Shown here: in pieces, positions 1-64,000 of the stretch
How positions within the stretch are numbered: position 1 is the first letter of the stretch
Layout of the letters: every line of letters starts with the position of its first letter
Origin: a virus
Strand: one strand, 5' to 3'
Virus record (IMG/VR): IMGVR_UViG_3300045988_164340
Coordinates: 128,001-192,000 of that record
DNA length: 64,000 nucleotides
Notes under the pieces: generated by a model
Databases searched by the model: none
Told to the model about the DNA's origin: nothing
The model's input: the letters and a program-made list of their open reading frames with translations, nothing else
Translations under genes and position numbers: made by a program

Positions 1-10
1 CATTCTATCT

Positions 11-196
11 ATGAAAATACTAATGAAGTCGCTCCCTTTGTCTAAGTTTACTTCTCTTATTCAAGTTTGCAGTGATGGATTTTTTCTTGATAGTACTTAT
101 GCTGTTATCTCTTGCCTATATACTTTGTGTAATGGCTTGAGTGTTCCTTTGGTTACTGAGAGCGGGTTTAAGTTGGAAAAGTTTACTATTTCCTAA
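11..196 (+). CDS. hypothetical protein (weak call)
   Basis: 61-aa ORF at window edge; no SD or motif recognised. Confidence 0.2.
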   Translation: MKILMKSLPLSKFTSLIQVCSDGFFLDSTYAVISCLYTLCNGLSVPLVTESGFKLEKFTIS

Positions 197-239
197 TTGG
201 TATTAAAAATTTTTTAGAATTATTTAAGGGGATACTTTT

Positions 240-926
240 ATGAAGTGGTTTGTTGATGGATATATTCTCAATGTTCATTTTGTCTATGATGCATTATCTG
301 ATACTCTTACATTTGATGGACAGAGTAATAGTATTGGTTTAACTGGTGATAAAAGCCATGCGTGTGATGTTGTAAAAGAAAAAATTTATTGTGGTACTGA
401 ATATGTGCGTGATGTTAAAATTAGTAATGCTGAAATTGTAAAGGATAATTGTGAGCATTACCCACGCAATGATTATTTTACTTTTAACTTTTCTAAAACT
501 GTCACGATTATTAAGGCTATACAGATTAAGAACTTTACAAGTACTTTATATAATAGATGGCAGAAATTTGAGAAAATTAAGCCCAATGAAAATCCTATCA
601 ATGAATCTTGGACTGATTATTATGATTATTATACTTGGTACATTTCTTTAGTAGCTACCTTTAGTAATTTCCTTATGCAGAATTATATTAAGGTTCAAGG
701 TAAAAAGCCTTATAAAGAACTTGAATCTGATATTAATGCTTGGTTTGATTATATTAAGCGAAAGTATAAAGGTGAGACTAAAGTTAAAACTTTTGATAAT
801 ATTATGAATATTGAAGATTTCTTTAGAGCTTTGATGTTCTTCTGCTCTGATTTTAAAATTTTTGGCTACATTGATGGCGGTTGGAATGAAGAGTTAAAGT
901 TCGTTGACAGAGGTTTAATGTTGTGA
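240..926 (+). CDS. hypothetical protein
   Basis: 228-aa ORF, purine-rich SD-like run upstream of ATG, TGA stop; no family recognised. Confidence 0.6.
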   Translation: MKWFVDGYILNVHFVYDALSDTLTFDGQSNSIGLTGDKSHACDVVKEKIYCGTEYVRDVKISNAEIVKDNCEHYPRNDYFTFNFSKTVTIIKAIQIKNFTSTLYNRWQKFEKIKPNENPINESWTDYYDYYTWYISLVATFSNFLMQNYIKVQGKKPYKELESDINAWFDYIKRKYKGETKVKTFDNIMNIEDFFRALMFFCSDFKIFGYIDGGWNEELKFVDRGLML

Positions 927-1167
927 AAGAAGATACTTTATTTAAAATTGTTTGTTTAATGGTAAGTTTTTTCTTTTTGGGTATGTATGGATATGCTTAC
1001 TGGTATATATTTTTAATGAGGTAAAATTATGGTTGTTATTAGTATTATTTTTTGTTGTGTATTAGCTTTGGCTATTGCGGCTGGAATGTGAAAGGTAATT
1101 GCAAATGAATTATGATATTGCGCTTGCTATGGCGTTATTTGCTGTGGCTATTTTGTTGTTTTTGTAA
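923..1167 (+). other. three tandem micro-ORFs for hydrophobic 20-33 aa peptides (923..1024 GTG start, 1029..1091, 1105..1167)
   Basis: translated by eye: VKEDTLFKIVCLMVSFFFLGMYGYAYWYIFLMR; MVVISIIFCCVLALAIAAGM; MNYDIALAMALFAVAILLFL; each is one TM-like helix; below the ORF-track cutoff. Confidence 0.3.
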
Positions 1168-1218
1168 TTGTTGATATTTGTTTGTTATGTAAAATGTAAA
1201 ACAGGAGAATAATAGATT

Positions 1219-1419
1219 ATGATATATAATAATGATTTACTTAAAACCAAAGTTGTTCCTATTGACACAGAAAATAGAAAGAAGTTTATTCTCCCTTCAC
1301 GTTATAGTAAAGTTACTGATAGCGCTTCTTTTTTAGAAGCTTTGTCAAACTGTGAACATAATAATGAAAAGGAAAATTTTATTATTATTGATAGTATTGA
1401 TTTTCCTGTGAAAAGGTAA
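1219..1419 (+). CDS. hypothetical protein
   Basis: 66-aa ORF, AGGAG SD upstream of ATG, TAA stop. Confidence 0.5.
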   Translation: MIYNNDLLKTKVVPIDTENRKKFILPSRYSKVTDSASFLEALSNCEHNNEKENFIIIDSIDFPVKR

Positions 1420-1437
1420 AGTGGAGTGAAATTATAA

Positions 1438-1935
1438 ATGGATAAATTGGAATACCTTAAGCATAAGAAAGAGCAATTTGAGAAAAATCTTGCAAGTGCT
1501 TTTGATGAAAATAATTTACATGTAGTTATTTTTACTGATAATCAGCAGTCTTCTTGTTATGGGCATCATGAGTACTGTGATATGTATGGTGGTTGTGATA
1601 ACACTTGGAGAGATAACATTAGAAATTTATTGACAGGAAAACTTAAATATTATAAGATGACTGTTAATAAGTGGATTACTTATAAATGTGATTGTGGTTG
1701 TAATACTTTTTATATTTATAAGGATTGGTTTGTGTGTTCTGAATGTTTTTCTGAACATATTATGAATGACTTTGTTATTACTTATAAAACTAAAGAAGAT
1801 GTTGAAAAAGTAACTATGCCGATGACTGGAACAGTTGGAATGAATACATGGCATAGATTTGGTTTAATTAGTAAATATGAGTTTGATGAATTTATGAAGG
1901 ATTGTACTAACCCTGAACAGGTTGTGTACTGGTAA
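1438..1935 (+). CDS. Cys-rich (zinc-ribbon-like) protein, paralog of 1995..2573
   Basis: 165 aa; N-terminus MDKLEYLKHKKEQ matches MDKITYLRKAKEK of the neighbour; CDCGC...CSEC cysteine clusters. Confidence 0.65.
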   Translation: MDKLEYLKHKKEQFEKNLASAFDENNLHVVIFTDNQQSSCYGHHEYCDMYGGCDNTWRDNIRNLLTGKLKYYKMTVNKWITYKCDCGCNTFYIYKDWFVCSECFSEHIMNDFVITYKTKEDVEKVTMPMTGTVGMNTWHRFGLISKYEFDEFMKDCTNPEQVVYW

Positions 1936-1994
1936 ATAAATTTATCAGAAATATACTATCAAATAAATTTACTAGAACAGAAGGTTTACTGGTA

Positions 1995-2573
1995 ATGGAT
2001 AAGATTACTTATTTAAGAAAAGCTAAAGAGAAAATTAACAAAGAGTATTTAGAAAAATTGCATGGAATAGATGAGATATTTAAGAGTGAAAATGTTCAGA
2101 TTGCAATTTATGTCGGGAAGAATATTATTTGTAGTAATCTTTATCATGCTATTAAAAATGACGGGACTGTTTCTTTTGAAATTAATGAATTGAAGAGTTT
2201 ATTGAGAGGTAAACTTATTCATACTTCTGATTGGTTTGTTAGTAGATGTCCTAAGTGTGGATGCTATTTATATTATCCATGTGCAAGTACAAGTAAAGGT
2301 TATCCTGAGTATAATAAACATGGCTTTGGTGGTATATGTGCTAATTGCTTTGAGGAAAGATTGATTGAGAATACTAAGGCTATTAATTTTCCTACTGAAA
2401 AGTCTGGTCAGCTTGTGAACTATAAATATTATATTAAAGCTGGTACTATGAATAGAAATGAACTTGAACAGTTTATGAAAGAACTTGGGAATAAAAAGTA
2501 TTGCAATGGCACTTTAATGAGTATTGATAAGGATTTGAATATGTTAGAATTGGGAGCAATGCTCCCGCATTGA
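1995..2573 (+). CDS. Cys-rich (zinc-ribbon-like) protein, paralog of 1438..1935
   Basis: 192 aa; CPKCGC...CANC clusters; shared N-terminal motif with the neighbour. Confidence 0.65.
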   Translation: MDKITYLRKAKEKINKEYLEKLHGIDEIFKSENVQIAIYVGKNIICSNLYHAIKNDGTVSFEINELKSLLRGKLIHTSDWFVSRCPKCGCYLYYPCASTSKGYPEYNKHGFGGICANCFEERLIENTKAINFPTEKSGQLVNYKYYIKAGTMNRNELEQFMKELGNKKYCNGTLMSIDKDLNMLELGAMLPH

Positions 2574-3190
2574 AATTATGTGATACTATTGATAGTGTGG
2601 AATGAAAAGTTTGAGTACTGATTTGTGTTTAGGGTAAAGAATATATGGAGAAAAACGTAGAAAAGTACATTTTGGACAGGGTGTGCAGATATTGGACAGT
2701 TGTGTAAAGTTTTTGGGGTGAAATGATATTAAGGCTTAAATTGTATGGGGAAAATTGAGAATATATCGGTAGTCGATATAGGATAGATATAGCTAATAAG
2801 ATTCTTGTGAAAGTTTGAATAAAGCACAAGAAAGTTGTAAAGTTTGAGAGGGAATTATTGTTTAATTATGATTTTAAATAGGAAAAAACATAAGTGATAT
2901 CACTTTGAAATCATTGTGAGGTTGTTGATAACTTTAAAGAATTTATTAGCGAGATTATTAGTGAGATTAAAAGATATTGAAAAACTTATTAAGAATTATG
3001 ATTGATAAAGATGGAATAGTTTGAAAGATGACCTTGATTTGAGCCTTGAATGATATGGGAAAAATTGAGGTGTCTTGACACCTAACTTGACAGGTGTATA
3101 GTAAATTGTCTTGTCAGCCTTGACGTTTCGAAGGCCAATTTTGCCCATTTTCCCATTCTGGTGCTCCTTTAGGTAAGGAGAGGTAGGCAC
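2574..3190. other. C-depleted (G/A/T-rich) non-coding tract with dispersed short repeats
   Basis: almost no C on + strand; repeats TATGGGGAAAATTGAG (about 2744) / TATGGGAAAAATTGAG (about 3052); AAAGTTTGAG-like words near 2604, 2810, 2838; palindrome AGGTGTC-TT-GACACCT about 3069-3084; composition flips to G-depleted after about 3190. Confidence 0.6.
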
Positions 3191-3334
3191 AAACACAATC
3201 TTTTTTTAAAAAATTTACAAAAAATTCATAATTTGTTCACAATTTAAACAAACCACCTCAAAATGTTCAAAAATTCACATTTCCTCCCTCATGCCCAAAA
3301 AGTAACAATCTGTAACCAAAATCTCATTAACTTC

Positions 3335-3363
3335 TTGACAACACCTCCTTCCTATGTTATAAT
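3335..3363 (+). promoter_or_regulatory. sigma70/sigmaA-type promoter
   Basis: TTGACA (3335-3340), 17-nt spacer, TATAAT (3358-3363) preceded by TGt. Confidence 0.7.
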
Positions 3364-3496
3364 ACTCTCATGGTTGTATAAAGTAGGTAATAAACATTAT
3401 TGCCAACGACCTAAGCGTTAAGGGTGAGTAATCTATTAAGAATCCGTATCTTAATATAAGTTATTCATCATATAGACTTAAGGAAGGAAACGATAA

Positions 3497-4477
3497 ATGA
3501 AAAACAAGAAATATACAATTAAATATAGCAACACAAACATAAACACAAACACACCCACACATGAAGTACAACTCGCAAATACACATCCTCTAATTAAGAC
3601 AAGTATTCGTAAAGCGATTGCAACTTGTCTCACATTCAGTTTAGTGGTAAGTGTAGTAGGGTATGCTCAAGCCTTAAATAAAACAGGCGAAGATAACTTT
3701 TCTAAAGATAATGCTTCAACTTTGAGTGAAACTGAAATCTCATCTCCTCATTATATCGCCATTAAGAACTTTCAAACACACAAAGAAAATTATTGGGACA
3801 CAAACAATATTGGAAATATTAGTCTTGATAGAATTTTTTATGTGGACATGAGTAAAATGGTTGAGAACAATGCTGAAAATAATGATGAGCCTGTTTATAT
3901 TTTTTCAGACATGAGCGTACAGTATTCTGGAAATCAAACTTCTGGAAACCAAACTTCTAAACCTGAGCACACAGAACCTAAAACCTCAACTTATCGCTAC
4001 GCATATTTAATTCATCTGACTGATTCTGAACGTCATGTAGTAGAAAGCATTGTAGCTGGCGAGAGTGGTAATCAGCCCTTTGATGGTAAAAAGCTCGTCG
4101 GACAAGCCGTTTACAATGCGATGCTGAGAGACAATATGTCCCCCTCACAAGTAAGAAAGCAATACTCCTATGATGGATATAAGGACATTGATGAATTTGA
4201 AAAAGAATGTCTTAAAGCCTATGGCAACACAAATGCTGCTGATGAATGTAGACAAGCAGTAAAAGAGATATTCGATAATTATAGTATGCCTACAGATGAT
4301 TTTGTATTATTCTTCTATGCTCCTGCACATAGTAAAGGCACATGGCATGAGAATGCTAAGACTTTAAAGCCTATTACTTATGTAAATGAAGATGGAAGTA
4401 CTACTAATTATATTGGTGGTCATAAATTCTTTGCTTTGAAGAATGAACCTGTAATCAATTATACCAGAGAAGGTTAA
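3497..4477 (+). CDS. membrane-anchored SleB-like cell-wall hydrolase
   Basis: 326 aa; TM segment ATCLTFSLVVSVVGY; C-terminal VAGESGNQPFDGKKLVGQAVYNAM resembles the SleB/hydrolase_2 core. Confidence 0.6.
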   Translation: MKNKKYTIKYSNTNINTNTPTHEVQLANTHPLIKTSIRKAIATCLTFSLVVSVVGYAQALNKTGEDNFSKDNASTLSETEISSPHYIAIKNFQTHKENYWDTNNIGNISLDRIFYVDMSKMVENNAENNDEPVYIFSDMSVQYSGNQTSGNQTSKPEHTEPKTSTYRYAYLIHLTDSERHVVESIVAGESGNQPFDGKKLVGQAVYNAMLRDNMSPSQVRKQYSYDGYKDIDEFEKECLKAYGNTNAADECRQAVKEIFDNYSMPTDDFVLFFYAPAHSKGTWHENAKTLKPITYVNEDGSTTNYIGGHKFFALKNEPVINYTREG

Positions 4478-4924
4478 CAGATTTTAATAAAGCCAAAGAT
4501 TTATAATAATATAATTTATTTGTAAGCAAGCTTAGGACTTGAGTACGGTCTGAATATAGTTTGAATATAATTTAATTCTAAAATATGGCGAACTTAATTT
4601 AGACTGAAAAGTAATAATAATTATAATTAAATTAAAAGAAAAAGAAATAAAAAGTAAAATAAATAAAAAAACAAATAAAAAATAAATAGTCAAAAAACTA
4701 TTAATAATTTAATTATAATACATTACAAATACAAAAGTACAAAGCTACTAAAAATTAGTAGTATACTTTTACCCAAATGATGATGCAACAAAAAACAGAA
4801 CGAAATTTATAAGTAATTAATATATAATTAATCCATAATTTTGTTTAGTTGTATATCTATTGCTCAAGTATGCTTTATACAGCCTAATAATGTCTGTAGT
4901 AAGTCAAGAAAAGTTATTAAACTC
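4478..4924. other. extremely AT-rich spacer with A-tract run
   Basis: about 4610-4700 is almost only A with phased T/G (aaattaaaagaaaaagaaataaaaagtaaaataaataaaaaaacaaataaaaaataaa); no ORF. Confidence 0.5.
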
Positions 4925-4953
4925 TTGACAAGCTACAGGCATTTTGTTATAAT
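4925..4953 (+). promoter_or_regulatory. sigma70/sigmaA-type promoter
   Basis: TTGACA (4925-4930), 17 nt, TATAAT (4948-4953) with TGt. Confidence 0.7.
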
Positions 4954-4995
4954 AATTAATATAAAGAATGTGAAATGTAAAGAGAGGTGCATGTG

Positions 4996-5451
4996 ATGCC
5001 AAGAGGTAGACCGAGGAAAAATCCTCTACCTGTTACTGATACTGTCACGACAAACTCTAGTGGGAATGTTGTAAAGGAAGTTTCTAGTGAGACTACCAAG
5101 ACAGAAGACGTTAATAAAATGGGATTAGAAGTAGAGACTGTCAATAAAGGCAGACCCAAGAAGGATGACACACCTCGATGCGTATGTTGTAAAGAACCTG
5201 TTTATTCAGGGCGTAGATTAAATCTATCTTTGCTTACAACACTTGCATCTTATCATTTTGCTGTAGAAGAAATGCAGCCTTATATTTGTAGTAGGTGTGC
5301 TTCGGATTTAGGTGAGGTTATTAATAAATGGCTCATTAATCATGGAGTAGAAGTTAAGCCATACTATAAGCCAGAATATATGGCTAAGAACTATGATGAG
5401 AATTTAAATAATTCAACTAAAAGTTTGAAGGAGGATAATTTAAATGGCTGA
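4996..5451 (+). CDS. AT-hook / zinc-ribbon DNA-binding protein
   Basis: MPRGRPRKNP and GRPKKDD AT-hook motifs, CVCC...CSRC cysteines; ATG 4996 preferred over GTG 4987. Confidence 0.6.
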   Translation: MPRGRPRKNPLPVTDTVTTNSSGNVVKEVSSETTKTEDVNKMGLEVETVNKGRPKKDDTPRCVCCKEPVYSGRRLNLSLLTTLASYHFAVEEMQPYICSRCASDLGEVINKWLINHGVEVKPYYKPEYMAKNYDENLNNSTKSLKEDNLNG

Positions 5452-5743
5452 GACCAGTATTGATTTCATTCATGGAGAAGACGTTGCTGTATGGAGTTCT
5501 GATTATTTTACAGTAATTAGAATTATGGAGGAATATCTCAAGAATTATCCTGACGAAGTAAGTGTTGTATCTGATTACAGTGACAGTGATGGGCAGAATA
5601 GATGTTTGACTATTAAGATTCCTGCTAAGTGGATGAGAAATCCCAAGCCTCCCAAGAGTCGTAATTTGACTGAGGAACAGAGAGAAGCCATGGTAGAACG
5701 TGGCAAGAGAATTGCTGCTTCAAGATGGGGAAATAAGGAATAA
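5444..5743 (+). CDS. hypothetical protein
   Basis: 99-aa ORF overlapping the upstream stop by 8 nt; TAA stop. Confidence 0.6.
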   Translation: MAETSIDFIHGEDVAVWSSDYFTVIRIMEEYLKNYPDEVSVVSDYSDSDGQNRCLTIKIPAKWMRNPKPPKSRNLTEEQREAMVERGKRIAASRWGNKE

Positions 5744-5765
5744 TATATAAGAATATATAGATATA

Positions 5766-5806
5766 AGAAGACCTGACTTTTATAAGTTGGGTCTTTTTTG
5801 TTTTGC
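5766..5806 (+). terminator. intrinsic terminator closing the left + strand block
   Basis: stem AAGACC/GGTCTT followed by TTTTTTGTTTT. Confidence 0.7.
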
Positions 5807-5809
5807 AAT

Positions 5810-6320
5810 TACGCTTCGAGGGCGTAAGATTGACGAAAGATGGGGGACTTATAGATAAATTATTTATATTTGAGCTTCAGTTTTAAAAAATAGGGATTGG
5901 GTGGTGTAATTTGATGGGTGGAAAAAGAAGTTGATTTTAAGATGAAATTTATAAAGAATTGATTATAATGAAATGGGGAGATGAAATTGCTGAATATTTG
6001 CTGGGAAGAGGTGAAAGTAGCGAAGCGGGAAAAAGATTCCCCTTTGGTGATTTAAAAAAACTTCCCCCGTTGCATTTTAAAAAGGGTGGGTGGGTTGGGA
6101 GATTAAAGTGAGAGAGAAACATAGTGGGACCTTCGCATCCGACGAACCTGAAAAAGTTTTGCCCTTTGATGAGGGTTTATTGAAAGGAAGGCGTTTTTCC
6201 TTTCGATTATCAATTTTAAATTTTCTGGGGTGGTGGTGGGGAAAACTAAAAAATCTCCCCCTTGGAAATTAGAAAAATCCCCCCTTTGAATAAGGAAAAA
6301 GTTCCCCATTAAAAGGGAAA
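5810..6320. repeat. C-depleted tract with six iteron-like repeats and G-quadruplex-type G-runs
   Basis: GAAAAA-N1-3-T(T/C)CCCC-N0-2-TT(G) at 6029-6047, 6054-6073, 6150-6169, 6248-6265, 6272-6289, 6295-6311; GGGTGGGTGGGTTGGG 6084-6099; GGGGTGGTGGTGGGG 6227-6241. Confidence 0.6.
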
Positions 6321-6412
6321 TAGATTCTCACTGAGTAAGAATCTTAACTTATAGCCACTGAGTAACTATAAATGCTAAGAAGTCTAACCCACCCTCCCTA
6401 CCAAGACTTCAC

Positions 6413-6862
6413 TTAACGGACACAAATTGAACCAATGTCTTCATAACGAACGACTTTGTATTCTTCTCGATTATTGTCACGAAGATGAATTTCCTGAAGT
6501 CGTTCATTCCATGTTACATAATCGCACCACATATCAGTGCCATCTTTAAGATAAACCTGAGTCACTGGATGTTCCCTCCTTATTTTCTTCCAAAAATATT
6601 TTTGCTGTTCACAGAAATGCTCGTATTCATATTTTTCATCCCTTCGACGGTATTCTTCATAATACTTTTTAGCCATAGCTAAAGAGTCGATAGATTTACC
6701 ATCTTTAAACTTTCTTGCTGCTAAGATTGAAGTTTCATCCATTTTAGCAATTCCAATGAATGTGAGAATTGTAATAGGAATTACAATAAACCAAAACAAA
6801 GGAACTCCTGCAAACAGACGAATTAGAATTGCAATGGGAAGACCAATTGCGAAGTAAGCCAA
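6413..6862 (-). CDS. membrane protein, last gene of the - strand block
   Basis: 149 aa, TTG start; two N-terminal TM helices (AIGLPIAILIRLFAGVPLFWFIVIPITILTFIGIA). Confidence 0.6.
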   Translation of the reverse strand: MAYFAIGLPIAILIRLFAGVPLFWFIVIPITILTFIGIAKMDETSILAARKFKDGKSIDSLAMAKKYYEEYRRRDEKYEYEHFCEQQKYFWKKIRREHPVTQVYLKDGTDMWCDYVTWNERLQEIHLRDNNREEYKVVRYEDIGSICVR

Positions 6863-6895
6863 AGTATCACAACCTTTCTTTAATTTTGATTATAC

Positions 6896-7216
6896 TTAGG
6901 TTTCATCAGTAATTTTCCCTCCTCTCTTTTCTTTAACTACCTGAGCATAATCCATTTCATAACACCAAATAGAGCCATTGTCATACAAAGGCTTGACAAC
7001 AACACTATCAGGATTCTGCAAATTATCTCTGACATAATTTACTTCTTTCATGGAAAAGAAATAGCGACTGGTTTCATCCTTACGCTTACGCATACAAAGC
7101 TTGTTGAAATGACAGATGCACTCTGTAAAATAAGAGTCAAGCATTTCAGACATAACTTCGGCGAAAATAGCAGCAGAAGAGATAGGAGTAGTGTTGTTGT
7201 TAAGACTCGTTTTCAT
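6896..7216 (-). CDS. hypothetical protein, paralog of 28310..28642
   Basis: 106 aa; ETSRYFFSMKEVNYVRDNL and NGSIWCYEM align with TKERYVFSLKNLEYVLEHL and GNPWCWML. Confidence 0.65.
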   Translation of the reverse strand: MKTSLNNNTTPISSAAIFAEVMSEMLDSYFTECICHFNKLCMRKRKDETSRYFFSMKEVNYVRDNLQNPDSVVVKPLYDNGSIWCYEMDYAQVVKEKRGGKITDET

Positions 7217-7261
7217 GACAATAAATCCTTTCTAAAATAAATAATTTGGTTGTTGAAGTTA

Positions 7262-7289
7262 ATTTAAGAAAGGGGAGATTTCTCTCCCC
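7262..7289 (-). terminator. intrinsic terminator/attenuator hairpin upstream of 6896..7216
   Basis: GGGGAGA-gaaa-TCTCCCC then TTTCTTAAATT in - sense. Confidence 0.55.
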
Positions 7290-7297
7290 AATCTTAT

Positions 7298-7387
7298 TTA
7301 GCTCTACCAATGAGCAACAGGATTGCAATTGCAATCTCGAAACAAAGTAACACACCTTCGACGGTTATACACTTCACCTCCTTTCAT
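7298..7387 (-). CDS. candidate 29-codon leader ORF with penultimate TAG
   Basis: MKGGEVYNRRRCVTLFRDCNCNPVAHW(TAG)S; starts 9 nt after the mini-ORF stop; stop lies 8 nt before the hairpin. Confidence 0.25.
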
Positions 7388-7393
7388 TAGATT

Positions 7394-7408
7394 TTAAAGA
7401 ATCTACAT
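7394..7408 (-). other. SD-ATG-TAG mini-ORF (ATG TAG ATT CTT TAA)
   Basis: GGAAG SD 8 nt upstream; same SD-ATG-TAG signature as the cassette micro-ORFs. Confidence 0.3.
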
Positions 7409-7436
7409 ATACATCACTTCCTTTCTTATTATAACA

Positions 7437-8138
7437 TTAATGCTGCTGAAACACAACTGTTTTCACCTTCTTATTCCAACATTTTTGACAAATTGTACAA
7501 GTGACAGTCTTATCGTGCTGGTTAGGACAAGTCGTATAATTCTTGGGAAAATCAGGATTTTTAGACTTATCTTTAAAATCAACATAAGCCACAGGAAGGT
7601 TATACGGATTAGGAACTTTCCAATCCTTATCCCAAGCAGAGAAAATAATGTTTAAGTTTTTGGGAAGCTTTTCATTTTCAGAAAGCCATTCATTCACGAT
7701 GAAATACTTCTTCGTAAATGCCATAAATTTAACTTTGGGATTCTTCAAAGCAATGTTAACCATTCCATCGAAGAAATCGTAATCAGGAATATCACCAGCG
7801 TCAAAAAATCTACAAAGACCAAGACCAGAATGCTTGAGTTTAAAATCAACCTGATTCCAGAAATCCTCATGGTCATTGTTGTAAATACGAAGATTGCGCA
7901 GATACGAAGCCTGAACGACAGCAATCTGCTGACAACCTTTCATACAATAACAACCACCCTTCTTACAAGGAGCATCTTCACGACAACAACAAGTCGGAAC
8001 TGCCAAATCAATGACTCCCATACCAGTCTTGGAGTTCTTAGTAGTCATGTGAATCTCATTCGTTCTCATAGAAAGATGCTGAATGTATTCTTCACGAGAC
8101 ATGGTGAATTCCTTCTTGTTGTTAACAGACTTAGCCAT
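7437..8138 (-). CDS. GP88-like Cys-rich phage protein
   Basis: 233 aa; NSKTGMGVIDLAVPTCCCREDAPCKKGGCYCMKG resembles the gene-product-88 family by recollection. Confidence 0.55.
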   Translation of the reverse strand: MAKSVNNKKEFTMSREEYIQHLSMRTNEIHMTTKNSKTGMGVIDLAVPTCCCREDAPCKKGGCYCMKGCQQIAVVQASYLRNLRIYNNDHEDFWNQVDFKLKHSGLGLCRFFDAGDIPDYDFFDGMVNIALKNPKVKFMAFTKKYFIVNEWLSENEKLPKNLNIIFSAWDKDWKVPNPYNLPVAYVDFKDKSKNPDFPKNYTTCPNQHDKTVTCTICQKCWNKKVKTVVFQQH

Positions 8139-8193
8139 AATTAAAACTTCCTTTCAAAAATAAAATGTTTGTTGGTGTGTTAGGGACTATATA

Positions 8194-8733
8194 TTAACAG
8201 TGCTCGTGGGTGGTTTTGTCTTCATCCATAGCACTGATTGCCTTAGTAGAAAGGCATAAAAGGTCTTCATTTGTAAAAGTATGAAGCTGATTTTGTGCTT
8301 TGTGTTTGGCATCATCAAAGCTCTTTGCTTCAACGACAACTTCGAGAGTGCCTTTAACCTCAAGAAGAACGTCATATTTTTGAAACTTAGAAGACTGCTT
8401 GAGTTCTGTTGCATAATATTCTTTAAGAGTACTTATAGCCAGAATGAAACTAGACCTAAAAGCAAGACCAGACCAAAGGGTAATGTTTGTTTTAAGGTCA
8501 ACAATCCAATAAACAGGAGGATGTTCAAGCTCCTCCTTCATTTCAGACTGCTCCTTGAGATACTTCATAAAATCTCGAAGATATTCGTACATATAAGCCT
8601 CTTTGATATGTTTGCCATCATAACGAGAAGTAGGCAAAGAAATGTTATCATAATACTCAGGGTCTCCAAAAGCAATCATGACAACGGGCTTATTAATATG
8701 GTCTCCACAGAAATAAGTTAACATTACGCACAC
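8194..8733 (-). CDS. hypothetical protein
   Basis: 179-aa ORF, 10-nt overlap with upstream gene, TAA stop. Confidence 0.7.
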   Translation of the reverse strand: MCVMLTYFCGDHINKPVVMIAFGDPEYYDNISLPTSRYDGKHIKEAYMYEYLRDFMKYLKEQSEMKEELEHPPVYWIVDLKTNITLWSGLAFRSSFILAISTLKEYYATELKQSSKFQKYDVLLEVKGTLEVVVEAKSFDDAKHKAQNQLHTFTNEDLLCLSTKAISAMDEDKTTHEHC

Positions 8734-9050
8734 TCCTTTTCAATTTCTTTGATGTGAGACAACATGGAATTTACAACATAGACAAAATTATGCGTATAAG
8801 AAAGCGCATAATGATTTTTCCAATCACGGCTATCCCAAATCCACTTGATAGAAAGCTTTTCAGTTTCAGGGTTATAGATAGTCATGATTCCAAGACATCT
8901 CTCAGGACTTTCATCAAGGATATCAACTTTGGGAGGATAAAACTCGATATAATATCTATGTTCTACGTTTGCCCAAGGTGTAAAGATTTTAAACTTGCCA
9001 TACTTATTTTCGATATTGGTACGAACAGAACGAAGATTTAAGGTTGACAT
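8724..9050 (-). CDS. hypothetical protein
   Basis: 108-aa ORF, AAGGAG SD, TAA stop. Confidence 0.7.
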   Translation of the reverse strand: MSTLNLRSVRTNIENKYGKFKIFTPWANVEHRYYIEFYPPKVDILDESPERCLGIMTIYNPETEKLSIKWIWDSRDWKNHYALSYTHNFVYVVNSMLSHIKEIEKECA

Positions 9051-9083
9051 AGTTATACTCCTTTCAATTTTAAACGGTTTAAC

Positions 9084-9644
9084 TTAAATGATGTAGGACT
9101 TATATTTTTCGTTTGTAAGCACTTTCTTTTTAATCACATCCTTATAATTCATGATATAGGATTCGATAGGCTTATTCCACTGCCAACAATCTTTACGAGT
9201 TTCCTGACCGATGCAAGATTTTGTTCCCTCGTAAACAGTGATAAAGAAGGGTCTATACTGATTACGAAGCATCTGAGAGATACGTTTCACCTCTGTCCAA
9301 TCACAGATTACATTAAGGACATTGGAACAGATAAAGACATCTGCACTGGGAAAGCCATAACCCTCATCAGGGTAGTTTCTATATCCATCAGGATACCAAT
9401 ATGGGTCATAGCCAATATATTTGATATTCTTACATTTAAGGAAATCTCCGACAACTTCAGGATAACGACCACACCCCCAATCATAAACAATCAGAGGAGT
9501 CCCGAAAGTCTCACAATAGCTGAAGGCGTTTTTACACCAAATCTTGTCATATTTTAACTGACTCCAATCAATATGATTGTAGATACGGGGAAGTTTGGAG
9601 CTATTAACGGATGTGAACTTAGAAGTGATAAGCTGATTTTTCAT
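9084..9644 (-). CDS. class I SAM-dependent methyltransferase
   Basis: 186 aa; motif I VYDWGCGRYPEV, later VFICSNVLNVI. Confidence 0.65.
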   Translation of the reverse strand: MKNQLITSKFTSVNSSKLPRIYNHIDWSQLKYDKIWCKNAFSYCETFGTPLIVYDWGCGRYPEVVGDFLKCKNIKYIGYDPYWYPDGYRNYPDEGYGFPSADVFICSNVLNVICDWTEVKRISQMLRNQYRPFFITVYEGTKSCIGQETRKDCWQWNKPIESYIMNYKDVIKKKVLTNEKYKSYII

Positions 9645-9677
9645 AATTTAGACTCCTTTCAATTTTAAAAAAGTTTT

Positions 9678-10322
9678 TTATTGTTTAAAGGTAAGTAGGA
9701 GAATTTCGTAGCAATCTACTTGATTGGCTTCATGAATTTCGTTAATGTAAACTCCTGCATCCATAATTGCTTTGCAAGCTTTTAATTCTCCTTCTGATAA
9801 ACATTCCTTATTAAACAAGGGATTTTCAGTGGGGAAATAAGCTATATAACATAAAGCAAGCTTAGGGAAGAATTCATATTTATGAACCTTAAAATCAACT
9901 TTGCCCTCCTTTACTAAAGAATTAAAGATATTAGCGTCCATACAAACTGCTGTGGACATACACTCACAGCTATTGTCTCCAACGCAGATATCTTCCCAAG
10001 AATCAATAGAATCTCCATTCTTGTCATAATAGAAAGTTATCTCCAAAACGCAAGTTACACTAAAAGGTTGAGGAAGACAAGCGTTTTGAAGTTGTGCCTG
10101 TTCATTACAGTAGCTGATACAAAGTTCAATAGCACTATCATCATCTTCCTCATCAATTTCTTCATCTTTTTTAATTAGTTCTTTGTCGTAGAAGAAGATT
10201 TCTTTCCCCTTTGCACAAATCCAAGGATGGACAATAGGGGTAGATTTTTCCACCCCATATTCCCCATTGATAATAGGCTCGATAGCAGATTCAACGCAAC
10301 CATGATATAAAGTGTAAGACAT
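9678..10322 (-). CDS. hypothetical protein
   Basis: 214-aa ORF with SD; acidic internal stretch. Confidence 0.7.
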   Translation of the reverse strand: MSYTLYHGCVESAIEPIINGEYGVEKSTPIVHPWICAKGKEIFFYDKELIKKDEEIDEEDDDSAIELCISYCNEQAQLQNACLPQPFSVTCVLEITFYYDKNGDSIDSWEDICVGDNSCECMSTAVCMDANIFNSLVKEGKVDFKVHKYEFFPKLALCYIAYFPTENPLFNKECLSEGELKACKAIMDAGVYINEIHEANQVDCYEILLLTFKQ

Positions 10323-10357
10323 AATTCATAACTCCTTTCAAATGTGTGTTGATTTAA

Positions 10358-10633
10358 TTAGCAATCAACAGTTACAGTTTCTTCAATGACAAGAAAATCA
10401 CCCATGAGTTTACAATCATAGGAGGTAAACTCACTACCAGCAACGCATTCAATAGGGACTTTATCGCTATGATAATTAAGACGTTTAAGAATTTTGTCTC
10501 CTTTGCCTTCATCAAGCATAGCGCTGAGTTCAAGATATTCTTCTTCGCTTTCAACTGCATAGATATGAAGTTGAGTTTTAGAGCAGGAATCATCACTGAG
10601 CCAATTGTAGAGAGTGGAAGAATTGTATTTCAT
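10358..10633 (-). CDS. hypothetical acidic protein
   Basis: 91-aa ORF with SD. Confidence 0.65.
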   Translation of the reverse strand: MKYNSSTLYNWLSDDSCSKTQLHIYAVESEEEYLELSAMLDEGKGDKILKRLNYHSDKVPIECVAGSEFTSYDCKLMGDFLVIEETVTVDC

Positions 10634-10672
10634 AGTTAAACTCCTTTTAAGTTAAAACAAATTGTTTTATTA

Positions 10673-10933
10673 TCAGTTGTAGTTATTGGAATGAAGGGGG
10701 TTAGCGACATAGTTTTTTGCAGCCTTGAGCGAAGAGAATGCTTTGATAAAAGTGTAAACAACCACACCATCAATAACACTTCTTTTACTCAATTCCCAAC
10801 CTTTACGGGAGAAAATAGGACGAGAAATATAATATTTCTCATCCTTAGACATATAAAAGTTTTCTCCCTTTGTGCCAGTTACAGGCTTCCAACGAACGAC
10901 GTTGTGAGAATCAGTAAGAATAATATTAGACAT
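10673..10933 (-). CDS. hypothetical protein
   Basis: 86-aa ORF with SD, TGA stop. Confidence 0.65.
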   Translation of the reverse strand: MSNIILTDSHNVVRWKPVTGTKGENFYMSKDEKYYISRPIFSRKGWELSKRSVIDGVVVYTFIKAFSSLKAAKNYVANPLHSNNYN

Positions 10934-10965
10934 ACAAGCACTTCCTTTCTTTTTGTTAGATTAAT

Positions 10966-11526
10966 TTAACTCAAAAGCTTAAGAGTTCCTGTTTTGCCAC
11001 AGCCACCACATCTCCAAGCAGAAGGATTAGACCTGATACCTTGAACCGTGCTACAATTACGCTGATAAGTTTTCACCACCTTTTTACAGCAATCACAATA
11101 GATTTTGTAATTGCCACTTAATTTAGCTTGCTGGTTAAGATATTTGTGATAATTGGGGTCATAACTGCATCTTTGAATATGTGTACCATAAACAGCATTG
11201 TATTTGGTAATGGCTTTATACCAGCCGCCTGAATGTTCATGGTTTAACCCATTGTTAACACAATGAGCTACTTCATGGATAATTGTACCCTGTACATTGC
11301 TATCATCTCCAACCTCAAAATATTTCTTGTTGAAATTGAGGAGAAAATAGCGCTTACCATCAAGTGACCGTTTAGGACAGCACTGCCCAAGTCGATTTTT
11401 AGCTCTTGTGTTCCATTCCGTCACAATTTTTGTATCGAACAATTCATGAAATCCAAGGTTGATTAGCTGTGTTCTTGCGAGCTCGATGTAATTTTTAACA
11501 GCTTCAATATTGGTGTACTTAGACAT
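10966..11526 (-). CDS. SprT-like zinc metalloprotease with C-terminal zinc ribbon
   Basis: 186 aa; TIIHEVAHC...NHEH zinc site; CDCC...CGGC ribbon. Confidence 0.75.
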   Translation of the reverse strand: MSKYTNIEAVKNYIELARTQLINLGFHELFDTKIVTEWNTRAKNRLGQCCPKRSLDGKRYFLLNFNKKYFEVGDDSNVQGTIIHEVAHCVNNGLNHEHSGGWYKAITKYNAVYGTHIQRCSYDPNYHKYLNQQAKLSGNYKIYCDCCKKVVKTYQRNCSTVQGIRSNPSAWRCGGCGKTGTLKLLS

Positions 11527-11561
11527 AATTCTTAAATCCTTCCTTTTTATAAATGTTGTTG

Positions 11562-11750
11562 TTAGTGCTCCAAAGCTTCTTGGTCTTTAATGTCCTGCAT
11601 AGTGGTCTCGACTGTATTACCACATTCCCAAGAATAAAGAAATTGACCACATTCAGGACAAATGTAGTCAAATTCGCCATTAAAGGCAAGATTTACTTCA
11701 ACTCCACAATCAGGACAACATTTGCCACTACCATTAATAATTCGCAACAT
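11562..11750 (-). CDS. small zinc-ribbon protein
   Basis: start moved to ATG 11750 (AAGGAGG SD); MLRIINGSGKCCPDCG...CPECG. Confidence 0.6.
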   Translation of the reverse strand: MLRIINGSGKCCPDCGVEVNLAFNGEFDYICPECGQFLYSWECGNTVETTMQDIKDQEALEH

Positions 11751-11769
11751 ATTATTCACCTCCTTTTGA

Positions 11770-12486
11770 TTAATCCATGTGACCACAGTACCATTCAATT
11801 TCAGTACAGCCAACAATGGATAGATAATTCTTGATTTTATCAACCCACTGTTCCCAACTCCATTCGCCCAGTTTATTAGAGCGAGGAATCATTTTGTACT
11901 TCTGGTCCTCGTATTTAAAAATCATACCATATCCAATTGCACAACATCCCTTGTCCTCAGACATTTTACAAAGGTCTTCCCAAATCTGAGCAATTGCTTT
12001 AATAGCGGGGATTTTATTGTCATCATAATCTTCAGGACTGAAAAGGATAATAGGATAATTTTTATGCTCTTCGGTATCATCAGTTTCATAATCACTCCAA
12101 ACATTACAAGGAGCGAAATAGAAGAACCAAGATGTAGCACACTCAATGTACATACCATACTTAAGAGCAAATTTCTCAAGCCATTCAGGAGCACCTGAAT
12201 ACATATAATCACACAAAGTTCCCTCAGAAGAGAAACTGATAATATTAGTAGAAGGAGCGTACTCGCAATACTTGGTGGGATGAACACCTTCAACATCATC
12301 AATCCAAGTATTCAGGGGGACATATTTCTTTTCTTCCTTATCCCATAAATTACGAATATAACGAGTACGCTTGTTGTTGTAATAAATACAAACATCATCA
12401 ACGCATTCATGCTCGGCAAGTAATGCCTTAAACTCCTCAACGATATTGGCGATATCGGACTTGCTGTAATCATACTTCTTAGACAT
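11770..12486 (-). CDS. hypothetical protein
   Basis: 238-aa ORF with SD. Confidence 0.7.
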   Translation of the reverse strand: MSKKYDYSKSDIANIVEEFKALLAEHECVDDVCIYYNNKRTRYIRNLWDKEEKKYVPLNTWIDDVEGVHPTKYCEYAPSTNIISFSSEGTLCDYMYSGAPEWLEKFALKYGMYIECATSWFFYFAPCNVWSDYETDDTEEHKNYPIILFSPEDYDDNKIPAIKAIAQIWEDLCKMSEDKGCCAIGYGMIFKYEDQKYKMIPRSNKLGEWSWEQWVDKIKNYLSIVGCTEIEWYCGHMD

Positions 12487-12525
12487 AATTATAATTCCTT
12501 TCTAAATAAAAAGTTTTAAAAGTTG

Positions 12526-12554
12526 TTGACAAAAATGAATTTGTGTGTTACAAT
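12526..12554 (+). promoter_or_regulatory. antisense-oriented sigmaA-type promoter (cassette A)
   Basis: TTGACA, 17 nt, TACAAT with TGt; flanking genes are all on the - strand. Confidence 0.7.
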
Positions 12555-12560
12555 ACACAC

Positions 12561-12801
12561 AGAGTTAAGAGACCCGTAACCTCTCAACTCTGTGTATTAT
12601 GTTTTAGTTTCCTTATAGCTCAAGGAAACCAGTTAACACTATTACATAGTAATAAATGTTAAATTTGTAGTTTATTTGTTTTATTTTCTACATGGTCTTT
12701 CATCTCCTTTCTTCCTTAAGACAAGGGTTTCATTTATATGAACAGTTTACGGGGCTGGAGTTTTAGATAGGAACAGGGTCACTCCTGTTCCTTTTCTTTT
12801 T
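12561..12801 (+). ncRNA. predicted ~240-nt antisense RNA A
   Basis: start inferred ~7 nt after -10; 5' stem-loop; ends at AGGAACAGG/CCTGTTCCT stem plus TTTTCTTTTT. Confidence 0.4.
12613..12693 (-). CDS. micro-ORF A: M(TAG)KIKQINYKFNIYYYVIVLTGFLEL
   Basis: AAAGGAG SD 10 nt upstream; second codon TAG; homologous to micro-ORF B1. Confidence 0.55.
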
Positions 12802-13255
12802 CTTCGTAAGGCTTAAGAGGAATATGATTGCAAGTGGAATATTCGCCTGTGTTAATATTCATCAAGAAATCTTGACCACTTTTGTAACAAAGAAACTTGA
12901 TTTCATCTCCAAAATCATCCACTTCATATACACTCTTATCTCCACAATAAGGACAGCGAGGCTCACGATACTGGCCAAAGCGAATATCTTTCTGATACTC
13001 TTCAGACTGAGGTTTACTCCAAACCTTGACAGAGAAAGTATTACCAGATTTATCATCAGGGTCAATCTCTGCCATGCAAATATCCTGTTCCACATCCTGT
13101 CCATCACGAACAAAGACAATGTTTACACCATGATACCCTTCTTCCTGTTCATAATAGATTCTGAACTGACCATTGGGAGTATCGACAGAGACGTAAGGAT
13201 AGGAATTATTCTTTGCAGAGTGGATAATCATTTCGTTAAAATTCTTGTTAGACAT
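12779..13255 (-). CDS. hypothetical protein with CxxC pair
   Basis: 158-aa ORF with SD; CPYCGDKS. Confidence 0.7.
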   Translation of the reverse strand: MSNKNFNEMIIHSAKNNSYPYVSVDTPNGQFRIYYEQEEGYHGVNIVFVRDGQDVEQDICMAEIDPDDKSGNTFSVKVWSKPQSEEYQKDIRFGQYREPRCPYCGDKSVYEVDDFGDEIKFLCYKSGQDFLMNINTGEYSTCNHIPLKPYEEKEKEQE

Positions 13256-13292
13256 AGTTTTCTTTCCTTTCTTAAATCAAAAATGTTTGTAG

Positions 13293-13835
13293 TTACCAGC
13301 CGTAAACATTGCGAACTTGCTTACCAATAGCGCGGGTATACTTGGTAATATCCTTGGAAGTTGCTTTACCACGATATAGCTTCCAACAGAACTTGTCAAG
13401 CTGGTCAGAAGAGATTTCAGGTTTCACCTCCCTATATAAAATATAATTAGTGCCATCATGGTGAGTTTGCTTAGAGCGAAGATTGTTATGAGAATCAACC
13501 CACCATTCTCCATAACCACAATCAGCATCAAACGAAAGACAAGCTCTGATATTCTTTTCATCTTTAAGCTTGTAGCCTGTTCTTCTACCGTTCCATAAAC
13601 CCAAATCAACGATGGCAATAATACGTCCTTCGGTGGGGATATTAAGATTAGCCTGTTCATCGTGAAAATATTCAGAGCTCAAAAGATACATTTCTTCAAT
13701 GTAATCATCTTCGGTTTTAGTGGAAGAGTCAATTTCATTCATCTCCCACATCTCTTCAATACCTTCACGCCAGTCTTCAAGATTGAGGTCGTAGTTGCTC
13801 CAAATGATGTGCTTGTTAGGGTTCTTCTTAGCCAT
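13293..13835 (-). CDS. hypothetical protein
   Basis: start moved to ATG 13835 (MAKKNPNKHIIW) with GAAAGGA SD. Confidence 0.7.
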   Translation of the reverse strand: MAKKNPNKHIIWSNYDLNLEDWREGIEEMWEMNEIDSSTKTEDDYIEEMYLLSSEYFHDEQANLNIPTEGRIIAIVDLGLWNGRRTGYKLKDEKNIRACLSFDADCGYGEWWVDSHNNLRSKQTHHDGTNYILYREVKPEISSDQLDKFCWKLYRGKATSKDITKYTRAIGKQVRNVYGW

Positions 13836-13881
13836 AATCACAATTCCTTTCTTTTTTGCTATAATTAGAATGCTTTGATAT

Positions 13882-13908
13882 AGAAAAAGCTGGGGATTAT
13901 TCCCCAGC
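13882..13908 (-). terminator. intrinsic terminator
   Basis: GCTGGGGA-ataa-TCCCCAGC then TTTTTC in - sense; overlaps the stop of 13897..14451. Confidence 0.6.
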
Positions 13909-14451
13909 AAATCCTTTGAAAGTTTCAACAATCTTGTTCTTTTCTTCAATGACCCTCTTAGTTGTACTTTTGATGCTGTAAATAAGATTATCCCTCAATG
14001 TAGAATAGATTCCATATTCATCCCATTTAGCAAGCCAACCATCTTTGTCTTTAAGCAGAGAATCAGGACAACACTCAGGAGAAGCATCAAGCACAACAGA
14101 ATCGCAAACATAATTACCATTTCTCCAAGTGATATAATAACGACTACCTTGTTTGTTAACTGCGATACTTTCATCATTACCATAATCTCTATAATAATGA
14201 GCATGAAGATTTGTTCTTGAAAAGAGATTAACTTCTTCAGCGATTTTCACCAAAGAAAGAATTTGGTTAACAATCACAGTCCACTTAGCTCTACCGATTG
14301 CTTCTGTACGAGGGATATAATATTCCTTTGTAGCTTCACAAAGAGTTTTGGCATTCTGATAACGCTGAAGAAGTTCCAGCATTTCGGTGTCTTCGTTTTC
14401 CTTGCAAGTAACGGTAACGGTCATGTTTTCATAAGTCTTAGTGTTAGTCAT
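13897..14451 (-). CDS. hypothetical protein
   Basis: 184-aa ORF with SD. Confidence 0.7.
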   Translation of the reverse strand: MTNTKTYENMTVTVTCKENEDTEMLELLQRYQNAKTLCEATKEYYIPRTEAIGRAKWTVIVNQILSLVKIAEEVNLFSRTNLHAHYYRDYGNDESIAVNKQGSRYYITWRNGNYVCDSVVLDASPECCPDSLLKDKDGWLAKWDEYGIYSTLRDNLIYSIKSTTKRVIEEKNKIVETFKGFAGE

Positions 14452-14519
14452 AATATAAACCTTTCTCCCCGTATAGCCGTTGGGACAGCTTAATTTTATT
14501 ATTTTCCTTAAAATAAAGA

Positions 14520-14720
14520 TTAACCGATGATAGAAAGAATTGTGTTATAGATATTTTCTGTGTCTAAATCAGAGTCGTTTGACGGATAAGCATTACAAAT
14601 AGCATCTTTTTCTGTAATAGTTAGCTCATCCCACTTCTTGTTGAAAGGATAGTTCAAAGAAGTTTCTTCTTCAAAAATCATATAATCTTTTACAGCTTGT
14701 TAAATTTCTTTTTTGTTCAT
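14520..14720 (-). CDS. small protein interrupted by an in-frame TAA at codon 7
   Basis: AAGGAG SD 8 nt before ATG 14720; MNKKEI-TAA(14700-14702)-QAVKDYMIFEEE...; ATG 14681 has no SD. Confidence 0.4.
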
Positions 14721-14786
14721 TTTTATATCTCCTTCAAGTTATTTGGTAAGGGTGGAAGATTTGCTTCCACCCATATACCTTAGATA

Positions 14787-16409
14787 TTAGTCACGAGGAG
14801 TAACACGAACTTTGAGCTTGTTTTTCTTGGCATACTCACAAATAGCTTTGTACTCATCCTCAGTGATACTACGGTTGGAAGCTCCTCTTGCCTGAACAAT
14901 AGCTTCGTTTTCAAGCTCAATAGTAACCAAAGGCTTATCAGTATCTTTTGTCTTACGAAGGAAAACAATCAGGCAATTTCTCTTGATTATTTTGCTCAGG
15001 TAACTGTACACACAATGATTCAACGCAGAACCTTCGTGCTTGACATCATCTGCATTCTTAGGACGAACAATACTGTATGTCTTATCCTCCGTGACAAAAG
15101 ACTTGAAATCTTTGTAAGCATTTTCAAACATCTCAGCCTGTTCCTCAGTAAGCTTAACTTCATAGTTGCGAGAAGTGATATCATGAGTCTGCTTAAGGTA
15201 AGAACTATAAAGAGTAGGCTTGATATCCATTGAAACGCACATATCAAGATAGTCACGAAGTTCACCCATAAACGAGTTTAAAGTTTTAAAGCCTTGATTG
15301 ACAGCCTCTTCACAAACATAATCCATAAACTTACCAAAAGTGTAGAACTGATAAAATTTGGAATTTCTATAATAATTATTATTCCTAAGATAAGCCTGTA
15401 AAGTGCTAGAAAAAACTTTCCCACCATATCCGCCAATTTCAACATGATTGAATTCAAATTCTTCATCCCAATACTTTGCTTTTTCAATAATGTCAAACCA
15501 TTCCTGATTGGTGTAATGACAGAAATCTTCTAAAGTCATGTTGCCATTATTACCGTAGTAGTAATTTTTACTATCCTCTTTAAAAGCGGAAGTGACAATG
15601 TTTTGTAAATTCATCCAATCATCAAGGATATTTCTATCATTAGCTTCTTTATACTCTGCTTTGGTAAGATGAATAAGTTTATAAACAGGTTCAGCGGTTT
15701 CAACTTTAAAACTAAGAAGAGCATTTTGAATGGATTTAGGAGCAGTGCGAAAGATGATTTCAGTGGATTTGTTTCTGCTTAATGCGAATCTCAATTCTCT
15801 GAAAGTATATTTAACCCCGATATTTTCGATAGGAATATCCCAGACTTGAGAGATAAAATCAATTGCGCTATCTCCCATTCCAGCTTCATAAACAGGGCCA
15901 TCACCATCACTGACTGGGGTAGCATTAGGCTCAAGGATAGGAATTAACTGTTCACCATTCATAATAAAGTTGCAACAGGCGTTATTGGTGGCAATTCTAT
16001 ATCTGTAATGACGAGATACAATAGCACCAAGAGGGAAACAATAACCAACATTGACCCAGAAATCACCGCCTTTCAAATTTACTTCCTTAATGATAAAAGT
16101 ATTAGGCGTAAGATAATCACGACTGGTAGGAGCACCAGTGAGCAAATCGAAATACAGCTCGACATCAGAACGGTTCGAACTATAGTGAACAATGATTTTC
16201 TTTCCATGAGAAGTAAAATCGCTGTTGTAACGATTGTTCTGAACCTTAGTCATTTCAACTCTTGCTTCTTTGAGTTGGTCAGAGAGATGTTTGATACGAG
16301 CATTGATTTCCTTTTCTTTAGCGGAGACTTCGTAGTTCTTAAAGAAGCTTTCATAATCATGAGTGGTAGACTTGTAGAAGTTAGCGATAGCAGTGTTAGA
16401 CATAATCAA
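14787..16409 (-). CDS. PcfJ-like protein
   Basis: 540 aa; C-terminal HEGSALNHCVYSYLSKIIKRNCLIVFLRK matches the PcfJ core and the paralog 21788..24115. Confidence 0.7.
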   Translation of the reverse strand: MIMSNTAIANFYKSTTHDYESFFKNYEVSAKEKEINARIKHLSDQLKEARVEMTKVQNNRYNSDFTSHGKKIIVHYSSNRSDVELYFDLLTGAPTSRDYLTPNTFIIKEVNLKGGDFWVNVGYCFPLGAIVSRHYRYRIATNNACCNFIMNGEQLIPILEPNATPVSDGDGPVYEAGMGDSAIDFISQVWDIPIENIGVKYTFRELRFALSRNKSTEIIFRTAPKSIQNALLSFKVETAEPVYKLIHLTKAEYKEANDRNILDDWMNLQNIVTSAFKEDSKNYYYGNNGNMTLEDFCHYTNQEWFDIIEKAKYWDEEFEFNHVEIGGYGGKVFSSTLQAYLRNNNYYRNSKFYQFYTFGKFMDYVCEEAVNQGFKTLNSFMGELRDYLDMCVSMDIKPTLYSSYLKQTHDITSRNYEVKLTEEQAEMFENAYKDFKSFVTEDKTYSIVRPKNADDVKHEGSALNHCVYSYLSKIIKRNCLIVFLRKTKDTDKPLVTIELENEAIVQARGASNRSITEDEYKAICEYAKKNKLKVRVTPRD

Positions 16410-16468
16410 TTTTCCTTTCTTAATTAGACGAAATGTTTGTAGTGACTATATATTAAAGGGAGGAGGGA

Positions 16469-17155
16469 TTAACCCTCCATCACCTTTTTACAGAAAGCTT
16501 TGTATTTCTGACTATTGAGTACACCAAGAATTTTTTCTTTAGCTTCGGGCTTACTCTTATAGTAGTCAGAGTAGTAGTCAGAGTTATAACCAAAATGTCT
16601 CTGATAAATGATATCAGGATTTTTCTTAAGCAACGCTTCAAGAGGACAATAAAGGCTTACAGTAACCTCTTCGCCCTTGTACTTGTAAGGCATCTTGATG
16701 TAGATATCGCAAGAGCCAGAACCACAAGTAGGAACATAAGCATCAAACTTATATTTTTTCAGATAAGGATAAGCCATGAGAATTGCTTCATTGAAAACTT
16801 TTCGAAGATAGACACTCTGATAATCACGAGAAACAATATACTGGTAAGCATCTTCGTAATGGTCTCTTTTCCAACCATTACGTTCTTTTGTGAATCTAAA
16901 ATTTCTCTTGATTTCAGGGAGACGTGTGTAATGGGCTTCATAGTAGCTAACACTATTTGTAGACACAGGAATATACTTGATACCACAGATATCTTTCATC
17001 TTGATTTTCTCATTTACAAGCCAAAGAAGGACATGAGTTGGGAAACACTTTTCCCACACATCCCATTCTTTGATGAACTTTTTAGCTCTTTCGTAGCCGA
17101 CAAATTTCTCGTTGAGATAAGTACCCTGATACTGAGCATAGATAGCCATAGTCAT
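16469..17155 (-). CDS. hypothetical protein
   Basis: 228-aa ORF with SD. Confidence 0.7.
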   Translation of the reverse strand: MTMAIYAQYQGTYLNEKFVGYERAKKFIKEWDVWEKCFPTHVLLWLVNEKIKMKDICGIKYIPVSTNSVSYYEAHYTRLPEIKRNFRFTKERNGWKRDHYEDAYQYIVSRDYQSVYLRKVFNEAILMAYPYLKKYKFDAYVPTCGSGSCDIYIKMPYKYKGEEVTVSLYCPLEALLKKNPDIIYQRHFGYNSDYYSDYYKSKPEAKEKILGVLNSQKYKAFCKKVMEG

Positions 17156-17215
17156 AATTCCTTTCTTTTCAATAGATGTGTTGTTGTTTATGTTGTTGTT
17201 TATATTTAAGTAGAG

Positions 17216-17464
17216 TTATTTCTCTACATCAAAGATAACATGAGCACCAGCGATTTTTGTGCGACTTGGAAGCTTATAAAGCTCAGTAATTAAGTTTGTA
17301 TCTCTAGGCTTAAAATGAGGCATAAACGCAAAGTAAAACACTTTGCTATCAAGAGCTTTGTTTTTATAATCGAAACGAGTAACAATAAATAAATAATATA
17401 CTTTGTTACTTTCCGAGTCTGTAGAAATTCCTTCAAAAGTGATAGTAAAATTACCGATAACCAT
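17216..17464 (-). CDS. hypothetical protein
   Basis: 82-aa ORF. Confidence 0.6.
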   Translation of the reverse strand: MVIGNFTITFEGISTDSESNKVYYLFIVTRFDYKNKALDSKVFYFAFMPHFKPRDTNLITELYKLPSRTKIAGAHVIFDVEK

Positions 17465-17477
17465 GTTATTCTCCTTT

Positions 17478-17675
17478 TTAATAAGTTGGATTAGTTTTAG
17501 AAAGTTCCCATGGTTCTTTTTTCAACAGCGCATGGGCTTCTTCATAAGCAGTAAAGAATTCTTGGTCAGTTTTGTAATCATCCATGCTATGAACAAGTTC
17601 TCTGATATAGTCATCCATGAGGGGAATAGATGCTTCAAAATTAACCAGAGTTCCACTGAGATTTTTTACTAACAT
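17478..17675 (-). CDS. hypothetical protein
   Basis: start moved to ATG 17675 (GGAGG SD). Confidence 0.6.
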   Translation of the reverse strand: MLVKNLSGTLVNFEASIPLMDDYIRELVHSMDDYKTDQEFFTAYEEAHALLKKEPWELSKTNPTY

Positions 17676-17689
17676 ATTTTTACCTCCTT

Positions 17690-17884
17690 TCAAACATCTA
17701 TGGCAAAATTAGCCACACAGAATCCATATTCTTCTTCAAGTCTTTCACAAATAGAGTCTTCCATATCTCTTAAAAAACTGGTACAAAGGTCATCGTACTC
17801 AAGGTCAACTTCAGAGGGAAGGCTTTCACTGGGGACATCGTTTTCATCAATGTCCCATTCAATATTGGTAACGTGAACAATCAT
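17690..17884 (-). CDS. small highly acidic protein
   Basis: 64 aa rich in D/E. Confidence 0.6.
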   Translation of the reverse strand: MIVHVTNIEWDIDENDVPSESLPSEVDLEYDDLCTSFLRDMEDSICERLEEEYGFCVANFAIDV

Positions 17885-17911
17885 ACTTAATCTCCTTTTG
17901 TTTTAATTTAA

Positions 17912-17937
17912 GGGAGAGAGATATTTCACTCTCTCCC
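17912..17937 (-). promoter_or_regulatory. intergenic hairpin with 8-nt loop UGAAAUAU (- sense)
   Basis: GGGAGAGAG / CTCTCTCCC stem, + strand loop ATATTTCA. Confidence 0.6.
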
Positions 17938-17962
17938 ATGTTGATGTGTTGAACAGTTGACG

Positions 17963-18454
17963 TTAAATCGAGGGCTGACCGAGCCATTCAATATTGTCTG
18001 CCTTGATAGTCATACAGCCAGTCTCATTGGAAGATGTGAAATAACTATCAGGAACAAAGCCAGTCTTGCGAAGGTCTTCCTTGGAAATTTGCTTTCCATT
18101 TAAATAGTGCTGCACGCGAGGCTTATTGGGAGTGTCATACACACGGAGGTACTCATTGTATTCGCCCTTCTTATTAGTGTGGCAGATGATGCGATTGCTA
18201 CCATCCTTCCACTGACCCCAAGGGAGCTTAGAAGCGGTATCAATAGGAACATTCTTCTCAGCAGCCTTTGCAATTGCCTTCTTGGTGTGCTTGTAGTTGA
18301 CACCGATACGGTAAGTACCGATAACACGCTTAAGAACAGAGACACCAGCTTTACGACCGAGGGCAGAGAGAGTCACATCGGAAACGTAAGCCATTTTGAA
18401 GAACTGACCAGCGGGGATGGAGTTGACCTTGAGGTTGAAATAAGTGTTATTCAT
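17963..18454 (-). CDS. hypothetical protein
   Basis: 163-aa ORF with SD. Confidence 0.7.
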   Translation of the reverse strand: MNNTYFNLKVNSIPAGQFFKMAYVSDVTLSALGRKAGVSVLKRVIGTYRIGVNYKHTKKAIAKAAEKNVPIDTASKLPWGQWKDGSNRIICHTNKKGEYNEYLRVYDTPNKPRVQHYLNGKQISKEDLRKTGFVPDSYFTSSNETGCMTIKADNIEWLGQPSI

Positions 18455-18534
18455 GATATTTCCTTTCTGCCCGTAAACCCGATAGCACAGGATAATAAAT
18501 TGGTTTGTGATAAAAGAGTTATATAGATTCGGGA

Positions 18535-18834
18535 TTAAATTTCGACTTCGATGATTTTACTATCCCAGTTATCATGGTTTAGAGTAGTACCATAAGCCAA
18601 AAGACTTTCGATATCCACCATGTTCTCATCATCCATGAGCTCAAGCTCTTCAAGAATAGACAAAGCTTCTTTTAAAGTTTTCTCATCAATGACAAGAGGA
18701 ACAATATCAATGCCAATGTCTCTGACTGTGCAGAAATCATTAACCATGTGGTAAATGGCTTTTTCCTTCTTATCAAAGAAAGTAGGTTCGTTAATTTCAC
18801 GTTCACAAACGTCAATGTACATGTATTTCTTCAT
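18535..18834 (-). CDS. small acidic protein
   Basis: 99-aa ORF. Confidence 0.65.
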   Translation of the reverse strand: MKKYMYIDVCEREINEPTFFDKKEKAIYHMVNDFCTVRDIGIDIVPLVIDEKTLKEALSILEELELMDDENMVDIESLLAYGTTLNHDNWDSKIIEVEI

Positions 18835-18836
18835 GC

Positions 18837-18986
18837 TTATTCTCCTTTAATCACATTTACGAGCAGATGATAAATCATTTCATCCGCAGCTTCGGCATCC
18901 TGCATCATAACAGTTACTTCGTCAAAAGCAACATCGTTAATCACTCTGAATGTGGCTCTATCCTTATTCTGGATAATTGTAATCAT
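18837..18986 (-). CDS. hypothetical 49-aa protein
   Basis: AAGGAGG SD; MITIIQNKDRATFRV...; below the ORF-track cutoff. Confidence 0.5.
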   Translation of the reverse strand: MITIIQNKDRATFRVINDVAFDEVTVMMQDAEAADEMIYHLLVNVIKGE

Positions 18987-18999
18987 TTATTTCACCTCC

Positions 19000-19332
19000 T
19001 TAGAAATCAAGTGTGATATATTCAGAACAATGAAATGCTCTGTCAAGATTATTGCAGATAGATTTGAGAAGATTGGCTCTCTTTCTCTGTTTATCAGCAA
19101 TTTCTTCATAGAAGAGCGATTCTTCCTGTGTGCTACTACCCAATGCCCAAAGATGATTATTGCGTGCATCCAGAAGAAGCTCTTCAATTTTGTTCTGCAA
19201 TGCACGATAAACAAGAGTTGCTTCCTCAAGAGAATCAAACTCAAGGATAGCTTTCCAACTGTCATGGCTTGCTTTCTTAATCATGTGTTCGTCAATGATA
19301 TTGGTAATGGGCTTGTAAGCGATAGTGTTCAT
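19000..19332 (-). CDS. hypothetical protein
   Basis: 110-aa ORF. Confidence 0.65.
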   Translation of the reverse strand: MNTIAYKPITNIIDEHMIKKASHDSWKAILEFDSLEEATLVYRALQNKIEELLLDARNNHLWALGSSTQEESLFYEEIADKQRKRANLLKSICNNLDRAFHCSEYITLDF

Positions 19333-19388
19333 AGTTAAATTCCTTTCTTAATTAGACATGTTGTTTGTAGGTATTATGTGAGTGTGGA

Positions 19389-19814
19389 TTACGGAGTCGC
19401 AATCCACACAACAGTAATGTAATCATCAGATGTTTCCTTAGTCCCATTATTATCCATAGTGAGAATATAAGGAGCATCTTCATATACAGCCATATTGGTT
19501 TCAAGAGTATAAATACCATCGAAACCATTATCCTGAGTTACATTGAGAACTCTGAAACGATATTCCCCATGTTCCTCATCAGAATCTACAAGTTCTGCAT
19601 AAACAGGATAAGTGTTTTCTTCAAACTTTACTTCAGGAAGGTTGCTGGGAGGAACAGGAACATTAGTCTTAGCCAACTGTTCCTGCAATTCCTCTACTTG
19701 TATGAGGTAATCCTTTACAGAATCGCCCAAAGCAGAAACTCTTTCTCTGCTGTTAATGTACATAAAAGTCATGAGGATTGCGATGATAAGGACAAACAGA
19801 TTAATCTTTTTCAT
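19389..19814 (-). CDS. secreted or membrane-anchored protein
   Basis: 141 aa; signal/anchor MKKINLFVLIIAILMTFMYINS. Confidence 0.65.
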   Translation of the reverse strand: MKKINLFVLIIAILMTFMYINSRERVSALGDSVKDYLIQVEELQEQLAKTNVPVPPSNLPEVKFEENTYPVYAELVDSDEEHGEYRFRVLNVTQDNGFDGIYTLETNMAVYEDAPYILTMDNNGTKETSDDYITVVWIATP

Positions 19815-19832
19815 TTTTTATTCTCCTTTCGA

Positions 19833-20843
19833 TTAAGCTGCAATGCGATTCCAAACAGAGTTCAGAATAGGCATGGTGTTAACTGCAACAGCCGTGAATG
19901 CTCCTGTGGTGGTAGACTTGGAAGATTTACGCATCTGAGTAGGATGACTTTCAAAGTCAGAGATAGCGTTCAAAGCCTTCCAAGCCGTGTCATTGAAGTT
20001 CTGAAGGTCATCCTGATTGTAAGCCGTCATAAGCTTTTCAATCATAGCCAGATTACGAATCTGGAGAATCTCAGAATCCTCAGTTTTGACAGGGAAGAGT
20101 TCACGAGCAAGAGCTTCGAATGCTTCCTTGGAGTAAGGAGTAACTGCAAGCTTTTCAGCTTCAACCTTAAGACGCTCAAGATAGTTGGTATTCTGAAGCA
20201 AGATAGTCTTAGCCTGTTCCAGCTTAGCCTGCATGGAATTGCTGTGACGAATACTGACACGATTCTCAGCTCCTCTGGTTGCACGAGCGATGCAATTGGA
20301 GCAGAAGATACGGATACTGATGAACATCGCCTGAATTGCCTTAGAACCATCATGGCTATTAAGGAACATCATGGTAGGCAAGAATTCATCATCCAGAATC
20401 TTCATAGGTTCGGTAGACATGGTGATGAAACTCTTAGCTCCATTAGGTCCATAGCTACCAGCAGTTTCAAATTTAGCACCTCCCAGAGCAAGAGAGTCAA
20501 GGAAGTCAAAAGCCTCACGATTCTGAAGAATGTTGTAATTCTTACCGACAATACCCAAAGGAGCATTAGTGTCAGTACGAATGGTTGCAAACTGGTCAGG
20601 GATGATAAAAGGAGTATCAACCAGAATCTTCTGACCATTCCATTCCTGCTCAACCTTATTTACGAACTGGACAGGACGCTTTTCAACGGAGTAATCCAGA
20701 CCACTGAGCTTGAGAGCGGATTCAAGAGAGTGGACATTCTCAAGAGTGATGCCCATATCTTCGTAGTACTTTTTACGAGGAGTATTCTCAACAGCTTCCA
20801 TAACAGCGTTGACTTTCTTAGTATCATAAGCAGCGATTCCCAT
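19833..20843 (-). CDS. DUF932 (phage/plasmid-like) protein
   Basis: 336 aa; ATIRTDTNAPLGIVGKNYNILQNREAFDFLD matches the DUF932/TIGR03299 core. Confidence 0.8.
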   Translation of the reverse strand: MGIAAYDTKKVNAVMEAVENTPRKKYYEDMGITLENVHSLESALKLSGLDYSVEKRPVQFVNKVEQEWNGQKILVDTPFIIPDQFATIRTDTNAPLGIVGKNYNILQNREAFDFLDSLALGGAKFETAGSYGPNGAKSFITMSTEPMKILDDEFLPTMMFLNSHDGSKAIQAMFISIRIFCSNCIARATRGAENRVSIRHSNSMQAKLEQAKTILLQNTNYLERLKVEAEKLAVTPYSKEAFEALARELFPVKTEDSEILQIRNLAMIEKLMTAYNQDDLQNFNDTAWKALNAISDFESHPTQMRKSSKSTTTGAFTAVAVNTMPILNSVWNRIAA

Positions 20844-20920
20844 AAGATTTCCTTTCCGAGCTTTAAGCTCTAAACAAAAAAGTTTTTGATATAATGTGTT
20901 GTTTGATTTAAGATGAGATT

Positions 20921-20949
20921 ATTATAAATCTCAAATCCGCAAATGTCAA
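20921..20949 (-). promoter_or_regulatory. sigmaA-type promoter for the DUF932 gene
   Basis: - sense TTGACA (20949-20944), 17 nt, TATAAT (20926-20921); TTTAAATAC upstream. Confidence 0.6.
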
Positions 20950-20976
20950 GTATTTAAACCAAATAAAGTAAATTAT

Positions 20977-21141
20977 TTAGTAAGAATACTTCCAAAGTAA
21001 TGCAAAGAGTTCTTGCGTAAGTTTTTTGGCTTTATCACGGTCTGTTTTAAGCATACAGGTATCTGAACCAATATCCTCTTTTAACTTAGTGAGGATGTCA
21101 AGATAGCTGAGGTCAGTTTCGACGGTGGTTTTAATTTTCAT
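20977..21141 (-). CDS. hypothetical 54-aa protein
   Basis: MKIKTTVETDLSYLDILTKLKED...; SD GAAAGGAAAC. Confidence 0.5.
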   Translation of the reverse strand: MKIKTTVETDLSYLDILTKLKEDIGSDTCMLKTDRDKAKKLTQELFALLWKYSY

Positions 21142-21169
21142 TTTGTTTCCTTTCTGTACTAAAAAGTAC

Positions 21170-21198
21170 TTGACAAGATTTATGTTGTGTATTAATAT
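21170..21198 (+). promoter_or_regulatory. antisense-oriented sigmaA-type promoter (cassette B)
   Basis: TTGACA, 17 nt, TAATAT. Confidence 0.65.
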
Positions 21199-21267
21199 AT
21201 GTATAGATGATAAGAAGAATCCTATACTTCTTACTTACCATCTATACATCTTCGTAATTAACGGCTA

Positions 21268-21339
21268 TTAATTACGGTTATAGATTATCATAATCTACGA
21301 GAGATTATAATAGTAACTTACAAAGAAGATTCTCTACAT
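21268..21339 (-). CDS. micro-ORF B2: M(TAG)RIFFVSYYYNLS(TAG)IMIIYNRN
   Basis: AAAGGAG SD 9 nt upstream; C-terminus IIYNRN shared with C and D. Confidence 0.5.
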
Positions 21340-21458
21340 GGCTTTCAACTCCTTTCCTCCTTAGACAAGGGGCAATTATATAACAGTTTATAGGAACTGG
21401 TTATATCGAGCTAAAGAGAATTGCCTATACAATCCTCTTTAGGAATTAATTTAAGTTA

Positions 21459-21539
21459 TTAAAGTTCGTACATCCGGCCAAGAATGATAGAACAATAATA
21501 AACATTAAACTAATAGTTTATTTGTTTGATTGTCTACAT
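21459..21539 (-). CDS. micro-ORF B1: M(TAG)TIKQINY(TAG)FNVYYCSIILGRMYEL
   Basis: AAAGGAG SD 7 nt upstream; aligns with micro-ORF A. Confidence 0.55.
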
Positions 21540-21615
21540 AGACATTCTCCTTTCCATTTAGCGTTAATATATAAACAGTTTATAGGAACTGAATATATCA
21601 AAATAGAGCAGGATT

Positions 21616-21795
21616 TTATTCCTGCTCTTTTTGTATTGTGTACAAATACTGCTTTCGCTTTTCTTTGTACTGTTTGTTAATTTTGTACCGATAACTGCCA
21701 TGAGTCTTACGCTGAATTCCTTCACAGCGGTCATAGTACATACCATCGTACTGGGGATACTCTGTGATAGCATTGTTAGGTGTACGTTTAGACAT
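21616..21795 (-). CDS. small basic protein
   Basis: start moved to ATG 21795 overlapping the upstream stop (ATGTCTAA); MSKRTPNNAITEYPQYDG... Confidence 0.5.
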   Translation of the reverse strand: MSKRTPNNAITEYPQYDGMYYDRCEGIQRKTHGSYRYKINKQYKEKRKQYLYTIQKEQE

Positions 21796-24115
21796 AACTT
21801 TTACCCTCCAAACCATATTCTTTAGCATCAAGTTTACTGCTACTTGCGCTATAACCTTGACCTTTGTTGAGCACAATGTTTACAGGACATTTAATTCCCT
21901 TTTCATGAATCCAGTTAATTACAAACTTAACTGCATCAGGTTCATTTCCAAGCCAACGGTTGTAAAGGCCGTGAATTTGAATGATTTCATTGTGGTTGTT
22001 AACCTCAATCGTGAAGAAAGGAATATCAATTTCTTCATTCTTTCTTAAGAACAGAATGTTTGTTCTACCTTCTGCAACACGACTGATATAACCACCAACA
22101 CAATGATGAAGATATACACCTTCCTTTGTAATCTTGTTCATCTCTTTAGGAACAACAATGGAGAAATTATCATCGGCATACTCAAATTTTTCTTTGCGTT
22201 GGTCATAAAGTTTAGCTGCTAACTTGTTTAATCTTTCCTGCTCTTCTTTGTTTCTTGCTTCTTTGTCTGTAATGTTGATTTCAATCAGCATGTTATGATA
22301 ACGATGAAGCTCATTCACATCTTTACATGTGTATAAATCAATATCAGGACGGTTGGTGTTTGAGATTTGTTTGAACAAATTTAAGGTATCAGAAAAGATT
22401 TTAAATACATCCTCGTCAAGACCTTTCTTATCAGTTTTTTCTTGAAGACGTATAAGCTTGAGAAGATTCTTTCTATCCTTTTCATTTTGTTCAGGAGTTA
22501 ATGGTTTAATTCTTCTTTCTTTGTTCATACAACGCCAACCATTCTTAATTCTATAATAAGTGTACACACTGTTGTTTGCTTCAACAAAATGCAAAAACTC
22601 ACGATAGTCAGAACGAACATTATTCATTCTTTTTGCCATGCTAAAGTAAAAGTCGGAATCTTTGTCAGTAATAGAAGAAAGATTTTTAACGCCAGCAACA
22701 AATTGAACGGTTTCAATTACACATCGAGGAGTATAGGTCAGACCGCCGTAAATATAAGTCGGACTATTAGGGTTCTTTTTCTTTTCCTCAAACATCTTAT
22801 CTACTAATTTAAGCTGGTACTTATTCATGCCACTAAGCTCGTAAATGCTTGCAGATTTGGAATACTTTTTATATCCAAAAAGATGTTCAACATCAGATTT
22901 TGCAGATACACTCATGAGATAATTGGCGATGTATTTATATCCAGCTTTATAAAATTGTTCGATAGTAGGACATCTAAGAGTGTAAATAATCCTAAGAATT
23001 AAGGAATTTGTTTTAGTCATAATGTCACTATCATTGATGATAGAAGAGATATAAAACAATCTCTTAAACTTAAACATATCCTCAAAACCTCTGAAGAAAC
23101 AGACGTTATCAGCAGGAATTCCAATATCAGAAGAACTGGACACTCTAAATACAACATTTCCATTAAGAATTGTATTGGGTTTGAAGATTGTTACTTTTCC
23201 TTTGTTATCAATAAGAATACGTGACTGTTCTTCAAACTCGAAATACCCACCGAACTGACGAATGACACAATAATTATCATTTAAGATATTAAATGTCCAA
23301 ATTATATCTTTGTATTCAGTGTGATATTCATTGTTCCAAGAGTTCTTAACATCAATGGCTTTCTTGGGATATAACTGACGAAGCTCATTTAAATTAACAG
23401 TTGGCAAGCTATTAACGATTTCAGAAATATCCGCTGAAGATTTAGAACTGGTACGAGGATACATTACTTTATAGTAATCAGCAAATGTGTAAGGAGTCCA
23501 TTGCGTCCACTTGATTCTTGGATTACATCCTTTTCTAGTAAATTCTTCAATTGCTTGAGAAAAGTAGAAATGGAAAACAGCCTTGTACAAATCATGCTGG
23601 AGAAAATTAACAAATCCTAAACTATAGAACTTGCCTCCTTTAGATTTAAACGCAATGTCTCCATTGACATCAAATGGAGCAGGGCAGTTTCTGAAAAGGA
23701 AATAACGCTCCATAAAATAGTAGTTTCTTTTCTCTTCAGGAATCTTTCTGGTGTTGATTGTCATTATTCCAAATACAAGCATTTCAAATTCAGGGTAATA
23801 TTTGGCATAAGCAACTTTTGCATTTTTACCAGAACCAACAACGATTGTGTGAGATTGAATATTACTCACATTGAAATGGTCAGCTACCTTTTTACGATAC
23901 TGCGCAATAGTATCGTTAGGTTGAATAATTTCATACTCACCTCTCAGCAAGTGGAAAGCTTTACCATTTGCTTTCTGTTGCCAATATACAGTGATATCAG
24001 GGCAACTATTAGGATTGGGATTAATACTCTCTTTAGTTGAGAGGAACTTTTTCACAGTAGCTCTGTTCTTTTCAATGACTTCGTTAGGAATGTTATCAAT
24101 ATAAGTGGTGTTCAT
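21788..24115 (-). CDS. large PcfJ-like protein
   Basis: 775 aa; KEGVYLHHCVGGYISRVAEGRTNILFLRK core near the C-terminus. Confidence 0.75.
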   Translation of the reverse strand: MNTTYIDNIPNEVIEKNRATVKKFLSTKESINPNPNSCPDITVYWQQKANGKAFHLLRGEYEIIQPNDTIAQYRKKVADHFNVSNIQSHTIVVGSGKNAKVAYAKYYPEFEMLVFGIMTINTRKIPEEKRNYYFMERYFLFRNCPAPFDVNGDIAFKSKGGKFYSLGFVNFLQHDLYKAVFHFYFSQAIEEFTRKGCNPRIKWTQWTPYTFADYYKVMYPRTSSKSSADISEIVNSLPTVNLNELRQLYPKKAIDVKNSWNNEYHTEYKDIIWTFNILNDNYCVIRQFGGYFEFEEQSRILIDNKGKVTIFKPNTILNGNVVFRVSSSSDIGIPADNVCFFRGFEDMFKFKRLFYISSIINDSDIMTKTNSLILRIIYTLRCPTIEQFYKAGYKYIANYLMSVSAKSDVEHLFGYKKYSKSASIYELSGMNKYQLKLVDKMFEEKKKNPNSPTYIYGGLTYTPRCVIETVQFVAGVKNLSSITDKDSDFYFSMAKRMNNVRSDYREFLHFVEANNSVYTYYRIKNGWRCMNKERRIKPLTPEQNEKDRKNLLKLIRLQEKTDKKGLDEDVFKIFSDTLNLFKQISNTNRPDIDLYTCKDVNELHRYHNMLIEINITDKEARNKEEQERLNKLAAKLYDQRKEKFEYADDNFSIVVPKEMNKITKEGVYLHHCVGGYISRVAEGRTNILFLRKNEEIDIPFFTIEVNNHNEIIQIHGLYNRWLGNEPDAVKFVINWIHEKGIKCPVNIVLNKGQGYSASSSKLDAKEYGLEGKSYV

Positions 24116-24164
24116 TTTTCTGAATTTCCTTTCATTTTAAAATTGATTGATTGTGTTAGCTGAG

Positions 24165-24506
24165 TTATTCTTCATCTTTCCATTTGTCGTATTCAGGCAT
24201 AGGTTCAACTCCTTCCATTTCTTTTGTTTCTGGATTCCAATAAATTCTTTTGCCACACACGCGGGGAGAATAAAAATTGTTACGCCACTCCTTAGTTGCT
24301 TTGTGTTCTGCTCCCATTTTTACAATTAAAACAGGCAAAACAATAAAAATTAATGTGAACAAATCTATAACAATAATAGCGATTACTGGTGCAAAAACAA
24401 TGATTGGTGGAATATTATAACCACCAATGTATTTGATTATACACATAATAACTGTAGCTACACCAAGGATGTAATTAAAAATAGCTCTGATATTATTGTT
24501 ATTCAT
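24165..24506 (-). CDS. membrane protein
   Basis: start moved to ATG 24506 (MNNNNIRAIF); three TM-like segments. Confidence 0.65.
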   Translation of the reverse strand: MNNNNIRAIFNYILGVATVIMCIIKYIGGYNIPPIIVFAPVIAIIVIDLFTLIFIVLPVLIVKMGAEHKATKEWRNNFYSPRVCGKRIYWNPETKEMEGVEPMPEYDKWKDEE

Positions 24507-24530
24507 TTCTAAATTTCCTTTCTTTAAGGT

Positions 24531-24556
24531 GGAGAGGGTATATTTCAACCCTCTCC
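24531..24556 (-). promoter_or_regulatory. intergenic hairpin with loop UGAAAUAU
   Basis: GGAGAGGGT / ACCCTCTCC stem, + loop ATATTTCA. Confidence 0.6.
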
Positions 24557-24603
24557 TATTTTGTTGTTAATTTGATGAGAATTTATGAATAATTGGTTAA
24601 AGA

Positions 24604-25122
24604 TTACTCCCAATCTTCCTCACAATCCTCATCCTCATCTTCATCTTCGTAGTCATTGTACTTACCCGCCAAGTCATCACGAAGAGCATTGACTGCACGA
24701 GCTTCAAGGAGAGCCTTAAGAGCCCGTTCATCCAGTTCACAATCAATGTCACGAGTGTTGCAGATTTCCTCACCAGCCTCATCAAACAAAGCCTTCTTCT
24801 CATAGCTAAGAACGCAAGGATAAGTGATACCATCAACCTTGACTTCGAGGACTTCATCAGGGTTGATTTCCTTCTCATTCATGGAAGACTCAAACTGAAC
24901 CTGAGCCATAACCTCCATAACGAGAGCCATGCCAGTTTTGTTACTGTTATCCACAATGCGCTGAATAACAGCAAGACCAGCTTCACGGTCGCGGTCATTG
25001 ACAGAACCCATGACACCCACTCGAATATTATCAATGTACAGATACTCAAGATTAGTGTCGTTTTCCTTCATAATCTGAACGCGATTGAGGGACTTCTTGG
25101 TGTTGATGTTGATGTTAGCCAT
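24604..25122 (-). CDS. protein with poly-acidic tail
   Basis: start moved to ATG 25122 (MANININTKK, GGAAAGGAG SD); ends YEDEDEDEDCEEDWE. Confidence 0.65.
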   Translation of the reverse strand: MANININTKKSLNRVQIMKENDTNLEYLYIDNIRVGVMGSVNDRDREAGLAVIQRIVDNSNKTGMALVMEVMAQVQFESSMNEKEINPDEVLEVKVDGITYPCVLSYEKKALFDEAGEEICNTRDIDCELDERALKALLEARAVNALRDDLAGKYNDYEDEDEDEDCEEDWE

Positions 25123-25190
25123 AGTTTGGCTCCTTTCCGTTTTAACGTCTTGAACGTGACGTAAATTTATTGAGCTTAAAGGCTCATTGA

Positions 25191-25218
25191 AGTGCAGGAT
25201 ATATTTCAATCCTGCACT
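25191..25218 (-). promoter_or_regulatory. intergenic hairpin with loop UGAAAUAU
   Basis: AGTGCAGGAT / ATCCTGCACT stem, + loop ATATTTCA. Confidence 0.6.
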
Positions 25219-25228
25219 CTATCAACCT

Positions 25229-25435
25229 TTACGGCTTTTCAATCAGGTCTTTTATTTGAGCTCTTAAACAAATTAGAGTGCCGATTCTTGTGCAACAATA
25301 ACTAATATCTGCATTGTTACCTTGGGACTTAGCTTCTTTTGCATTTTCAATTTCAATGTCCGTTGCTTGTAACAGTTCATATGCTGCTTGCTTGAGGAAA
25401 TAGTCTGCTCTACCCTGATGGGTTTTGTTATTCAT
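25229..25435 (-). CDS. small helical protein, tandem paralog
   Basis: 68 aa; ISYCCTRIGTLICLRAQIKDLIEK aligns with ISHCCTEIGLLVTLKIQARDLIDK. Confidence 0.6.
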   Translation of the reverse strand: MNNKTHQGRADYFLKQAAYELLQATDIEIENAKEAKSQGNNADISYCCTRIGTLICLRAQIKDLIEKP

Positions 25436-25450
25436 GTTAATTGTCCTCCT

Positions 25451-25630
25451 TTACAGCTTATCAATCAAGTCTCTAGCCTGAATTTTAAGAGTCACTAGGA
25501 GGCCAATTTCAGTGCAACAATGAGAAATATCAAAGTTATCCCTTAGCTCCTTGATACGCTCAATTTCAGCATCAATTGCCTGTTGAAGAAGGTATTCCGT
25601 TCTGCGCTGGAGGTAAAGTTTGTTGTCCAT
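25451..25630 (-). CDS. small helical protein, tandem paralog
   Basis: start moved to ATG 25630 (MDNKLYLQRR). Confidence 0.6.
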   Translation of the reverse strand: MDNKLYLQRRTEYLLQQAIDAEIERIKELRDNFDISHCCTEIGLLVTLKIQARDLIDKL

Positions 25631-25677
25631 AATATTACATTTCCTTTCTTTATTGAGATACAAGATATATTTTAACC

Positions 25678-26004
25678 TTAGAAGTTAACAGCAGGGAAAG
25701 TGAGCAGAAACATATTCCAACAATCCCAATTCTTATCAAGTTCTTTCAAGAGATACGAAGGAGAAATTCTCCAATCAGGATATGAAGGAATACCTTTATC
25801 TTCCAATTGGTCAACAAGTTTAATCCTGTTAAGAGTAAGAAATTCTTTTAACTTTTTCCTGTCGATTTTGTTGAATCCATCTTTTTGAATACATACAGCC
25901 CACATAATATTTTCCAAAACTGTTTTGTCATTAGAAGAATAAACAGGGTAGAAATTGACCCCATCATGGGCAATGAGGACATAATTGTAAGTCCGATTAA
26001 TCAT
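25678..26004 (-). CDS. hypothetical protein
   Basis: 108-aa ORF. Confidence 0.65.
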   Translation of the reverse strand: MINRTYNYVLIAHDGVNFYPVYSSNDKTVLENIMWAVCIQKDGFNKIDRKKLKEFLTLNRIKLVDQLEDKGIPSYPDWRISPSYLLKELDKNWDCWNMFLLTFPAVNF

Positions 26005-26006
26005 GA

Positions 26007-26165
26007 TTAAAAATCCTCCTCTTCCTGAGCAACATCAGCTTCAAAGTCATCAGACCAAGTAATATCTTCTTTGCCATAGTCCTTGACCTTAGCAAGAGCC
26101 TCAGATTCAGAATTAGCTTCAACTTCAACGGAGCCATAACGAATGAACAGAACATTGTATTTCAT
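26007..26165 (-). CDS. small acidic 52-aa protein
   Basis: MKYNVLFIRYGSVEVEANSE...QEEEDF; SD GAAAGGAAAG. Confidence 0.5.
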   Translation of the reverse strand: MKYNVLFIRYGSVEVEANSESEALAKVKDYGKEDITWSDDFEADVAQEEEDF

Positions 26166-26223
26166 ATTATACTTTCCTTTCTTAATGGTGTCAAGTATTT
26201 AAAAAGAAATTTTTACAAACTAC

Positions 26224-26252
26224 TTGACAAGTGTTATCATTTGTGTTATATT
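26224..26252 (+). promoter_or_regulatory. antisense-oriented sigmaA-type promoter (cassette C)
   Basis: TTGACA, 17 nt, TATATT with TGt. Confidence 0.7.
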
Positions 26253-26258
26253 ACACTC

Positions 26259-26489
26259 ATCAAGCAAAGTAGCCTGTAACTTTTACTTGATGAGTGTTGT
26301 TGATTATCATCTTTGGTTAGTTACGATGATAAATGATACGAATAATTGAGATTTGTCTATCCATATCAACATGTAAAATTTTCTACATATTAATTTCTCC
26401 TTTCGTGAGTAGTTATGTAAACAGACTTTACAGGAGTCTGGAGTCTTAAGTAAGACTGGTAGTTGGTAGCTACCAGTCTTTTCTCTTTT
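26259..26489 (+). ncRNA. predicted ~230-nt antisense RNA C
   Basis: 12-bp 5' stem-loop; ends at AAGACTGGTA/TACCAGTCTT plus TTCTCTTTT. Confidence 0.4.
26317..26388 (-). CDS. micro-ORF C: M(TAG)KILHVDMDRQISIIRIIYHRN
   Basis: AAAGGAG SD 8 nt upstream. Confidence 0.5.
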
Positions 26490-27420
26490 ACTTCTTGTAA
26501 ACCATGTAGGTAAGAAGATAATCACGAATCTTTTCAGCAGGATGACCTTCGTGTTCTTCAATCTTGTCCTGAGCAACACGAACAAACTCATCACAGCTCT
26601 TGTACTGCTTAAGATTCAACAGAAAATAGTTGAATGCCTTGGTATCTTCACAGTGCTTGTAGCAAGCAGAAATTCCTGCTAACATGCGCTGAGTATAAAC
26701 CATATCATCCTTCCAACCAGTCCCCTGAAGAACAGCGAACACAAAACGAAGAGCGTTTTCACCGTCACGTTTAACAATACGATACAGCTCTTCAACTGCA
26801 TTGATGTTATTATAACGATTGATGGTGCTATTGCGATTGGTCTTAACAGTCAGACCAAATTCCTTTGTGACCTGATTGATAATCACTGCTGTGGGCTTCT
26901 TGGCGCAAAGTTCAGCTTTATATCTTTCGTAGCCACGAAGATTAGTTTTACCTTCATTCTGGCTAGCAAACAAATCTGCTTCTTCTTCCAGAGTAAGGTT
27001 GATAAATACTTTGCAAGTGATAGCATAGATGGGGAAGCCTTTACTCTGCATATAAAGCAGAGCACTCAAGGTATGAGCACCATCCATCAAGAAGAGATGC
27101 CAAGTATTACCAACCTTGCGAATAGAAGCTGCTTTAATTTCAACCTTGTTGATATTGAAGTTATTGGTAATTTTAGCTACTTCATAGTTTTTGGGTTCGC
27201 GCTGATAGTGCAAGTCGATTTCAGGCATAAAAAGAGGAATGTCTCTAATTGCCCAGTTACGACCATCCTCTCTCTTTTCAATCTCCCTTTCCACAGAGAG
27301 CTTGAAGGCATAAACGGACTTGGACTGCTCGTTAGTGATTGCCTTGGGCTTAAGTGCATCGAGCAGGACTTCGCTGACGGACTTTTCGTTCTTAATGTTG
27401 GTGAGATTAATCTTCTTCAT
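26488..27420 (-). CDS. ParB/Srx-fold (DGQHR-like) domain protein
   Basis: 310 aa; WHLFLMDGAHTLSAL resembles the DGQHR/ParB-N motif. Confidence 0.55.
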   Translation of the reverse strand: MKKINLTNIKNEKSVSEVLLDALKPKAITNEQSKSVYAFKLSVEREIEKREDGRNWAIRDIPLFMPEIDLHYQREPKNYEVAKITNNFNINKVEIKAASIRKVGNTWHLFLMDGAHTLSALLYMQSKGFPIYAITCKVFINLTLEEEADLFASQNEGKTNLRGYERYKAELCAKKPTAVIINQVTKEFGLTVKTNRNSTINRYNNINAVEELYRIVKRDGENALRFVFAVLQGTGWKDDMVYTQRMLAGISACYKHCEDTKAFNYFLLNLKQYKSCDEFVRVAQDKIEEHEGHPAEKIRDYLLTYMVYKK

Positions 27421-27465
27421 AATTCTAAATTCCTTTCATAACTCAAAAAAGTTTGTAATTATTAC

Positions 27466-27494
27466 TTGACAGATATTATCAAGTGTGCTAAGAT
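27466..27494 (+). promoter_or_regulatory. antisense-oriented sigmaA-type promoter (cassette D)
   Basis: TTGACA, 17 nt, TAAGAT. Confidence 0.6.
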
Positions 27495-27545
27495 AAACAC
27501 AAGTAGAAAGCCTACACTCTCTACTTGTGACGCAATTAAGTGGGA

Positions 27546-27617
27546 TTAATTACGATTGTAAATGATAAAGACTATTATTATGGACCAATAATAGTCAACT
27601 GCTAAGATTTTCTACAT
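27546..27617 (-). CDS. micro-ORF D: M(TAG)KILAVDYYWSIIIVFIIYNRN
   Basis: AAAGGAG SD 7 nt upstream. Confidence 0.5.
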
Positions 27618-27744
27618 AGCAAAGCTCCTTTCTAATTTAATAATACATTAATTCATTGTAGGCTGAATTAATGTGCGAGTGAATAAGTTGGGCTTAAACA
27701 CTCTATTGAGGGATGGAAGTTATTTTCCATCCCTCTAACAATGT

Positions 27745-27939
27745 TTAAACTTTTTCAACTTTGTATGGCCTGCAAGTAACAATATCGAAATTGTTTACAA
27801 GCCATTCAGGTTTGGTTTTTTTAGTATTGAGGAATTTGCAAACAATGTTTGCAAGCACTTCACTGTTAAATACAGTTTTTTCCTTCATACTCATTGTGAC
27901 TGTTACGGATTTTCCGTATTTGTTTACAATCTTAAACAT
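27745..27939 (-). CDS. hypothetical 64-aa protein
   Basis: start moved to ATG 27939 overlapping the upstream stop (ATGTTTAA). Confidence 0.55.
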   Translation of the reverse strand: MFKIVNKYGKSVTVTMSMKEKTVFNSEVLANIVCKFLNTKKTKPEWLVNNFDIVTCRPYKVEKV

Positions 27940-28246
27940 GCCACACCTCCGTTTTAACACCTTTGCCATTGTAATAACGACGAGCACCATAATTGGCTCT
28001 ATCACTAAAACATTCAGCACAAGGAATTAATTCCTTACGCTTTCCCTCTTTGATTTCCTTGAGTGAAAGGTTGAAGCACTGCTCAACCTCGCATTTTTCA
28101 CACGTCTTACAGGATTTACCCTTGCAGATATTTTCGCAGAAGTTGTTTTTAACTTTGCAGAGATGCTTAACACCCCAAGAGGAATTCATCTCAGCTAAAG
28201 TCTGGTCGAGAGTGTAATTACGACCCATAACACTAATCTTTTTCAT
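27932..28246 (-). CDS. Cys-rich protein
   Basis: 104 aa; CKVKNNFCENICKGKSCKTCEKCEVEQC. Confidence 0.65.
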   Translation of the reverse strand: MKKISVMGRNYTLDQTLAEMNSSWGVKHLCKVKNNFCENICKGKSCKTCEKCEVEQCFNLSLKEIKEGKRKELIPCAECFSDRANYGARRYYNGKGVKTEVWHV

Positions 28247-28309
28247 TTTACTTTGACTCCTTTCAAGTCTGTATTAAATTTGATTTTGAATTTGTCTTAA
28301 ACTATATGG

Positions 28310-28642
28310 TTAAAAACAAACACGTTTCTTTTTGATTTTGGTAAGCATCCAACACCAAGGATTTCCAAAATCATCTTCAAGAGGAGTAACCTTAATGGTT
28401 ACAAGCACCTCAGTACTGAGATGTTCAAGCACATATTCGAGATTTTTAAGAGAGAAAACATATCTCTCTTTTGTATCATCTTTGGTACTTTTTGCGCACC
28501 ATTTGATGATTTCTTTCAAACTTGAATCAATCAAGCAGTTCAAATTCCCATACGTATCAAGCGCTCTACTAAGAGAAGGCGCTTCTAAATAAGTAGGGTT
28601 GTTTGTAATGGAGCGAATATTGTTTTTCATTTTCTTAGACAT
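28310..28642 (-). CDS. hypothetical protein, paralog of 6896..7216
   Basis: 110 aa; see 6896..7216. Confidence 0.65.
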   Translation of the reverse strand: MSKKMKNNIRSITNNPTYLEAPSLSRALDTYGNLNCLIDSSLKEIIKWCAKSTKDDTKERYVFSLKNLEYVLEHLSTEVLVTIKVTPLEDDFGNPWCWMLTKIKKKRVCF

Positions 28643-28679
28643 GACTTTAATTCCTTTCTTTTGTCAAATTGATTAATAC

Positions 28680-28871
28680 TTATACTTGCTTGAGATATTT
28701 AAGGTTTAACTCTAATTTGGAATCCATGATTAAACCCTTTTCTCTTTTGATGCGACCTCTGAGATTATTCAGCGCTTGTTTCTCAGAAGAGGCCATTGTG
28801 TAACCAGAATAATGACAATAATAGTCATGCCATCTGGTTACTGGGCCCTCATAATAATATTTGAGCTTCAT
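28680..28871 (-). CDS. hypothetical protein
   Basis: 63-aa ORF with GGAGG SD. Confidence 0.6.
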   Translation of the reverse strand: MKLKYYYEGPVTRWHDYYCHYSGYTMASSEKQALNNLRGRIKREKGLIMDSKLELNLKYLKQV

Positions 28872-28888
28872 ATATACCTCCTTTCAAC

Positions 28889-29134
28889 TCAAATAAACTC
28901 TGAGACTTTACCCTCTTCATGGACATAGCCTCCAAGAACTTCAGGACATGACTGGAAATAACCAGACGCATCCTGAATGTGTACGAGAATGGTATCATCC
29001 ATATTCAATGAGCCATTTCGTACTTTCATTCTGAGAGAATTGCGAATTCGTTTCCAAATTTCGCTTCTTTCTTCGAATACATCATAGATGACTTTGCCAT
29101 CTTTTTTGATGTATCCTTTGTACCATCTTGTCAT
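28889..29134 (-). CDS. hypothetical protein
   Basis: 81-aa ORF, ATGA overlap with upstream gene. Confidence 0.6.
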   Translation of the reverse strand: MTRWYKGYIKKDGKVIYDVFEERSEIWKRIRNSLRMKVRNGSLNMDDTILVHIQDASGYFQSCPEVLGGYVHEEGKVSEFI

Positions 29135-29595
29135 TTGTTTTCACCCCCTTTCTCATGATTCAGGGCAGCTCTTCTTAATTCATCCTGAGAATTATAATAC
29201 TGCTCAAAAGCATCACAACCTTCCCAAGAAATTTTAGATTGAAGCTTTGCAAGCTTTTCAGAGACTTCTGCCAAGTTTTTTTGTGCCTCTTCAAGAGCAG
29301 ATTCCTGTAATGCAATATATGTATCCATTGCAACATTCTTTGCCATAAGAATGGCAGTGAATTCATCTTTGAAGTAACCTTCATAATGTTGAGGCATAAT
29401 ATGTGTTTTCATTTCATTAAAGGTGCTTTCGCGGATGAATTGTTCTCTCAATTCGCCTGAAGCTAGAAAATATACAGGATTTTCATTAGTATTATGAATA
29501 TTCTGAATTTTGTACACTACCATGGTGTTCATGGTAGTAGGCTGACGGTAAATCACGGTATATACATACCCATCTAACGTTGTAATCTTTTTCAT
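29131..29595 (-). CDS. hypothetical protein
   Basis: start moved to ATG 29595 (MKKITTLDGYVY) with GAAAGGAAAAAAG SD. Confidence 0.65.
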   Translation of the reverse strand: MKKITTLDGYVYTVIYRQPTTMNTMVVYKIQNIHNTNENPVYFLASGELREQFIRESTFNEMKTHIMPQHYEGYFKDEFTAILMAKNVAMDTYIALQESALEEAQKNLAEVSEKLAKLQSKISWEGCDAFEQYYNSQDELRRAALNHEKGGENK

Positions 29596-29623
29596 TTCTT
29601 TTTTCCTTTCTGCTCTTTTGAGC

Positions 29624-29652
29624 TTGACAAATCTTTGTTTGTGTGTTATACT
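29624..29652 (+). promoter_or_regulatory. antisense-oriented sigmaA-type promoter (cassette E)
   Basis: TTGACA, 17 nt, TATACT with TGt. Confidence 0.7.
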
Positions 29653-29705
29653 TGCTATTGTAATAAGAAAAGTGGTTGACCAATCCACTCTTCTTATTAA
29701 ATTGA

Positions 29706-29861
29706 TTAGTCTAAGTCTAACTTAGATATATCTATCTGGAAGAATTCAATCAGCTATTCAACACTTAGGTGTTGCATATACCAATTAAACTCAAATTCAG
29801 AAGTGATATACTACTTCAGAATAGAACCAATCTTTGCTTTATTACTAAAACTATCCTACAT
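29706..29861 (-). CDS. micro-ORF E (51 aa, three TAG codons): M(TAG)DSFSNKAKIGSILK(TAG)YITSEFEFNWYMQHLSVE(TAG)LIEFFQIDISKLDLD
   Basis: AAAGGAGG SD 5 nt upstream; GTTTTAGTAATAAAGCA shared with cassette H. Confidence 0.4.
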
Positions 29862-30003
29862 GAATTCCTCCTTTCTTTTAACTTGTTAGTGCTGGTGACT
29901 AACTTGTTATTCATTATCTTATTGGTCAGATAAGATAGAGAGCTTATTCCCATTAAGCACTCTATGAAGGGTAGGAGCATATGTTCCTGCCCTTTAACAA
30001 TGC

Positions 30004-30339
30004 TTAACCGATGTAACGTTCCTTGAGAGAACGTGCTTCCATAATGAAAGATTCAAAATCTTCGTTGGAAGTAATTTGTATTCTTTTTTCTTTGATTGGT
30101 CTAGCTATCATATTAAGTTTAGATAGTGTGTATTCACAATACAACTTTATATAATAAGTTGTGTTGTTTTCATTTAACACTCTATCAGGAGAGACATATA
30201 CGTGAAGCCAATAATCTTTCCCAAAGTGTGACTGAGCAAATGCTCCTCTATCTTCCCACTGAGCGAATACTTCAGTATCTTCCCAAGGTTTTGCAATACC
30301 AACTAACATATTGCAGATATCATGGACGGCTAATTTCAT
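30004..30339 (-). CDS. hypothetical protein
   Basis: 111-aa ORF with SD. Confidence 0.65.
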   Translation of the reverse strand: MKLAVHDICNMLVGIAKPWEDTEVFAQWEDRGAFAQSHFGKDYWLHVYVSPDRVLNENNTTYYIKLYCEYTLSKLNMIARPIKEKRIQITSNEDFESFIMEARSLKERYIG

Positions 30340-30366
30340 TTTCTTTGATTCCTTTCTATTAAACCA

Positions 30367-30395
30367 TTGACAAGTACAACTTTATATGTTATACT
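30367..30395 (+). promoter_or_regulatory. antisense-oriented sigmaA-type promoter (cassette F)
   Basis: TTGACA, 17 nt, TATACT with TGt. Confidence 0.7.
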
Positions 30396-30454
30396 TATTA
30401 TTAGAATAAGAGAAGTGCCTACACACCTCTCTTATTAATGAGCTTTTATTCTTC

Positions 30455-30529
30455 TTAGAAGTTATAGTTCTTTAGAATTACAACTACAACGACGTTTAAA
30501 GAATAATCGACTGAAATAATCTTCTTCAT
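30455..30529 (-). CDS. micro-ORF F: MKKIISVDYSLNVVVVVILKNYNF
   Basis: AAGGAGG SD 9 nt upstream; second codon AAG where G1/G2 have TAG. Confidence 0.55.
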   Translation of the reverse strand: MKKIISVDYSLNVVVVVILKNYNF

Positions 30530-30660
30530 TATTTATTACCTCCTTAAGAAGATAAAAGCAAACAAGAATGTAGGTCCTTATTTACTACAGAGGAGAGATA
30601 GGGGGATATCTCTCCTTCTGTTATGTTTGAGTAGTTTAACGACTTGCTCAGGTCGAGGAG

Positions 30661-31062
30661 TTAGTTCTGATAATCGTCACTTACCAGAACCCATTCTTCT
30701 CCATTACCATCAATGAGATGAATTGTTGTTCCATCTTCACCGATAGTAACTGACTGAAGATTACTAAACCAATTTTCAGTAGTGGTATAGGCTTCTTCAG
30801 TGCCTTTGTCGTAACCAGCGTTGTATGCGCCAGTTACGTCTTCATTAGTGCAGACCTCTGCGGGAGTGCTCTTACTGTAATCAATGTTACAGATAAGAGT
30901 AATGATGCTAATGGCAAGAATAGTCATGATAATGAACATGGCACGAGGATTCATGCTCTTCTTATGCACGATTGCTTCGATATTAATGATAACACCGTAT
31001 ACAATCATGATAATCATGATAGCCACGGCAATGATAACAATAGAATTCATGGTAATAAACAT
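30661..31062 (-). CDS. membrane protein
   Basis: 133 aa; two N-terminal TM helices. Confidence 0.65.
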   Translation of the reverse strand: MFITMNSIVIIAVAIMIIMIVYGVIINIEAIVHKKSMNPRAMFIIMTILAISIITLICNIDYSKSTPAEVCTNEDVTGAYNAGYDKGTEEAYTTTENWFSNLQSVTIGEDGTTIHLIDGNGEEWVLVSDDYQN

Positions 31063-31095
31063 CTTTATTTCCTTTCTGGTTTTAGTGTCTTTTCC

Positions 31096-31124
31096 TTGAC
31101 AATAGTTGTTTGGTGTGTTATAAT
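31096..31124 (+). promoter_or_regulatory. antisense-oriented sigmaA-type promoter (cassette G)
   Basis: TTGACA, 17 nt, TATAAT with TGt (full consensus). Confidence 0.75.
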
Positions 31125-31183
31125 GTTTTTAATAAGAGAAGCACCTATATACTTCTCTTATCTGTGTATCTTATTACACTTTA

Positions 31184-31258
31184 TTAGAAGTTGTAATTCT
31201 TAAGGATGATTACTACAACCACATTAAAAGTGTAATTGACAAATGTTATCTTCTACAT
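31184..31258 (-). CDS. micro-ORF G1: M(TAG)KITFVNYTFNVVVVIILKNYNF
   Basis: AAAGGAGG SD 8 nt upstream; codon-by-codon check done. Confidence 0.6.
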
Positions 31259-31395
31259 TTATTTACCTCCTTTAGAAGATAGAAGTATTTAATTGTATAG
31301 GCAACTAAATACTGAGAGCTTATTGCGACTAAGCACTCTATAAGATAGAGGAAGATATTTCTACCTTCCTCTATCCTAACAATGCTCAGTTATGC

Positions 31396-31470
31396 TCAGA
31401 AGTTATAATTCTTCAGTATCGCAACTGTTACAACATTAAGAGCATAATTTACGGAAATTATTTTCTACAT
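31396..31470 (-). CDS. micro-ORF G2: M(TAG)KIISVNYALNVVTVAILKNYNF
   Basis: AAAGGAGG SD 9 nt upstream; TGA stop. Confidence 0.6.
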
Positions 31471-31614
31471 GGTAATTTCCTCCTTTCCGAGTGCGATTTG
31501 GATTACTAAGCACTCTATTAAGCCCAGTATCAACTCCTTTTGGGGCGGATATTGGGCTTTAACAATGCTTAGGTATTGAGCAGTTTATTGTCATACTCAG
31601 GACAAAAGAGTGGA

Positions 31615-31956
31615 TTAGTTCTTAATCATCCACCCTTCACAACCGTATTTCTCATGGACAATCTTTCTGTTCCAGCAGTAATTTGTGCTGCCACCATCAG
31701 ACTGAGGAAAAGTGATACAAGTTTTCTGCATTAAAGTAAGAATGCCCTTCCATGCATCTTCGGTTTCTTCATTGAAAATCTCATTGAAAACGGTTTCCAG
31801 TGCTCTCCACTGGAGGAAAATTGCTCCCTGATAGCGGAAACGGTCGTAGACCTTTACAAAGGTCTCCGTGAAGGACGGGGTATTGAAGCTGTCTACTAAC
31901 TTGTCCAACCATTTATTGTTGTTGCTGATAGTAATGTTGATGTTGTTGATATACAT
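31615..31956 (-). CDS. hypothetical protein
   Basis: start moved to ATG 31956 (MYINNINITIS) with AAAGGAG SD. Confidence 0.65.
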   Translation of the reverse strand: MYINNINITISNNNKWLDKLVDSFNTPSFTETFVKVYDRFRYQGAIFLQWRALETVFNEIFNEETEDAWKGILTLMQKTCITFPQSDGGSTNYCWNRKIVHEKYGCEGWMIKN

Positions 31957-31996
31957 AGCTTTGACTCCTTTTTGTTCCTTTCTTTTAGAAAATCTG

Positions 31997-32025
31997 TTGA
32001 CAAATATAACTTTATATGTTATACT
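31997..32025 (+). promoter_or_regulatory. antisense-oriented sigmaA-type promoter (cassette H)
   Basis: TTGACA, 17 nt, TATACT with TGt. Confidence 0.7.
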
Positions 32026-32083
32026 GTCATTGTAGTAAGAAAGATGCCTATACATCTTTCTTACTGGTGATGTGTATAAATTA

Positions 32084-32161
32084 TTAACTTATACGTTGTG
32101 ATGCTTTATTACTAAAACAACAATCACGCAAAGAAAATAATTTACTTCTATCAATCTTCAT
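32084..32161 (-). CDS. micro-ORF H: MKIDRSKLFSLRDCCFSNKASQRIS
   Basis: AGGAGG SD 7 nt upstream; no TAG; divergent peptide. Confidence 0.4.
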   Translation of the reverse strand: MKIDRSKLFSLRDCCFSNKASQRIS

Positions 32162-32224
32162 TATTTTACCTCCTGAAGATTGATAGAAGTACTTATCAAT
32201 ATAGGTTAATAAGTACTACAAAAT

Positions 32225-32254
32225 AAAGAGACACTTGTTCGGAAGTGTCTCTTT
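32225..32254. terminator. bidirectional intrinsic terminator
   Basis: 11-bp stem; ATTTTGT follows in - sense, ACTTTTGTTT in + sense. Confidence 0.6.
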
Positions 32255-32325
32255 ACTTTTGTTTGGAGAAAGGCTATTTGTTTATACTCGTTAACCTTCC
32301 AGAACGAGTTGGATTGGAGAGTTTT

Positions 32326-32529
32326 TTAATCAAAGGAATAATTATATTCTTGACCATAGAAATTAAGGATATAGCCATTTTCGTTTGATTCAACAAGAAC
32401 GGCATTCTTGATTGTTTGGTCGATTGTTTTCTCAACCAAATGGTTGCAAAATCTTACGCAACCAAGACCGATGATGACGATGATGATGAGAGAGATGATG
32501 AATTTTTCTTCCTTGTTAATGTGTTTCAT
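32326..32529 (-). CDS. small membrane protein
   Basis: 67 aa; TM FIISLIIIVIIGLGCV. Confidence 0.6.
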   Translation of the reverse strand: MKHINKEEKFIISLIIIVIIGLGCVRFCNHLVEKTIDQTIKNAVLVESNENGYILNFYGQEYNYSFD

Positions 32530-32679
32530 TTTTGTTTTCTCCTTTTAATTTGTTTTTGTGTAAGGTCGAATTTACATTTCTTACTTACATTTTTTTGTTT
32601 TTATTTATGTTATGACTATAACTTTTAGGTAGACAAAAAATTTTAGGCTTAAAAAATCTAAAAAAATAAAAAATTTTTA

Positions 32680-32716
32680 AAAAAATAAAAAAGTCAGAAA
32701 GCATTTACTTTCTGAC
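32680..32716 (-). terminator. intrinsic terminator of the HNH gene
   Basis: GTCAGAAAG/CTTTCTGAC stem around the stop codon, long T-run in - sense. Confidence 0.65.
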
Positions 32717-34087
32717 TTTATCTATAGCTTTTTCTAAAGCTTGTTTTCGTAATTTTTCTGCTCGTTTAGCTCTTGTTTCTTTTAACTTTTCAATTTTCTT
32801 TTTTGCTTTTTCTGCTTGCTTTTCTTCTAAACGAATATTTTCCTATTCTTCTGTTAAATTAAAATTGTTATTTAATTCATTCGTAATTTGTTCTATTTTC
32901 TATGCAATATTAGTAGTTTTTCTCAAGAACTCAAATGGTTCTAAATCCATTTTCATTACATTACAAGCACTGCAACATGGTACACAATTATTTTTTGTAT
33001 ATCCTCTGTCTGATAATATTCGGTCTATTCCACAATAATTAAGGTCTTTATATTTATAATTGGGAATAGAATACTCTCCACAATAAAAACAAGGTTGAGA
33101 AGTTAACTAATTAAATTCTTCAATAGTAAATTCGAAATTAAAATTTTTATCTTCTGCTCTTTTTTGGTAATAATTATATCTATATTCTAAACATTCTTGT
33201 TCAATTGATTTTTCTTGCTTTGGCTTATAGGGGTCACATTCTAAACAACACCATAAATGAGTAGAAACAACATTTTTTCTAAAACATTCAATCGGCAACA
33301 TTTGGCCGCATATTTTACAAATATGTTTAATTACTTGTCTATTATTATCTACAATACATAGTTCTTCATTACAACCCATACTTCCACATCTTCGTGGAGC
33401 ATTAACATTTAATAAATTATTCCCTTTTACTACTCTTTTACTTTTTAATTTACATTGACATTCACAAAGATAATCACAATCTCTAGCAAGAACTTCAGGG
33501 TCTAAAGTTAATTTTTCTAAAACTTTGTATTTCCGATATATAGAACCAATATTAATAGTATTAGATTTACTAGAGCATTTTATGCAGCAAGAACTTTTAC
33601 CTCTTACAAGATTAGCCTCAATAACATCTTCAATATTACCACATTCAGTTCCATCATTTAAAATATGATGACAAACACATCTCCAAGTACGTCTTGTATA
33701 TTTATTACATTTATTTTGATATGGTTCTCCCTCTTCAAGAACTTCCCAATCTCCAAAGACTTGTCCAATTAAATCATATTTTTTCCTTTGATGATTAATT
33801 CCATCATTATTATTTTCTTTCCAAGAATTAACTTTTTGTTGTACCCAAGTATTTTTGTTATTTTGATATTTAGATTCAGTATGACCTTTTTTATTATATG
33901 GATTGTATTCGGTAGGACAAGTTTTTAAATATTGAGCTAATAATTTATATTCATTCCCATCTTTATCAACACAATCCCACTAAACTAATGAATGTCCACT
34001 TTCTGTAATATATTTTTCATCACTCTATTTTACTACATGAAACATTCCAAAATCTTTACCTGTTAAATCAATTATTTTTCTACCCAT
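32705..34087 (-). CDS. HNH homing endonuclease, five in-frame TAG codons
   Basis: 1383 nt, in frame throughout by eye; ...FTIEEFN(TAG)LTSQPCFYCGEYS...GIDRILSDRGYTKNNCVPCCSACNVMK is the HNH_3-type core; the ORF track shows only a 90-aa fragment. Confidence 0.75.
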
Positions 34088-34156
34088 AAAAACACTTCCT
34101 TTCAAATTAATAATAAAGATACATTGATATCATCATTATATCTTTTCTCAATTTAC

Positions 34157-34185
34157 ATTATAGCATACTTTTTAAATCTTGTCAA
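34157..34185 (-). promoter_or_regulatory. sigmaA-type promoter of the HNH gene
   Basis: - sense TTGACA (34185-34180), 17 nt, TATAAT (34162-34157). Confidence 0.65.
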
Positions 34186-34261
34186 GTACTTTTTTAAAAA
34201 TTTTTCAAAAAAAATTAAAAAAATTTTTAATCATTAAAATGTAAATTCTCCAAACCCCGAC

Positions 34262-34296
34262 AAAAAAAGGATAGAAGCCGTCACAGCCTCTATCCT
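34262..34296 (-). terminator. intrinsic terminator after 34348..34740
   Basis: AGGATAGA..TCTATCCT stem followed by TTTTTTTG in - sense. Confidence 0.6.
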
Positions 34297-34305
34297 TAAA
34301 ATATA

Positions 34306-34341
34306 TTCAATTACATTATTCAATTACATTATTCAATTACA
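34306..34341. repeat. 13-nt tandem repeat, 2.8 copies
   Basis: TTCAATTACATTA x2 plus TTCAATTACA. Confidence 0.8.
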
Positions 34342-34347
34342 CGCTAC

Positions 34348-34740
34348 TTACATATGTCCATCACTCATAACTCCAAGCAAATCACTCCAAAATGCACAGT
34401 CCCATTTTTTACTTCCAACATCCTTTTCACCCAATCCAACACCATTTCTCTCATTCACAACGTAATCTTTCATTACTTTCATTACTTTCTCATTAATAAC
34501 AAGACTTACTTTATCATTCCACAAGAACCCCTTATACCTTTTACCCTTACCTCTATAATTCATCTTTCCATATCTTTCAATTTTAAAGCCATGCATCTTT
34601 TTCCAGTTATTACTACAAAATAATAAAGCATCATCATCAGTAATCTTATCATTTTGATAAGTAATATTCAACAAACGAACAAAAGGTCTATTATTATCTC
34701 TTGCTTTTAACTCAAAATATTTCTTAATAGTATCATTCAT
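34348..34740 (-). CDS. hypothetical protein
   Basis: 130-aa ORF. Confidence 0.65.
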   Translation of the reverse strand: MNDTIKKYFELKARDNNRPFVRLLNITYQNDKITDDDALLFCSNNWKKMHGFKIERYGKMNYRGKGKRYKGFLWNDKVSLVINEKVMKVMKDYVVNERNGVGLGEKDVGSKKWDCAFWSDLLGVMSDGHM

Positions 34741-34945
34741 GATTTTTTATACCTTGTTTTTCTTTTATAAACAATTTATCCATATTTTCTTTTCAAATTT
34801 AATCTTACAGTCTAACCCATCAAATTACCCATCTCAAACATTCTAATTAAAAATAGAAAGATAAACATGAATAAATTATTTATAATTCAATCTAAATTAT
34901 TCTTCAATCGTCCTATCTACAACATTTATAGCATTGTTAATATTA

Positions 34946-35119
34946 TTAACAGTCAGTATTGTCTCCATCAGTAATAATAACAGGACAATTAACCCAATCC
35001 ATAGTGCCATCACCATTATCTCTATAGCATTTGACATTTACGTTCTTAGCATCATTATTATTTCCAACATTTTTAGTACTACTAATATTACTATCATTTT
35101 TATTAGAAATATCATTCAT
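34946..35119 (-). CDS. hypothetical 57-aa protein
   Basis: MNDISNKNDSNISSTKNVGNNNDAKNVNVKCYRDNGDG...; weak SD. Confidence 0.35.
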   Translation of the reverse strand: MNDISNKNDSNISSTKNVGNNNDAKNVNVKCYRDNGDGTMDWVNCPVIITDGDNTDC

Positions 35120-35126
35120 ACCAAAA

Positions 35127-35267
35127 TTATTCTTTTCTTTCCCACTCAAAATCAACACAGAGATTATATCCAATTTCCAAAGCTTTACAAATATCTTCTT
35201 GAATACCAATTAACTTATCAAGTTTTTGACATTGTTTAATAGCGTAATGCTTCTTAATAATATTCAT
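35127..35267 (-). CDS. hypothetical 46-aa protein
   Basis: MNIIKKHYAIKQCQKLDKLIGIQEDICKAL...; starts 3 nt after the upstream stop. Confidence 0.4.
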   Translation of the reverse strand: MNIIKKHYAIKQCQKLDKLIGIQEDICKALEIGYNLCVDFEWERKE

Positions 35268-35269
35268 TC

Positions 35270-36088
35270 TTACATACCTTCGTCATCGCAGTTACAACAA
35301 TCATCATCACTACATTCACTATTCTGATACAACTTAAAACTATCAAAGATATGGTAAATTCTAGCATAATCTCCACCATATGTATTATCCAAATTAAGAT
35401 TCTCCAACATTTTTTCAAGCGTATCACAAGTAGCATCAATTAATCTAAGCATGGGTAAAGTACAGTTACCATGAATTTCTTCTACAAAAATATCAGTATA
35501 ATAAACCTTCTTACCTACCTCTCTGTCATAATTTCCCCAAATATTAGCTGAAATGGTCACACTTTGATTACTATTTACAAGATTACTTTTAAAATTAATA
35601 GCAATTGTTGCTTCACGATTAGTTTCGCTTTTAGAAGTAAATTTGATATCACAATAATCCAAAATCAAATGTAATTCTTTTACCCAACAATGTTCATACA
35701 ACATATTAAGATTAGGATACTGTTTCTTCATTTGTTCACAAGTCATTTCATGAAAAGGAATAAGTTTTTCTTTATTTTCTTCAATCATATTTTCAGTCTC
35801 ACTTTCGATTTTTTTAGATTTCCAATCAAGCTCCCCACAAGAAACCCAATTTTCATATTGCCAATCAATATCACTTACCCAAATGAATTTATAATATTTT
35901 CCATTATCATCATTTTTAACAACAGCAATATCGCCATTCTCTAATTCATTAGTAGGAATATTATCTAATTGTTTTACATCATGCAATCCATAATAATATT
36001 TAATTTTCTTGCCAAAGTTGCTTTTTTCAGACATAACTAAATAAGGTTTACCTTTAGCTTCATATTTAGTTTTATTTTCATTTTTCAT
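35270..36088 (-). CDS. hypothetical protein
   Basis: 272-aa ORF; Cys/Asp-rich C-terminus. Confidence 0.7.
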   Translation of the reverse strand: MKNENKTKYEAKGKPYLVMSEKSNFGKKIKYYYGLHDVKQLDNIPTNELENGDIAVVKNDDNGKYYKFIWVSDIDWQYENWVSCGELDWKSKKIESETENMIEENKEKLIPFHEMTCEQMKKQYPNLNMLYEHCWVKELHLILDYCDIKFTSKSETNREATIAINFKSNLVNSNQSVTISANIWGNYDREVGKKVYYTDIFVEEIHGNCTLPMLRLIDATCDTLEKMLENLNLDNTYGGDYARIYHIFDSFKLYQNSECSDDDCCNCDDEGM

Positions 36089-36651
36089 CGAAATAAATCC
36101 TCTTTATAGATAAAATTATTATAGACTTCTTTTGTCAAATCAACTTTTGTTCCATTATTGTCAATAACGTAATCATAAGCAATTCCTGACTTACTTACAC
36201 CATCATCAGCATGATTACCATATTTACTATTTTCATCTAAAACTTTTCTATTGACTTTAATTGTTTTACAATAAATTCCTTTTTTACAACAATATTCTTT
36301 AATCCATGTAATATCTTTATCTTCTCTCGCATGTAAAAATAAAATTTTTCTATCAAAAGTGGTATAATTGTATACTTTTTCAATTTTTTCTTTGAGATAT
36401 TTATAAGTTGTATTATCCCAATAATCAAGCATATCTTTTAATTCACAAAGGAATCGTCTATCCATAGGTCGTTTAGACTTCTCATCCCAGCCCATTAAAG
36501 AAGCCCACTTTTTAGCGGGGGCAGAAGTGTAATATTTATGGACAAGAGAATGAGGGTCAAAATTATCCATAGCTGTCCAAACCAAATCACAAAAAGTATC
36601 TTTACCAGACCCACCTGAACCATTTATAATATAAACTTTAAAATAAGACAT
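36085..36651 (-). CDS. P-loop kinase, dNMP-kinase-like
   Basis: 188 aa; Walker A NGSGGSGKDTF at the N-terminus. Confidence 0.5.
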   Translation of the reverse strand: MSYFKVYIINGSGGSGKDTFCDLVWTAMDNFDPHSLVHKYYTSAPAKKWASLMGWDEKSKRPMDRRFLCELKDMLDYWDNTTYKYLKEKIEKVYNYTTFDRKILFLHAREDKDITWIKEYCCKKGIYCKTIKVNRKVLDENSKYGNHADDGVSKSGIAYDYVIDNNGTKVDLTKEVYNNFIYKEDLFR

Positions 36652-36732
36652 AGTTTTCTCCTTGTAAAATTAAGTTTTGGCAAAGGTTTGTTAACTTTTG
36701 AACTACTGTGCCACTGGTGGGACATCCTCATC

Positions 36733-37461
36733 TCATCTGGAATGATGTCTCTTAGATGACTTCTTGTTAGAAGTCTTATTATTATCTGAAGAAGAGTTAG
36801 AAGAAGTATTAGGAAGATTATTAGTATCATTATCTTTCTTAATAACTTCTCTCTTACCATCAAGTCCAACAATAATAATATCTTCGTTCTTAGTATTAAG
36901 AATAACAAAAGGTCGTTGGACACCGCAACAATTCTTTTCAGCAGCTTCAAGAGCAGTAAGAATATGTTGTTCAGGAGTAAAATCTTTCATATATTTAGTA
37001 GTAGCATAAAGACTTCCTTTAGCAGTTACCTCACCACAACCGACAGCAGAATAACCAGCTAAAGGTTCAAGAACAGAATAATCATTCTGAATTTCATAAA
37101 GTTTTCCATCAATACCTACTAAGAAATTACCACCTTTATCTCCACTATCTTTAATACCATTTTCAAAAAGAGTGATAATATTAGGAACAAAAGTAGTAAC
37201 CATATATTCATGATTTACTTTAGTTTCACCAGAAGGAATTTTATATTTATCAATCTCAGGGAATAAAGTTTTGCTGTATTTAAGCAAATCAATATGTCTA
37301 AAAGTAGAAGTACTACCCATAACAACATTTTTCAAAGTAGTATTCCTAAATACTTTAGGATTAGATTCAACATCCTGAGTATAGCCATTATTACCAAGAC
37401 TGTCTGCACCAATCCAAGTAACATTATTTTTCTTATCTGTAAAACCAACAATGCAAGTCAT
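36733..37461 (-). CDS. Ntn-hydrolase (proteasome/HslV-like) fold protein
   Basis: 242 aa; MTCIVGF N-terminal nucleophile context, GCG motif; low-complexity C-tail. Confidence 0.55.
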   Translation of the reverse strand: MTCIVGFTDKKNNVTWIGADSLGNNGYTQDVESNPKVFRNTTLKNVVMGSTSTFRHIDLLKYSKTLFPEIDKYKIPSGETKVNHEYMVTTFVPNIITLFENGIKDSGDKGGNFLVGIDGKLYEIQNDYSVLEPLAGYSAVGCGEVTAKGSLYATTKYMKDFTPEQHILTALEAAEKNCCGVQRPFVILNTKNEDIIIVGLDGKREVIKKDNDTNNLPNTSSNSSSDNNKTSNKKSSKRHHSR

Positions 37462-37522
37462 AATTAATTTTTACCTCTATTTAAGTATTTTTTAATTTGA
37501 TTTTAAATTCAATATTTATAAA

Positions 37523-38302
37523 TTATTTAAGCCTAAAAACAACTTTTTTCTTAACGATACATTTTTCAATAAAGTTCATTTCTAATAAAGCGTTAAGGTA
37601 TTTTCTTAAAGTAACAGAAGATAACGAACTTATTTGTTCAAGTTTAGTTAAAGCAATATATTCTTTGTTTTCCCAGCCATGAGGAAAAGCTTTATTAAGG
37701 GCTTGATTTCTATTTACTTTCATTTTAATTAAAAGATAAGTATTAAGCAAGCTATCAATTTTTAATTTTTCTTTATGATTTTCTTTTAAGCAATAAGACA
37801 TAATAGTTAAATAGTCTTCAATAGTAAGAATAGTAAATTTACTATTAATGTCATCATTATCTACTTTTATAGAAAGCATATATTGAGGAAATCTTTGATA
37901 TTTTGTTAAGAGTTTTTGTTTTTCTTTTTCTATTAATTCTATAGCTTCTTCCATTTGAAATTCACAATGATTAAAGTAATCTCCATATTTAGGAATATCA
38001 ATAATAGAATCACATATAATTTCTTTTTTGTCATTTACTATAGTATTAGAAAGTAAATACAAGCAAGAAAGTATTTTACTAATTTTAGAAGCTTTAGTTT
38101 TTTGATTTTCCATACTATCATCTATATAACATTCTTCCAAAAACAGAACGCTACTATTTACTTTTCCAAGCATATTCTTATTAATAGCTAAGAATAAATA
38201 AGTAAGACAAGTATATGAATTAACAGTATTAGAAAGTTCAATTACACCATTTGGAATTTTAATAAATAAAGAATTGATTTGATTTTGATTAGTTTCTTCC
38301 AA
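37523..38302 (-). CDS. first gene of the - block; C-terminal winged-helix-like region
   Basis: 259 aa, TTG start; LTKLEQISSLSSVTLRKYLNALLEMNFIEK. Confidence 0.6.
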   Translation of the reverse strand: MEETNQNQINSLFIKIPNGVIELSNTVNSYTCLTYLFLAINKNMLGKVNSSVLFLEECYIDDSMENQKTKASKISKILSCLYLLSNTIVNDKKEIICDSIIDIPKYGDYFNHCEFQMEEAIELIEKEKQKLLTKYQRFPQYMLSIKVDNDDINSKFTILTIEDYLTIMSYCLKENHKEKLKIDSLLNTYLLIKMKVNRNQALNKAFPHGWENKEYIALTKLEQISSLSSVTLRKYLNALLEMNFIEKCIVKKKVVFRLK

Positions 38303-38729
38303 ATTATAGTCACACCTTTATAGGTCAATTCAATTTTTCAAAAATAAAGTAACATATATTTTTAATTTTGTCAAGTCTTTTCTTTTAAAAACTCTTCTAA
38401 AATATAGAAATAACAAAGAAAAAAGGTGCATTGAACACCCAAGCATGATAATGCGCGGGTGTATAGTCTTTCTTTTATATTATTTAGTCTATATTCTGTA
38501 AATCACTAAGGACGGTAAAAAAGTCCTTAAAATCACTGGTGTTTGAAGCATTTTTTAAGAATATGGAAATGTATGAGTACCATTTACAAAACTAATGACA
38601 TTGAAAAAATTTTGTATGAGTAGAATTGACATTTTTAATTTTGAACATCTTTCCTGATGGAAGTATAACATACAAAACATAGAAAAGTCAAGGGGTTTAT
38701 GAATGCGATTAAAAATTTTTCATAAATAG

Positions 38730-38758
38730 TTGACAGAAATAGAAACATGTGTTACAAT
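38730..38758 (+). promoter_or_regulatory. sigmaA-type promoter opening the right + strand block
   Basis: TTGACA, 17 nt, TACAAT with TGt. Confidence 0.7.
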
Positions 38759-38901
38759 TCAGACATGAAAGAAAAGCGGATGAATACCAATGAGAATTGT
38801 GAATTCGTCCAATAAAAAATATAGAAAGAGAGGTACAACAATGTATAATTCTTAAGCAAAAAAGCAATGCAAAAGCATAGATGAATACATTAAAGCAACC
38901 G

Positions 38902-39618
38902 ATGGAGATTGTAAAAAATATAGATATAGACCTTAATAAGAGGACAATTTTTTTAGATGTAGATGATGTTTTGTTAGATAGTTCAGTGGCAGTGGTAAAT
39001 ATCTTAAATTAGCGTTATGGTTTAAATAAGACTTTAGATGATTTGGTTGACTGGGGATACAAAAGTATTTATAGAAATTTAACTAAAGAACAAGTTAGTG
39101 AAATTTACGAATCAGAAGAATTTTGGTCATCAGTAAAGCCTAATGAAATATTAATGAAAGCTTTAGAAGATTCCGAAGAAGATGAACAAGGAATTTGGCA
39201 ACAATATAATTGGATATTACTTACCAAAGGCTCAAAAGAATCACTACAGAAGAAACTTGATTATTTAAATAAGATTCCGTTTTTTAAACGTAATGAATCG
39301 AAATGGCGGTATTTTGGATTAGGTCATGGAGAGAAGAAAGAAGATGTTCATATGTTAGGACGGATTCAAATTGATGATAATTATAATTTTCTTAATAGAA
39401 CTGATGCAGATTTAAAGATTCTTGTAAGGAATGGTAAAGAGACAAGATTTAATCGACCTAAAGTTGAGACAGAAAATCTTGAAAATTTATATATTGTAGA
39501 TAATATTTCACAAGTTTTTGAAATTTTAGAATTTATAACAAAATTGGATACTGAAGATATTGACCTTGATGGTTTTGATATTATGGATATGATTACCGAG
39601 GTTAGTCAAATTATTTAA
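38902..39618 (+). CDS. HAD-family 5'(3')-deoxyribonucleotidase-like protein, one in-frame TAG (39010)
   Basis: IFLDVDDVLLDS HAD motif I lies upstream of the TAG and is fused in frame to ORF 39043..39618; start 38902 or 38881. Confidence 0.6.
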
Positions 39619-39643
39619 AATTCCAGCGAAGGAAGGTAACTAA

Positions 39644-42559
39644 GTGCGTTTATTTTACACCGTTAAGCTTAATAGTGCATTAATCAAAGAAAACGGCTAT
39701 AATTTAGACATTAGTTTTCAAGATTGTTTAAAGAGCAATCTAATTGTTTCTTTAGCAGATAGTCAAATGCTAAAGAGTATTCGTGATATAACTGGTTAGA
39801 AGATTGATAGAGTCCAGCTTGAAGAATGGTACTCTGAAAGAGATAAATTAAAAAAAGGAAAAAACAGCAAGAATAATAGGGATAGAATTAAAGAGTTACA
39901 AAGAAAAATCTATAACATGATGTTTATACCACAGTATATTACTGTAAGCATGGAAAATGTCAAATCTTATCGAGACATCTATGAAAATGGTTTTTCTTTT
40001 ACTATTGATTGTGGAGAGCCTATTATTAAAACTGTTAAAAATAAAGATGGTTTAAATGAAGATATAGTTGTTGGTTACGAGAAAGTAACGTATCATTACA
40101 AACGTTTATCTTGTTCAGCATCTCAAGCACGAGTAAGTACAGTAGTTTTTTGTGAAGAAACTATTTTGCCAGAATTAAAGAGAAGGCTTGATAATGGACG
40201 TAATATGGATGATTACAAAATCGCTCCTAGTAAGTATAATGCATATTTTGGTTTATATTCGAGTGCAACAAAAGAAGTTACCAAGCCAAGATTTTGTATA
40301 ATTCCAGATTATTCAGAAGTAAGACCTGTTGATGTTGATTTTGTGATTGAACAACCAGAAGACCAAGATGATATTATCGAAGAAAGAACAGTAGACGTTG
40401 AATTTAATATGGTCGATGGTTCTGGTTTAATTAGTCCTCAAATGGCTGAACAATGGGGAAAAGACCTTGGAGAAGAGTATACTCCTTGTCAATTTTGTAT
40501 TCGCTGTGCTTTCACAAAAGGGGCTGTAAACGAATTTGATTTTGTTGACTGGTGTAAAGAACTCAACAACGAGAATTATTTAATTAAAGATGTTTACGGC
40601 AACTACGTAGATGTAAGAAATATTGATGTTATTCTTACAGAAGGTATGGCAAAACTTTGGAGTGCTTGGGATTCTCAAGAAAGTTTTGAAGAAAATTGTC
40701 AAAAGAATGGTATTATTTGGGGAGTAACCAAATATGCTCCTAAACAAGACAAAGAAGTAAATACAGCAAACTATCAATTTTTGCAAACTTTAAATCTTAC
40801 GCCAGAAATGGTAAAAGATGTTTGTAAACCAACAGTTGATTATATTCAAGGTGTAAGTTACGATAATATTTATTACACTTTATTATTTCTTCTCGGCGAA
40901 AATTTGACTCAAGATAATATTGAAAATTATATGAAATCAAGTGACAATTATTGGTTAAAGTCTCTTGTTTTAAATAATTCTTTGTTATATGATAAATATT
41001 CTAAAGAAAAAGTAAGAGATTTTATTATTAGAAAAATTGAACTTGCTTGTCTTGGAAAAATTATGGTTCATGGTAATTTTCAATGTATTGTAGTTGATGG
41101 GTATGCTTTTATGCAAGCCGCTACAGGTCAAAAAGTAACTGGCTTGTTAAATGCAGGAGAAATGTATTCGCAATTTTGGAATGAGAGAAACGTTACAAAA
41201 GTGGATACTATGCGTAGTCCTCTTACTCATTTTAGCGAGCATTACCCTGTTGAGTTAAAGAATACAGAAGAAATGAAAAAGTGGTACAAGTACAGTTATA
41301 GTGGAGTAATTGTTAATTGTCACGATGCACATACAATGCATTGGGCAGGAAGTGACTATGACTATGACATTATATTTACCTGTGATAATCCAAATTTTAT
41401 TAATGGCGTTTATCCTGACCAAAGAGTAGTAACTTACAACGCTAAAAAGCCTCATAAAAAGCCAGCGAGAGAAATGACTGATTTGGATTTGTATAATACT
41501 GATACATTTAGTTTTGGTACAAGAATTGGTCAAATTACTAATATTTGTTCTACATTTGTTGGTATGTTACCTTTGTTTGAAAAAGGTAGTAAAGAAGAAA
41601 AATTGTTGCAAGACAGAGTTAGGTCATGCTGTGCGGCTCAGTCGAGACAGATAGATAAAACTAAGATTGGTGAAAATGTTAAAGCAGAAGCAACAATTTG
41701 GAAACAATATCAACATATAAATCCAGAAGATTCTCCAGAAGAAATTAAAAGAAAAGAATTTCTTAATTCTCTCTTAGCTGATAAAAAGCCTTATTTTTTC
41801 AGATACAAATATAATACTTTAAGTAAAGAATACAACGAATTTGTTAAGAAAAACGAACAAGATTGTCAGCTTAGATTTGCTTGTTCTTTAAAAGAGTTGT
41901 TGGCTAAAGATGAGAATTTATTAAATGAAAGTCAAAAAGAATTTATTAGATGTTATAAACATTTTCTTCCTGTGGTTGATTCTGATTGTGTGATGAATCA
42001 AATTTGTAAATATATTGAAAATGTTGATTTTCATATTAGAGAAAAAGTCCGCTCTTCTCAAAACTTTGATTATCATACCTTAATGTCTGATGGTTTTGTA
42101 ATTAACAAAAAGATATATGAACAAATTAACGATTTAGTATCAAGTAGAATTAAGGAATGGGCAGCTAAAAGAACAGAAAAAGCTCTTGACGGAGCGTTTA
42201 CAAGCAAAACAGTAAACCCAAGCAAAGTTCTTGACAGAGATTTAGAATATAATATTTTAAGACAAGATTTATTAACTAATATTTGTTCTAATGAAGAACA
42301 ATTAGCAAACCATTTAATATATTTATTTTACGTTGATAAACAGTCTTATAACAAGAACATTCTTTGGGCTTTAGTTGGAAGACAAATATATGAGAATATA
42401 AGAAAAAAGACCTCTGTTTATTATTTTCCTCAAAAGAATCCTAATGGTTCTTTAGAGTTTTTATATGAGAAGTATTCTATTGAGAGAGTACTTGTAAGTC
42501 ACAAAGAGGAAATTGAAGAAGAGGAAAAAGGTATAAAGGAGGAATCTTTTTATGATTGA
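39644..42559 (+). CDS. single-subunit RdRP/YonO-like (two-barrel) RNA polymerase, one in-frame TAG (39797)
   Basis: GTG 39644 after GGAAGG; motifs IRCAFTKGAV, MRSPLTHFSEHYPV and GSDYDYD (41354-41368) parallel the IRxxxxKGxV / NPxxHPGD / DxDGD motifs of cellular RdRPs and YonO. Confidence 0.6.
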
Positions 42560-43616
42560 CATTTATGATGAAGAGGGTTATATTCAAGAAGTTCTTTAGA
42601 ATGGTTTTTCTCAAAAGTGGTAGAGAGATGCTGCTTTACTGGTAAAATATTTTAAGACAGAATATGCACTTGGAAATTAGCCCTCTTGGAATAAAGCATG
42701 GGTTAAAGAAACGATTAAAGAAAAGTGTAAGAAGTATGTACCAACTTATGACCCCAATGTAACCTTTAATAGAGTTAATAAGTTGGTAGATACAACTTGG
42801 AAGAATTGGAAGGTTGACCCTGATAATCCAAAAGAATCATCTTAGCTTAGGAAAATAAAAGAAATAAAAATTCCCGAAGCGGTGCTAAACTGGTTTTTAA
42901 ATCTTGATACATATTATATAACAGACGAAGAAGTAAAAGATATTAAATCAAGGCGTAAGAATGTTAGTGTAAAGAATCATCCAATTACAATGGCACGAGC
43001 TAAATATTTATTTACTTTATATGTATGGACAAAAATTTAGGAAAACTATTTAAGTAGACCTAATATACATTATCTTGAGAAATATAATAAGAAGTTAAGA
43101 AATGATGCTGATTTAAAGCCAAGTTTTTCTCTCACGAAAGAAAGAAACGTATTATTTGATTTAGGATTCATAGATATAAATCATGGACTTGGAGTGACTC
43201 CTATATTTATGGACAAAGAAGATTTCAAAGAAGCGGAGAAAGATGAAAAGGTAATTTTATTGGGTCGGAATGACCTCTATTTGTGCGGAAAATGGCTCGA
43301 AATGAGGAAATTCGGAACTTTTAGATGCCAAAAATGTCGGAAATTATTGCCGCTTCCTGAGAAAAACAAAAAAGGTGGAACACCTAAAAAATATTGTGAC
43401 GAATGTGCAAAACTGGTAAGGAATTGCATAAGTAGTCATTATTTTTGCGAAGTTTGTGGAAAAGAAATAGAACATAATAGTGTAACACAGAGAATCCGCA
43501 AGCGTTGTGCCACTTGTTAGGACCTCTATCGTAAGATGAAAGATAGAGAAAGAAAACAAAATTTGAAAAATTCCGCAAATAAGCCGAAAAACCTCGATGC
43601 TGATTTTGATATATAA
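42552..43616 (+). CDS. hypothetical protein with C-terminal zinc ribbons, six in-frame TAG
   Basis: 1065 nt in frame; ATG overlaps the RNAP stop; CQKC...CDEC...CEVC...CATC. Confidence 0.6.
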
Positions 43617-43722
43617 AATAAGGCAAAAACGACAACTTTTTAAAAAAATAATGTCTGCGTAGGTGGAAGGAAGAATAGAAACGCTCCTTCCAAATTTAAA
43701 AATAAAAAGGATTGATTAATTT

Positions 43723-44157
43723 ATGATTAAGGTTTCTAAATACGAGCGTAAGGAATTAGAGAGAGTTGGTCTTCTTAAGAATAGACAAGTTGGTTTGAAT
43801 CCACAAGACGCAAATTATACTGTTACTAATAGAGAACATGTAGGTCGTGATAAGACAATTTATGTTGCTGAAGAACCTGAAATTATGCTGTTCTTAGGTA
43901 AGTATGATGATTTGAATCTTCAGAGAATTAGCGTTAATCAGTATAACAAGCTTGTTGAAAAGAAGATTTTGAATGATGCAAATATTCAGCGTTGGGGCGA
44001 ATATAAAGTCAACGCTATTTGCTTCCAAGATTCATACGGCGTTTATCGTTGCAAAAAGATTTCTAAGATTATGCTTGAACTCGGTATTTGGAGCAATAAC
44101 AAATCTAAGGGTGGGTATAAGCCCCATAAGGTTGTTGAATCTCATACTGAAGATTGA
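43723..44157 (+). CDS. hypothetical protein
   Basis: 144-aa ORF, no TAG. Confidence 0.65.
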   Translation: MIKVSKYERKELERVGLLKNRQVGLNPQDANYTVTNREHVGRDKTIYVAEEPEIMLFLGKYDDLNLQRISVNQYNKLVEKKILNDANIQRWGEYKVNAICFQDSYGVYRCKKISKIMLELGIWSNNKSKGGYKPHKVVESHTED

Positions 44158-44201
44158 TAGAAACTGTTTCTAAAATTTTCGAAAAAATTTTTCAAAAACT
44201 C

Positions 44202-44230
44202 TTGACAAAGATATAAAATTGTGTTATATA
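44202..44230 (+). promoter_or_regulatory. sigmaA-type promoter upstream of HU
   Basis: TTGACA, 17 nt, TATATA with TGt. Confidence 0.65.
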
Positions 44231-44324
44231 TAAAGTGAGTCAAGGGAAAACCTTGATAAATAAAGGTTTTAAAAGGTAATTTTAAAAATTAAAATTTAAA
44301 AGATTTAAAGGAGTATTTAATATT

Positions 44325-44606
44325 ATGGTTAAGAATGAATTTATTGCTGCTATTAAGGACACTGAGGTTTGTGCAGACATTTCCAAGAAGGATATTGAGG
44401 CTGTCATCAAGGGTATTGATGAGGTTATTACTAATGTTGTCGCTTCCGAAGATAGCCTTAAGTTTGGTAGTATTGGCACCTTCTCTGGGGTCACTCGTCC
44501 CGCAAAGACTGCAAGGAACCCCCTCACGGGAGCTACCGTAGAGGTTCCTGAGAAGCATGGATATCCTAAGTTCAAGTTCTCTGCTAATATGAAGAAGTGC
44601 GATTGA
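44325..44606 (+). CDS. hup: HU/IHF-family DNA-binding protein
   Basis: 93 aa; RPAKTARNPLTGATVEVPEKHGYPKFKFS is the HU beta-arm signature. Confidence 0.85.
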   Translation: MVKNEFIAAIKDTEVCADISKKDIEAVIKGIDEVITNVVASEDSLKFGSIGTFSGVTRPAKTARNPLTGATVEVPEKHGYPKFKFSANMKKCD

Positions 44607-44708
44607 TATAATACAAGATTGGTTTCTTTCGAATAAAGAAATCTTTACAATTAAAAATAGCTCCAAGTCATCTTATGGTGGCTTGGGGCTTTTTATATAG
44701 GTGATACA

Positions 44709-45554
44709 ATGACAAGATTTAGATTGATTAAAGCAATTATGGAGGAAACAGGGTATGATAAAGAAACTGTTTCTAATGTAATTGAATCTTTAGAATATAA
44801 AATTCTTGATACTATTGCAATGGAAGATTAGCTTGATTTTGTGTTTGGTTCTATTTATGGGACTACTAAACCATCTCATAAAATTACAGGATATGTTTCA
44901 ATGCTTCCTGAAATTAGAAAACAAAAAGCTTGGTCTTCTGCATTTTTAGGATATCCAATGATTAAGTTTAGTAGAGAGGCTAAAAACTGTGATAGAGTTT
45001 ATGCAAACGAATTCTTTGCTTGGCCTGAAAATAGATATACTTCGTTAGCTAGGAAGTATAGACAAGATGTTGGAGACCCTGAAATTCCAGAATACGAAGG
45101 TTTATCTGAAGAAAAAATTCAAGAGTTGTGTCAAAAAGCGGATGAAGAGAAAAAAGGTCCTCAATCTCCCCATCAAAAAGCAAGAGAGGCGAGTAACGAA
45201 AGAAAAAGGATTAAACATCAAGAAGCTCGTCATGCTTTAATGAGGCAAATGGACTTAGAAAAACAAAGAGAGAATGGAGTTCCCGAGGAAGATTTGATTG
45301 AGCGACCATTTGAAGATATTTTAGAAGACATGAAAGCTGAATGGTGGCAAACTCACGAAGATTTTCAAAAAAACTGGAAACCATATTTAGCCGACCCTGA
45401 AAAAGTCAAGGAAAGACAGGCTGCTCGTTTGCAACATGCAAAAGAGCACAAAGAATGGATGAAACGACAAGCTGAACTCAAAAATAAAAGAAATGAAGTT
45501 TGGCAAGGAGAAATTAACGATGACGGAATAGCAGTTGAGAAAAACGACGGTTGA
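44709..45554 (+). CDS. HU-like N-terminal domain fused to a charged helical extension, one TAG (44829)
   Basis: MTRFRLIKAIMEETGYDKETVSNVIESLEYKILDTIAMED(TAG)LDFVFGSIYG... continues in frame into ORF 44841..45554. Confidence 0.6.
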
Positions 45555-46293
45555 ATGGTTTTATCGTTGGGTTGGTTTTAGCGTGGCCAATGGTAAACAT
45601 AAATGGATTATTGATATTTATAATAGGATAACTCCCTTACCAGCAAACCATATGATGCTGTATACAGAACCTTGGTGTGCAGCTACCGTTTCTGCTCTTG
45701 GAGAGAGATTAAATTTGACAGAATATATTTATCCTGAATGTAGTTGTAATAGAATGATAGCTCTCTATCAAAAGAATGGAAGATGGGAAGAAAGAGATGG
45801 TTATAAACCTCAAATTGGAGATTTGTGTTTTTACGATTGGCAAGATAACGGAGTTGGAGAATGTACTGGAGAAGCTGACCATGTTGGCATGGTTTGTGAC
45901 GTAAGTGGAAACACCTTTAAAGTTTTAGAAGGAAATTATTCCAATGAAGTTAAGAGTCGCACAATGCAAATTGATGGTAAATATATTAGAGGTTTTGGTT
46001 TACCAAATTATGCTAAAGCTGCAATCGGTTATAAAGCTCCAGTCGATAAAACCAATATTAGAACTATGGCTGGTCAAGTACCCTATTTAAACATAGACAA
46101 TAATAACGAAGCTGTTAAAATGGCTAAGATTCTTTTTAATAGTTTAGGGTTTAATGCTGGGACAGACACAATTTTCGATGAATAGCTGGAAAATGTAGTA
46201 AAACAATACCAAAAGATGTATGGTTTGAGATAGAACGGTGTAATTAACAGAGATGTTTGGTTGTTATTGCTTTAGGGAAAACCTAAGAAATAA
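45520..46293 (+). CDS. endolysin: CHAP amidase/peptidase + PG_binding_1 domain, four in-frame TAG
   Basis: EPWCAATVS, ADHVGMVCD, VLEGNYSNE (CHAP); C-terminal ...VVKQYQKMYGLR(TAG)NGVINRDVW; AAGGAG SD before ATG 45520; TAG at 45529, 46183, 46231, 46273. Confidence 0.75.
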
Positions 46294-46323
46294 TTAATTA
46301 TTAAGAGAAGGATGGTGAATTTT

Positions 46324-46527
46324 ATGGCTGGACCTGCTCGCAGAAAGTCTCTTAAAACTCTAATCAAGGAAGTGACAGTTGGATTAGCCAACACTTTCCG
46401 TAATAATATTAATGAAAATAATAAGAATATTGCGGAAACAGTGGATAATTTGCCTGATATCGCTATCAGTAAAGAACAACCAGTTGATTAGAAAGCAGGA
46501 GACTTCTGGTTTCAAATTGTAGATTAA
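46324..46527 (+). CDS. small structural-type protein, one TAG (46489)
   Basis: ends QPVD(TAG)KAGDFWFQIVD, same module as the C-terminus of 60085..60492. Confidence 0.55.
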
Positions 46528-46566
46528 TTAAATTTTTGGAATTAAAAGGTTTAGAAGGTGTGTTAA

Positions 46567-48210
46567 ATGGCTAAATTAACAAACAATAGGGCCAAAGCTG
46601 CCATTGCTAAAGAATAGAAAAGATTAGATGCCATTCAAAAGAAAATGGAGACACAAAGGAAAAAAGAGGAATTTGGAGAATCTTGGAAATATTTTTTAAA
46701 AGATGAGCATAAACAGGCTCTAAAAGAAATTGTTGGGGACTTTGGTACACCAAATCTTGTAGATTCTGTTGATTATAATAGTTTTTTTGACCCTATTAAT
46801 TTTTATAAAGAAGAAGATGGAAGTGTAAGATAGCTTGATTACAAGAAATACTTAGAATACGAAGAAGCTTATCAAGAAGTTATTGATGATTGTGATAAAA
46901 TTATAAATGATGAAATAGATACTTCTAACGATTCAGCTAAAGAGCAATTAAGCACCCATCTTACTAAAAAAACAGAAAAGAAAAAGAGTAAGCCTAAAAT
47001 ACCCGAATACTTACAAAAGCTTTATTAGAATTGGACAAAATATTTTAATAGGTTTGTTCCATTGTATGATAAATATGTATGTTCATGTTGTGGAAAAGCA
47101 TTGCCACAAGATAAATATTTCCTTGCATACAACGAAGGGAATTTGGGTAGAATAGAAGCTAATGGAAAAATGCACACACATATTTGTATGGATTGTTGTA
47201 AAAATTTATATGAATATTTGTTTTATGAAAAAGCAGACAAAGATGGCGAAAAAGCAATGAAATGGCTTTGTAGTTATCTTAATATATATTATGACGATGT
47301 TAGTTATTTTAAAGCTAAAAAAACGATGGAGGAGAAAGATAGAAAAACTCATATAGTTGAAGAATATATGAGTGTTATTTCTCGTAGTGCTACTTTAAAA
47401 GGAAAAGTTTTTTTGGAATCGCCCGATGTTGATGTGAATCAAAACAAAGGAGATTCAAAGGCTGATAAAATAATTAACAGCAATACAGGCAATGTGCCTG
47501 AAGATTTAGAAGAAGAATGGAGTAAAGCTGACCTCGAAGCAAAAAGACAAGTTATCAAGATGGTTGGTTACGACCCGTTTTATTTTGAAATTGAAAAAGA
47601 TAGAAAAATTCTTTATAAAGATTTACTTGGTATGATGGAACAGGGTATGGAGCTTGATGGACTTAAAGTCCAAGCTGCTATTTAGATTGTTCTTTCTTTT
47701 AAAAATATTCGTGAATTAAATGAAAAATATAGAAAGAAAAGTGACGAAGATGCTCCTGTTTCAGAATTAAAAGCGTTATCCGAATTAAAGAAAAAAGAAC
47801 TCGAAACAATTACAAGCTTTAGTAGAGATAATGGCTTTGGCGAGCGTTACGCTATCAGTAAAGCCAAAGGTGAAAACACATTTTCTGGTATTATGGCTAA
47901 GATGAATGAGATGAAGTATGAAAATGCTATTCTTAATATGTATGATGTTGAGACTAGCAAGAGTATTAATCAAGCTGCTGATGCAAGTTTTGCAGCTATT
48001 TTCAATCAACTTAGTATGAGTGAAGCGGAAGTGTACAAAACTTGTCAAGATTAGCTTAAAAAATTGCTTTCGTTGCAGAGAGAAAACGCCACCATTACTG
48101 AAAATTTAAGATTGGCTAAACGTGAATTAGCTGAGAAAAAATTGGAAGAAGAAAAACGTCAGTACGACAAAGAAAATGGTGATGATGGCGATAGTTGGGG
48201 TGGTTATTAA
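46567..48210 (+). CDS. 547-aa protein upstream of TerL (possible small-terminase role), five in-frame TAG
   Basis: 1644 nt in frame joining ORFs 46645.. and 47062..; TAG at 46615, 46831, 47026, 47683, 48052; Cys cluster; function assigned by position only. Confidence 0.5.
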
Positions 48211-50261
48211 TGATTAATGTTATTTTTAATGACTTTAGTTACGAACTGCTTCCAAAGAGAAAAGAAATTTTTGAAAAATATACCAAGATAATTTAGTGGG
48301 GAAGAGCAAACCCGACAAGATTTATTGAAGATTTTTTTAAAATATAGCTAACTGATATGCAAAAGTATGTTTTGCTGAGTAGTTGGTGCCCTGCAAACTG
48401 TGTGTGGCTTATGGGAAGAAACTCACGGAAAGCTACCAGTTTAAGCACCAAAACTTATGGTAAAATTAGCGACCGTGGAGTGGCTATTGAGGAGAAAAGT
48501 GTTGGCGAATTAAGAATTGGAGATAAAATTTATGATAATACTGGTAAACTAACAGAGGTTATTCATTTAAATCCAATTATTTTCGAAGAAGTCTATGAAG
48601 TTGAATTTGAAGATGGAGATATAATTGAATGTAATGCTGACCATCTTTGGTATGTAAAAGATTCAGGGTTTGATAAGCGTAATAAATATGATACGAAATG
48701 GGTAACTCGCTCTACTGATTTTATTTATAATAATTTTAATAAGGTAAAACGGGGGAGAAAAGCAGAAAAAGGATGGAATGATTATCGCTTCTTTGTGCCA
48801 ATGAACAAACCAATTGAATATCCGAAGATGCTGCGACTGCCTGTTGCCCCATATATTTTAGGTTTATGGCTCGGAGATGGTTATAGTGCTTCTCCTGCTA
48901 TTTGCGGTGCAAGAAAAGATTTAAAAGAAATAGAATCATATGTTAAAAAATTATGCCGTACAACTTATTACGAAGAAAAAAATGAAAAAAAAGATTGTGA
49001 TATTCTTTACATAGACCGAGAAAAAGAATTAAGATTGTAGGACAATATTCTTCCAACTAATGTGAAAAAAATGTCGTTGTTGCAAAAATTGCGCAACATG
49101 GATTTATATGATAATAAACATATTCCAGAAGAATATTTACATGCTTCCATAAATGATAGAGTGGAACTATTGCAAGGCTTAATGGACACAGACGGTCACT
49201 GTGAAAAAAATACAGGCTATTGTAGTTTTACTCAAGCAAATTATGATTTTTGTTTGCAATTTCAGAAACTTTTATCTTCGCTGGGAATAAAATCTACATT
49301 GACAGAGAAGAAGATGAAATATATTAAAAAGGACGGAAATCTTTCTCGCTCTTGGACGGTATATTTTATGGCATCTAAAGAAATGCCTTGCTTCAAATTA
49401 AAAAGAAAGTATAATCTTTTGAAAGATACTTTATCAGACAGATAGAAGCAAAAAGCGATTGTAGATGTTCGCAAGACTGGTCGAAAAGCGCCTATGCGCT
49501 GTATAACAGTGTCAAATGAGTCAGGTCTTTTTCTTTGTGGGAACAAATATACAGTAACGCATAATTCATTCCTTGCTGCACCTTTTATGATGGCAAGAGC
49601 ACTTTTGTTACCAAATACTAATACATATATTATGGCTCCAAGTGGAGGTCAGTCTCAAGAAACCTTTTAGAAGATGGAAGATATGGCAAAAGGTAATATC
49701 GCTTCTTTGCTGGGAACATCTTCTGTGTTCTTAGATGAATGTGTTAGAGCAAATACTTAGGCTGACCCCTTTGTTCATCCTAAGAGTGGATATACAGTTA
49801 GCTTATATAATGGTAGTACAATTAATACGTTAAATAGTGTAATAAAGAATATCGTTGGTATAAGAAGCTCGTTTAGTGTATATGACGAGGCTGGAAAAAT
49901 AGACAGGACATTCTTTGCCTTGTCTCGTCCTTTTACTGCACAGGATACAAACTTTATTACTGGTGATGGTATTAATACGGATATATATCCAAGACAGCTA
50001 CCGAACAAAAAGTTATTATTAAGTTCTGCTGAAGGTATTGATAGCGAACTTTTTGACCAATATAAAATGGCATTTGAAAAAATGTTGTTAGGAGACCCTA
50101 ATTATTTTGTGTGTGATATTAGTTGTGAGTTTTCATTACATCCTTTTATGAATGGTAAGCCTATGAAACCACTGATTACTTAGGATGAAGTTGATAACGC
50201 ATTTGCTACTAATCCATACAAAGCAGAACGTGAGCAAATCGAAAAGAAATACTCCGCACAT
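48210..50261 (+). CDS. terL: terminase large subunit, exon 1 (includes intein)
   Basis: ATG overlaps the upstream TAA; KII(TAG)WGRANPTRFIEDFF, Walker A GRNSRKAT, after the intein SFLAAPF..., Walker B VYDEAG, SSAEG; 3' boundary uncertain. Confidence 0.75.
48438..49565 (+). mobile_element. intein with LAGLIDADG homing-endonuclease domain in the TerL P-loop
   Basis: 376 codons; starts SLSTKT, LGLWLGDGYS and LLQGLMDTDGHC motifs, ends YTVTHN followed by Ser; two in-frame TAG. Confidence 0.75.
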
Positions 50262-51395
50262 TTAGTGATAAGTGTGTGCATCCCATTGAACTGCTGGGAG
50301 TTCTTAAAGGTTTTTGTACTACAGCATAATTATGAAATAAGAATAAGTGCGAATGTTACGAAAGTAAAAAGAAACAAAAACATGGTGCATGGTTAAATCC
50401 TAAACACTATATAATAGATAATCAGCAGCCAAGTCTTTAACAGAGAAAGGTTCAACGACTATCCCGTGACTGGGAGTAGAGGTTGTTAAAGAATAATAAC
50501 TTCGAAGTGGTGGGACATCTTAATGAGATGATGATATAGTCTAAGCTTATATGAAAATATAAGAAGTAGGTTGTTTTTAAGGGCGACAAGGGAAGGCCAT
50601 CCTTTATACATATCCGCAAAATATGTATATAGCCCTTTATATATTAAAAATACTTTTTGCGGGAGGTTTTTAATGGAAGATGATAGAAAATGGACAGTAT
50701 ATATTCATACTAATAAAGTAAATCAAAAGAAATACGTTGGAATAACTAGTACTTCTGTGATAGAAAGATGGCATCATGGACATGGCTATTTAACCAAAAA
50801 GAAAGATGGAAGTTTTTGTTAGCCAGCTATGGCTTATGCAGTATTAAAATATGGATGGGAATGTTTTTCTCATGAAGTAATAGCTGAAAATTTGACTATG
50901 GAAGAGGCTTCTTAGATGGAAAAAGAATTGATAGAAAAATATTAGTCTAATAACAAACATTTTGGATATAATATTAAAGAGGGTGGAATAGATGGATTGC
51001 CTTCTGAAGAATCAATTCAAAAAGCTTTATAGACAAGACTTAAGAATGGATATCATCATAGTGAAGAAACTAAAAAGAAGATATCTGAAAGTAATATGGG
51101 TAAAACTCATACTGATTCATCTAAAGAATTGTTAAGTAAAAGCCATAGTAAAACAAAACAAAGACCGAAGGAAGTAATTCCACGGAATGATACATATAAT
51201 TAGGTTTATTGCCAATGTGTAGAAACAGGAGAGTGTTTTCCCTCAATTTCTAACGCCGCTGTTAATACTGGCTCTTACAATCCAAATATAGTTAAATGTT
51301 TAAAAGGAACAAGAAAAAGAGCAGGCGGATATCATTGGAAAGAAATAACAAAAGAAGAATATGAAGAATACTGTGCCAACAACTGAAAATACTTG
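50262..51395 (+). mobile_element. group I intron in terL (boundaries approximate)
   Basis: GGTTCAACGACTATCC (about 50449-50464) and ATATAGTCTAAGC (50535-50547) resemble the P7/P7' core; candidate P1 GCACAT(50256-50261)/GTGTGC(50274-50279) with U-G at the splice site; exon frame resumes near 51396. Confidence 0.6.
50673..51386 (+). CDS. intron-encoded GIY-YIG homing endonuclease, five in-frame TAG
   Basis: WTVYIHTNKVNQKKYVGIT...RWHHGH...KYGWECFSHEV...GYNIKEGG; GGGAGG SD. Confidence 0.75.
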
Positions 51396-52430
51396 TACAA
51401 GAATCGTTTTGATAGAGACGGTGGTGAAGATGTTTTTGTAAAACGCTCAACGATTTTACGAAACAGCTTTGCATACTATCCAGTATATGAAAATGACGGT
51501 GAAAAGAAATATCTCGTCTGTTACGACCCTGCATCAAAATTAGATAATTCTATTGTTTTAATAGGAGAATTGTTCAGAGATAAAGAAAAGGGTTTAATGT
51601 TAAAAATAGTCAACTGTGAGAACTTGATTGAGCTTTTGCCTAATGGTGATAAGGCAATAATTCAAAAGCCTCAGCAAATTGAAATGATAAAAGACCTTAT
51701 TATAAATTATAATAGAGGTGCTTTAGATTATGATAATATTGAGCTTGTCTGTATTGATGCTGGTGCAGGCGGTGGAGGATTTGATATTTCTCAGTTCCTT
51801 TTAAATGATTGGGTAGGTTCTGATGGTAAACGTCATTTAGGTCTTATAGACGAAGAAGACCCGTACATGAAATTACGCGCAGATGATTATCCTGCAAATA
51901 TAAGAAAATTGCAGTTATTTAATTTTAAACGTGATAAAGTTCAAGCTTATGAAAGAACTCAAGCTGCAATTAACCAAGGATTAGTAATGTTTCCAAAGAG
52001 TTTAAATGCTCGTAACGAGATGGAAATTGAAGAGGTTGCTTCCGATGGAACAACTTCAATAAGATATGAAAAGGTTTCGTTTGATGAAATGAACTCTTTG
52101 ATATAGATTGATTTAACTAAAGAAGAGTTAGTTGGTATGCAAAAGCAAAAAAGACCAAATGGTACGATTGTTTTTGAACTTTCTCCTGATGCCAAGCAAA
52201 AAAATATGCATGATGACCGAGTTGACTGTGTAGCAATGATGTGTAATCATTTGATGGAGTTGCGTGCCAAAGAAGTGTTGGCGTTGGAAGAAAAACCTAA
52301 GACAGAATTTAAAGAAATGTTTGCAAAACAAAAGAGTGCGAACAAGAGTAATAGTTCTAATCCTTTTAATGGATTAGGACAGGTAAATCCACTTTCTACT
52401 AAATATAGAAGAGGTGGAAGGTTTGGATGA
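51396..52430 (+). CDS. terL: terminase large subunit, exon 2 (nuclease domain)
   Basis: KYLVCYDPASKLDNS, CIDAGAGGGGFDI, NMHDDRVD; one TAG at 52104. Confidence 0.7.
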
Positions 52431-52469
52431 TATTAACGATTAATATAACAAGAAAGGAGGAGTAGGATT

Positions 52470-52853
52470 TTGTTAAAAATAAATAATGGGGTAATTTCAT
52501 TAACTCGTGGCGATGACTGCGTAATAGATTTACAGATTTATACTCCTGATAATTAGGAATACAGTCCAAGAGAAGGAGAAAAAGCAAGGTTTACAGTTAG
52601 AAAGCATCCTTTGTATAATAACGCTACTCCTCCTTTAATCGAAAAAGATTTTGAATTTGTTGAGCTTGAAAGCACTTCTAAGAATGAAAAAGATGAAGAA
52701 AAGACGAAAGTTTGGCGAATTAAAATTAAAGGAACTGATACGAAATTTCTAACATACGGAGGCTATTTGTACGACGTATAGTTTTGTGATATAAAAGGGA
52801 ATATAACCACTGTTTGCAAAGGCAAATTTATATTGACATATGAAATTGGGTAA
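52470..52853 (+). CDS. small beta-rich structural-type protein, two TAG
   Basis: TTG start after AAAGGAGG; ISLTRGDDCVIDLQIY...GGYLYDV(TAG)FCD. Confidence 0.5.
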
Positions 52854-52894
52854 TACTCCTTATTAAAAGAAATGAAAGGAGAGTTTTATTTACG

Positions 52895-53173
52895 ATGGTA
52901 AGAAGAGATTATAGTGGAATGACACTGATAACGCCTGATTCTCCTAATTATAATAGAGGAGTATTATATGGTGTATTAAATGCTGGAATTGAAGAAATTC
53001 CCGCAAAAGATATGAAGCTTGAAGATTTAAAAGATGTAAAGATATCTGAAAGTGGAGTAGAAAACAAAGACATCCTCATGTATAATAAAGAGAATGAAGC
53101 ATGGGAAAATAAGAATATGGATAAGTATTTGGAAGATAACTTGGTAGATGGTGGTGGAGTCCCACGGTTCTAA
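52895..53173 (+). CDS. hypothetical protein ending DGGGVPRF
   Basis: 92-aa ORF; C-terminal motif shared with 54662..55030. Confidence 0.55.
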   Translation: MVRRDYSGMTLITPDSPNYNRGVLYGVLNAGIEEIPAKDMKLEDLKDVKISESGVENKDILMYNKENEAWENKNMDKYLEDNLVDGGGVPRF

Positions 53174-53268
53174 GGAGTCTTTTTCAAATAAATAGCTATT
53201 TAATTATAGCGAATTAAAATATTTTGCAAAACATTTTAATTAGGTAAATAGGAGGTGTAAAGACAAGA

Positions 53269-54645
53269 ATGGCTGATATTAATAAGCTGCAAACGCTCAT
53301 CCAACTGCGTCGCGGTTTTCAGGCACAGTGGGATGCAGTGGCTAACACTTACATTCCTAAAGCTGGTGAACCTTGTGTAACTCTTGATGGTAAGAACAAG
53401 AGTCAGATTAAGATTGGTGATGGCACTTCTACATGGGGAGAACTTAAGTATGTTGGTGTCAACGAAGGTGCTATGCATTTTATTGGTACTGTTGCTACGA
53501 AGGCTGAACTTCCTGAAAGTGCCGAAACTGGTGACATTTATCAAGTAACTGAAGATAGCAAATTGTATATTTGGGATGGCGATAGCTGGGAGATTTTTCA
53601 TGCTGTTGACCTGAGTAATTATTACACTAAAGAAGAGACTACTAATCTTGTAACTGTTGAGATTGGTAAGGTTAATACTAAGATTGAAAGTCTTGGAACA
53701 GAGCTTGCCAAGGATTATGCTCTGAAGGCTGACCTTGATGTTATTAAGATTTATGGTGATACTACATCTGATACTTCCATGGAAGTTAATGGACAAAAGT
53801 ATAATACTGCCAGTGAAGCTATTGCGGCTGTAAGTGATGGCGGCACGATTAAGTTGAGTGGTGGCCTTGGTGCAGATGAAGTTATTAATGCTGACAAGAA
53901 GTTTACTCTTGATATGAACAATGCAGTTATTGTTGATAACGAGAAAACTCCTGTTAATGTTGATGTTAATGGTGCTTTAACTCTCACTGGTAATGGTAGT
54001 GTTGAATGCAACAAGAATGGTAAACCCGCTATTAACAATAATGGTAACTTGATTATTGAGAATGGTAGTTATACTCGTAGTGTTGATGAGAAGGGTAATT
54101 CTTATTATACCATGGTCAACCATGGTAATACTGTGATTAATGATGGTATTTTCCAAGCTCCTCGGATTGTTTCGAGCATGATTTCCAATGGTTATTGGGA
54201 TTATGCACAGGATTACAAAGCTGGCGAAATGGCAGAATATCCTGAATTGACTATTAATAATGGTACATTTATTAACGCTTTCTATGTTATTAAGAATGAT
54301 GACAATGGTAAGCTTTATATTAATGGTGGTAACTTCTACGGTACTATTTTTAACAATGGTTACGAAATGGTTATTAAAGGTGGTAATTTCAAGATTACTG
54401 ATGGGACTTACAATATTGGTATGCGCAAGTTGAATGATGTAATGAACTCTGGTAAGTTACTCATTGAAGGTGGTACATTCTATAGCAATGGCGAAGTTAA
54501 CTTTAAGCACAACGGTGGTGGCGAAGAGCCTCAAGTTGTTATTAAGGGTGGTAAGTTTAGTGCTGTTGTACCTGAGAAATATATTGCAGAAGGTTATGAA
54601 CAGAAGTACATAGATGGCTACTATGTTGTAAGTGCAAAAGCTTAA
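53269..54645 (+). CDS. tail fibre/tailspike: Mtd_N/hyaluronidase-type N-terminus plus beta-helix repeats
   Basis: IQLRRGFQAQWDAVANTYIPKAGEPCVTLDG...IKIGDGTSTWGELKY; repeated NGG.F/NNG motifs; no TAG. Confidence 0.65.
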   Translation: MADINKLQTLIQLRRGFQAQWDAVANTYIPKAGEPCVTLDGKNKSQIKIGDGTSTWGELKYVGVNEGAMHFIGTVATKAELPESAETGDIYQVTEDSKLYIWDGDSWEIFHAVDLSNYYTKEETTNLVTVEIGKVNTKIESLGTELAKDYALKADLDVIKIYGDTTSDTSMEVNGQKYNTASEAIAAVSDGGTIKLSGGLGADEVINADKKFTLDMNNAVIVDNEKTPVNVDVNGALTLTGNGSVECNKNGKPAINNNGNLIIENGSYTRSVDEKGNSYYTMVNHGNTVINDGIFQAPRIVSSMISNGYWDYAQDYKAGEMAEYPELTINNGTFINAFYVIKNDDNGKLYINGGNFYGTIFNNGYEMVIKGGNFKITDGTYNIGMRKLNDVMNSGKLLIEGGTFYSNGEVNFKHNGGGEEPQVVIKGGKFSAVVPEKYIAEGYEQKYIDGYYVVSAKA

Positions 54646-54661
54646 GGAAGGAGGATGACTA

Positions 54662-55030
54662 ATGTTTAAATTAGCGTATGTAGACAAGGCAAAAATTGAA
54701 AATAGCATTGCACAGCAAGTCATCCCCGAAGAGAGCTTGATTGTGACCAACAGTGAGGCGAAGAATGCTGAACTGAGCTATTATGATGAAAAAGGTAATT
54801 TGAAGAGCATTGTAAAAAAGACTCAATTTGAGAGTTTTGCTGAAGCTCAATATTGGATTGCTAAATATGGTAACTACGAAGGTGAGACCATATCTGTACT
54901 TGAGAATGGTAAATGGAACACATACACTGTCAATAAAGATGGTGAAATGAACCAGATAGTTTATCAACAGGATATGGTGTCTCTGTTGGATGATTTAATT
55001 ATTGATGGTGGCGGTGCTCCTGAAGCATAA
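54662..55030 (+). CDS. hypothetical protein ending IIDGGGAPEA
   Basis: 122-aa ORF. Confidence 0.55.
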   Translation: MFKLAYVDKAKIENSIAQQVIPEESLIVTNSEAKNAELSYYDEKGNLKSIVKKTQFESFAEAQYWIAKYGNYEGETISVLENGKWNTYTVNKDGEMNQIVYQQDMVSLLDDLIIDGGGAPEA

Positions 55031-55054
55031 TAATTAAGGAAGGGAGGACTACCA

Positions 55055-55555
55055 ATGGCAAAAGTGATTAATACTGTTATTAAGCTTCGTTATGATTAGG
55101 ATTATAACTATCAACGTGTTGGGAATACTTTTATTCCAGCCAAGGGTGAAGTTTGTCTTGTTAATACGAGCAATAGTGGTTTAAGAGCGTTAGTTGGTGA
55201 TGGTCAAAAAACTTATAACCAACTTGATTATGTTGACTATATCTTCTTTAAGGGATACTTTGATGGGAAAGTATTTTGGAAAGAAGAAGAGTTTGTAAAT
55301 GAACTTGAAAAGAATATAAATAAAATTTATATTGCTTTAAATAGTAATAATGACCTTTATATCTACAATGGAGAAAATTATGAAAAGTTGTACAATTTAC
55401 CCTATGCCAATAGTAAAACTGCTGGTGTGGTTAAATTATACGATGAAGTAGGCAATAACACAGATGGCTCCATGACTTAGAGGGCTATTACTGAAGAATT
55501 AGAAAAAAAAGTCGAAACTTCCATTGAGGGAGAGACAATTTTTTTTATTAATTAA
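55055..55555 (+). CDS. fibre-type protein with Mtd_N-like N-terminus, two TAG
   Basis: VIKLRYD(TAG)DYNYQRVGNTFIPAKGEVCLV...GDGQKTYNQLDY; AGVVKLYDEVGNNTDGSMT(TAG)RAIT. Confidence 0.6.
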
Positions 55556-55592
55556 ATATTTTAATTTCGGATTTTACAAGGAGGTTTAAAAT

Positions 55593-57041
55593 ATGGCTGA
55601 TAAATTTCTTTCTATTTTTAATGTTGGTGGCGTAGATTATAATTTGAAGGATGCTGCTGCTACTGCCAAGCTGAATACTTTGCTCGGTGAACAGACTGTT
55701 CAGGAGCTTGGTGCTGCCGCATGGAAGGCAGTCGCCGCTAATATTTCTGGCGAAGGTCTTGTTGATGCTTCCGTTGTTAAGGCTTATGTTGATTCTCATG
55801 TTGGTCAGATTCACAACTTTGATGTTGTAATTGATGCTGATGGCACTGCTGCAAGTGGTCCTTCTGTTACCGCTTCTGCTGATACTATGTATAAGATTTA
55901 TCTTGTTCCTTCTGCTGATGCCGCTGCTGGTGGCTATATTGAATATATTACTATTCGTTCTGGTGCAGAAGGTGCTTATACTTACACTTGGGAAGCTATT
56001 GGTAATACAAAGGTAAGCCTTACTGGTTATGTTCCTACCAGCACTACTATTGCTACTATTAAGCTTGACCACAATATTACTGTTGCTGAACTTCAGACTG
56101 CTCTTGGTTTGAAAGCTTTTGCATATGCCGCAACTGGTACTGCCACTGTCGCTGCTAAGACTGTTTCTGGCGTTAAGGCTACTGGTACTAGCACTGGTTC
56201 TATCTCTGGTGATATTGCATATGCTGAAACAGCTATTACTTCTACTGGTAAAGTAACTGCTACTGGTAGTGTTACTGGTTCTGCTATTTCTGGCGGTTCT
56301 ATTGCTGTTACTCTCAAGGATGCCGAGGCTGCCACTGCTGCTTCTGTTACCGCCGAAGCTTACAAGCCCGCTGGTTCCGTAACTTCCAATTTTGTCGCTG
56401 ATGCTGATAATGGTGTTGCTATTGCGGGTACTATTTCTAAGCCCACGGCTACTGTTACTCCTGCCACTGCTACTGTTCAGGAAATGAAGACCTCTGGTAC
56501 TGAGTATAGTATTACCGAGGGTTCTGTCGCTAAGGCTGCTGATACCAAGAGCGATTTTGCTACCGAAGGCGTTACTGCTTCTGTCGATGAAGCTACCGAG
56601 ACTCTTACTTTTGCGGCTGCTGGTACTTCTAAGGCTGTTACGGCTGCTGGTGATGTGACTTATACTGCTCCTGTTCTTTCTGGCGCTCTGCCCACCTTTG
56701 GTGCTTCTGCTGCTGTTATGACTGGTGTTACTGTTGATGTTTCTCAGCCAACATTCGATGGTAATAAATACGCTGTTAAGAGCTCTTTTGCTGGCACCGA
56801 AGTTGAGGATATGAAGGTTACTGGTGTTACCTATGTCAAGCAGGCCGTCAACACCGCCACCTTTACTCCTGTCGCTGCTACGCTCGGATTCTCTGGAGAT
56901 GAAGTTACTGTTTCTGTTGCTGGTAAGTATGACAAGGCCAATAAGGGTACTCTTGCCTTCGCTGGTGATGATATCGAGCTTGCCGTTGGCGATATTGCTG
57001 TTCCTGAGCAGACCATTACTGTTAATCCTGTTACCGAGTAA
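55593..57041 (+). CDS. Ala/Thr/Gly/Val-rich repetitive structural protein
   Basis: 482 aa; visibly GC-richer with strong GCT/ACT/GGT/GTT codon bias; no TAG. Confidence 0.65.
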   Translation: MADKFLSIFNVGGVDYNLKDAAATAKLNTLLGEQTVQELGAAAWKAVAANISGEGLVDASVVKAYVDSHVGQIHNFDVVIDADGTAASGPSVTASADTMYKIYLVPSADAAAGGYIEYITIRSGAEGAYTYTWEAIGNTKVSLTGYVPTSTTIATIKLDHNITVAELQTALGLKAFAYAATGTATVAAKTVSGVKATGTSTGSISGDIAYAETAITSTGKVTATGSVTGSAISGGSIAVTLKDAEAATAASVTAEAYKPAGSVTSNFVADADNGVAIAGTISKPTATVTPATATVQEMKTSGTEYSITEGSVAKAADTKSDFATEGVTASVDEATETLTFAAAGTSKAVTAAGDVTYTAPVLSGALPTFGASAAVMTGVTVDVSQPTFDGNKYAVKSSFAGTEVEDMKVTGVTYVKQAVNTATFTPVAATLGFSGDEVTVSVAGKYDKANKGTLAFAGDDIELAVGDIAVPEQTITVNPVTE

Positions 57042-57073
57042 TTTTTTCTCTTTTAAAATGTAGGTAACTAAAA

Positions 57074-57196
57074 ATGGATATATCCAAGATAGAGTTACCT
57101 GATGGTTCTCAATTTGATATAAAAGATTCGTATTTAACTCATGTTATTAATGTTCTTTTAGGATTGGAAGAACCAGATGAAAGAGATGTAAGGTAA
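57074..57196 (+). CDS. 40-aa ORF resembling a fibre N-terminus
   Basis: MDISKIELPDGSQFDIKD matches N-termini of 59353.. and 60085.. Confidence 0.4.
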   Translation: MDISKIELPDGSQFDIKDSYLTHVINVLLGLEEPDERDVR

Positions 57197-57201
57197 TTTA
57201 T

Positions 57202-57235
57202 ATAGAGTGGGGTTATAACAACCTCACTCTATTTT
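57202..57235 (+). terminator. intrinsic terminator
   Basis: ATAGAGTGGGG/CCTCACTCTAT stem then TTTT. Confidence 0.55.
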
Positions 57236-57254
57236 AAAGAAAAAGGGGTAAGAT

Positions 57255-58313
57255 ATGAAACCAAAGAATAAAATAAGTGAATTTAGGCCAGATTTAAAAG
57301 AATGGTTTGTAAATTAGAACGATTATTATGAATGTGGTATAGCAACCACTAAAAAGGTAAAATTAAAATGTCCTGATTGTGGATATGAATTTGAAGAAAA
57401 GGTTTCCAATTTTACTAAAAGAGTAAAACTTTGTCCAAAATGCAATCTTGATGGTATTTCTCGCCCCAATAAATTTTTAAGAGCTTTTTTAGAGGAAATT
57501 AAAGATTAGCTATTACAAAAAGATTTAGAATGGAATCCTTCATGGGGAGAGAAATATGTATGGGATGGTCATATAATCACGAAAGATAATATTGAAGTTG
57601 TTATAGAAATGCAAGGTGAATAGCATTATCATGAAACTAATTGGGGGAGACATGATTATCAACTAAAGCGTGATTCTGATAAAAGAGAATTATGCAAAAA
57701 AGTAAATATTGAACAAATAGAAATAGATTGTAGTAATACGAAATATTCTTTTATGCAAAAACAAATTTTAAATAGTCGCTTATCAGAAATTTTAGATTTA
57801 ACTAAAATTAATTGGGAAAGTGTATTTATTAATTCTTCTAAAAATTATATAAAAATAGTCGCAGATTATTATAATGATGGTAAAACATCTGGAGAAATTG
57901 GTCAAATTTTAGACATGGATAGGCATACAATTCAAAAAATGTTAATTGATGCTAAAGAAATCGGATGGATTGATTATGAGCCAATTCCTGCTACTGAATT
58001 ATCCAAGAAGGATACTAAGATAATAGATGTTTTAACGGGAGAATCTATAGTTATTCATCGGGTAATAGAAGCTTGTAAATGGTTTAAAGAGAAATATGGA
58101 ATTCCTGTTGATAGACATACAATAAAAGATTATATTCGTGGAGAGCGTATTATTTATTATGGTGGTAAACATACAGAATCTTTAAAGCGGAAATTATATA
58201 AAGACCGTTTCAAATTTGAGTATATAGAAAAAGACAAACAAGTGATAAAGCAAACGATTGATAACTTCCAAATTAATTGTTTGCAGACGTTGGAAGGGTT
58301 TACAAATAATTAA
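57255..58313 (+). CDS. free-standing homing-endonuclease-like protein (zinc ribbon + E..QH nuclease motif + HTH), three TAG
   Basis: 1059 nt in frame; CPDCG...CPKC; VVIEMQGE(TAG)HY; C-terminal GEIGQILDMDRHTIQKML. Confidence 0.5.
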
Positions 58314-58319
58314 CAAACA

Positions 58320-58356
58320 CCGAGAGAGAGATGTAATGTCTTTCTCTCGGTTTTCT
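58320..58356 (+). terminator. intrinsic terminator
   Basis: CCGAGAGA/TCTCTCGG stem then TTTTCT. Confidence 0.65.
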
Positions 58357-58375
58357 AAAAATTTTTATTAAATAC

Positions 58376-58404
58376 TTGACAATTTTCTTTTTGTGCTGTA
58401 TTTT
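58376..58404 (+). promoter_or_regulatory. sigmaA-type promoter of an AT-rich island
   Basis: TTGACA, 17 nt, TATTTT. Confidence 0.5.
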
Positions 58405-58429
58405 AAAAAGTAAAGAAAGGAGAAAAATT

Positions 58430-58837
58430 GTGAGTGTTTGTGAAGTATTTTGTTATATAAAATGTGAGTTGAAATATTTTGCAGAATTAGGTGGCGATGT
58501 TTTACAAGTAGCTGGTTTAATCGCATTTGTTATTAAACCAATTTGTATTCTTATAAATAATAAATTTGTAAAATTAAATTTTTCCATGGTAGAGCTATCT
58601 GATTCAAACAGGATTGTTGTTCATTTACAGAATTGGGGCAATGAAAATATTTGTTTTAAAAAGATTGATTGGATACAATTGTATTTTTGTGATACAGATA
58701 TTAATTGGCCATTAAAAAATAATAAAATTAGATTAATAGACAATACTTTTCTTGGAGCGGGGAAAGATTTTTATTGCCCACTTATAAAATGGTATAAAGA
58801 CAAACAAGGCGATTTTTGTAATTTTAGGATAAAATAA
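58430..58837 (+). CDS. moron-like membrane protein
   Basis: GTG start after AAAGGAG; TM VLQVAGLIAFVIKPICILI; no TAG. Confidence 0.5.
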   Translation: MSVCEVFCYIKCELKYFAELGGDVLQVAGLIAFVIKPICILINNKFVKLNFSMVELSDSNRIVVHLQNWGNENICFKKIDWIQLYFCDTDINWPLKNNKIRLIDNTFLGAGKDFYCPLIKWYKDKQGDFCNFRIK

Positions 58838-58866
58838 AAGTTAAATATAAAATTGGTTTCATAACA

Positions 58867-59106
58867 ATGCAAAAAACTTTAAAAACAGGAAGTTTGTATT
58901 CTGTTCCTTCTTTAAAACAGGAAGAAATTACCAATGGTATTTTTAAACTGTTGGATTTTGATGGTAAAAATCCTAATAAAGATAAAATTGAAATCAAGGG
59001 GCAGAAGAATAAAATTAAAGAATCAAAGATTACAAAGAAGATTAAAAAAGAATTGTATTATTTTGGGAAGTATTTAGTTAAAAAATATTCTCCTTATATC
59101 AAATAA
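58867..59106 (+). CDS. moron-like Lys-rich protein
   Basis: 79-aa ORF, no TAG. Confidence 0.45.
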   Translation: MQKTLKTGSLYSVPSLKQEEITNGIFKLLDFDGKNPNKDKIEIKGQKNKIKESKITKKIKKELYYFGKYLVKKYSPYIK

Positions 59107-59352
59107 AAACAATTTTTTATTATTACAATTTAATAAAAAAACAAAAAGAGCTGTATTTATGAAATCTACCTTTTTAATTTTAGATTTTATAAATATGCTC
59201 TTTTTATGTTATGTAAAATTTAATATAAAATCTAATAAATTTTAATATAATACAAAAAAGTATAAATCAAACTCATTTATTAATTTAGATGAGTTTTTAA
59301 TTTATCCGTGTTGTACAGACGGATAAATATAAATATTAGAAAGGAGATTAAA

Positions 59353-60066
59353 ATGGCTAATATTAGTAAAATTAAATTACCTGATGTAACCACTCCTTAT
59401 CAATTAGTAGATAGCACAGCTTTACATAGTAGTGATATAGATACTACAGTAACAAGCACTTCTACTGAAAAGGTTGGTTCTGCAAGCGCGGTAAAACAAG
59501 CTTATGATAAGGGTGTAGATGCTTATAATCATGCTAACTCTCTTTTTGAATAGCTTGGTAGTTTCCTTACTTTTAAAGGAACAAAAACAACTGATGCTGA
59601 AATTAAGGCTTTAACTTCCGCAAGGGTTGGAGATGTATGGCTTGAAACCACTGGGCATTCAGAATGGATTTGTATTAAAGACATTAATGGAACTGCTAGT
59701 GCAAGCTCTTGGGAGAAATTGGGCATTGAGATTAGCGCAGCAAGTATCACTCATACTCATAATGTGACAAGTACTACTGGCACCGTAAGTAAAGTTAAGA
59801 CTAATGGTTCTGTAACTGCTGGGACGGCTCCTTCTTTTAAACGAGGAGTAGATAGTTTTAGTGCAAACACTCCAACTATTGTTAGTGTTACGCAAGCAAA
59901 TGGAAATGTAACTATTTCTGTAACAGATGGAACGGCTGCATCTTTTACACAAGGCACGGATACTTTTACTGCTGGTACAACCCCAAGCAATGTTACACTT
60001 CCCACTTTTGATGATGTAACTGTTGTAACAAGTGTAACAGAGGCTACAAGCAGACCTAACGGTTAA
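59353..60066 (+). CDS. tail-fibre-like protein, one TAG (59551)
   Basis: MANISKIKLPD...; GDVWLETTGHSEWICIKD; joins ORFs 59308.. and 59719.. in frame. Confidence 0.6.
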
Positions 60067-60084
60067 GAGAAAGGAGGGAAATAA

Positions 60085-60492
60085 ATGGCAAGTTTTGATT
60101 TTAAAAAGATAACTTTGCCCAATGGCGATGTTGGTACGGTAACAGATATTGCAGCACAAAACGCCGCTGCGGAAGCTGCTGATTTAGCTAACTCTGCAAA
60201 GACAAGTGCTGACTCAGCCAATCAAGCCGCCTCTAGTGCTTAGAGCAGAGCGGACAGTGCGTATAATTTAGCAAATGGTAAGACAACAAATAATATTTCA
60301 ATGAATGGCAGCTCTAATAATAATCCCACTTTTTATGCCCCCACTTCTGCGGGAACGGATGGCTATTTTCTAAAAAGCAATGGTGCTGGAGCTCCAACAT
60401 GGACGGCAATGAGTAGTGGTCCAGACATTGTAGTTAGTAGCTCCCAGCCAACTGGTTAGAAGAGTGGAGATTTTTGGTATCAAATAGTTTGA
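60085..60492 (+). CDS. tail-fibre-like protein, two TAG (60241, 60457)
   Basis: MASFDFKKITLPNGDVGTVTD...; ends QPTG(TAG)KSGDFWYQIV. Confidence 0.55.
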
Positions 60493-60600
60493 TACAAATT
60501 AAAAAGACATTACTATAATTAAATGTAATTCTACTTTCGTTTATTATGGGCGTTTACACGAAATTATATTTATTTATAGAGAAAGGAGTGACAGCTTTTA

Positions 60601-60885
60601 ATGATAGTTAGGAAAGAAAAAGTAGTCTTTACCGCTGGTGGTGAACGTGAATTTCATGTTCCTGCTTCAGTTAGCATGGTTAAACTTGAGGTTAAGTCTG
60701 GAAGTGTGAAAGTTGAAGGGCGATTAACGAAAGAGAGTGACTATGTTTAGATTTCAGGTGTTAAAGCCGATTTAACTAAGTCAGCGGTCGCTCCCTAGGG
60801 AATTACTTCTTTCGAAGTTGCACGGTATTATCAAATACGTTTATCTTATAGCGGTACTGACCCAGTAATTAGCGTAATGTTATAA
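60601..60885 (+). CDS. hypothetical 94-aa protein, two TAG
   Basis: MIVRKEKVVFTAGGEREFHVPASV... Confidence 0.45.
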
Positions 60886-60899
60886 GGGAGGGCTGAATT

Positions 60900-61487
60900 A
60901 TGGCAAATGAAGCTATCTCTAATATTGCTTTACTGTATAGTATGGCAGCGCTATCTGGTGAAGGTGGGTCAGGCGGTGGAAGTGGTGGAACTGTATCCGT
61001 AAAGGTTCATGCTACATATACTATAGAATCCACAGAGGAAGCGCGAGTAGAAAACGTAGGCACAGAAAAAGATGTACAACTTGATTTTTATATTCCTAGG
61101 GGATTAGATGGAAAATCCTCTTAGTGGTACATTTCTGATGGCAAACCTCGGTCTGCCGTTGAAGGAAGTACAGACGGAGATTTAATTTTATATACTACAG
61201 GAGACGTTTATAAAGTAATAAATGGAGTTCCTGTAGACCAGCATCTTAGTTTAAATGTAGGACAAAGTGATGGCCCATACACTTATGCTGTAAAAGCTGG
61301 GTTTAAAGGTAGTGAAGAAAAATTCCAAGAGCTCTGGTTAGCATCGTTAAACAGTGGATATACCAACTCCATACTGGACGGTGGCGTAAGCGATTTCTCT
61401 GAATTTAATGTTCAGAATGATGGCGGTGAAGGAGACAGCAAGACTTATCATCTCAGAGTAGACGGAATAAACGAATTGGACGATTGA
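60900..61487 (+). CDS. fibre-like protein with Gly-rich linker, one TAG (61122)
   Basis: GEGGSGGGSGG; GDLILYTTGDVYKVINGV. Confidence 0.55.
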
Positions 61488-61930
61488 TAAGTGACTGTGT
61501 AATTGTTCTATGAAGGCATGAGGTACAGATAAGTACAGTTTTGAAGTCTGAGAACAATAAGCACGAATCTTTCGACGAACAAGTATTTATGTATTGAGTA
61601 AGAATAGTCGGACATTTTTAACAATTGTTAAGAATTAAAAACGTGATTTTATTTGGTTGTAAACCACAAGATATAGGGGTGTTAATTTTACAACAACACT
61701 ATATATGGTAGTCATTGTGTCCGACAATTTCTTGCTCAAAAATATTTGTATTATTATTTATAAACCTATGAATATAATAGGTTTGTTTGTGTATTTTTAT
61801 ACACGCAAAGCCCATTACACAGGGGCTTTAATATTAATGGGAGACCTCCAATTATGCAAAAAATCTTGCAGAAATAGGGCATGATTGGGGGTAAATAGAT
61901 GCGTTTTCGTTGCAGGAAAACGCCGAAATT
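61488..61930 (+). ncRNA. structured non-coding region in the fibre cluster
   Basis: long-range helix 61595-61614 with 61718-61738 enclosing hairpins 61618-61631 and 61656-61694; further hairpins at about 61502-61558, 61761-61783, 61808-61829 and 61901-61923. Confidence 0.45.
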
Positions 61931-62530
61931 TTGAGTGTCTCTGTATTAAATTCAGGAGGAAGTGCTAATTTACAAACCAAATCCGTTTCCTTAACTTCCA
62001 CCTCTGCTTAGACTTTTTCAAAAGATAGCGCTTACGATGGTATGAGTTCTATTACTGTTACTCCTAATTTGCAAAACAAAAGTGTATCTCCTACAACTTC
62101 TACTCAATATATATATCCATCTTCGGGATATTGTGGCATATATCAAGTTGTTGTATCAGCAATACAATCACAAAGCAATTTGTTGTGTTTAACAGGATAG
62201 CCTTATAGCAATGATGGAATAACATTTAATTTTGATAAAAATTACTCTGATTGGAAACTTTATGTGTTATTTGGACCAAACACTACCAATTTCAACGGAT
62301 GTTTAATGTTTTTTGCTGCTAAAAATATCAACAATAAATACGACCAATGCTCAGTAACTACTAATGGAGAAGGTTTTAACGGTAGTGGTAGCTACTATGC
62401 CACCTCAAATACAGATGGTACTCTTGGTCAATTTTCTTTTAATGGTAGTAACGCAACTTTTTCTTATATGGCTGGTAGTTATGGCTTATATACAGGTTAT
62501 AATTATTATCTTTATATTGTCGTAAATTAA
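61931..62530 (+). CDS. fibre/receptor-binding-like paralog P1, two TAG
   Basis: TTG start; MSVSVLNSGGSANLQTKSV...YDGMSSITVTP; joins ORF 62264.. in frame. Confidence 0.55.
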
Positions 62531-62554
62531 GTTGCCTTAAAATGCCAAATCTAA

Positions 62555-63040
62555 ATGAGTGTTTAGGTTGTTAATTCTGGAGGTTCTGACCCAAAATTGG
62601 GCGCGTTCAGTGTAAAATCAACGAAAACAATAGCAACATAGTTCGCTTCTTCATATAATCTTGATGGTTTTAGTCAAGTAACGGTGAATCCAGTACAAAT
62701 TTATAATGTAATTAACACCGCAACTTATAGCACAGATGCGTGGAATTCTTATAAAGCAACATGCACTCTTCCATCTTAGGTAACTAGAAACTCGATTTGG
62801 CGGATTTTTTGGAGCTTTTTTGGAGCGGTATCTGTTTCTTCCTATTCAACAAACGAAGTTTGTGGTATTTTCATTCCTGATTCAAACATTAATATGTCTG
62901 TTGCGAGTTGGGGAATTATGGGATTTAATTCCATTTATATGGTTAATGGATATACCAATACTTTTACTATAACTGTAGTTAACAATGGTACAATGCAGGT
63001 GGAAAGTGGTAATGGTACCTTTGTTTATGTAATATATTAA
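62555..63040 (+). CDS. fibre/receptor-binding-like paralog P2, three TAG
   Basis: MSV(TAG)VVNSGGSDPK...LDGFSQVTVNP. Confidence 0.55.
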
Positions 63041-63066
63041 CGTTGCGCCCAATTGCCTAAATATGT

Positions 63067-63531
63067 ATGTCTTGCATAGTACATAATTCTTTTACAGGAG
63101 AAACATTAACAACTCCCACATATACTGGCAAATGGAGTTCTTATGATTGGACTTTTGTTTTAGATGATTCACAATTAAACGATTTTATTAATTGTAAAAG
63201 ATTTTTTATGAGATATATATGGTGGAAATCGACTCGGTATCGGGGTGGAATGTATTTGATAATTAATTTTGCCTCATGCACGGGACTATATTATGATTCG
63301 ACTTTTAAAATTTATATGTTTCAAGACGCATCTAGCTATTATCAACATAGCTATCAAGAAAAAAGTGGAAATACAGAATATTATTATGTTGGAACAAACA
63401 ATATAGTTGGAATAAAAGAAAATGTAATTTCTTTTTATCCTTTTTATACTAATGACGCAAAAGCCTTGAAAACGACAACTTTTTTGGGAGAACAGCCTAA
63501 TTAGAGAACGACTTTAGAATTATGGGTTTAA
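63067..63531 (+). CDS. hypothetical protein P3, one TAG near the end
   Basis: 145-aa ORF extended 9 codons through TAG 63502 to TAA 63529. Confidence 0.5.
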
Positions 63532-63554
63532 GTTGTACTTAATTGCCAGTATGA

Positions 63555-64000
63555 TTGTCTATTGAAGTAAAAGGGGCAGGGGGTTCAGCAAATCTTACTG
63601 CTAAAACAATTTCTCCTTCCACCACTTCTCAAACAGTTTATGCGTCAAGTAGTGGCTATGATGGATTTTCTTCTGTAACAGTGAATGCTATTTCTCCTAC
63701 TAAATCTGCTCAAACTTATACTCCAACTACTTATAATCAAACTATATCTTCTGGACAATGGTTATCAGGTACTTAGACCATTAAGGGAGATAGTAATTTA
63801 ATTGCAAGCAACATTAAAAATGGAATAAGCATCTTTGGTGTGTCTGGTAGTTTAGCTGGATACAAACAGTTTCAATTTACAAATGTTACAGCTACTTCCT
63901 CTGGATTAACTATATCTGTAGGAGAAACATTAACCCTTTCTTCTATAGTAGGAATAATGCTTTCTTCAGAGGAATTTGTAAATGCATGGGATACTAATCG
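63555..64000 (+). CDS. fibre/receptor-binding-like paralog P4 (partial, runs off window)
   Basis: TTG start; SIEVKGAGGSANLTAKTIS...YDGFSSVTVNA; TAG at 63774 read through. Confidence 0.55.

Follow-up and report, generated by a model that had tools for sequence, protein, structure and literature searches.

Predicted antisense RNA genes facing ATG-TAG micro-ORFs in a phage with late-gene TAG recoding

Small antisense RNAs that silence a gene on the opposite strand have been described in several settings. In the type I toxin-antitoxin repeats Ibs/Sib and Ldr/Rdl of E. coli, a very small ORF faces a strong opposite promoter, whose RNA of roughly 140-250 nt is fully complementary to the ORF and its SD. 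In hok/sok of plasmid R1, a strong constitutive antisense promoter is combined with a structured mRNA whose 5' and 3' parts can pair. Phages also use short cis-antisense RNAs, such as P22 sar and lambda OOP, transcribed from promoters that point against an operon. A different kind of control has been proposed for stop-codon-recoded (code 15) phages, in which in-frame TAG occurs in late and lysis genes but not in early genes and may act as a translational lock on late functions (Borges et al., preprint 10.1101/2021.08.26.457843; phAss-1, PMC10607447). Finally, SPbeta carries a repeated regulatory element, the SPBRE/MrpR operator, at its early promoters (PMC10516654).

Here we analyzed a 64,000-nt stretch of a viral genome (IMG/VR record IMGVR_UViG_3300045988_164340, positions 128,001 to 192,000; hereafter the window). 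An earlier note had pointed out eight near-consensus sigmaA promoters on the + strand of a block of minus-strand genes, and proposed that they produce cis-antisense regulators of micro-ORF mRNAs in a type I toxin-antitoxin layout and/or act as roadblocks to read-through. The eight promoter-like sites were confirmed, whereas the proposed interpretation is only partly supported. Together with the coding features described below, they point to a previously undescribed timing lock.

Eight promoter sites against the direction of the genes

All eight sites were found on the + strand with the -10 boxes given in the note:

12526-12554, + strand: antisense promoter 1 (TTGACA-17-TGn-TACAAT), predicted start about 12561
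21170-21198, + strand: antisense promoter 2 (TAATAT; no TGn here, present in orthologues), predicted start about 21205; its predicted RNA spans two micro-ORFs
26224-26252, + strand: antisense promoter 3 (TGn-TATATT), predicted start about 26259
27466-27494, + strand: antisense promoter 4 (TGn-TAAGAT), predicted start about 27501
29624-29652, + strand: antisense promoter 5 (TGn-TATACT), facing a 51-aa ATG-TAG ORF
30367-30395, + strand: antisense promoter 6 (TGn-TATACT)
31096-31124, + strand: antisense promoter 7 (12/12 consensus plus TGn); its predicted RNA spans two micro-ORFs
31997-32025, + strand: antisense promoter 8 (TGn-TATACT)

The window contains 19 TTGACA-N17-TAnnnT sites, against 1.40 +/- 1.26 in shuffled sequences (largest 5). 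Between 12 and 32 kb, eight of them are on the + strand and three on the minus strand. The note counted six sites with an extended -10, but seven of the eight carry TGn, since 31997 has it too and only 21170 lacks it. All long ORFs from 6.1 to 38.3 kb are on the minus strand, every site lies in an intergenic gap of 220-550 nt, and the -35 box starts 28-59 nt from the ATG of the next minus-strand gene. As the note had observed, a hairpin, here of 10-14 bp, starts within a few nt of each predicted start.

The predicted transcripts are about 225-460 nt long. They contain no + strand ORF with an SD, even when TAG is read as sense, no tRNA, and no Rfam family at gathering score. The four + oriented terminators described in the note are real, two further cassettes have compound or moderate ones, and two are weak (near 29964-29996 and 31518-31560), so that four of the eight are non-canonical:

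12769-12801, + strand: canonical intrinsic terminator (T) of + RNA 1 (about 240 nt)
21605-21632, + strand: bidirectional terminator (T), end of + RNA 2 (about 430 nt)
26452-26489, + strand: canonical terminator (T) of + RNA 3 (about 230 nt)
27686-27755, + strand: compound hairpin (T; conserved CACTCTAT...TAACAATG internal loop) followed by TTTTT, probable end of + RNA 4 (about 255 nt)
30590-30626, + strand: hairpin (T) plus a moderately T-rich tail, probable end of + RNA 6 (about 225 nt)
32225-32264, + strand: canonical terminator (T) of + RNA 8 (about 230 nt)

Absence or lack of conservation of the promoters in related genomes had been named beforehand as a finding that would speak against them. 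Instead, antisense-oriented hits occur in all 8 related IMG/VR loci. Of 47 unique cassettes found through the micro-ORF alone, 39 have an exact antisense promoter 47-77 nt after the ORF stop; among the rest are the upstream members of tandem pairs, and in the loci L124, a distant relative, and L091 the promoter lies further downstream. The -35 box, the -10 box and the 17-nt spacing are invariant while the spacer varies, apart from positions 19-22, which read T(G/A)TG. Promoter and H2 (a hairpin described below) are 89-99% identical across relatives, compared with 82-92% for flanking genes and 80-86% for the micro-ORF body. Most relatives are close, so much of this evidence rests on paralogues.

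The same arrangement raises the possibility that the promoter-terminator pairs are transcriptional insulators, acting through open complexes and head-on collisions that would attenuate or delay host-polymerase read-through from one early gene into the next, with the RNA as a by-product. Each promoter fires head-on into incoming transcription just upstream of the next gene. Long read-through operons are likely, because few co-directional consensus promoters exist in the block (13399, 20949, 26194, 34185, 38374), and the T hairpins lack a U-run on the sense strand. However, this idea explains neither why every promoter faces an ATG-TAG ORF, nor why one promoter serves two ORFs in tandem gaps, nor the complementary hairpin loops and precisely placed + terminators. 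We consider it unlikely as the main function, although it may operate alongside an RNA mechanism.

A conserved ATG-TAG cassette on the sense strand

The note missed the context in which these promoters occur. The phage has a YonO-type RNA polymerase and reads TAG as an amino acid only in its late genes: with TAG as sense, ORF coverage of 40-56 kb rises from 0.73-0.80 to 0.96-0.97, and Pfam GIY-YIG and PG_binding_1 domains span in-frame TAGs. No suppressor tRNA was found in the window or in the related loci examined. Each promoter faces a conserved minus-strand cassette consisting of a T hairpin, an H1 hairpin, a strong SD, an ORF starting ATG-TAG, and an H2 hairpin. The ORFs are as follows (q = TAG):

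12613-12693, - strand: micro-ORF MqKIKQINYKFNIYYYVIVLTGFLEL, with strong SD
21459-21539, - strand: micro-ORF MqTIKQINYqFNVYYCSIILGRMYEL, upstream member of a tandem pair
21268-21339, - strand: micro-ORF MqRIFFVSYYYNLSqIMIIYNRN
26317-26388, - strand: micro-ORF MqKILHVDMDRQISIIRIIYHRN, not hydrophobic
27546-27617, - strand: micro-ORF MqKILAVDYYWSIIIVFIIYNRN
29706-29861, - strand: 51-aa hydrophilic ORF starting ATG-TAG, with three in-frame TAG and the same cassette architecture
30455-30529, - strand: micro-ORF MKKIISVDYSLNVVVVVILKNYNF, in which codon 2 is AAG, not TAG
31184-31258, - strand: micro-ORF MqKITFVNYTFNVVVVIILKNYNF
31396-31470, - strand: micro-ORF MqKIISVNYALNVVTVAILKNYNF, upstream member of a tandem pair
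32089-32161, - strand: degenerate micro-ORF copy with a 2-nt deletion relative to the MKTIIEVNYFLCV... copies of relatives; the TTG frame gives MIEVNYFLCVIVVLVIKHHNV

The micro-ORFs form a real coding family of 23-26 aa. Differences at codon positions 1/2/3 are 1084/548/1668 and 1911/1452/2718, with the second position least variable, and CAA and TAG interchange at internal positions. Codon 2 is TAG in 34 of 43 unique copies, AAG in 9, and never CAA or CAG.

The hairpins on either side of the ORFs were located as follows:

12555-12597, - strand: H2 of cassette 1, abutting the -10 box
21199-21249, - strand: H2 of cassette 2
26253-26297, - strand: H2 of cassette 3
27498-27529, - strand: H2 of cassette 4 (14 bp on the sense strand)
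29661-29699, - strand: H2 of cassette 5 (loop holds TTGGTCA)
30405-30436, - strand: H2 of cassette 6
31131-31162, - strand: H2 of cassette 7
32033-32066, - strand: H2 of cassette 8
12743-12757, - strand: H1 (loop CCCGTAA), complementary to the H2 loop of the same cassette; coordinates read from the sequence
21384-21399, - strand: H1 (loop CCTATA)
21576-21591, - strand: H1 (loop CCTATA) of the upstream tandem unit
26422-26440, - strand: H1 (loop CCTGTAA)
27645-27674, - strand: H1 (loop GCCTACAA), overlapping a sense TTCACT-17-TACAAT promoter-like site
29915-29937, - strand: H1 of cassette 5 (loop CTGACCAA, complementary to TTGGTCA in H2)
30557-30586, - strand: H1 (loop CCTACA; 3 G.U pairs on the sense strand)
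31284-31313, - strand: H1 (loop CCTATA)
32188-32217, - strand: H1 (loop CCTATA)

H2 corresponds to the stem-loop that the note had placed at the 5' end of the antisense RNA. It covaries, with 90.5% of cells paired against 74.5% in shuffles (0 of 500 reach it) and double changes in 12 of 14 pairs. However, it is more stable and selected mainly on the sense RNA (49 against 7 G.U pairs; 90.5% against 78.0% paired), so part of what looked like antisense-RNA anatomy belongs to the mRNA. The loops of H1 and H2 are complementary and co-vary (CCTACA, CCTATA, CCTGTAA, CCCGTAA, TGACCAA, CCGTG).

The position of the cassettes also suggests that the ATG-TAG ORFs could be leader-peptide sensors of the code switch, in which start-stop translation early and full translation late would alter RNA structure or stability and tune the downstream gene, leaving the antisense RNA as an accessory. 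In agreement with this, the cassettes sit immediately upstream of a gene with its own SD, TAG itself is selected at codon 2, the stop codon lies in a small hairpin and about 15-20 nt before H2, and the architecture is kept with an unrelated 51-aa ORF. On the other hand, folding with the 5' arm of H2 removed gave no consistent sequestration of the downstream SD, and upstream members of tandem pairs are followed by another cassette, not by a gene. Purifying selection on the peptide sequence further suggests that the product matters. This reading therefore remains doubtful.

A possible timing lock

At the sequence level, the sites look like genuine sigmaA promoters of discrete, non-coding, cis-antisense transcripts that cover a small ORF and its SD. 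The explanation we favor, although hardly more likely than not, is that they are working host promoters of the Firmicute TRTG extended -10 type driving eight antisense RNA genes. In this view, each RNA starts at the foot of H2, runs back across one or two small ORFs and their SDs, and stops at T at the 3' end of the preceding minus-strand gene. Early in infection, abundant antisense RNA made by the host polymerase would pair with the ORF region, block ribosome entry and probably direct duplex cleavage, while the release factor of the cell would read ATG-TAG as start-stop. Late, phage amber suppression would make TAG readable and host-driven antisense synthesis may fade, so that the stable sense RNA, bracketed by hairpins, would be translated into 23-26 aa peptides with a possibly membrane-active or toxic function. 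The analysis demonstrates the anatomy of promoters, terminators and hairpins, their conservation, the coding signature and the recoding of TAG, whereas transcription itself, including the starts, ends and abundance of either RNA, as well as RNA pairing, timing, any roadblock effect, and the activity or toxicity of the peptides are inferred. Sense promoters are weak or unclear, and the sense RNA may be only operon read-through.

The layout resembles a type I toxin-antitoxin locus, but membership in these systems is not established. Classical modules serving element maintenance or defence, each a killer peptide with an unstable RNA antidote and no role in the timing of the phage, would fit the small ORF with its convergent strong promoter in multiple diverged copies and the hydrophobic core of most copies. 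SPbeta, too, is reported to carry the toxin gene spbT (yonT), silenced through host RNase III (PMC10516654). Type I modules of SPbeta include bsrG/SR4 and yonT/SR6. Nevertheless, we found no homology to any known toxin or antitoxin family, the hydrophobic cores are only about 11 residues long, one paralogue is not hydrophobic, and one cassette carries the hydrophilic 51-aa ORF. Moreover, with TAG at codon 2 a standard-code host cannot translate the toxin once the element is lost, which defeats post-segregational killing, and no prophage relative was found among GTDB species representatives. We thus consider this reading improbable. Even less likely are trans-acting small RNAs: every + RNA contains one or two CTCCTTTC or CCTCCTT tracts, and such CUCCUUUC-type tracts could pair with SDs of other phage or host mRNAs, but they are an automatic consequence of being antisense to a strong SD, and no independent conservation or target evidence was obtained.

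Comparison with described systems

The window shows the pattern of in-frame TAG proposed as a lock in the code 15 phages. Here, however, TAG is fixed at codon 2 of tiny ORFs inside the early region, and term searches found no mention of antisense in either of the two papers cited above, and none of promoter or small ORF in the phAss-1 paper. SPbeta likewise combines a repeated element in intergenic regions of its early block with a YonO-type polymerase. SPBRE sits at the promoters of the genes it controls, which as far as is known point the same way as their genes, while the promoters described here point the opposite way. In the early region of the Spbetavirus BUCT082 no TTGACA-17-TAnnnT site was found on either strand.

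P22 sar and lambda OOP share short RNAs that end at intrinsic terminators and are complementary to an intercistronic region or ribosome-binding site. Those are single loci in immunity regions, whereas here eight copies are distributed along 20 kb, each aimed at its own small ORF rather than at the ribosome-binding site of the neighbouring large gene. With hok/sok, the cassettes share the strong antisense promoter, and the complementary H1 and H2 loops suggest a stable, silent mRNA pool released when the antisense disappears. The inferred pairing is loop to loop between two hairpins, there is no mok-like coupling ORF, a stop-codon lock is added, and the setting is lytic-cycle timing instead of plasmid loss. 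Similarly, Ibs/Sib and Ldr/Rdl occur in several diverged copies of comparable layout. Compared with these repeats, the present cassettes show no sequence homology, their peptides are less hydrophobic, they lie between genes of a phage early operon, and their ORFs start ATG-TAG and would need amber suppression.

Promoters opposed to the early genes

A pattern search for TTGACA-N17-TAnnnT recovered all eight + strand sites listed in an earlier note, at the same coordinates and with the same -10 boxes, so the observation made there holds. The window contains 19 such sites, whereas dinucleotide-preserving shuffles gave 1.40 +/- 1.26 with a maximum of 5. All eight score 10-12 of 12 against the consensus of a Firmicute sigmaA promoter with an exact 17-nt spacer. 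Every long ORF between about 6.1 and 38.3 kb lies on the minus strand, and the eight sites fall in gaps of 220-550 nt between those genes, each with its -35 box starting 28-59 nt from the ATG of the next minus-strand gene and pointing away from it. One detail needs correcting, since the note counted six sites with the TGn extension and we find seven; site 31997 has it, and only site 21170 lacks it, while its orthologues have it. The four + oriented terminators named in the note are real and canonical, two further cassettes have compound or moderate ones, and two have only weak ones. The geometry fits an alternative in which the sites act through polymerase collision or insulation, although this would not explain the small ORFs that they face, the sharing of one promoter by tandem units, or the loop complementarity described below.

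Chance promoter words are rejected by the shuffles and by conservation across related sequences and among paralogues. Eight related IMG/VR loci were brought in through the neighboring ParB-like gene (94-98% amino-acid identity), and antisense-oriented hits occur in every one of them. In addition, 47 unique cassettes were found through the small ORF alone, without reference to the promoter, and 39 of these have an exact TTGACA-17-TAnnnT on the opposite strand 47-77 nt past the ORF stop. Among the exceptions are the upstream members of tandem pairs, which share the downstream promoter, and in two loci, L091 and the more distant L124, the promoter lies further along. Across paralogues the hexamers and their spacing are fixed while the spacer varies, and positions 19-22 read T(G/A)TG, the Firmicute -16 motif TRTG, in 26 unique promoters. 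Across relatives the promoter together with the adjoining hairpin (H2, see below) is 89-99% identical, compared to 82-92% for flanking genes and 80-86% for the body of the small ORF.

The predicted + transcripts appear to be non-coding. They hold no ORF of 10 or more codons with an SD, even with TAG read as sense, and no tRNA or Rfam family was found in them or in any cassette. At a relaxed E-value the only notable Rfam hit was a partial match outside the cassettes, which hints at a host related to clostridia. Two 12/12 consensus promoters also occur on the minus strand of this block, and one of them overlaps a coding start such that a transcript from it would begin inside that ORF.

32682-32748 (-): partial match (40.5 bits, E 1e-5, below the gathering score of 128) to Rfam RF03533, the Clostridioides difficile sRNA SQ1002 of unknown function
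26166-26194 (-): 12/12 consensus promoter, back to back with the third of the eight antisense promoters; its spacer and -10 box overlap the SD and abut the ATG of the 52-aa ORF at 26007-26165
20921-20949 (-): 12/12 consensus promoter

A phage that reads TAG as sense in its late genes

A megablast search against 50,697 deposited phage records returned no hit, and a search of GTDB genomes for a prophage or host found no relative of the ParB-like gene. The ORF at 39917-42559 identifies a YonO-type single-chain RNA polymerase, as it is about 40% identical to a protein of the Spbetavirus BUCT082 and also matches genes annotated as yonO or as RNA-dependent RNA polymerase in Clostridium (c-st), Enterocloster and Bacillus phages. 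A Pfam search of the small peptides and flanking genes gave nothing informative, with only DUF6551 and DUF932 returned.

39917-42559 (+): 880-aa YonO-type RNA polymerase, diverging from the minus-strand early block
42537-63531 (+): late genes with many in-frame TAG codons, e.g. 45520-46293, 46567-48210, 48210-50396 and 50673-51386
32705-34129 (-): Cys-rich ORF of about 460-470 codons with 5 in-frame TAG, inside the AT-rich island of 32-38 kb (GC about 0.27)
14787-16409 (-) and 21788-24115 (-): two paralogous PcfJ-like proteins (PHROG 3169/8470)
19833-20843 (-): DUF932 protein

The late genes on the + strand read TAG as a sense codon. With TAG as sense, stop-to-stop ORF coverage of 40-56 kb rises from 0.73-0.80 to 0.96-0.97. 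When TAG is translated as Gln, Pfam finds a GIY-YIG endonuclease (5 TAG), a CHAP plus PG_binding_1 lysin (4 TAG) and an ORF with a LAGLIDADG/Hom_end domain (7 TAG). In-frame TAGs lie within the matched domains, at positions 50, 81 and 91 of GIY-YIG (aa 6-94) and at 222 and 238 of PG_binding_1 (aa 196-247). Standard code-11 gene calling fragments this region. In contrast, early minus-strand genes have essentially no in-frame TAG. This is the pattern reported for code-15 phages (10.1101/2021.08.26.457843; PMC10607447). No tRNA was found in the 64-kb window and no suppressor tRNA(CUA) in 43 related loci, a search that did not extend to the rest of the genome and therefore does not show absence.

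The Cys-rich ORF at 32705-34129 lies downstream of a consensus minus-strand promoter (34185-34157), so it would be transcribed early but be translatable only after TAG suppression. Its C-terminus looks HNH-like by eye, although Pfam gave no hit. The PcfJ-like and DUF932 families of the early block are more usual on conjugative elements and large Bacillus phages.

Small ORFs starting ATG-TAG and their hairpins

On the minus strand the gaps carry a strong SD followed by ATG TAG, and read with TAG as sense these are small ORFs. Nine belong to one family of 23-26 aa peptides. A tenth, in the eighth gap, is a degenerate member of the same family that lacks the ATG-TAG start, and one further ORF, in cassette 5, is a 51-aa hydrophilic protein with three TAGs. 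A simple fixed-spacing search did not recover the repeat because its spacing varies, but a pattern scan brought in further contigs, and these carry the same ORFs, as do the eight related loci. The SD-ATGTAGAAAAT pattern also hit a recurrent 35-codon frame (MqKIRYLQLDLIHRVVLFYHS...YRNQN, q being TAG) in many unrelated IMG/VR contigs from other samples (L019, L020, L026, L027, L030 and many others) with no antisense promoter, which is probably a conserved stretch of another phage group read in an arbitrary frame.

32089-32161 (-): degenerate family member of the eighth gap
32084-32161 (-): this copy has a 2-nt deletion relative to the MKTIIEVNYFLCV... copies in relatives; it is either decaying or uses a TTG start
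27686-27755, 29955-30000, 31335-31385 and 31513-31575: type B T elements

The ORFs show a coding signature. Pairwise differences at codon positions 1/2/3 are 1084/548/1668 in the 24-codon class and 1911/1452/2718 in the 23-codon class, and CAA and TAG interchange at internal positions. Codon 2 is different, as among 43 unique copies it is TAG in 34 and AAG in 9, and never CAA or CAG. The stop codon itself, not glutamine, is being kept at that position. This fixed TAG and the intercistronic position would also fit a leader peptide that senses the code switch. However, a folding test of the corresponding attenuator model, in which the freed 3' arm of H2 sequesters the SD of the next gene, gave no consistent signal.

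In sense orientation each unit consists of T, a hairpin whose U-run is on the + strand, followed by a hairpin H1, a strong SD, the ATG-TAG ORF, a hairpin H2, the complement of the antisense promoter, and the SD and start of the next gene. The T elements of type B share a conserved two-tier structure with an outer stem (AAGCA/TGCTT), an internal loop with fixed words (sense strand CATTGTTA ... ATAGAGTG) and a variable inner hairpin. These conserved loop words suggest a bound factor or a processing site, not just a terminator.

H2 is the stem-loop that the note placed at the 5' end of the + RNA. It does form there, but it is better on the sense RNA, being more stable on that strand in 59 of 62 unique sequences (means of -22.1 and -17.3 kcal/mol), while the regional background asymmetry is only -1.2 kcal/mol. 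On an alignment of 24 sequences the 14-bp helix is 90.5% paired, against 74.5% in shuffles (0 of 500 reach it); 12 of the 14 pairs show changes on both sides, and slid registers give about 50%. Similarly, there are 49 G.U cells on the sense strand and 7 on the antisense strand, with 90.5% and 78.0% pairing, respectively.

H1 carries in its loop the complement of the H2 loop, and the two co-vary from cassette to cassette. The motifs are CCTACA, CCTATA, CCTGTAA and CCCGTAA, whereas cassette 5 has an unrelated pair, TGACCAA with TTGGTCA, and L124 has CCGTG with CACGG. Complementarity within a cassette exceeds that of permuted partners (7.34 against 6.57 +/- 0.15, with 0 of 200 permutations reaching it). 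We also considered the loop motif (CCTAYA) as a late promoter of the phage polymerase, the YonO promoter being unknown in the literature. Strong hairpins with these loops occur only in the cassettes and not in the late region, which speaks against this idea.

Inferred mechanism and relation to known systems

The sequence analysis establishes promoters of the Firmicute sigmaA type facing ATG-TAG ORFs, + oriented terminators (canonical in four cassettes) that would confine the predicted transcripts, a structured and conserved sense RNA, and TAG recoding restricted to late genes. What we infer from this, including transcription itself, is that the host polymerase makes antisense RNA from the start of infection, that this RNA pairs across the SD and the ORF, and that the cell meanwhile terminates at codon 2. 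When amber suppression appears, and possibly as host transcription fades, the hairpin-bracketed mRNA would be translated. Two independent locks on the same tiny ORFs suggest that the products are harmful if made early, which is the logic of hok/sok or Ibs/Sib applied to lytic timing. We consider this overall reading about as likely as not; we are more confident that the promoters fire and make antisense RNA, and less confident that the peptides are toxins. Trans-acting anti-SD RNAs, another possibility, have no independent support.

A bolder view, which we regard as possible but rather unlikely, is that the cassettes are a timer built on genetic-code reassignment. ORFs beginning ATG-TAG would be silent start-stop sites in a standard-code cell and become translatable only when the phage switches on amber suppression, while strong antisense RNAs from the host polymerase, together with a kissing pair of 5' and 3' hairpins, would hold the mRNA inert until then. 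It would be a hok/sok-like delayed-release circuit wired to a codon switch, and no other regulatory RNA module coupled to stop-codon recoding is known to us.

Stop-codon recoding in phages has been proposed as a lock on late genes, but in the papers examined no dedicated regulatory element has been tied to it. Term searches of two papers on recoded phages found no mention of 'antisense' in either (10.1101/2021.08.26.457843; PMC10607447), and none of 'promoter' or 'small ORF' in the phAss-1 paper (PMC10607447). Here, a repeated and conserved cassette combines a stop codon fixed at codon 2, a strong predicted antisense RNA of the host polymerase, and covarying hairpins with complementary loops. 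If the model holds, it offers a directly testable system for how a phage times the switch between two genetic codes, and it would reveal a new family of 23-26 aa late peptides. Moreover, standard gene callers and code-11 annotation miss these ORFs entirely, so similar modules may be hidden in other recoded phages.

The earlier note interpreted the loci as cis-antisense regulators in the layout of type I toxin-antitoxin systems, and this is only partly supported. At sequence level, a promoter and a terminator bracket the ORF and its SD on the opposite strand, as expected for a cis-encoded antisense RNA gene overlapping a toxin mRNA. However, membership is not established, as there is no homology to a described toxin or antitoxin family (the peptides have no Pfam hit and the cassettes no Rfam hit), and any toxicity remains conjectural. 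Hydrophobicity is only partial: the peptides of 23-26 aa have a hydrophobic core of about 11 residues and uncharged runs of 11-18, the copy at 26388 has a GRAVY of -0.2, and cassette 5 encodes the hydrophilic 51-aa ORF. A classical addiction role is further undermined because a standard-code host could not translate an ATG-TAG toxin after losing the element.

Among repeated phage elements, the SPBRE/MrpR element of SPbeta (PMC10516654) is a different thing. It sits at promoters that point the same way as the genes they control, whereas the promoters here point against the genes, and the early region of BUCT082 has no comparable sites, so the feature is not shared with this SPbeta-like phage. 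In contrast, the layout works like a fully overlapping type I toxin-antitoxin pair and like the phage antisense RNAs sar and OOP. Cis-antisense control of this sort is already known, and what differs here is its inferred coupling to stop-codon recoding.

Follow-up and report, generated by a model that had tools for sequence, protein, structure and literature searches.

Among described RNA systems, the type I toxin-antitoxin modules hok/Sok, with its fold-back inhibition, and Helicobacter aapA1/IsoA1 combine a small ORF and a strong Shine-Dalgarno (SD) sequence with a cis-encoded antisense RNA under a strong promoter, and their structured 5' and 3' elements make contact across the ORF, the element on the 3' side also mattering in antisense recognition. 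Type I toxin mRNAs have long-distance 5'-3' interactions among their key determinants (PMC8594479). In antisense kissing complexes (ColE1 RNA I/RNA II, R1 CopA/CopT and the TAR-TAR* type), loops of 6-9 nt have all or most of their bases paired, and the 5' hairpin loop of the antisense RNA is complementary to a hairpin loop of its target. In code 15 gut phages (crAss-like, Lak and 'gemstone' clades), stop-codon recoding serves as a late-expression timer: TAG occurs in late or structural genes and in no early ones, and it exchanges with CAG/CAA, consistent with its being read as Gln. In the published model (10.1101/2021.08.26.457843) early genes use the host code and recoded genes are translated later; toxins, antisense RNAs and small ORFs are unmentioned there (0 occurrences of 'toxin' and 'antisense').

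We analysed a window of 64 kb from an uncultured phage of the human gut (~200 kb) in whose late genes TAG encodes glutamine. The early minus-strand region of this phage contains about ten small sense/antisense cassettes that share the above features, the antisense RNA and its promoter being predictions here. The cassettes also depart from each precedent. The type I systems join the extreme ends of the mRNA by a linear helix, whereas here the contact would be a loop-loop kiss of 6-8 bp; the predicted antisense RNA overlaps the entire cassette, codon 2 is TAG in a code-switching phage, and the peptides match no Pfam family and the RNAs no Rfam family. The plasmid-type kissing complexes are intermolecular and their complementarity follows trivially from overlap, whereas the informative complementarity here joins two different hairpins of the same strand and would need selection to persist; furthermore, we saw no YUNR U-turn motif when reading the window loops by eye. 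Compared with other code 15 phages, the difference is that TAG stands at codon 2 of small ORFs inside an early region that is otherwise free of it.

A cassette opens, in the sense direction, with a terminator hairpin, mainly for the other strand; hairpin U (upstream), the SD and ATG-TAG with an in-frame peptide ORF come next, and the strong hairpin D (downstream) and a promoter facing backward close it. The coordinates below refer to the minus strand, except those of antisense promoters and terminators, which lie on the plus strand. Cassette A has its U hairpin at 12742-12757 (loop CCCGUAA, 12753-12747), its small ORF at 12613-12693 (ATG-TAG and 24 more codons, MxKIKQINYKFNIYYYVIVLTGFLEL) and its D hairpin at 12557-12595 (-22.3 kcal/mol; loop UUACGGG, 12579-12573), with an antisense promoter at 12526-12554 (TTGACA-17-TACAAT with TG extension) and a matching terminator at 12769-12792. 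Cassettes B2 and B1 form a tandem with one shared antisense promoter (21170-21198) and a terminator at 21605-21628. B2 (21201-21399) comprises U at 21384-21399 (loop CCUAUA, 21394-21389), an ORF at 21339-21268 (MxRIFFVSYYYNLSxIMIIYNRN) and D at 21201-21247 (loop UAUAGG, 21226-21221); B1 (21411-21591) comprises U at 21576-21591 (loop CCUAUA, 21586-21581), an ORF at 21539-21459 (MxTIKQINYxFNVYYCSIILGRMYEL) and D at 21411-21442 (loop UAUAGG, 21429-21424). Cassette C (26253-26440) carries U at 26422-26440 (loop CCUGUAA, 26434-26428), an ORF at 26388-26317 and D at 26253-26297 (loop UUACAGG, 26279-26273) between a promoter at 26224-26252 and a terminator at 26452-26480. Cassette D (27498-27674) has U at 27645-27674 (loop AGCCUACA, 27664-27657), an ORF at 27617-27546, D at 27498-27529 (loop UGUAGGCU, 27516-27509) and a promoter at 27466-27494.

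Cassette E (29662-29937) contains U at 29915-29937 (loop UGACCAAU, 29928-29921), a 51-codon ORF with three in-frame TAGs (29861-29706), D at 29662-29698 (loop AUUGGUCA, 29684-29677) and a promoter at 29624-29652. In F (30405-30586) the U loop is CCUACA (30574-30569), the ORF at 30529-30455 encodes MKKIISVDYSLNVVVVVILKNYNF and has AAG instead of TAG as codon 2, the D hairpin occupies 30405-30436 (loop UGUAGG, 30423-30418), and promoter and terminator are at 30367-30395 and 30590-30617. G1 (31132-31313) has U at 31284-31313 (loop CCUAUA, 31301-31296), an ORF at 31258-31184, D at 31132-31161 (loop UAUAGG, 31149-31144) and a promoter (31096-31124) with 12/12 consensus positions and a TG extension. 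H (32034-32217) shows U at 32188-32217 (loop CCUAUA, 32205-32200), an ORF frameshifted relative to its relatives (32161-32084), D at 32034-32065 (loop UAUAGG, 32052-32047), a promoter at 31997-32025 and a terminator at 32224-32255.

The original prediction held that nine of these cassettes, all but G2, carry complementary U and D loops. We recovered all nine pairs at their predicted positions, with perfect complementarity of 6-8 nt in the minus-strand reading; the G2 ORF (31396-31470, MxKIISVNYALNVVTVAILKNYNF) belongs to the same peptide family and indeed lacks a complementary loop pair. Two details needed revision: the complementarity, given as 6 nt, extends to 7-8 nt in A, C, D and E, and the U stem of F, described as short, is a 12-bp stem with G.U pairs at 30586-30557 (-9.8 kcal/mol). 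The upstream stem of A is as weak as had been stated, a C.A mismatch breaking it in the window, and relatives have a 4-bp CAGC/GCUG stem. In the nine window cassettes the D hairpins fold strongly, at -15 to -22 kcal/mol, and the U hairpins, as originally delimited, less so (0 to -10.6 kcal/mol). Folding of whole transcripts placed both hairpins in the MFE structure for 8 of the 9, with mean unpaired probabilities of 0.73-1.0 for U loops and 0.51-0.99 for D loops, which suggests that the mostly unpaired loops are available for a tertiary contact. As a plain duplex the CCUAUA/UAUAGG helix is predicted to contribute only -4.5 kcal/mol.

The window, IMG/VR and gut metagenomes (related gut-phage contigs) together supplied 213 distinct cassettes, in which we scored a match wherever the D loop (±2 nt) had a perfect complement of at least 6 nt within the 83 nt upstream of the SD. 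Such a match is present in 173 of the 213, as against 13 in the same-sense control, 3 in the reversed control and 24 with the complement not reversed, so the excess of loop matches over chance that had been claimed is borne out. The matched upstream segment lies within a hairpin loop (at least 4 flanking stem pairs) in 93% of cases, compared with 34% at random positions. No perfect match of at least 6 nt was found in 40 cassettes (~19%), much of this being accounted for by whole sub-families of the G2 and L071 types; true loop mismatches occur in a few single variants (L157/L228, L005, L178).

About ten paired loop alleles occur: CCUAUA, CCUACA, CCUGUA(A), CCCGUAA, (A/U)CCCGUAU, CCCACA, ACCGUG, UCCGUG, ACCUGUAU and that of cassette E. 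The kissing alignment, with a fitted register and without 35 of the cassettes, has pairing in 98.7% of its cells, and compensatory double changes occur at five of its six loop-loop base pairs; double-changed cells number 100 versus 31.4 ± 3.7 in shuffles, the observed covariation score was reached in 0 of 500 shuffles, and slid registers are just 20-53% paired. Covariation between cassettes, as originally proposed, thus extends to the homologues. Most of it lies between paralogous families rather than close orthologues, and it represents roughly 8-10 independent events, not hundreds. Between alleles of the CC-Y-R-Y-R group the differences at loop positions 3-6 are transitions, C/U or A/G, as expected from evolution through G.U intermediates; the first base of the KNRN alleles, which may be A, U or C, is the exception to transitions. 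Because the U and D loops are held Watson-Crick complementary over 6-8 nt, we regard this as good evidence, drawn from comparative data, that they form a real long-range RNA-RNA contact in the shape of a loop-loop (kissing) helix.

A conserved promoter with an extended -10 consensus abuts the D hairpin on the plus strand in 162 of the 213 cassettes (TG extension in 157). Transcription from it would yield an antisense RNA of ~230 nt that overlaps the cassette completely and has the complement of D at its 5' end, and since this RNA is predicted to start at the D hairpin, its 5' loop would be identical to the sense U loop. This upholds the suggestion that the antisense 5' hairpin is a potential competitor for the D loop. 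It also opens a different reading, in which the selected kiss lies inside the antisense RNA: its 5' loop would pair, close to the 3' end of the molecule, with the U-hairpin complement, so that the antisense RNA and not the mRNA is circularised or stabilised. Complementarity on one strand is always present on the other, the predicted antisense RNA spans both hairpins where plus-strand terminators lie beyond U (five window cassettes), and an adjacent promoter is commoner among matched cassettes (144/173) than among unmatched ones (18/40). However, 51 cassettes have no adjacent antisense promoter and 29 of them still keep the match, some over 8 bp, which indicates that the match is independent of whether D also serves as the 5' end of an antisense RNA. 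In the sense reading, the stems hold 180 G.U against 14 A.C pairs in D and 92 against 31 in U, which argues that both hairpins are under selection in the minus-strand RNA, to which the original prediction had assigned them. In all 66 D hairpins compared, the sense strand gives the more stable fold, the antisense reading being 5.7 kcal/mol weaker on average. Among single-step loop variants, the G.U wobble survives only as sense RNA in L206, L223 and L180 and only as antisense RNA in L009 3723. A kiss selected within the antisense RNA is therefore unlikely.

If sense RNAs paired in trans, whether from copies of one cassette or from cassettes sharing an allele, the outcome would be dimers or networks in place of a closed monomer. 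Covariation reads the same for cis and trans, and cross-pairing has scope in the window, where four cassettes have one allele in common and D and F share a core. Yet local concentration favours cis, and a cassette still has its own matched pair where no other in the genome carries its allele (in the window, A, C and E), as a partner within the cassette predicts; we consider trans pairing quite improbable.

The loops might also be alike without any RNA-RNA pairing, if one protein or RNA polymerase recognised the same loop on the sense U and antisense 5' hairpins. These loops are identical by construction, and a CC dinucleotide occurs in all alleles except UGACCAAU and is constant in the CC-Y-R-Y-R group. 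Against this stand five alleles in one genome and about ten in the clade, with paired loops that track exactly. A single protein would not require cassette-specific identity at four variable positions, and the wobble-type intermediates suit base pairing over sequence identity, which makes shared recognition very unlikely. We give hardly any credence to a DNA-level role in which the hairpins are palindromic recombinase sites and inversion flips the ORF relative to a strong outside promoter. The geometry does resemble lox/FRT (inverted arms of 12-16 bp, asymmetric cores of 6-8 bp, identical cores inverted), and cores must match each other while differing between site pairs, but arm sequence varies from U to D and from one cassette to the next, arm imperfections are G.T on one strand in nearly every case, a mark of RNA folding, and the inverted configuration with hybrid arms occurs in 0 of 213 distinct cassettes from many metagenomes. 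That complementary AT-rich loops of an ancestral cassette were simply inherited by its duplicates is next to negligible: although the cassettes are paralogues, TATA is self-complementary and the unreversed-complement control reached 24/213, each non-palindromic allele (CCCGUAA, CCUGUAA, CCCACA, ACCGUG, UGACCAAU) has its exact partner, and the double changes at 5/6 positions contradict it.

We see about an even chance that these cassettes resemble type I toxin-antitoxin systems and that the kissing loop closes their sense RNA, a reading in which the intramolecular and inhibitory nature of the contact is inferred. The kiss would form within one sense RNA between partners ~140-170 nt apart and would close the small-ORF segment as a compact domain, a counterpart, built on kissing loops, to the long-distance 5'-3' contacts of type I toxin mRNAs. 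The D loop may be the first kissing target of the antisense 5' hairpin, and because the U loop and the antisense 5' loop are identical in sequence, U could occupy or compete for this entry site in cis. In this way the U-D kiss might tune how readily the antisense RNA gains access, the stability of the RNA, or both. A -10-like hexamer coincides in part with the U loop or comes after it in several cassettes, so U might fall outside the cassette-specific mRNA, yet remain in read-through RNA from the upstream operon.

The term micro-ORF used in the original prediction does not fit the coding regions, since ATG-TAG runs on in frame into a conserved peptide, 22-26 codons long (51 codons in E, whose peptide is not hydrophobic). 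A peptide behind ATG-TAG in a TAG-recoding phage alters the likely target of regulation by RNA structure. We found no suppressor tRNA within the 64-kb window or in the retrieved loci. The codon-2 TAG may act as a separate translation gate: the cassette ORFs would be units of immediate start and stop until suppression sets in, and the peptide would be produced after the switch of TAG to Gln. In-frame TAG is otherwise confined to the plus-strand late genes of this phage, which yield recognisable domains once TAG is read as Q; apart from the cassette ORFs, the early minus-strand genes are free of it. Codon 2 is TAG in 97 of 121 distinct peptides, and TAG in the peptide ORFs alternates mainly with CAG/CAA. 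Variable sites are distributed over the three codon positions as 77:49:134, a coding substitution pattern.

Ten intergenic cassettes on the - strand (A, B2, B1, C, D, E, F, G1, G2 and H) share one common architecture. Read in the sense direction, they run from a terminator hairpin (mostly for the + strand) through a hairpin upstream of the SD (U), a strong SD, ATG-TAG and an open frame to a strong hairpin downstream of the small ORF (the D hairpin, -15 to -22 kcal/mol), directly past which lies a + strand consensus promoter of the form TTGACA-17-TAnAAT with a TG extension. ATG-TAG opens eight of the ten small ORFs (- strand, 12693, 21339, 21539, 26388, 27617, 29861, 31258 and 31470), and codon 2 is AAG in F (ATG 30529) and H (ATG 32161), also on the - strand. 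The peptides encoded after ATG-TAG are mutually related across cassettes, as seen in those of G1 (MxKITFVNYTFNVVVVIILKNYNF, where x is the TAG codon), G2 (MxKIISVNYALNVVTVAILKNYNF), F (MKKIISVDYSLNVVVVVILKNYNF), cassette D (MxKILAVDYYWSIIIVFIIYNRN) and A (MxKIKQINYKFNIYYYVIVLTGFLEL). They are 22-26 aa long with a hydrophobic core, apart from the cassette E peptide, which has 51 aa and is not hydrophobic. In H (32084-32161, - strand) a 2-nt deletion past codon 2 causes a frameshift relative to relatives encoding MKTIIEVNYFLCVIVVLVIKHHNV, and the conserved frame restarts at TTG 32154; this cassette may be a decaying or a re-initiating copy.

Searches with two neighbouring proteins as queries returned 18 close loci on IMG/VR contigs of 108-220 kb. 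Two distant loci, L019 and L020, with 57% and 43% identity in the neighbouring protein, respectively, contain no recognisable cassettes. A first pattern scan, AAGGAG...ATGTAGAARATH, gave mostly chance hits among the matches listed and was replaced by a second DNA pattern consisting of SD-ATG-TAG and conserved codons, which matched in this phage clade only, at 31 IMG/VR loci and 88 metagenome loci, many of the latter human-gut assemblies. Removal of duplicates left 213 distinct cassettes. The ORF-length filter of this set leaves out the E allele, which we took from the first cassette set.

The original prediction held that nine cassettes carry complementary U and D loops, with G2 as the exception. 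All nine pairs are indeed present in the sense RNA, and G2 has no matching pair. Complementarity extends over 7-8 nt in A, C, cassette D and E, and the two loops are separated by 140-167 nt (236 nt in E). Two of the U stems need a changed description: that of F does rely on G.U pairing as anticipated but is a 12-bp, G.U-rich stem and not a weak one, and that of A, although disrupted in the window, is intact in relatives. When whole sense segments were folded, both hairpins appeared in the minimum free energy structure of eight of nine cassettes with their loops mostly unpaired, as computed by secondary-structure programs that do not model kisses; the loops are therefore available for a tertiary contact. 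As in kissing loops, they are hairpin loops of ~6-9 nt with Watson-Crick complementarity over at least 5 nt. In F, G1 and H (30455-30560, 31240-31285 and 32140-32190, - strand) a pre-SD AUCUUCU... segment pairs with codons 2-5, so that the SD and AUG would lie inside a hairpin loop.

The loop pairs were also said to exceed chance, a claim borne out by the larger set. We located each D hairpin by folding and searched the 83 nt preceding the SD for the reverse complement of its loop (±2 nt). A perfect match of at least 6 nt was present in 173 of 213 cassettes; the same search yielded 13 matches of 213 in the same sense, 3 for the reversed sequence and 24 for the unreversed complement. Stems of at least 4 pairs flank the matched upstream segment in 93% of cases versus 34% at random positions. 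The alleles observed are CCUAUA/UAUAGG, CCUACA/UGUAGG (extended to 7-8 nt), CCUGUAA/UUACAGG, ACCUGUAU, CCCGUAA/UUACGGG, (A/U)CCCGUAU, CCCACA/UGUGGG, ACCGUG/CACGGU, UCCGUG/CACGGA and UGACCAAU/AUUGGUCA. Some U loops resemble a -10 element (TATAAA, TACAAT), but the alleles CCCGUAA, CCUGUAA and CCCACA show no such resemblance and the loops covary with the D hairpin; we therefore rejected it as an account of the U loops in general.

The proposed covariation across cassettes and homologues was checked on an ungapped alignment of 91 rows containing the two loop regions and an artificial unpaired spacer, in which five of six pairs changed on both sides; the alignment excludes 35 cassettes, consists of related sequences and has a register fitted to the structure. 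Standard pairs make up 98.7% of the cells at the six proposed pairs, and double-changed cells number 100 as compared with 31.4 ± 3.7 in shuffles, none of 500 reaching the observed value. With the partner shifted by 1-3 columns, pairing falls to 20-53%. The allele switches distinguish paralogous families (with at most ~79% ORF identity) and not near-identical orthologues, and a fair estimate is ~8-10 independent events. We consider it very probable that the two loops engage in genuine RNA-RNA pairing.

Stem composition and stability differ between the two strands. In the sense reading the D stems contain 180 G.U versus 14 A.C and the U stems 92 G.U versus 31 A.C; A and G are both abundant on the - strand, so base composition would presumably not produce an excess of G.U over A.C. 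In all 66 cassettes compared, the D hairpin folds more stably as sense RNA than as antisense RNA (means of -20.1 vs -14.4 kcal/mol). Among single-step loop variants, three still pair through a G.U wobble when read in the sense direction (L206, CCUGCA/UGUAGG; L223, GCCUGCA/UGUAGGC; L180, UCUAUA/UAUAGG), one (L009) has a wobble in the antisense reading only, and three are true mismatches. Stem bias, D hairpin stability and single-step variants together favor selection acting on the sense RNA, and we lean towards pairing in cis on that RNA. A kiss formed inside the antisense RNA instead is improbable, being disfavored by the strand asymmetry of the stems, and we give still less weight to loops that pair in trans between separate sense RNAs. 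Recognition of a common loop by one protein, with no RNA pairing, appears very unlikely as it leaves unexplained the cassette-specific matching over about ten alleles, five of them in one genome. The geometry would also fit recombinase (DNA-inversion) sites with matched cores; we rejected this scarcely credible reading because the arms are dissimilar, the G.T bias lies on one strand and the inverted configuration occurs in 0 of 213 cassettes. Chance or ancestry alone is contradicted by the double changes and has a negligible likelihood.

An antisense transcript is predicted for most cassettes. A consensus promoter on the opposite strand lies within ~35 nt of the D hairpin in 162 of 213, with the TG extension in 157 of these, and the predicted antisense RNA would start at the complement of the D hairpin. 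Terminators on the + strand past U in A, B1, C, F and H delimit predicted antisense units of ~230 nt. The adjacent promoter accompanies 144 of 173 loop-matched versus 18 of 40 unmatched cassettes; 29 cassettes without it are still loop-matched, some over 8 bp. Among the 40 cassettes without a perfect match of at least 6 nt are a G2-type sub-family (its D loop reads UUAGUAG or UAGAAAUA and its U loop UUAGUAAUCCAAAUC, with near-palindromic partial complementarity only), an L071-type sub-family (MxKITFVDYVTNVIxVRILKHRN) and a few single mutants. A search of the G2-type and L071-type cassettes for alternative complementary loops gave only partial near-palindromic (UUAGUAA-type) matches, none of them convincing. 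At 26166-26252 two consensus promoters stand divergently back to back, one on the - strand (26194-26166, 12/12 match) and one on the + strand (26224-26252). Since the antisense promoters and the + strand promoters at ~38730, 44200 and 58370 have an A/T-rich upstream region in common, one polymerase probably drives both sets.

In type I toxin-antitoxin modules the sense RNA encodes a small (<60 aa), usually hydrophobic peptide that is toxic on expression, and a cis-encoded antisense RNA overlaps the toxin mRNA. The cassettes resemble such modules in their small peptide with a hydrophobic core (E excepted), by this analogy a putative toxin, and their antisense promoter would give rise to a candidate antisense RNA. 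They differ in having no match among described toxin and RNA families: across the whole window no Rfam family reached its gathering score, Pfam gave no meaningful match for the peptides, and no homologue among known toxins was detected with Pfam or with tblastn against phages. In hok, the 3'-terminal fbi forms a linear helix with the 5' end and is freed by 3' processing, while translation of an overlapping leader ORF, mok, is the antisense target. The fold-back originally inferred for the cassettes was likened to this, but a linear 5'-3' helix of the fbi type does not describe them, as the contact that is conserved joins the loops of two internal hairpins. An ORF-enclosing linear helix of ~15 bp is found only in F, where it links the stop-codon region with the 5' UTR, and in some relatives, and unlike hok the cassettes have no conserved overlapping leader ORF; their SD spacing points to the ATG-TAG start. 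A hok-like inhibitory role is plausible, though less likely than not. Type I toxin mRNAs have 5'-3' long-distance interactions (PMC8594479), to which the proposed closure of the cassettes would be analogous while structurally different. We found no kissing-loop form of long-range closure in the literature searched.

We propose that the loops kiss inside one RNA and thereby close the ORF segment. The 5' loop of the antisense RNA is by necessity the complement of the D loop and has the same sequence as the U loop, so that U would be an intrinsic competitor for the antisense entry site. Its probable effect would be to control antisense access and/or to protect the RNA. If true, this would add a long-range tertiary contact supported by covariation to phage sense/antisense cassettes absent from Rfam and Pfam, and would imply that a kissing loop can provide 5'-3' communication of the kind known from type I toxin mRNAs.

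The 213 cassettes encode 121 distinct peptides, among which variable sites are distributed over the codon positions as 77:49:134, a coding pattern. Codon 2 is TAG in 97 of these peptides, Lys in 22 and Gln in 2. Extra in-frame TAGs occur in 41 of them, and TAG in the cassettes is exchanged most often with CAG or CAA. The coding pattern and the alternation of TAG with CAG/CAA indicate that the small ORFs are translated past TAG and that the codon most likely means Gln.

The window is phage-like DNA with a G+C content of ~35%, in which genes lie on the - strand from ~6 to 33 kb and on the + strand from ~38.8 kb on. Many + strand ORFs contain 1-8 in-frame TAGs, which break them under the standard code and upon read-through yield long ORFs, for example 48186-50396 (+, 737 codons, 8 TAGs) and 46567-48210 (+, 548 codons, 5 TAGs). 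The long - strand (early) ORFs of the window have essentially no in-frame TAG, and TAG is rare as a stop codon. With TAG read as Gln, a LAGLIDADG domain is present in 48186-50396 (+), and 50535-51386 (+) contains GIY-YIG, NUMOD3 and I-HmuI-like domains that span its TAG positions. The long ORFs and domains recovered in this way indicate that the phage recodes TAG in its late genes, and the distribution of TAG indicates that this code-15-like recoding is restricted to one genome arm (38800-64000, +, versus 6000-33000, -). TAG recoding is known from several gut phage clades (10.1101/2021.08.26.457843). No suppressor tRNA(CUA) was found by tRNA scans of the 64-kb window, a minor part of the ~200-kb genome, and of all fetched loci, and no tRNA of any kind was detected in the 64-kb window. 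Both late ORFs with recovered domains are readable only with TAG as Gln: in the 737-codon ORF the LAGLIDADG homing-endonuclease domain is internal and intein-like, and its neighbour is a free-standing GIY-YIG/NUMOD3 homing endonuclease. The 32000-40000 interval has a low GC content (27-28%) coinciding with the coding-strand switch and a GC-skew reversal, and may be a replication origin, terminus or module boundary.

Isolated phages gave no megablast match to the region, the F peptide had no tblastn match among phages, and a neighbouring 336-aa protein gave tblastn matches only at ≤ ~30% identity; we therefore conclude that there is no cultured relative. The cassette clade consists of uncultured ~200-kb human-gut phages recoding TAG.

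A TAG at codon 2 would make each start a start-stop and leave the ORF untranslated until TAG is suppressed. It is conceivable, though we hold this as speculation, that the code switch serves the phage as a timer for some ten small-peptide genes under antisense control, with the covarying loops keeping their RNAs alive and silent. Early cassette RNA would then be held as a particle closed by the kissing loops and partly shielded from the antisense RNA, ribosomes would only start and stop at ATG-TAG before the switch, and the change to reading TAG as Gln would allow translation of the stored RNAs, yielding peptides that act on membranes or are directed at the host in some other way. To our knowledge, recoding as a timer has so far been argued mainly from gene content. 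A codon-2 TAG in an early region that otherwise avoids TAG would be a small, clean reporter for a test of that idea, and the literature searched contained no amber codon 2 in a code-switching phage. Standard gene callers would miss the cassette peptides.

Two further sequence features were noted. The motif ATAGAGTG(C/T)TTA occurs on the - strand at 27706, 29965, 30185, 31341 and 31518, a short distance 5' of cassettes D, E, G1 and G2, with 7 matches at ≤1 mismatch against an expectation of 1.0. The motif supplies the 5' arm of another hairpin and could be a promoter or processing signal. In addition, the first, looser pattern scan brought up an unrelated SD-ATG-TAG ORF, MxKIRYLQLDLIHRVVLFYHSRLIYTHFYRYRNQN, which is present in many unrelated IMG/VR viral contigs (L034, L035, L042, L043, L048, L053, L063 and others).

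What the first reader, a model, noticed from the sequence alone, without database searches (positions are those of the whole stretch)
38881..64000. TAG is a sense codon in the late block and never terminates a called gene
Seen: conserved domains are continuous only across in-frame TAG. Examples are the TerL N-terminus (48294, 48345), the intein (49038, 49443), the TerL ATPase (49668, 49758, 50181), the GIY-YIG enzyme (five TAG), the CHAP/PG-binding endolysin (45529, 46183, 46231, 46273), the HAD nucleotidase (39010), the RNAP (39797) and most fibre genes. Every gene I call on either strand ends in TAA or TGA. Two paralogous C-terminal modules keep TAG at the same aligned position: QPVD(TAG)KAGDFWFQIV at 46489 and QPTG(TAG)KSGDFWYQIV at 60457. 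Established knowledge: TAG-to-Gln recoding is documented in several gut phage lineages and is proposed to delay late-gene translation. The encoded amino acid cannot be fixed from this window. In the micro-ORF families TAG aligns with AAG/AAA (Lys) in paralogs, one step from both CAG and AAG. No suppressor tRNA gene is visible here.
Basis: partly seen in the sequence, partly recalled or inferred. Interest (0 to 1): 0.7.

Follow-up and report, generated by a model that had tools for sequence, protein, structure and literature searches.

The report
Gut phage reads TAG as glutamine
A ~216-kb SPbeta-like gut phage uses the stop codon TAG as a glutamine codon in its late packaging, lysis and tail genes and in its homing endonucleases, and it carries its own amber-suppressor tRNA, so this is a clear new example of a recoding strategy already documented in gut phages.

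Summary
All 15 cited coordinates are in-frame TAG. There are 51 in-frame TAGs in 23 of 29 coding segments between 38.9 and 64 kb. Reading TAG as sense raises the coding fraction from 0.64 to 0.88, against 0.66 and 0.74 for the TGA and TAA controls. No gene ends in TAG.

The amino acid can be fixed from close relatives (75-99% nucleotide identity). Across about 17,800 late codon sites, TAG alternates with CAG 44 times and CAA 30 times (74 of 100 partner observations). AAG is not among its partners. TAG is therefore a third glutamine codon, not lysine.

The decoding route exists. The same contig carries a tRNA array 45 kb upstream of the window. Its last gene is a tRNA with anticodon CUA, split between U35 and A36 by a 219-nt group-I-like intron. 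Close relatives have the uninterrupted gene.

The leftward block (6.4-38.3 kb) is TAG-free apart from one HNH homing endonuclease. The YonO-type late RNA polymerase itself contains one TAG.

This is genetic code 15 as already described for gut phages, so it is a new member of a known kind. The intron-split suppressor tRNA and the SPbeta/YonO context are the less familiar parts. No release-factor gene was found in the roughly 77% of a relative's genome that was read.

The parts
38881..39618 (+). NT5C-like nucleotidase, the first gene of the TAG-containing rightward block. TAG at 39010.
   Evidence: The Pfam NT5C match over residues 48-124 spans the TAG. TAG position.
39644..42559 (+). YonO-type single-chain RNA polymerase (RdRP-fold). 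One TAG at 39797, about codon 52.
   Evidence: Pfam PF05183, E 7e-14. 40% identity to Bacillus phage BUCT082 YonO over residues 4-951, an alignment that runs across the TAG. The TAG is invariant in 9 close relatives.
42552..43616 (+). 354-aa protein of unknown function with six in-frame TAGs.
   Evidence: Called as one 353-354 aa gene in all relatives. No Pfam or PHROG match.
44709..45554 (+). 281-aa protein with a weak HU-like N-terminus. TAG at 44829.
45520..46293 (+). Endolysin with CHAP and PG_binding_1 domains. TAGs at 45529, 46183, 46231 and 46273.
   Evidence: Pfam CHAP and PG_binding_1. The second domain spans two TAGs.
46324..46527 (+). 67-aa protein ending QPVD(TAG)KAGDFWFQIVD. It shares this module with the protein ending at 60492.
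46567..48210 (+). YonG-like protein, 547 aa, with five TAGs.
   Evidence: PF27269 YonG_N on the called product. TAG list.
48210..48431 (+). TerL N-extein, running up to the Walker A lysine. TAGs at 48294 and 48345.
   Evidence: Intein-less relatives read GRNSGK|SFLAAPF. In TerL homologues Q is the commonest residue at both columns.
48432..49565 (+). LAGLIDADG intein, 378 aa, ATSLS...VTHN followed by Ser. TAGs at 49038 and 49443.
   Evidence: Pfam LAGLIDADG_3 and Hom_end. Absent from L008, L012 and L013. Boundaries.
49566..50234 (+). Remainder of TerL exon 1 (ATPase). TAGs at 49668, 49758 and 50181.
50235..51395 (+). Group I intron carrying a GIY-YIG/NUMOD3 homing endonuclease ORF (50673-51386) with five TAGs.
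   Evidence: Rfam RF00028, 54.9 bits, at 50252-50563. The insert is absent from L007 and L009, where the junction reads CGTGAG|TACAAG. Pfam GIY-YIG.
51396..52430 (+). TerL exon 2 (nuclease half). TAG at 52104.
52449..52853 (+). 134-aa protein with TAGs at 52554 and 52779.
   Evidence: Matches phrog_1084.
53269..57041 (+). Tail-fibre-like genes. The 458-aa (Mtd_N) and 482-aa genes have no TAG here, but relatives carry TAG where the window has CAG (53320, 53404, 54208). The 166-aa gene at 55055-55555 has TAGs at 55097 and 55478.
57255..58313 (+). Free-standing homing-endonuclease-like gene (DUF4379, phrog_9084) with three TAGs.
59353..64000 (+). Series of fibre-like paralogues. Each of the eight carries 1-3 in-frame TAGs, including 60457 in QPTG(TAG)KSGDFWYQIV.
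32705..34129 (-). HNH/endonuclease VII-like homing endonuclease with five in-frame TAGs. It is the only TAG-containing gene of the leftward block.
   Evidence: Matches phrog_1035 and phrog_3118.
6413..38317 (-). Leftward block, presumed to be expressed before the code switch. Genes include PcfJ-like, DUF932, DUF6551 and GP88 families. It is TAG-free in frame and no gene ends in TAG.

Best explanation
The window comes from a ~216-kb SPbeta-like phage of human gut Bacillota that uses genetic code 15. TAG is a third glutamine codon and is never a terminator.

TAG codons are confined to two kinds of gene:
- The long rightward late block. It starts with a nucleotidase and a YonO-type RNA polymerase and continues through the endolysin, YonG, TerL and, in relatives, portal, tape measure and tail genes.
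- Homing-endonuclease genes, wherever they lie.

The leftward block and the region around the tRNA array avoid TAG completely.

Decoding depends on a phage tRNA with anticodon CUA. It is the last gene of a 15-17-tRNA array, 45 kb upstream of the window and 84 kb upstream of the late block. In this genome the tRNA gene is split inside the anticodon by a 219-nt group-I-like intron, which would have to splice out first.

The likely sequence of events is as follows:
1. TAG-free genes are translated by the unmodified host machinery.
2. The tRNA array is transcribed and the suppressor is processed and charged with glutamine.
3. Only then can the late polymerase (one TAG) and the late proteins be made full length. 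The late block uses 49 TAG codons in 7,368 codons here, and one half of the relative's tape measure gene alone has 19.

Shown: TAG is sense, it equals Gln, TAG is not used as a stop, the block-wise distribution holds, and a CUA tRNA gene is present on the same contig.

Inferred: the timing role, splicing of the intron, charging by a host enzyme, and how host RF1 is outcompeted.
For: - ORF statistics and controls.
- Domains and homologues are continuous across TAG.
- TAG sites are conserved in independent assemblies.
- Codon partners of TAG are CAG 44, CAA 30 and all others 5 or fewer. CAG's partners are CAA 80, TAG 44 and the rest 5 or fewer.
- None of 53 stop sites shows TAG in relatives.
- The window is placed on contig COST17 scaffold_13. 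L153 from the same contig carries 10 called tRNAs, followed by a split gene after tRNA-Arg(UCU).
- The joined halves fold as a 75-nt cloverleaf with anticodon CUA, nearly identical to the uninterrupted gene of L130.
- The insert matches the group I model at 34.9 bits, E 2e-7, and 35.6 bits in L149.
- A CUA tRNA occupies the same site in every relative examined.
- 29 of 32 genes around the array are TAG-free, and the 14 TAGs there sit in three genes, two of them homing-endonuclease-like.
- YonO transcribes the SPbeta late operon (PMC5467207), and the late-operon order matches SPbeta-like phages.
Against: - There is no proteomic or RNA evidence.
- The tRNA body does not identify its amino acid. 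It is 63-70% identical to several isoacceptors, with Gln only among the best.
- The group I match is below Rfam's gathering score of 50, and the related insert in L134 gives no Rfam match.
- No release factor, RF1 inhibitor or aminoacyl-tRNA synthetase was found. However, only about 77% of a relative's genome and about 85 kb of the source contig were read.
- Calling the leftward block 'early' is an inference from its lack of TAG and its orientation. Its genes have unknown functions.
Confidence: 0.9

Rival explanations
1. TAG is a sense codon but encodes another amino acid. Candidates are lysine (as hinted by paralogue alignments), glutamate, tyrosine, tryptophan, serine, leucine or pyrrolysine.
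For: - ARAGORN labels the CUA tRNA 'Pyl'.
- At some TerL columns, homologues carry E, K, S, T or G where the window has TAG.
- One allele in relatives (L134, L136) has a long variable region like class II tRNAs.
- The tRNA body similarity is not decisive.
Against: - 74 of 100 codon-partner observations are CAG or CAA. CAA is two mutational steps from TAG.
- AAG is not among TAG's partners. GAG and TGG each appear twice and TAT once.
- The tRNA is a standard cloverleaf, with GG in the D loop and TTCGA in the T loop. From my own knowledge, tRNA-Pyl has a compact, atypical shape instead.
- No pyl genes were seen.
Confidence: 0.03
2. TAG remains mainly a stop codon and is read through only at low efficiency, so most products are truncated on purpose.
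For: No release-factor gene or RF1 inhibitor was found. Suppressor tRNAs normally compete with RF1.
Against: - Essential single-copy proteins carry many TAGs: six in mature TerL and 19 plus 12 in the relative's tape measure. Low per-codon efficiency would leave essentially no full-length product.
- TAG supplies 19% of glutamine codons in the late block.
- TAG is never used at gene ends.
Confidence: 0.04
3. The interrupted ORFs are pseudogenes, separate small genes or assembly errors.
For: Under code 11 the block looks fragmented.
Against: - Only TAG interrupts. The TGA and TAA controls do not restore long ORFs.
- Domains and homologues continue across the TAGs.
- The same TAGs recur in assemblies from many samples.
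- A neighbouring protein of this phage group is seen on at least 1,000 contigs.
Confidence: 0.01
4. The host itself reads TAG as glutamine, so there is no switch of code during infection.
For: The host was not identified. The only genome hit is a metagenome bin labelled 'uncultured Clostridium sp.'.
Against: - The phage carries its own CUA tRNA.
- It keeps TAG out of 8,451 leftward-block codons and out of 29 of 32 genes around the tRNA array. That would be pointless in a host that decodes TAG.
- Cultured relatives infect standard-code Bacillus, Clostridium and Enterocloster.
Confidence: 0.02

Closest known systems
Alternatively coded (code 15, TAG to Gln) gut phages: crAss-like, Lak, and the Jade, Sapphire, Garnet and Topaz clades of Borges et al. 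(bioRxiv 10.1101/2021.08.26.457843). Proteomic proof in crAss-like phages: PMC9523058.
   Same: - In-frame TAG is concentrated in structural and lysis genes.
- TAG-free genes are presumed to be expressed first.
- The phage encodes its own CUA tRNA.
- Intron-borne endonucleases are recoded.
- Genome size (~216 kb) and a Bacillota host resemble what that paper says of its large Jade and Sapphire clades.
   Different: Membership of a named clade could not be tested because no reference sequences were to hand. Here the recoded block is a SPbeta-type late operon headed by a YonO polymerase that itself carries a TAG. The suppressor tRNA gene is split by an intron in this genome.
phAss-1 / proposed Phassvirus, 136-kb TAG-recoded phages of Clostridia (PMC10607447).
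   Same: A human gut phage, probably of Clostridia, with TAG read as Gln in TerL, portal and tail genes, phage CUA tRNAs, and no dedicated synthetase.
   Different: Genome size differs (136 kb against ~216 kb). phAss-1 has three suppressor tRNA genes where this phage has one. No sequence comparison was made here.
SPbeta-like phages with YonO-driven late transcription (PMC5467207).
   Same: The window has a YonO homologue: 40% identity to BUCT082 and 22-23% to SPbeta-group YonO. The gene order YonO, HU, YonG, TerL(YonF), portal(YonE) is the same.
   Different: The cultured relatives use the standard code and have genomes of 90-186 kb. This phage is larger, recoded, and loaded with inteins, introns and homing endonucleases.
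Theta (HDV-like) ribozymes next to phage suppressor tRNAs (PMC10879173).
   Same: A ribozyme is physically coupled to maturation of a phage suppressor tRNA in recoded gut phages.
   Different: There the ribozyme is a small self-cleaving element at the tRNA's 3' trailer. Here it is a group-I-like intron inside the anticodon, present in only some genomes of the group.
Bacterial group I introns in tRNA anticodon loops (review PMC3984707; Azoarcus pre-tRNA-Ile, PMC13168695). The cyanobacterial tRNA-Leu(UAA) example is from my own knowledge.
   Same: The intron sits in the anticodon loop. The exon ends in U, which can pair with G in P1, and the intron ends in G. The exons rejoin into a normal cloverleaf.
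   Different: The host gene is an amber suppressor in a phage. The Rfam score is below the family threshold, and splicing has not been tested.

Membership tests
Genetic code 15 (TAG = Gln) phage | In-frame TAG inside conserved genes, with long ORFs restored only by reading TAG as sense | tested here: met
Genetic code 15 (TAG = Gln) phage | TAG is not used as a terminator | tested here: met
   No credible gene ends in TAG. None of 53 stop sites shows TAG in relatives.
Genetic code 15 (TAG = Gln) phage | TAG corresponds to glutamine in orthologues | tested here: met
   TAG partners are CAG 44 and CAA 30, which is 74 of 100 observations. Q is the commonest residue at 3 of 6 TerL columns. Those homologues may themselves be code-15 translations.
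Genetic code 15 (TAG = Gln) phage | Phage-encoded tRNA with anticodon CUA | tested here: met
   Same contig, L153 8480-8773, split by a 219-nt insert. Intact in relatives.
Genetic code 15 (TAG = Gln) phage | The suppressor tRNA has glutamine identity | tested here: inconclusive
   It has a U1/U72 mismatch and G73, and its body is 63-70% identical to several isoacceptors. No isotype-specific models were available.
Genetic code 15 (TAG = Gln) phage | Recoding concentrated in late structural and lysis genes while other blocks avoid the codon | tested here: met
Genetic code 15 (TAG = Gln) phage | Peptides with Gln at TAG positions | not testable with these tools
   Needs metaproteomics of the source sample.
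Sapphire or Jade clade of Borges et al. | TerL groups with the clade representatives | not testable with these tools
   Reference genomes such as SRR1747018_scaffold_13 are not in the accessible collections. Only size and host phylum agree.
SPbeta-like phages | YonO-type RNA polymerase and the syntenic late operon (HU, YonG, YonF/TerL, YonE/portal) | tested here: met
SPbeta-like phages | Nucleotide or high protein similarity to genus Spbetavirus | tested here: not met
   The best cultured match is 40% protein identity. There is no DNA similarity apart from the intron core.
Pyrrolysine decoding of TAG | Atypical tRNA-Pyl architecture and pyl genes | tested here: not met
   The tRNA is a standard cloverleaf. 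The codon partners are glutamine codons. A systematic search for pyl genes was not made.
Group I intron in a tRNA anticodon loop | Match to the group I covariance model at the curated threshold | tested here: not met
   34.9 and 35.6 bits against a gathering score of 50, E 2e-7 and 6e-7. No match for the L134 variant.
Group I intron in a tRNA anticodon loop | Removing the insert precisely restores a functional-looking tRNA, with U before the 5' splice site and G at the intron's end | tested here: met
   Intron-less alleles exist in relatives.
Group I intron in a tRNA anticodon loop | Self-splicing activity | not testable with these tools
   Needs an in vitro splicing assay or RNA-seq.

The most novel reading that the evidence does not exclude
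In this phage lineage the switch of genetic code may be gated by RNA catalysis and wired into transcription. The only CUA tRNA gene of the source genome is split inside its anticodon by a group-I-like intron, which some close relatives carry and others lack. No TAG could then be read until the intron splices out. The YonO-type polymerase presumed to transcribe the late operon itself contains a TAG, which would give a lock running from suppressor tRNA to polymerase to late genes. On this reading, the intron and the striking diversity of suppressor alleles among genomes that are otherwise about 85-99% identical at the protein level in this region would be part of the control, or of an arms race over it, rather than neutral passengers.
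Probability: 0.2. Interest if true: 0.7.

Novelty: new member of a known kind. Interest (0 to 1): 0.4.

Why it matters
Standard gene callers break the late half of this genome into fragments. Recognising code 15 is needed to annotate a phage group that is very common in human gut data: one neighbouring protein is seen on at least 1,000 contigs.

The locus also provides a compact system for an open question, namely what triggers the code switch. Three features make it useful:
- a single suppressor tRNA that exists in intron-containing and intron-less alleles among close relatives;
- a late RNA polymerase with one TAG;
- late genes with dozens of TAGs.

The recoded homing endonucleases and intein show that mobile elements living in such genomes have adopted the phage's code.

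Tried and rejected
- Rfam at gathering thresholds found nothing in the window. The TerL intron appeared only with the permissive search of a short stretch.
- tblastn against cultured standard-code SPbeta-like phages (BUCT082, PMBT24, c-st) gave too few and too distant alignments to say what aligns with TAG.
- Residues in 120 TerL homologues favour Q. I did not rely on them, because many of those proteins may themselves be code-15 translations.
- Similarity of the tRNA body to the phage's other tRNAs does not identify the isotype.
- A chimeric query in the search for homologous proteins did not return the expected identical proteins and cost one search. The source contig was reached instead through the listing of cluster members, by picking the cluster member whose longest contig is 216,183 bp.
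- A search of about 2.9 Mb of related loci and of the later loci for the release-factor GGQ motif found nothing.
- The insert in the L134/L136 tRNA allele has no Rfam match, although it shares conserved blocks with the L153 intron.
- The exact 5' splice site of the TerL intron is unresolved. Intron-less alleles place the junction after G (CGTGAG|TACAAG), but the Rfam P1 helix starts 17 nt further on.
- Pyrrolysine, lysine, pseudogenes and assembly error were considered and rejected, as set out under the rival explanations.

Full report
WHAT THE WINDOW IS

The 458-aa protein at 53269-54645 is encoded on ENA contig COST17-1_SAMEA4545300_METAG-scaffold_13 (216,183 bp). Window position w corresponds to contig position w + 141,721. 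Other window proteins recur on many contigs of 204-221 kb from other human-gut samples and in IMG/VR. A protein from the same phage group is on record on at least 1,000 contigs.

The window has three blocks:
- + strand genes at 1-6.3 kb;
- a minus-strand block at 6.4-38.3 kb;
- a + strand block from 38.8 kb to the end.

The + strand block starts with an NT5C-like nucleotidase and a 971-codon ORF that matches the RdRP-fold family. That ORF is 40% identical to the YonO polymerase of Bacillus phage BUCT082. The following genes are an HU-like protein, a CHAP/PG_binding_1 endolysin, a YonG-like protein and TerL. This is the order of the late operon in SPbeta-like phages. In SPbeta, YonO transcribes that operon (PMC5467207).

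CHECK OF THE OBSERVATION

Every cited coordinate is an in-frame TAG. The ORF statistics for 38.8-64 kb are as follows:

| Reading | Coding fraction | Median ORF |
|---|---|---|
| Code 11 | 63.5% | 115 aa |
| TAG as sense | 87.7% | 195 aa |
| TGA as sense (control) | 66.3% | 127 aa |
| TAA as sense (control) | 74.2% | 108 aa |

Under code 11, 20 of 39 ORFs of at least 70 aa stop at TAG. I count 51 in-frame TAGs in 23 of 29 coding segments.

Pfam matches for NT5C, PG_binding_1 and GIY-YIG run across TAG codons. TerL, joined from its pieces, matches the large-terminase family over residues 32-591 and has 259 homologues.

The minus-strand block is the opposite case. It has 8,451 codons and six in-frame TAGs. 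Five lie in one HNH endonuclease gene (32705-34129) and the sixth lies upstream of a start codon.

No credible gene on either strand ends in TAG. At 53 stop sites that can be compared with relatives, TAA and TGA are seen but never TAG, although TAA to TAG is a single transition.

The TAGs are not assembly errors. Of 160 sites where the window or a relative carries TAG, 82 are invariant across independent assemblies.

CORRECTIONS TO THE ANATOMY

TerL is interrupted twice.
- A 378-aa LAGLIDADG intein (48432-49565) sits in the Walker A motif. It is absent from three relatives, which read GRNSGK|SFLAAPF.
- A 1,161-nt insert (50235-51395) contains a group I intron core (RF00028, 54.9 bits) and the GIY-YIG gene. 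It is absent from two relatives, where the protein reads NPYKAERE|YKNRFD.

It follows that the ORF ending at 50396 does not end at a gene stop, and that the GIY-YIG enzyme is an intron-borne homing endonuclease. Other relatives carry other inserts in TerL. In a relative, portal and tape measure are also split by endonuclease ORFs.

WHICH AMINO ACID

Cultured standard-code relatives are too distant to help. Database homologues may already be code-15 translations.

I therefore compared orthologous codons between the window, a walked relative and several dozen related loci at 75-99% nucleotide identity, over about 17,800 late-block codon sites. The results were:
- TAG shares sites with CAG 44 times and CAA 30 times.
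- Its other partners are AAA 5, GAA 4, TCG 3, GAG 2 and TGG 2, with everything else at 1.
- AAG is not among TAG's partners.
- CAG's own partners are CAA 80 and TAG 44, with nothing else above 5.

CAA differs from TAG at two positions, so mutational proximity cannot explain this pattern. TAG behaves as a synonymous glutamine codon. In the late block it supplies 49 of 257 glutamine codons, alongside CAG 51 and CAA 157. The leftward block uses CAG 127 and CAA 95.

THE DECODING ROUTE

The window has no tRNA. I walked along an IMG/VR relative (IMGVR_UViG_3300045988_167732, 220,795 bp) using queries made of the proteins at both frontiers.
- About 46 kb upstream of the window's equivalent lies an array of 15-17 tRNA genes.
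- Its last member has anticodon CUA and directly abuts tRNA-Arg(UCU).
- A cluster look-up of a neighbouring protein led back to the source contig itself: L153 is scaffold_13 positions 87,938-108,303.

On the source contig ARAGORN calls ten tRNAs but no CUA tRNA. Immediately after tRNA-Arg(UCU) lies the following:
- the 5' half, TGAGGAATCGGCTAACGGTCAAGTCAGGGGTCTCT;
- a 219-nt insert that matches the group I model at 34.9 bits (E 2e-7, below the curated cut-off of 50);
- the 3' half, AAAATCC...CCTCTGCCA.

Joined, the halves form a 75-nt cloverleaf with anticodon CUA. It is nearly identical to the uninterrupted gene of relative L130. The insert lies between U35 and A36. The exon ends in U, which can pair with G in the predicted P1, and the insert ends in G.

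One relative (L149) has the same split gene. Two others (L134, L136) have a different CUA tRNA allele, split two bases earlier by a homologous 219-nt insert. That insert has no Rfam match. The rest have intact genes of two sequence types.

The tRNA's amino-acid identity cannot be read from its sequence.

Genes around the array are TAG-free except for three genes, two of them homing-endonuclease-like.

OTHER FACTORS AND HOST

No class I release-factor motif was found in any related locus. Those loci cover about 77% of the relative's genome. No synthetase was noticed. About 130 kb of the source contig remains unread.

The only hit among species-representative genomes is a 123-kb contig in a metagenome bin labelled uncultured Clostridium sp.. 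Together with the CHAP endolysin and the hosts of the cultured relatives, this points to Bacillota.

HOW IT MOST LIKELY WORKS

1. TAG-free genes are translated by the host's standard machinery.
2. The tRNA array is expressed, the suppressor precursor is spliced, processed and charged with glutamine.
3. From then on TAG is read. This allows synthesis of the YonO-type polymerase (one conserved TAG), the late proteins, and the homing endonucleases and intein.

The distribution of TAG, its meaning, and the presence of the tRNA gene are shown. The order of events, the splicing, the charging enzyme and the competition with RF1 are inferred.

COMPARISON WITH WHAT IS KNOWN

TAG-to-Gln recoding of late genes with phage suppressor tRNAs is documented in several groups:
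- crAss-like and Lak phages and several gut phage clades, including large-genome clades said to infect Bacillota (Jade, Sapphire) (bioRxiv 10.1101/2021.08.26.457843);
- 136-kb Clostridia phages (PMC10607447);
- crAss-like phages by proteomics (PMC9523058).

The Borges et al. preprint also reports a recoded intron endonuclease. Ribozymes next to phage suppressor tRNAs are known in the form of HDV-like theta ribozymes (PMC10879173).

My literature searches found no description of a suppressor tRNA split by a group I intron, and none of code 15 in a YonO/SPbeta-type phage. The library is incomplete, however.

VERDICT

- The amino acid is resolved as glutamine.
- The missing tRNA has been located on the same contig.

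The phenomenon is a new member of a known kind, and interest is moderate (0.4). The intron-split suppressor and the TAG in the late polymerase are the leads most worth following.

Noticed in passing
window 48210-52430: TerL is a mosaic. A 378-aa LAGLIDADG intein sits in the Walker A motif, and a 1,161-nt group I intron carries a GIY-YIG endonuclease. Both are present in some close relatives and absent from others. Relatives also carry other inserts, namely NUMOD3 and DUF723/DUF4379 ORFs, at other TerL sites.
   Followed up: yes
window 50235-50260 and 51380-51395: The 5' boundary of the TerL intron inferred from intron-less alleles follows a G (CGTGAG|CAAATC...), not the usual U. The Rfam P1 helix begins 17 nt further in. 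The true splice site is unresolved.
   Followed up: partly
L153 8480-8773 (source contig 96,417-96,710, 45 kb upstream of the window): The only CUA tRNA gene found on the source contig is split between U35 and A36 by a 219-nt group-I-like intron. Relatives have intact genes of two sequence types, or a third allele split two bases earlier. The suppressor is far more variable than the surrounding genome.
   Followed up: partly
L153 2584-2705 and 8170-8302; L138 782-854, L139 1738-1810, L157 10444-10516: Other members of the tRNA array look unusual. Two tRNA matches carry inserts of roughly 50-60 nt. ARAGORN calls one tRNA next to tRNA-Thr with a four-base anticodon (ggta) in several relatives, and as tRNA-Pro(ggg) in others.
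   Followed up: no
L153 3223-3327: A sub-threshold match to the YrlA Y-RNA-like family (42.4 bits, cut-off 69) lies inside the tRNA array.
   Followed up: no
L153 8903-9358 and 10001-10366: The 151-aa protein just downstream of the suppressor tRNA is 100% identical in 10 of 12 relatives and is on record on at least 1,000 contigs. Two genes further on is a protein with the Acb2/Tad1 hairpin domain, a family of anti-defence sponges.
   Followed up: no
window 32705-34129 (-) and 57255-58313 (+): Free-standing homing-endonuclease-like genes carry five and three TAGs. One of them lies in the otherwise TAG-free leftward block. Endonuclease ORFs in the tRNA array also carry TAG, 10 in one GIY-YIG gene.
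   Followed up: partly
L020 17039-20384; L142 13443-20682 and L170 10527-15899: In the walked relative, the portal gene and the tape measure gene are each interrupted by an endonuclease ORF. The two tape measure pieces contain 19 and 12 TAGs.
   Followed up: no
window 6000-32000 and 55548-57143: Long ORFs lie on the antisense strand opposite real genes, for example 531 codons opposite the 482-aa fibre-like gene. This is probably a by-product of codon composition. G+C is 35-39% at 6-32 kb but 27-31% at 32-40 kb.
   Followed up: no
L002 1-385, L021 9050-10396 (about 10 kb upstream of the window's start in relatives): A TnpB/IS605 OrfB (Cas12f-like) gene is present in several relatives of this phage.
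   Followed up: no
window 14787-16445 and 21788-24115 (-): There are two large paralogous PcfJ-like proteins, plus DUF932, DUF6551 and GP88 family proteins. These families are mostly of unknown function, so the role of the leftward block is unknown.
   Followed up: partly

Follow-up and report, generated by a model that had tools for sequence, protein, structure and literature searches.

A YonO-type RNA polymerase gene with an in-frame TAG codon, located before the TAG-rich late genes of a phage

The window (the whole stretch of viral DNA analysed here, 64,000 nucleotides) contains a long plus-strand gene that resembles RNA polymerase genes of the RdRP/YonO type and is crossed by one TAG. This locus raises the question of whether the phage encodes an RNA polymerase of its own, from which codon it is translated, and which template and genes it would serve. 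YonO, a DNA-dependent RNA polymerase, is needed for 37 late genes of SPbeta (PMC5467207), and YonO-like enzymes of jumbo Firmicutes phages, including c-st, have already been described (PMC7824862). For comparison, YonO of SPbeta was represented by the Goe12 protein QMV48984.1. The features of the gene are as follows.

39644..42559, + strand: gene for a single-subunit two-barrel (YonO/RdRP-type) RNA polymerase; GTG start, TGA stop, 971 aa
39628..39636, + strand: Shine-Dalgarno sequence GAAGGAAGG, 7 nt upstream of GTG 39644
39797..39799, + strand: in-frame TAG, codon 52, read as Gln according to homologue alignment
40490..40528, + strand: beta-like barrel motif QFCIRCAFTKGAV, aa 283-295; R287, K292 and G293 invariant in 35 homologues
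41201..41257, + strand: beta'-like motif VDTMRSPLTHFSEHYPVEL, aa 520-538; R524, S525, P526, T528 and E532 invariant in 35 homologues
41339..41377, + strand: catalytic loop HWAGSDYDYDIIF, aa 566-578; predicted metal-binding triad D571/D573/D575

Translation of 39644-42559 (+) gave 971 sense positions including one internal stop, the TAG at codon 52, and the chance probability of a 919-codon stop-free frame at the given base composition was about 3e-32. The standard-code ORF covers 39917-42559 (880 aa), and inspection of the sequence upstream of its ATG revealed no ribosome-binding site. The Shine-Dalgarno sequence of GTG 39644, which is preceded by an in-frame TAA, is kept in the related loci L002, L003 and L007 and is GGGTGA at equal spacing in L006. 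The N-terminal extension upstream of ATG 39917 is conserved in homologues and raises the PHROG match by 29 bits; residues 4-91 align with the protein of phage BUCT082 and with all close homologues. From these sequence features the true start is placed at GTG 39644. The preliminary description had already extended the ORF upstream through TAG 39797 to this codon, and translation, homologue conservation and the additional PHROG bits bear this out.

The protein matched the Pfam RdRP family PF05183 with E 5.7e-14 (52.2 bits against a gathering threshold of 23.8; profile positions 69-539 of 582), which neither YonO nor the BUCT082 homologue passes, and phrog_8308 with E 5e-128. BLASTP aligned it with YonO at E 2e-21 (23% identity over 514 aa), and tblastn matched YonO in 24 records of Bacillus phages (E 7e-14 to 2e-16), with further matches in c-st, Enterocloster and Thomasclavelia phages. 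The DNA of the gene had no match among 50,697 phage records, PDB sequence searches with the single protein or a clade profile returned nothing relevant, and NCBIfam held no model for the polymerase, YonO or the BUCT082 homologue. Scanning of GTDB genomes yielded just three loci, in one Lachnospiraceae MAG and two Clostridium MAGs, which makes a weak host assignment. The AF2 model, beginning at residue 53 and covering both barrels (pLDDT 85, pTM 0.80), was compared with the PDB by Foldseek; the best 21 matches were all QDE-1 or RDR2 (E 2.6e-17 to 8e-12, prob 1.0), followed by weak matches to msRNAP beta' subunits, and no alternative fold was obtained. The best structural matches in BFVD were phage 'RdRP' proteins, and a remote likeness to a segment of a crAss-like giant protein was detected (E 6e-6). 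A single polypeptide of 971 aa carries both barrels, a size within the 800-1000 aa or so expected of YonO-like single-subunit enzymes.

By pairwise alignment with YonO (the E 2e-21 match), QFCIRCAFTKGAV falls on FMVRLPWVKGLL (VRLPWVKG; RxxxxKG motif), VDTMRSPLTHFSEHYPVEL on IDILRSPHLFREH (LRSPHLFREH; R524-P526-H529 against YonO RSPH) and SDYDYD on FDNDGD. D571, D573 and D575, encoded at 41354-6, 41360-2 and 41366-8, are invariant in 35 homologues. In the loop DYDYD, Tyr stands in place of the near-universal Gly of DxDGD, so that the canonical loop of PF05183 is lacking, and this counts against a YonO-type polymerase; loops within the polymerase clade are DYDFD, DYDYD, DFDMD, DFDYD and DFDFD, with Y, F or M for Gly. 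According to the alignments and the model, the active site is predicted to lie between two double-psi beta-barrels, with R287/K292 on the beta-like and D571/D573/D575 on the beta'-like side. The preliminary description, made from the letters alone, had proposed a two-barrel polymerase of the RdRP/YonO type with three motifs in the RdRP/YonO order; the motifs were found at aa 283-295, 520-538 and 566-578, the YonO alignment gives the same order, and PF05183, the YonO alignment and the AF2/Foldseek results support the assignment. The profile and structure searches that it had named as possible refutations gave PF05183 above threshold and, at significance, only two-barrel RdRPs. On this evidence the phage encodes its own YonO-type polymerase, an ordinary member of the family save that the full-length protein needs TAG to be read as Gln.

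The TAG at codon 52 is kept in the recoded relatives L002, L003, L006 and L007, four independent contigs with identity down to about 60%, in which the remaining frame is open. It is absent from lightly recoded and standard-code relatives, and the standard-code relative L004 has CAA at this codon. The residue at this position is Q in 91 of 110 homologues and K in 16, and the BLASTP alignment with BUCT082 UAW07825.1 crosses it without a gap. Gln was found at 4 of the 11 TAG sites alignable to a standard-code relative, including the nearly invariant Q163 of a neighbouring Zn-ribbon protein. On the plus strand beyond 39.6 kb, 18 same-frame ORF junctions are joined by TAG, one by TGA and one by TAA. 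There are 50 TAGs in 6264 late codons (from 42552) versus one in 6710 minus-strand codons of the early block; TAG use is confined to the plus-strand block. With one TAG in 971 codons, the polymerase gene has an 8-fold lower density than the late genes (at the late-gene rate, a count of one TAG or none has P = 0.004).

Judged from these comparisons, the phage, a relative of the SPbeta group, reads TAG as Gln in its late genes, and full-length polymerase needs this reading. Searches of the window and of 12 related loci, among them L002-L004, L006, L007 and L011-L015, brought up neither a suppressor tRNA nor any other RNA family; ARAGORN covered the window and 10 related loci, and Rfam the window. 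The window is probably less than one third of the genome, the genomes of relatives being 211-239 kb. The gene had been called 'gated by one TAG'; the need for suppression holds, but the TAG does not by itself show an adaptive switch and could have arisen by neutral drift if translation of the gene simply follows the switch. Because standard-code annotation truncates the polymerase gene and fragments the late region, table 15 is needed for such phages.

The polymerase gene lies in an operon with the following features.

38730..38758, + strand: near-consensus sigmaA-type promoter, TTGACA-17-TACAAT with preceding TG (consensus scan 11/12, extended -10)
38881..39618, + strand: first operon gene, 245 aa, one in-frame TAG; weak NT5C-like deoxynucleotidase match
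42552..43616, + strand: 354-aa Zn-ribbon protein gene with six TAGs; helical N-terminal part, C-terminal double zinc ribbon
43723..44157, + strand: 144-aa gene without TAG, conserved in L002, L003 and L007
44325..44606, + strand: HU-type DNA-binding protein, YonN equivalent (PF00216, E 4.9e-18)
44659..44690, + strand: strong intrinsic-terminator-like hairpin (14-bp stem, then T run) closing the polymerase/HU operon

The promoter at 38730..38758, located in a divergent intergenic region, is a candidate for the promoter from which host RNAP would transcribe the polymerase operon. The product of the first gene matched PF06941 slightly below the cut-off (E 4e-5), and this gene is also found upstream of the RNAP in L002, L003, L006 and L007. 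The start of the Zn-ribbon gene shares 8 nt with the end of the RNAP frame; the gene is directly 3' of the RNAP in L002, L003, L006, L007 and L011 and follows five small ORFs in L004, with protein identities of 38-90% across these relatives and weak similarity (E 1e-5) to the BUCT082 neighbour. Its Pfam matches are generic zinc ribbons, with the TFIIB ribbon in 13 of 44 members, and its AF2 model (pLDDT 88) had no match in the PDB (best E 0.89). Speculatively, the Zn-ribbon protein might be an accessory factor of the polymerase. The order is polymerase, Zn-ribbon protein, 144-aa gene, HU, terminator and late genes. The HU gene has its own promoter-like site near 44202, and its placement matches that of yonN after yonO in Goe12 and of HU in BUCT082. 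The gap from the terminator-like hairpin to the first late gene is just 18 nt, which counts against transcription of the late block by the polymerase.

The late block and its identified genes, among which tail-like genes also occur, are as follows.

44709..63531, + strand: TAG-rich late block, presumed target of the polymerase by analogy with SPbeta (PMC5467207)
45493-46293, + strand: endolysin
46567-48210, + strand: YonG-like gene
48195-52430, + strand: large terminase split by LAGLIDADG and GIY-YIG/NUMOD3 endonuclease sequences

Near-consensus sigmaA promoters occur before the polymerase operon and throughout the TAG-free block, and on both strands of the early block several are perfect or nearly so. 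In the late block the sole 11/12 sigmaA-like site is at 52590 (without TG), with no 12/12 site. When 19 gaps of the late block were searched by k-mers, no stretch of at least 10 nt recurred in three or more of them, and no polymerase promoter motif was derived; the regions 3' of HU, compared across seven loci, contained hairpins without a common motif. Hairpin elements are enriched in the early block, with 10 copies of ATAGAGTG against 2.0 expected. Seven of the ten copies fall within 25.2-34.0 kb on the minus strand. The four that make up the hairpin element lead small-peptide modules of the TAG-free block, and none heads a late gene. Hairpin or ATAGAGTG-type signals, suggested earlier as sequences read by the polymerase, were rejected as its promoters; they are leaders of early-block small-peptide modules.

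These data are, in our judgement, probably accounted for by a YonO-type polymerase with Gln at codon 52 that transcribes the late block after the code switch. Host sigmaA RNA polymerase would transcribe the polymerase operon from 38730-38758, and ribosomes would halt at codon 52 for as long as there is no amber-suppressing activity, which the window does not encode. Full-length polymerase, presumably using DNA as template as YonO does, would then transcribe the TAG-rich late genes that begin at about 44.7 kb, in the manner of YonO on the SPbeta late operon. Since the full-length enzyme needs suppression before it transcribes the late block, late transcription could not precede the code switch.

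An alternative is that the enzyme is an RNA-dependent RNA polymerase which makes antisense or double-stranded RNA and does not transcribe phage DNA. PF05183 was passed by this protein and not by YonO or the BUCT082 homologue, cellular RdRPs account for every significant PDB match, and phage homologues in GenBank are annotated 'RNA-dependent RNA polymerase'. These names, however, derive from the Pfam label and not from experiment, and YonO, the only characterised prokaryotic or phage member and one with which the protein aligns (E 2e-21), is DNA-dependent (PMC5467207). As the gene occupies the yonO position before HU and the late genes, the late block is almost without strong sigmaA promoters and must have some polymerase, and dsRNA synthesis has no evident use in a DNA phage, we consider this alternative quite improbable. 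Little credence is likewise given to a virion-packaged polymerase of the N4/crAss-like kind, made late (hence the tolerated TAG) and injected for early genes, perhaps with the hairpin or ATAGAGTG elements as start signals. The need of the gene for the late, recoded state of translation, its position on the same strand as and adjoining the structural/lysis block, the remote Foldseek likeness to the crAss-like giant protein and the over-represented early-block elements would fit such an enzyme. Yet the early block has sigmaA promoters on both strands and so can be served by the host polymerase, and the hairpin elements lead small-peptide genes and are not general gene-start signals. N4 and crAss-like virion polymerases are far larger than 971 aa. 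The gene also lies in a separate operon with a sigmaA-type promoter before and a terminator after it, its TAG density is 8-fold under that of the late genes, and YonO works on prophage induction without injection (PMC5467207).

The standard code, with an 880-aa protein from ATG 39917 or a pseudogene carrying a nonsense mutation, is scarcely credible. It agrees with the standard ORF call of 39917-42559 and with the failure to find a suppressor tRNA in the window and related loci, but the strong ribosome-binding site is at 39644 and not at 39917, residues 4-91 align with BUCT082 and all close homologues, TAG52 recurs in an otherwise open frame in four independent contigs with identity down to about 60%, and intact late genes contain 50 more in-frame TAGs versus one TGA and one TAA junction. 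Extending the preferred reading of a suppressed YonO-type polymerase, the enzyme and its translationally coupled Zn-ribbon protein might form a minimal two-protein transcription machine, in which the Zn-ribbon would give promoter recognition like TFIIB or sigma, the conserved amber codon would be a selected feed-forward lock tying the late transcription switch to the code switch, and the clade would be the closest phage relative of the eukaryotic RdRP ancestor. The eukaryotic RdRP profile does fit the polymerase clade more closely than it fits YonO; taken together, this extension is rather unlikely.

To our knowledge, cellular RNA polymerases have no smaller relatives than the YonO-type enzymes. 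The way in which these enzymes locate promoters is not yet settled (PMC5467207). The polymerase adds to the YonO family a well-defined and abundant gut-phage member, with a Gly-less catalytic loop, a conserved downstream partner candidate and a dependence on stop-codon recoding as usable features, and it offers a testable case in which a phage code switch sits upstream of a transcription switch.

In phages of gut Firmicutes and Bacteroidetes that use code 15 (Borges et al., preprint 10.1101/2021.08.26.457843; phAss-1, PMC10607447), early genes are code-neutral and in-frame TAGs lie in late, structural and lysis genes, as here; unlike in those phages, no suppressor tRNA was seen in the 64-kb window, and text searches of the two reports turned up no phage RNA polymerase. 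The cellular enzymes QDE-1 (2j7n, 5fsw) and RDR2 (7w82, 7rqs) have the fold (TM 0.38-0.48 over about 900 columns) and the Pfam family in common with the polymerase, which differs in its identity of 11-15%, the replaced Gly of DxDGD and the phage context. The polymerases of c-st, Enterocloster phage PMBT24 and Thomasclavelia phages TR-TP1/2 are 24-32% identical over 84-90% of the protein, those of PMBT24 and TR-TP1/2 being annotated 'RNA-dependent RNA polymerase'. In c-st and the Enterocloster phages CB457P1/2 and CB473P1-3 the match is in two pieces, whereas the window gene is uninterrupted. Separately, a metagenomic relative of the gene was observed to contain three group I introns.

YonO (839 aa) is shorter than the 971-aa polymerase and has DNDGD where the polymerase has DYDYD; the coupled downstream Zn-ribbon gene and the recoded TAG distinguish the polymerase from it, and the late genes of the window are not preceded by a 1.7-kb non-coding region. 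Both are single chains with both barrels and with RxxxxKG, RSPxxH and DxDxD in the same order, and both are followed by an HU gene and then by late genes. BUCT082 UAW07825.1 (Spbetavirus), annotated as a hypothetical protein, differs in its Bacillus host and in a gene without stop interruption; it is 40% identical over polymerase residues 4-951, N-terminal extension included, has the loop DFDYD, and its stop is overlapped by a distantly similar Zn-finger gene, with HU next.

The polymerase gene starts at GTG 39644 on the plus strand. As proposed in the preliminary description, translation from this codon to TGA 42559 gave 971 sense positions with TAG 39797-39799 (codon 52) as the sole internal stop; at this base composition, a 919-codon open frame would arise by chance with a probability of ~3e-32. 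The standard ORF list contained only 39917-42559 (880 aa), and no ribosome-binding site was found upstream of ATG 39917. An in-frame TAA lies upstream of GTG 39644, as does GAAGGAAGG, spaced 7 nt from it. When the 91 upstream residues were added, the phrog_25339 score rose from 272 to 301 bits and the match then began at residue 7. The 924-aa protein of Bacillus phage BUCT082 was aligned by BLASTP over residues 4-951 (40% identity), gapless at the TAG position, and the N-terminus LFYTVKL...SLADSQMLKSIRDITGQ was common to metagenomic homologues of 58-73% identity.

The encoded protein clearly belongs to the YonO-like polymerase family. The three motifs from which a two-barrel enzyme had been proposed were located as expected at aa 283-295, 520-538 and 566-578, with the Asp codons of the catalytic loop at 41354-6, 41360-2 and 41366-8, and the proposed identity was upheld by matches to PF05183 and to QDE-1/RDR2 rather than to another fold. 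The Pfam RdRP profile (PF05183) was matched with 52.2 bits (cut-off, 23.8) over profile positions 69-539. Homologues were detected by tblastn in 39 phage records, including YonO of SPbeta-type phages, Clostridium phage c-st, and Enterocloster and Thomasclavelia phages. In the alignment with YonO of Bacillus phage Goe12 (E 2e-21), FCIRCAFTKGAV was paired with FMVRLPWVKGLL, MRSPLTHFSEH with LRSPHLFREH, and SDYDYD with FDNDGD; R287, K292, G293, R524, S525, P526, D571, D573 and D575 were invariant across 35 full-length homologues. An AlphaFold2 model of residues 53-971 (pLDDT 85, pTM 0.80) gave 21 significant Foldseek matches in the PDB, every one QDE-1 or plant RDR2 (E 2.6e-17 to 8e-12, TM 0.38-0.48), followed by msRNAP beta' subunits at E > 0.02. 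Among viral models, the best matches were phage proteins labelled RdRP, and segments of giant crAss-like proteins were matched at E ~1e-5.

The window gene is intron-free. In a 216-kb relative (L011), three short group I introns interrupt the polymerase gene (2980-3228, 3394-3612 and 3736-3991; Rfam RF00028, 50.7, 27.4 and 24.9 bits). The first comes immediately behind the first Asp of the catalytic triad (GSD|YDYD), the other two behind FGTRIG and QSRQI, and dozens of homologues in the databases stop at exactly these three points.

TAG is read as glutamine. In the 110 homologues with a locatable motif, the residue at the TAG position was Q in 91 and K in 16, and the standard-code relative L004 (64% identity) carries CAA at codon 52 in its DNA. 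The TAG was kept in two 99% identical contigs (L002 and L003) and in the diverged L006 and L007, with extra polymerase TAGs at codons 41, 208, 212 and 624 in L006 and one at 316 in L007. Of the 11 TAG sites alignable with L004 proteins, four coincided with Gln, including a Gln that is almost invariant in the polymerase-adjacent protein. With TAG as sense, the plus strand at 38.9-63.5 kb forms a tight gene array. TAG use is partitioned between the blocks, with 50 TAGs in 6264 plus-strand codons downstream of the polymerase and one in 6710 codons of the minus-strand block at 6.4-38.3 kb; the polymerase gene itself (one in 971) lies significantly below the late-gene rate (P = 0.004).

The two blocks also differ in codon usage besides TAG, as indicated by GC content (33-39% in most of the TAG-free block, ~6-32 kb, versus mostly 27-35% in other 2-kb windows) and by Gln codon preference (CAG over CAA in the TAG-free block, CAA in the late block). 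The only minus-strand gene of the TAG-free block requiring recoding is an HNH/endonuclease VII-like gene (32705-34105, five in-frame TAGs). Across the relatives recoding forms a gradient, from none in L004, through 0-2 TAGs per late gene and zero in the first polymerase exon in L011, to heavy recoding in L006, L007 and the window.

The polymerase gene is the second gene of an operon upstream of the late block.

Operon and beginning of the late block (plus-strand array)
38730-38758, near-consensus sigmaA promoter (TTGACA-17-TGtTACAAT) in the divergent intergenic region before the operon
first gene, NT5C-like
39644-42559, second gene, polymerase
42552-43616, third gene, 354-aa Zn-ribbon protein, six TAGs, overlapping the polymerase stop by 8 nt
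fourth gene, 144 aa
44325-44606, HU gene (PF00216, E 5e-18)
44659-44690, terminator with a 14-bp stem, after the HU gene
44709-45554, first gene past the terminator, 281 aa, one TAG
thereafter, by Pfam, endolysin, YonG-like gene, large terminase (apparently interrupted by sequences of homing-endonuclease type), tail-like genes

Directly after the HU gene, 44709-45554 encodes a second HU-related protein: its N-terminal half-domain resembles HU (PF00216, E 6e-4, under the cut-off), and its tail is long and charged. The large terminase gene (48195-52430) is apparently interrupted, with a LAGLIDADG/Hom_end-type insert in its first part and a GIY-YIG/NUMOD3 homing-endonuclease gene (50571-51386, five TAGs) before the C-terminal part (51393-52430).

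Because its position is conserved and it is translationally coupled to the polymerase, the Zn-ribbon protein is a candidate accessory factor. Six related loci carry it downstream of the polymerase (38-90% identity), with five small ORFs separating the two genes in L004, and the BUCT082 counterpart is weakly similar. It has 105 homologues and generic zinc-ribbon matches; its confident model (pLDDT 88) gave no match in a PDB structure search.

In the mechanism proposed here, the operon would be transcribed by the host polymerase, translation would halt at codon 52 pending amber suppression, and the late block would then be transcribed by the full-length enzyme. Promoter distribution supports this indirectly. 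In the TAG-free block, sigmaA promoters with a perfect or near-perfect match are common (seven at ≥ 11/12 in 10 kb), and such promoters also precede the operon and the HU gene; the late block (44.7-64 kb) has one 11/12 site and no such site with an extended -10. The codon-52 TAG may be a lock under selection, or it may have drifted into a gene that is in any case translated after the switch; one relative with the standard code and one with light recoding both lack it.

The preliminary description also suggested that the enzyme might read hairpin or ATAGAGTG-type signals. These were rejected as its promoters, as most of the hairpin elements lie upstream of 24-aa peptide genes with opposing sigmaA promoters and resemble parts of type I toxin/antisense modules. 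ATAGAGTG is enriched (10 copies versus 2.0 expected), with seven minus-strand copies between 25.2 and 34.0 kb, four of which belong to the hairpin elements, and three of the four elements lie ~70-110 nt upstream of peptide-gene ribosome-binding sites.

Hairpin elements and peptide genes (minus strand)
27699-27745, 29958-30004, 31334-31386 and 31511-31569, AAGCATTGTTA, variable perfect hairpin, ATAGAGTGCTTA
30455-30529, 31184-31258 and 31396-31470, 24-aa peptide genes

The outer TAAGCA and TGCTTA can pair too, and a separate palindrome made of ATAGAGTG (57202-57232) follows gene 55593-57041. The modules are repeated in intergenic gaps of the TAG-free block (26000-32400, minus) and encode a hydrophobic 24-aa peptide, M[K/Q]KIISVNYxLNVVVVxILKNYNF, each gene carrying a strong ribosome-binding site; near-consensus plus-strand sigmaA promoters face the peptide genes at 26224, 27466, 29624, 30367, 31096 and 31997. 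They look like type I toxin/antisense-RNA loci. Two of the peptide genes and two diverged copies start with ATG-TAG, and toxin translation may have to wait for TAG decoding. The late-block gaps yielded no common motif.

Neither YonO (L005 5623-8139) nor the BUCT082 homologue (L001 3260-6031) matched Pfam RdRP at E 0.1 or better, whereas the window polymerase and the protein P0003 scored ~50 bits; by these scores the window clade resembles the eukaryotic RdRP profile in sequence more than the type member does. In the window polymerase, the canonical Gly is missing from the catalytic loop. The SPbeta order of yonO, yonN (HU) and late genes is retained. Bacillus SPbeta-type phages have a conserved ~1.7-kb non-coding region from the HU gene to yonK (L001 7244-8961, L005 8665-10354), where the YonO start site was mapped, whereas the window (44607-44708) and close relatives have merely ~100 nt with two hairpins. 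For YonO, neither promoter nor any cofactor has been established (PMC5467207). A text search of two papers on recoded phages returned no mention of a phage RNA polymerase, so the amber codon in this gene adds a minor new detail to an established model. YonO-like enzymes were previously noted in jumbo Firmicutes phages such as c-st (PMC7824862), and because the contigs of its relatives cluster at 211-239 kb, the window phage is probably a jumbo relative of those phages.
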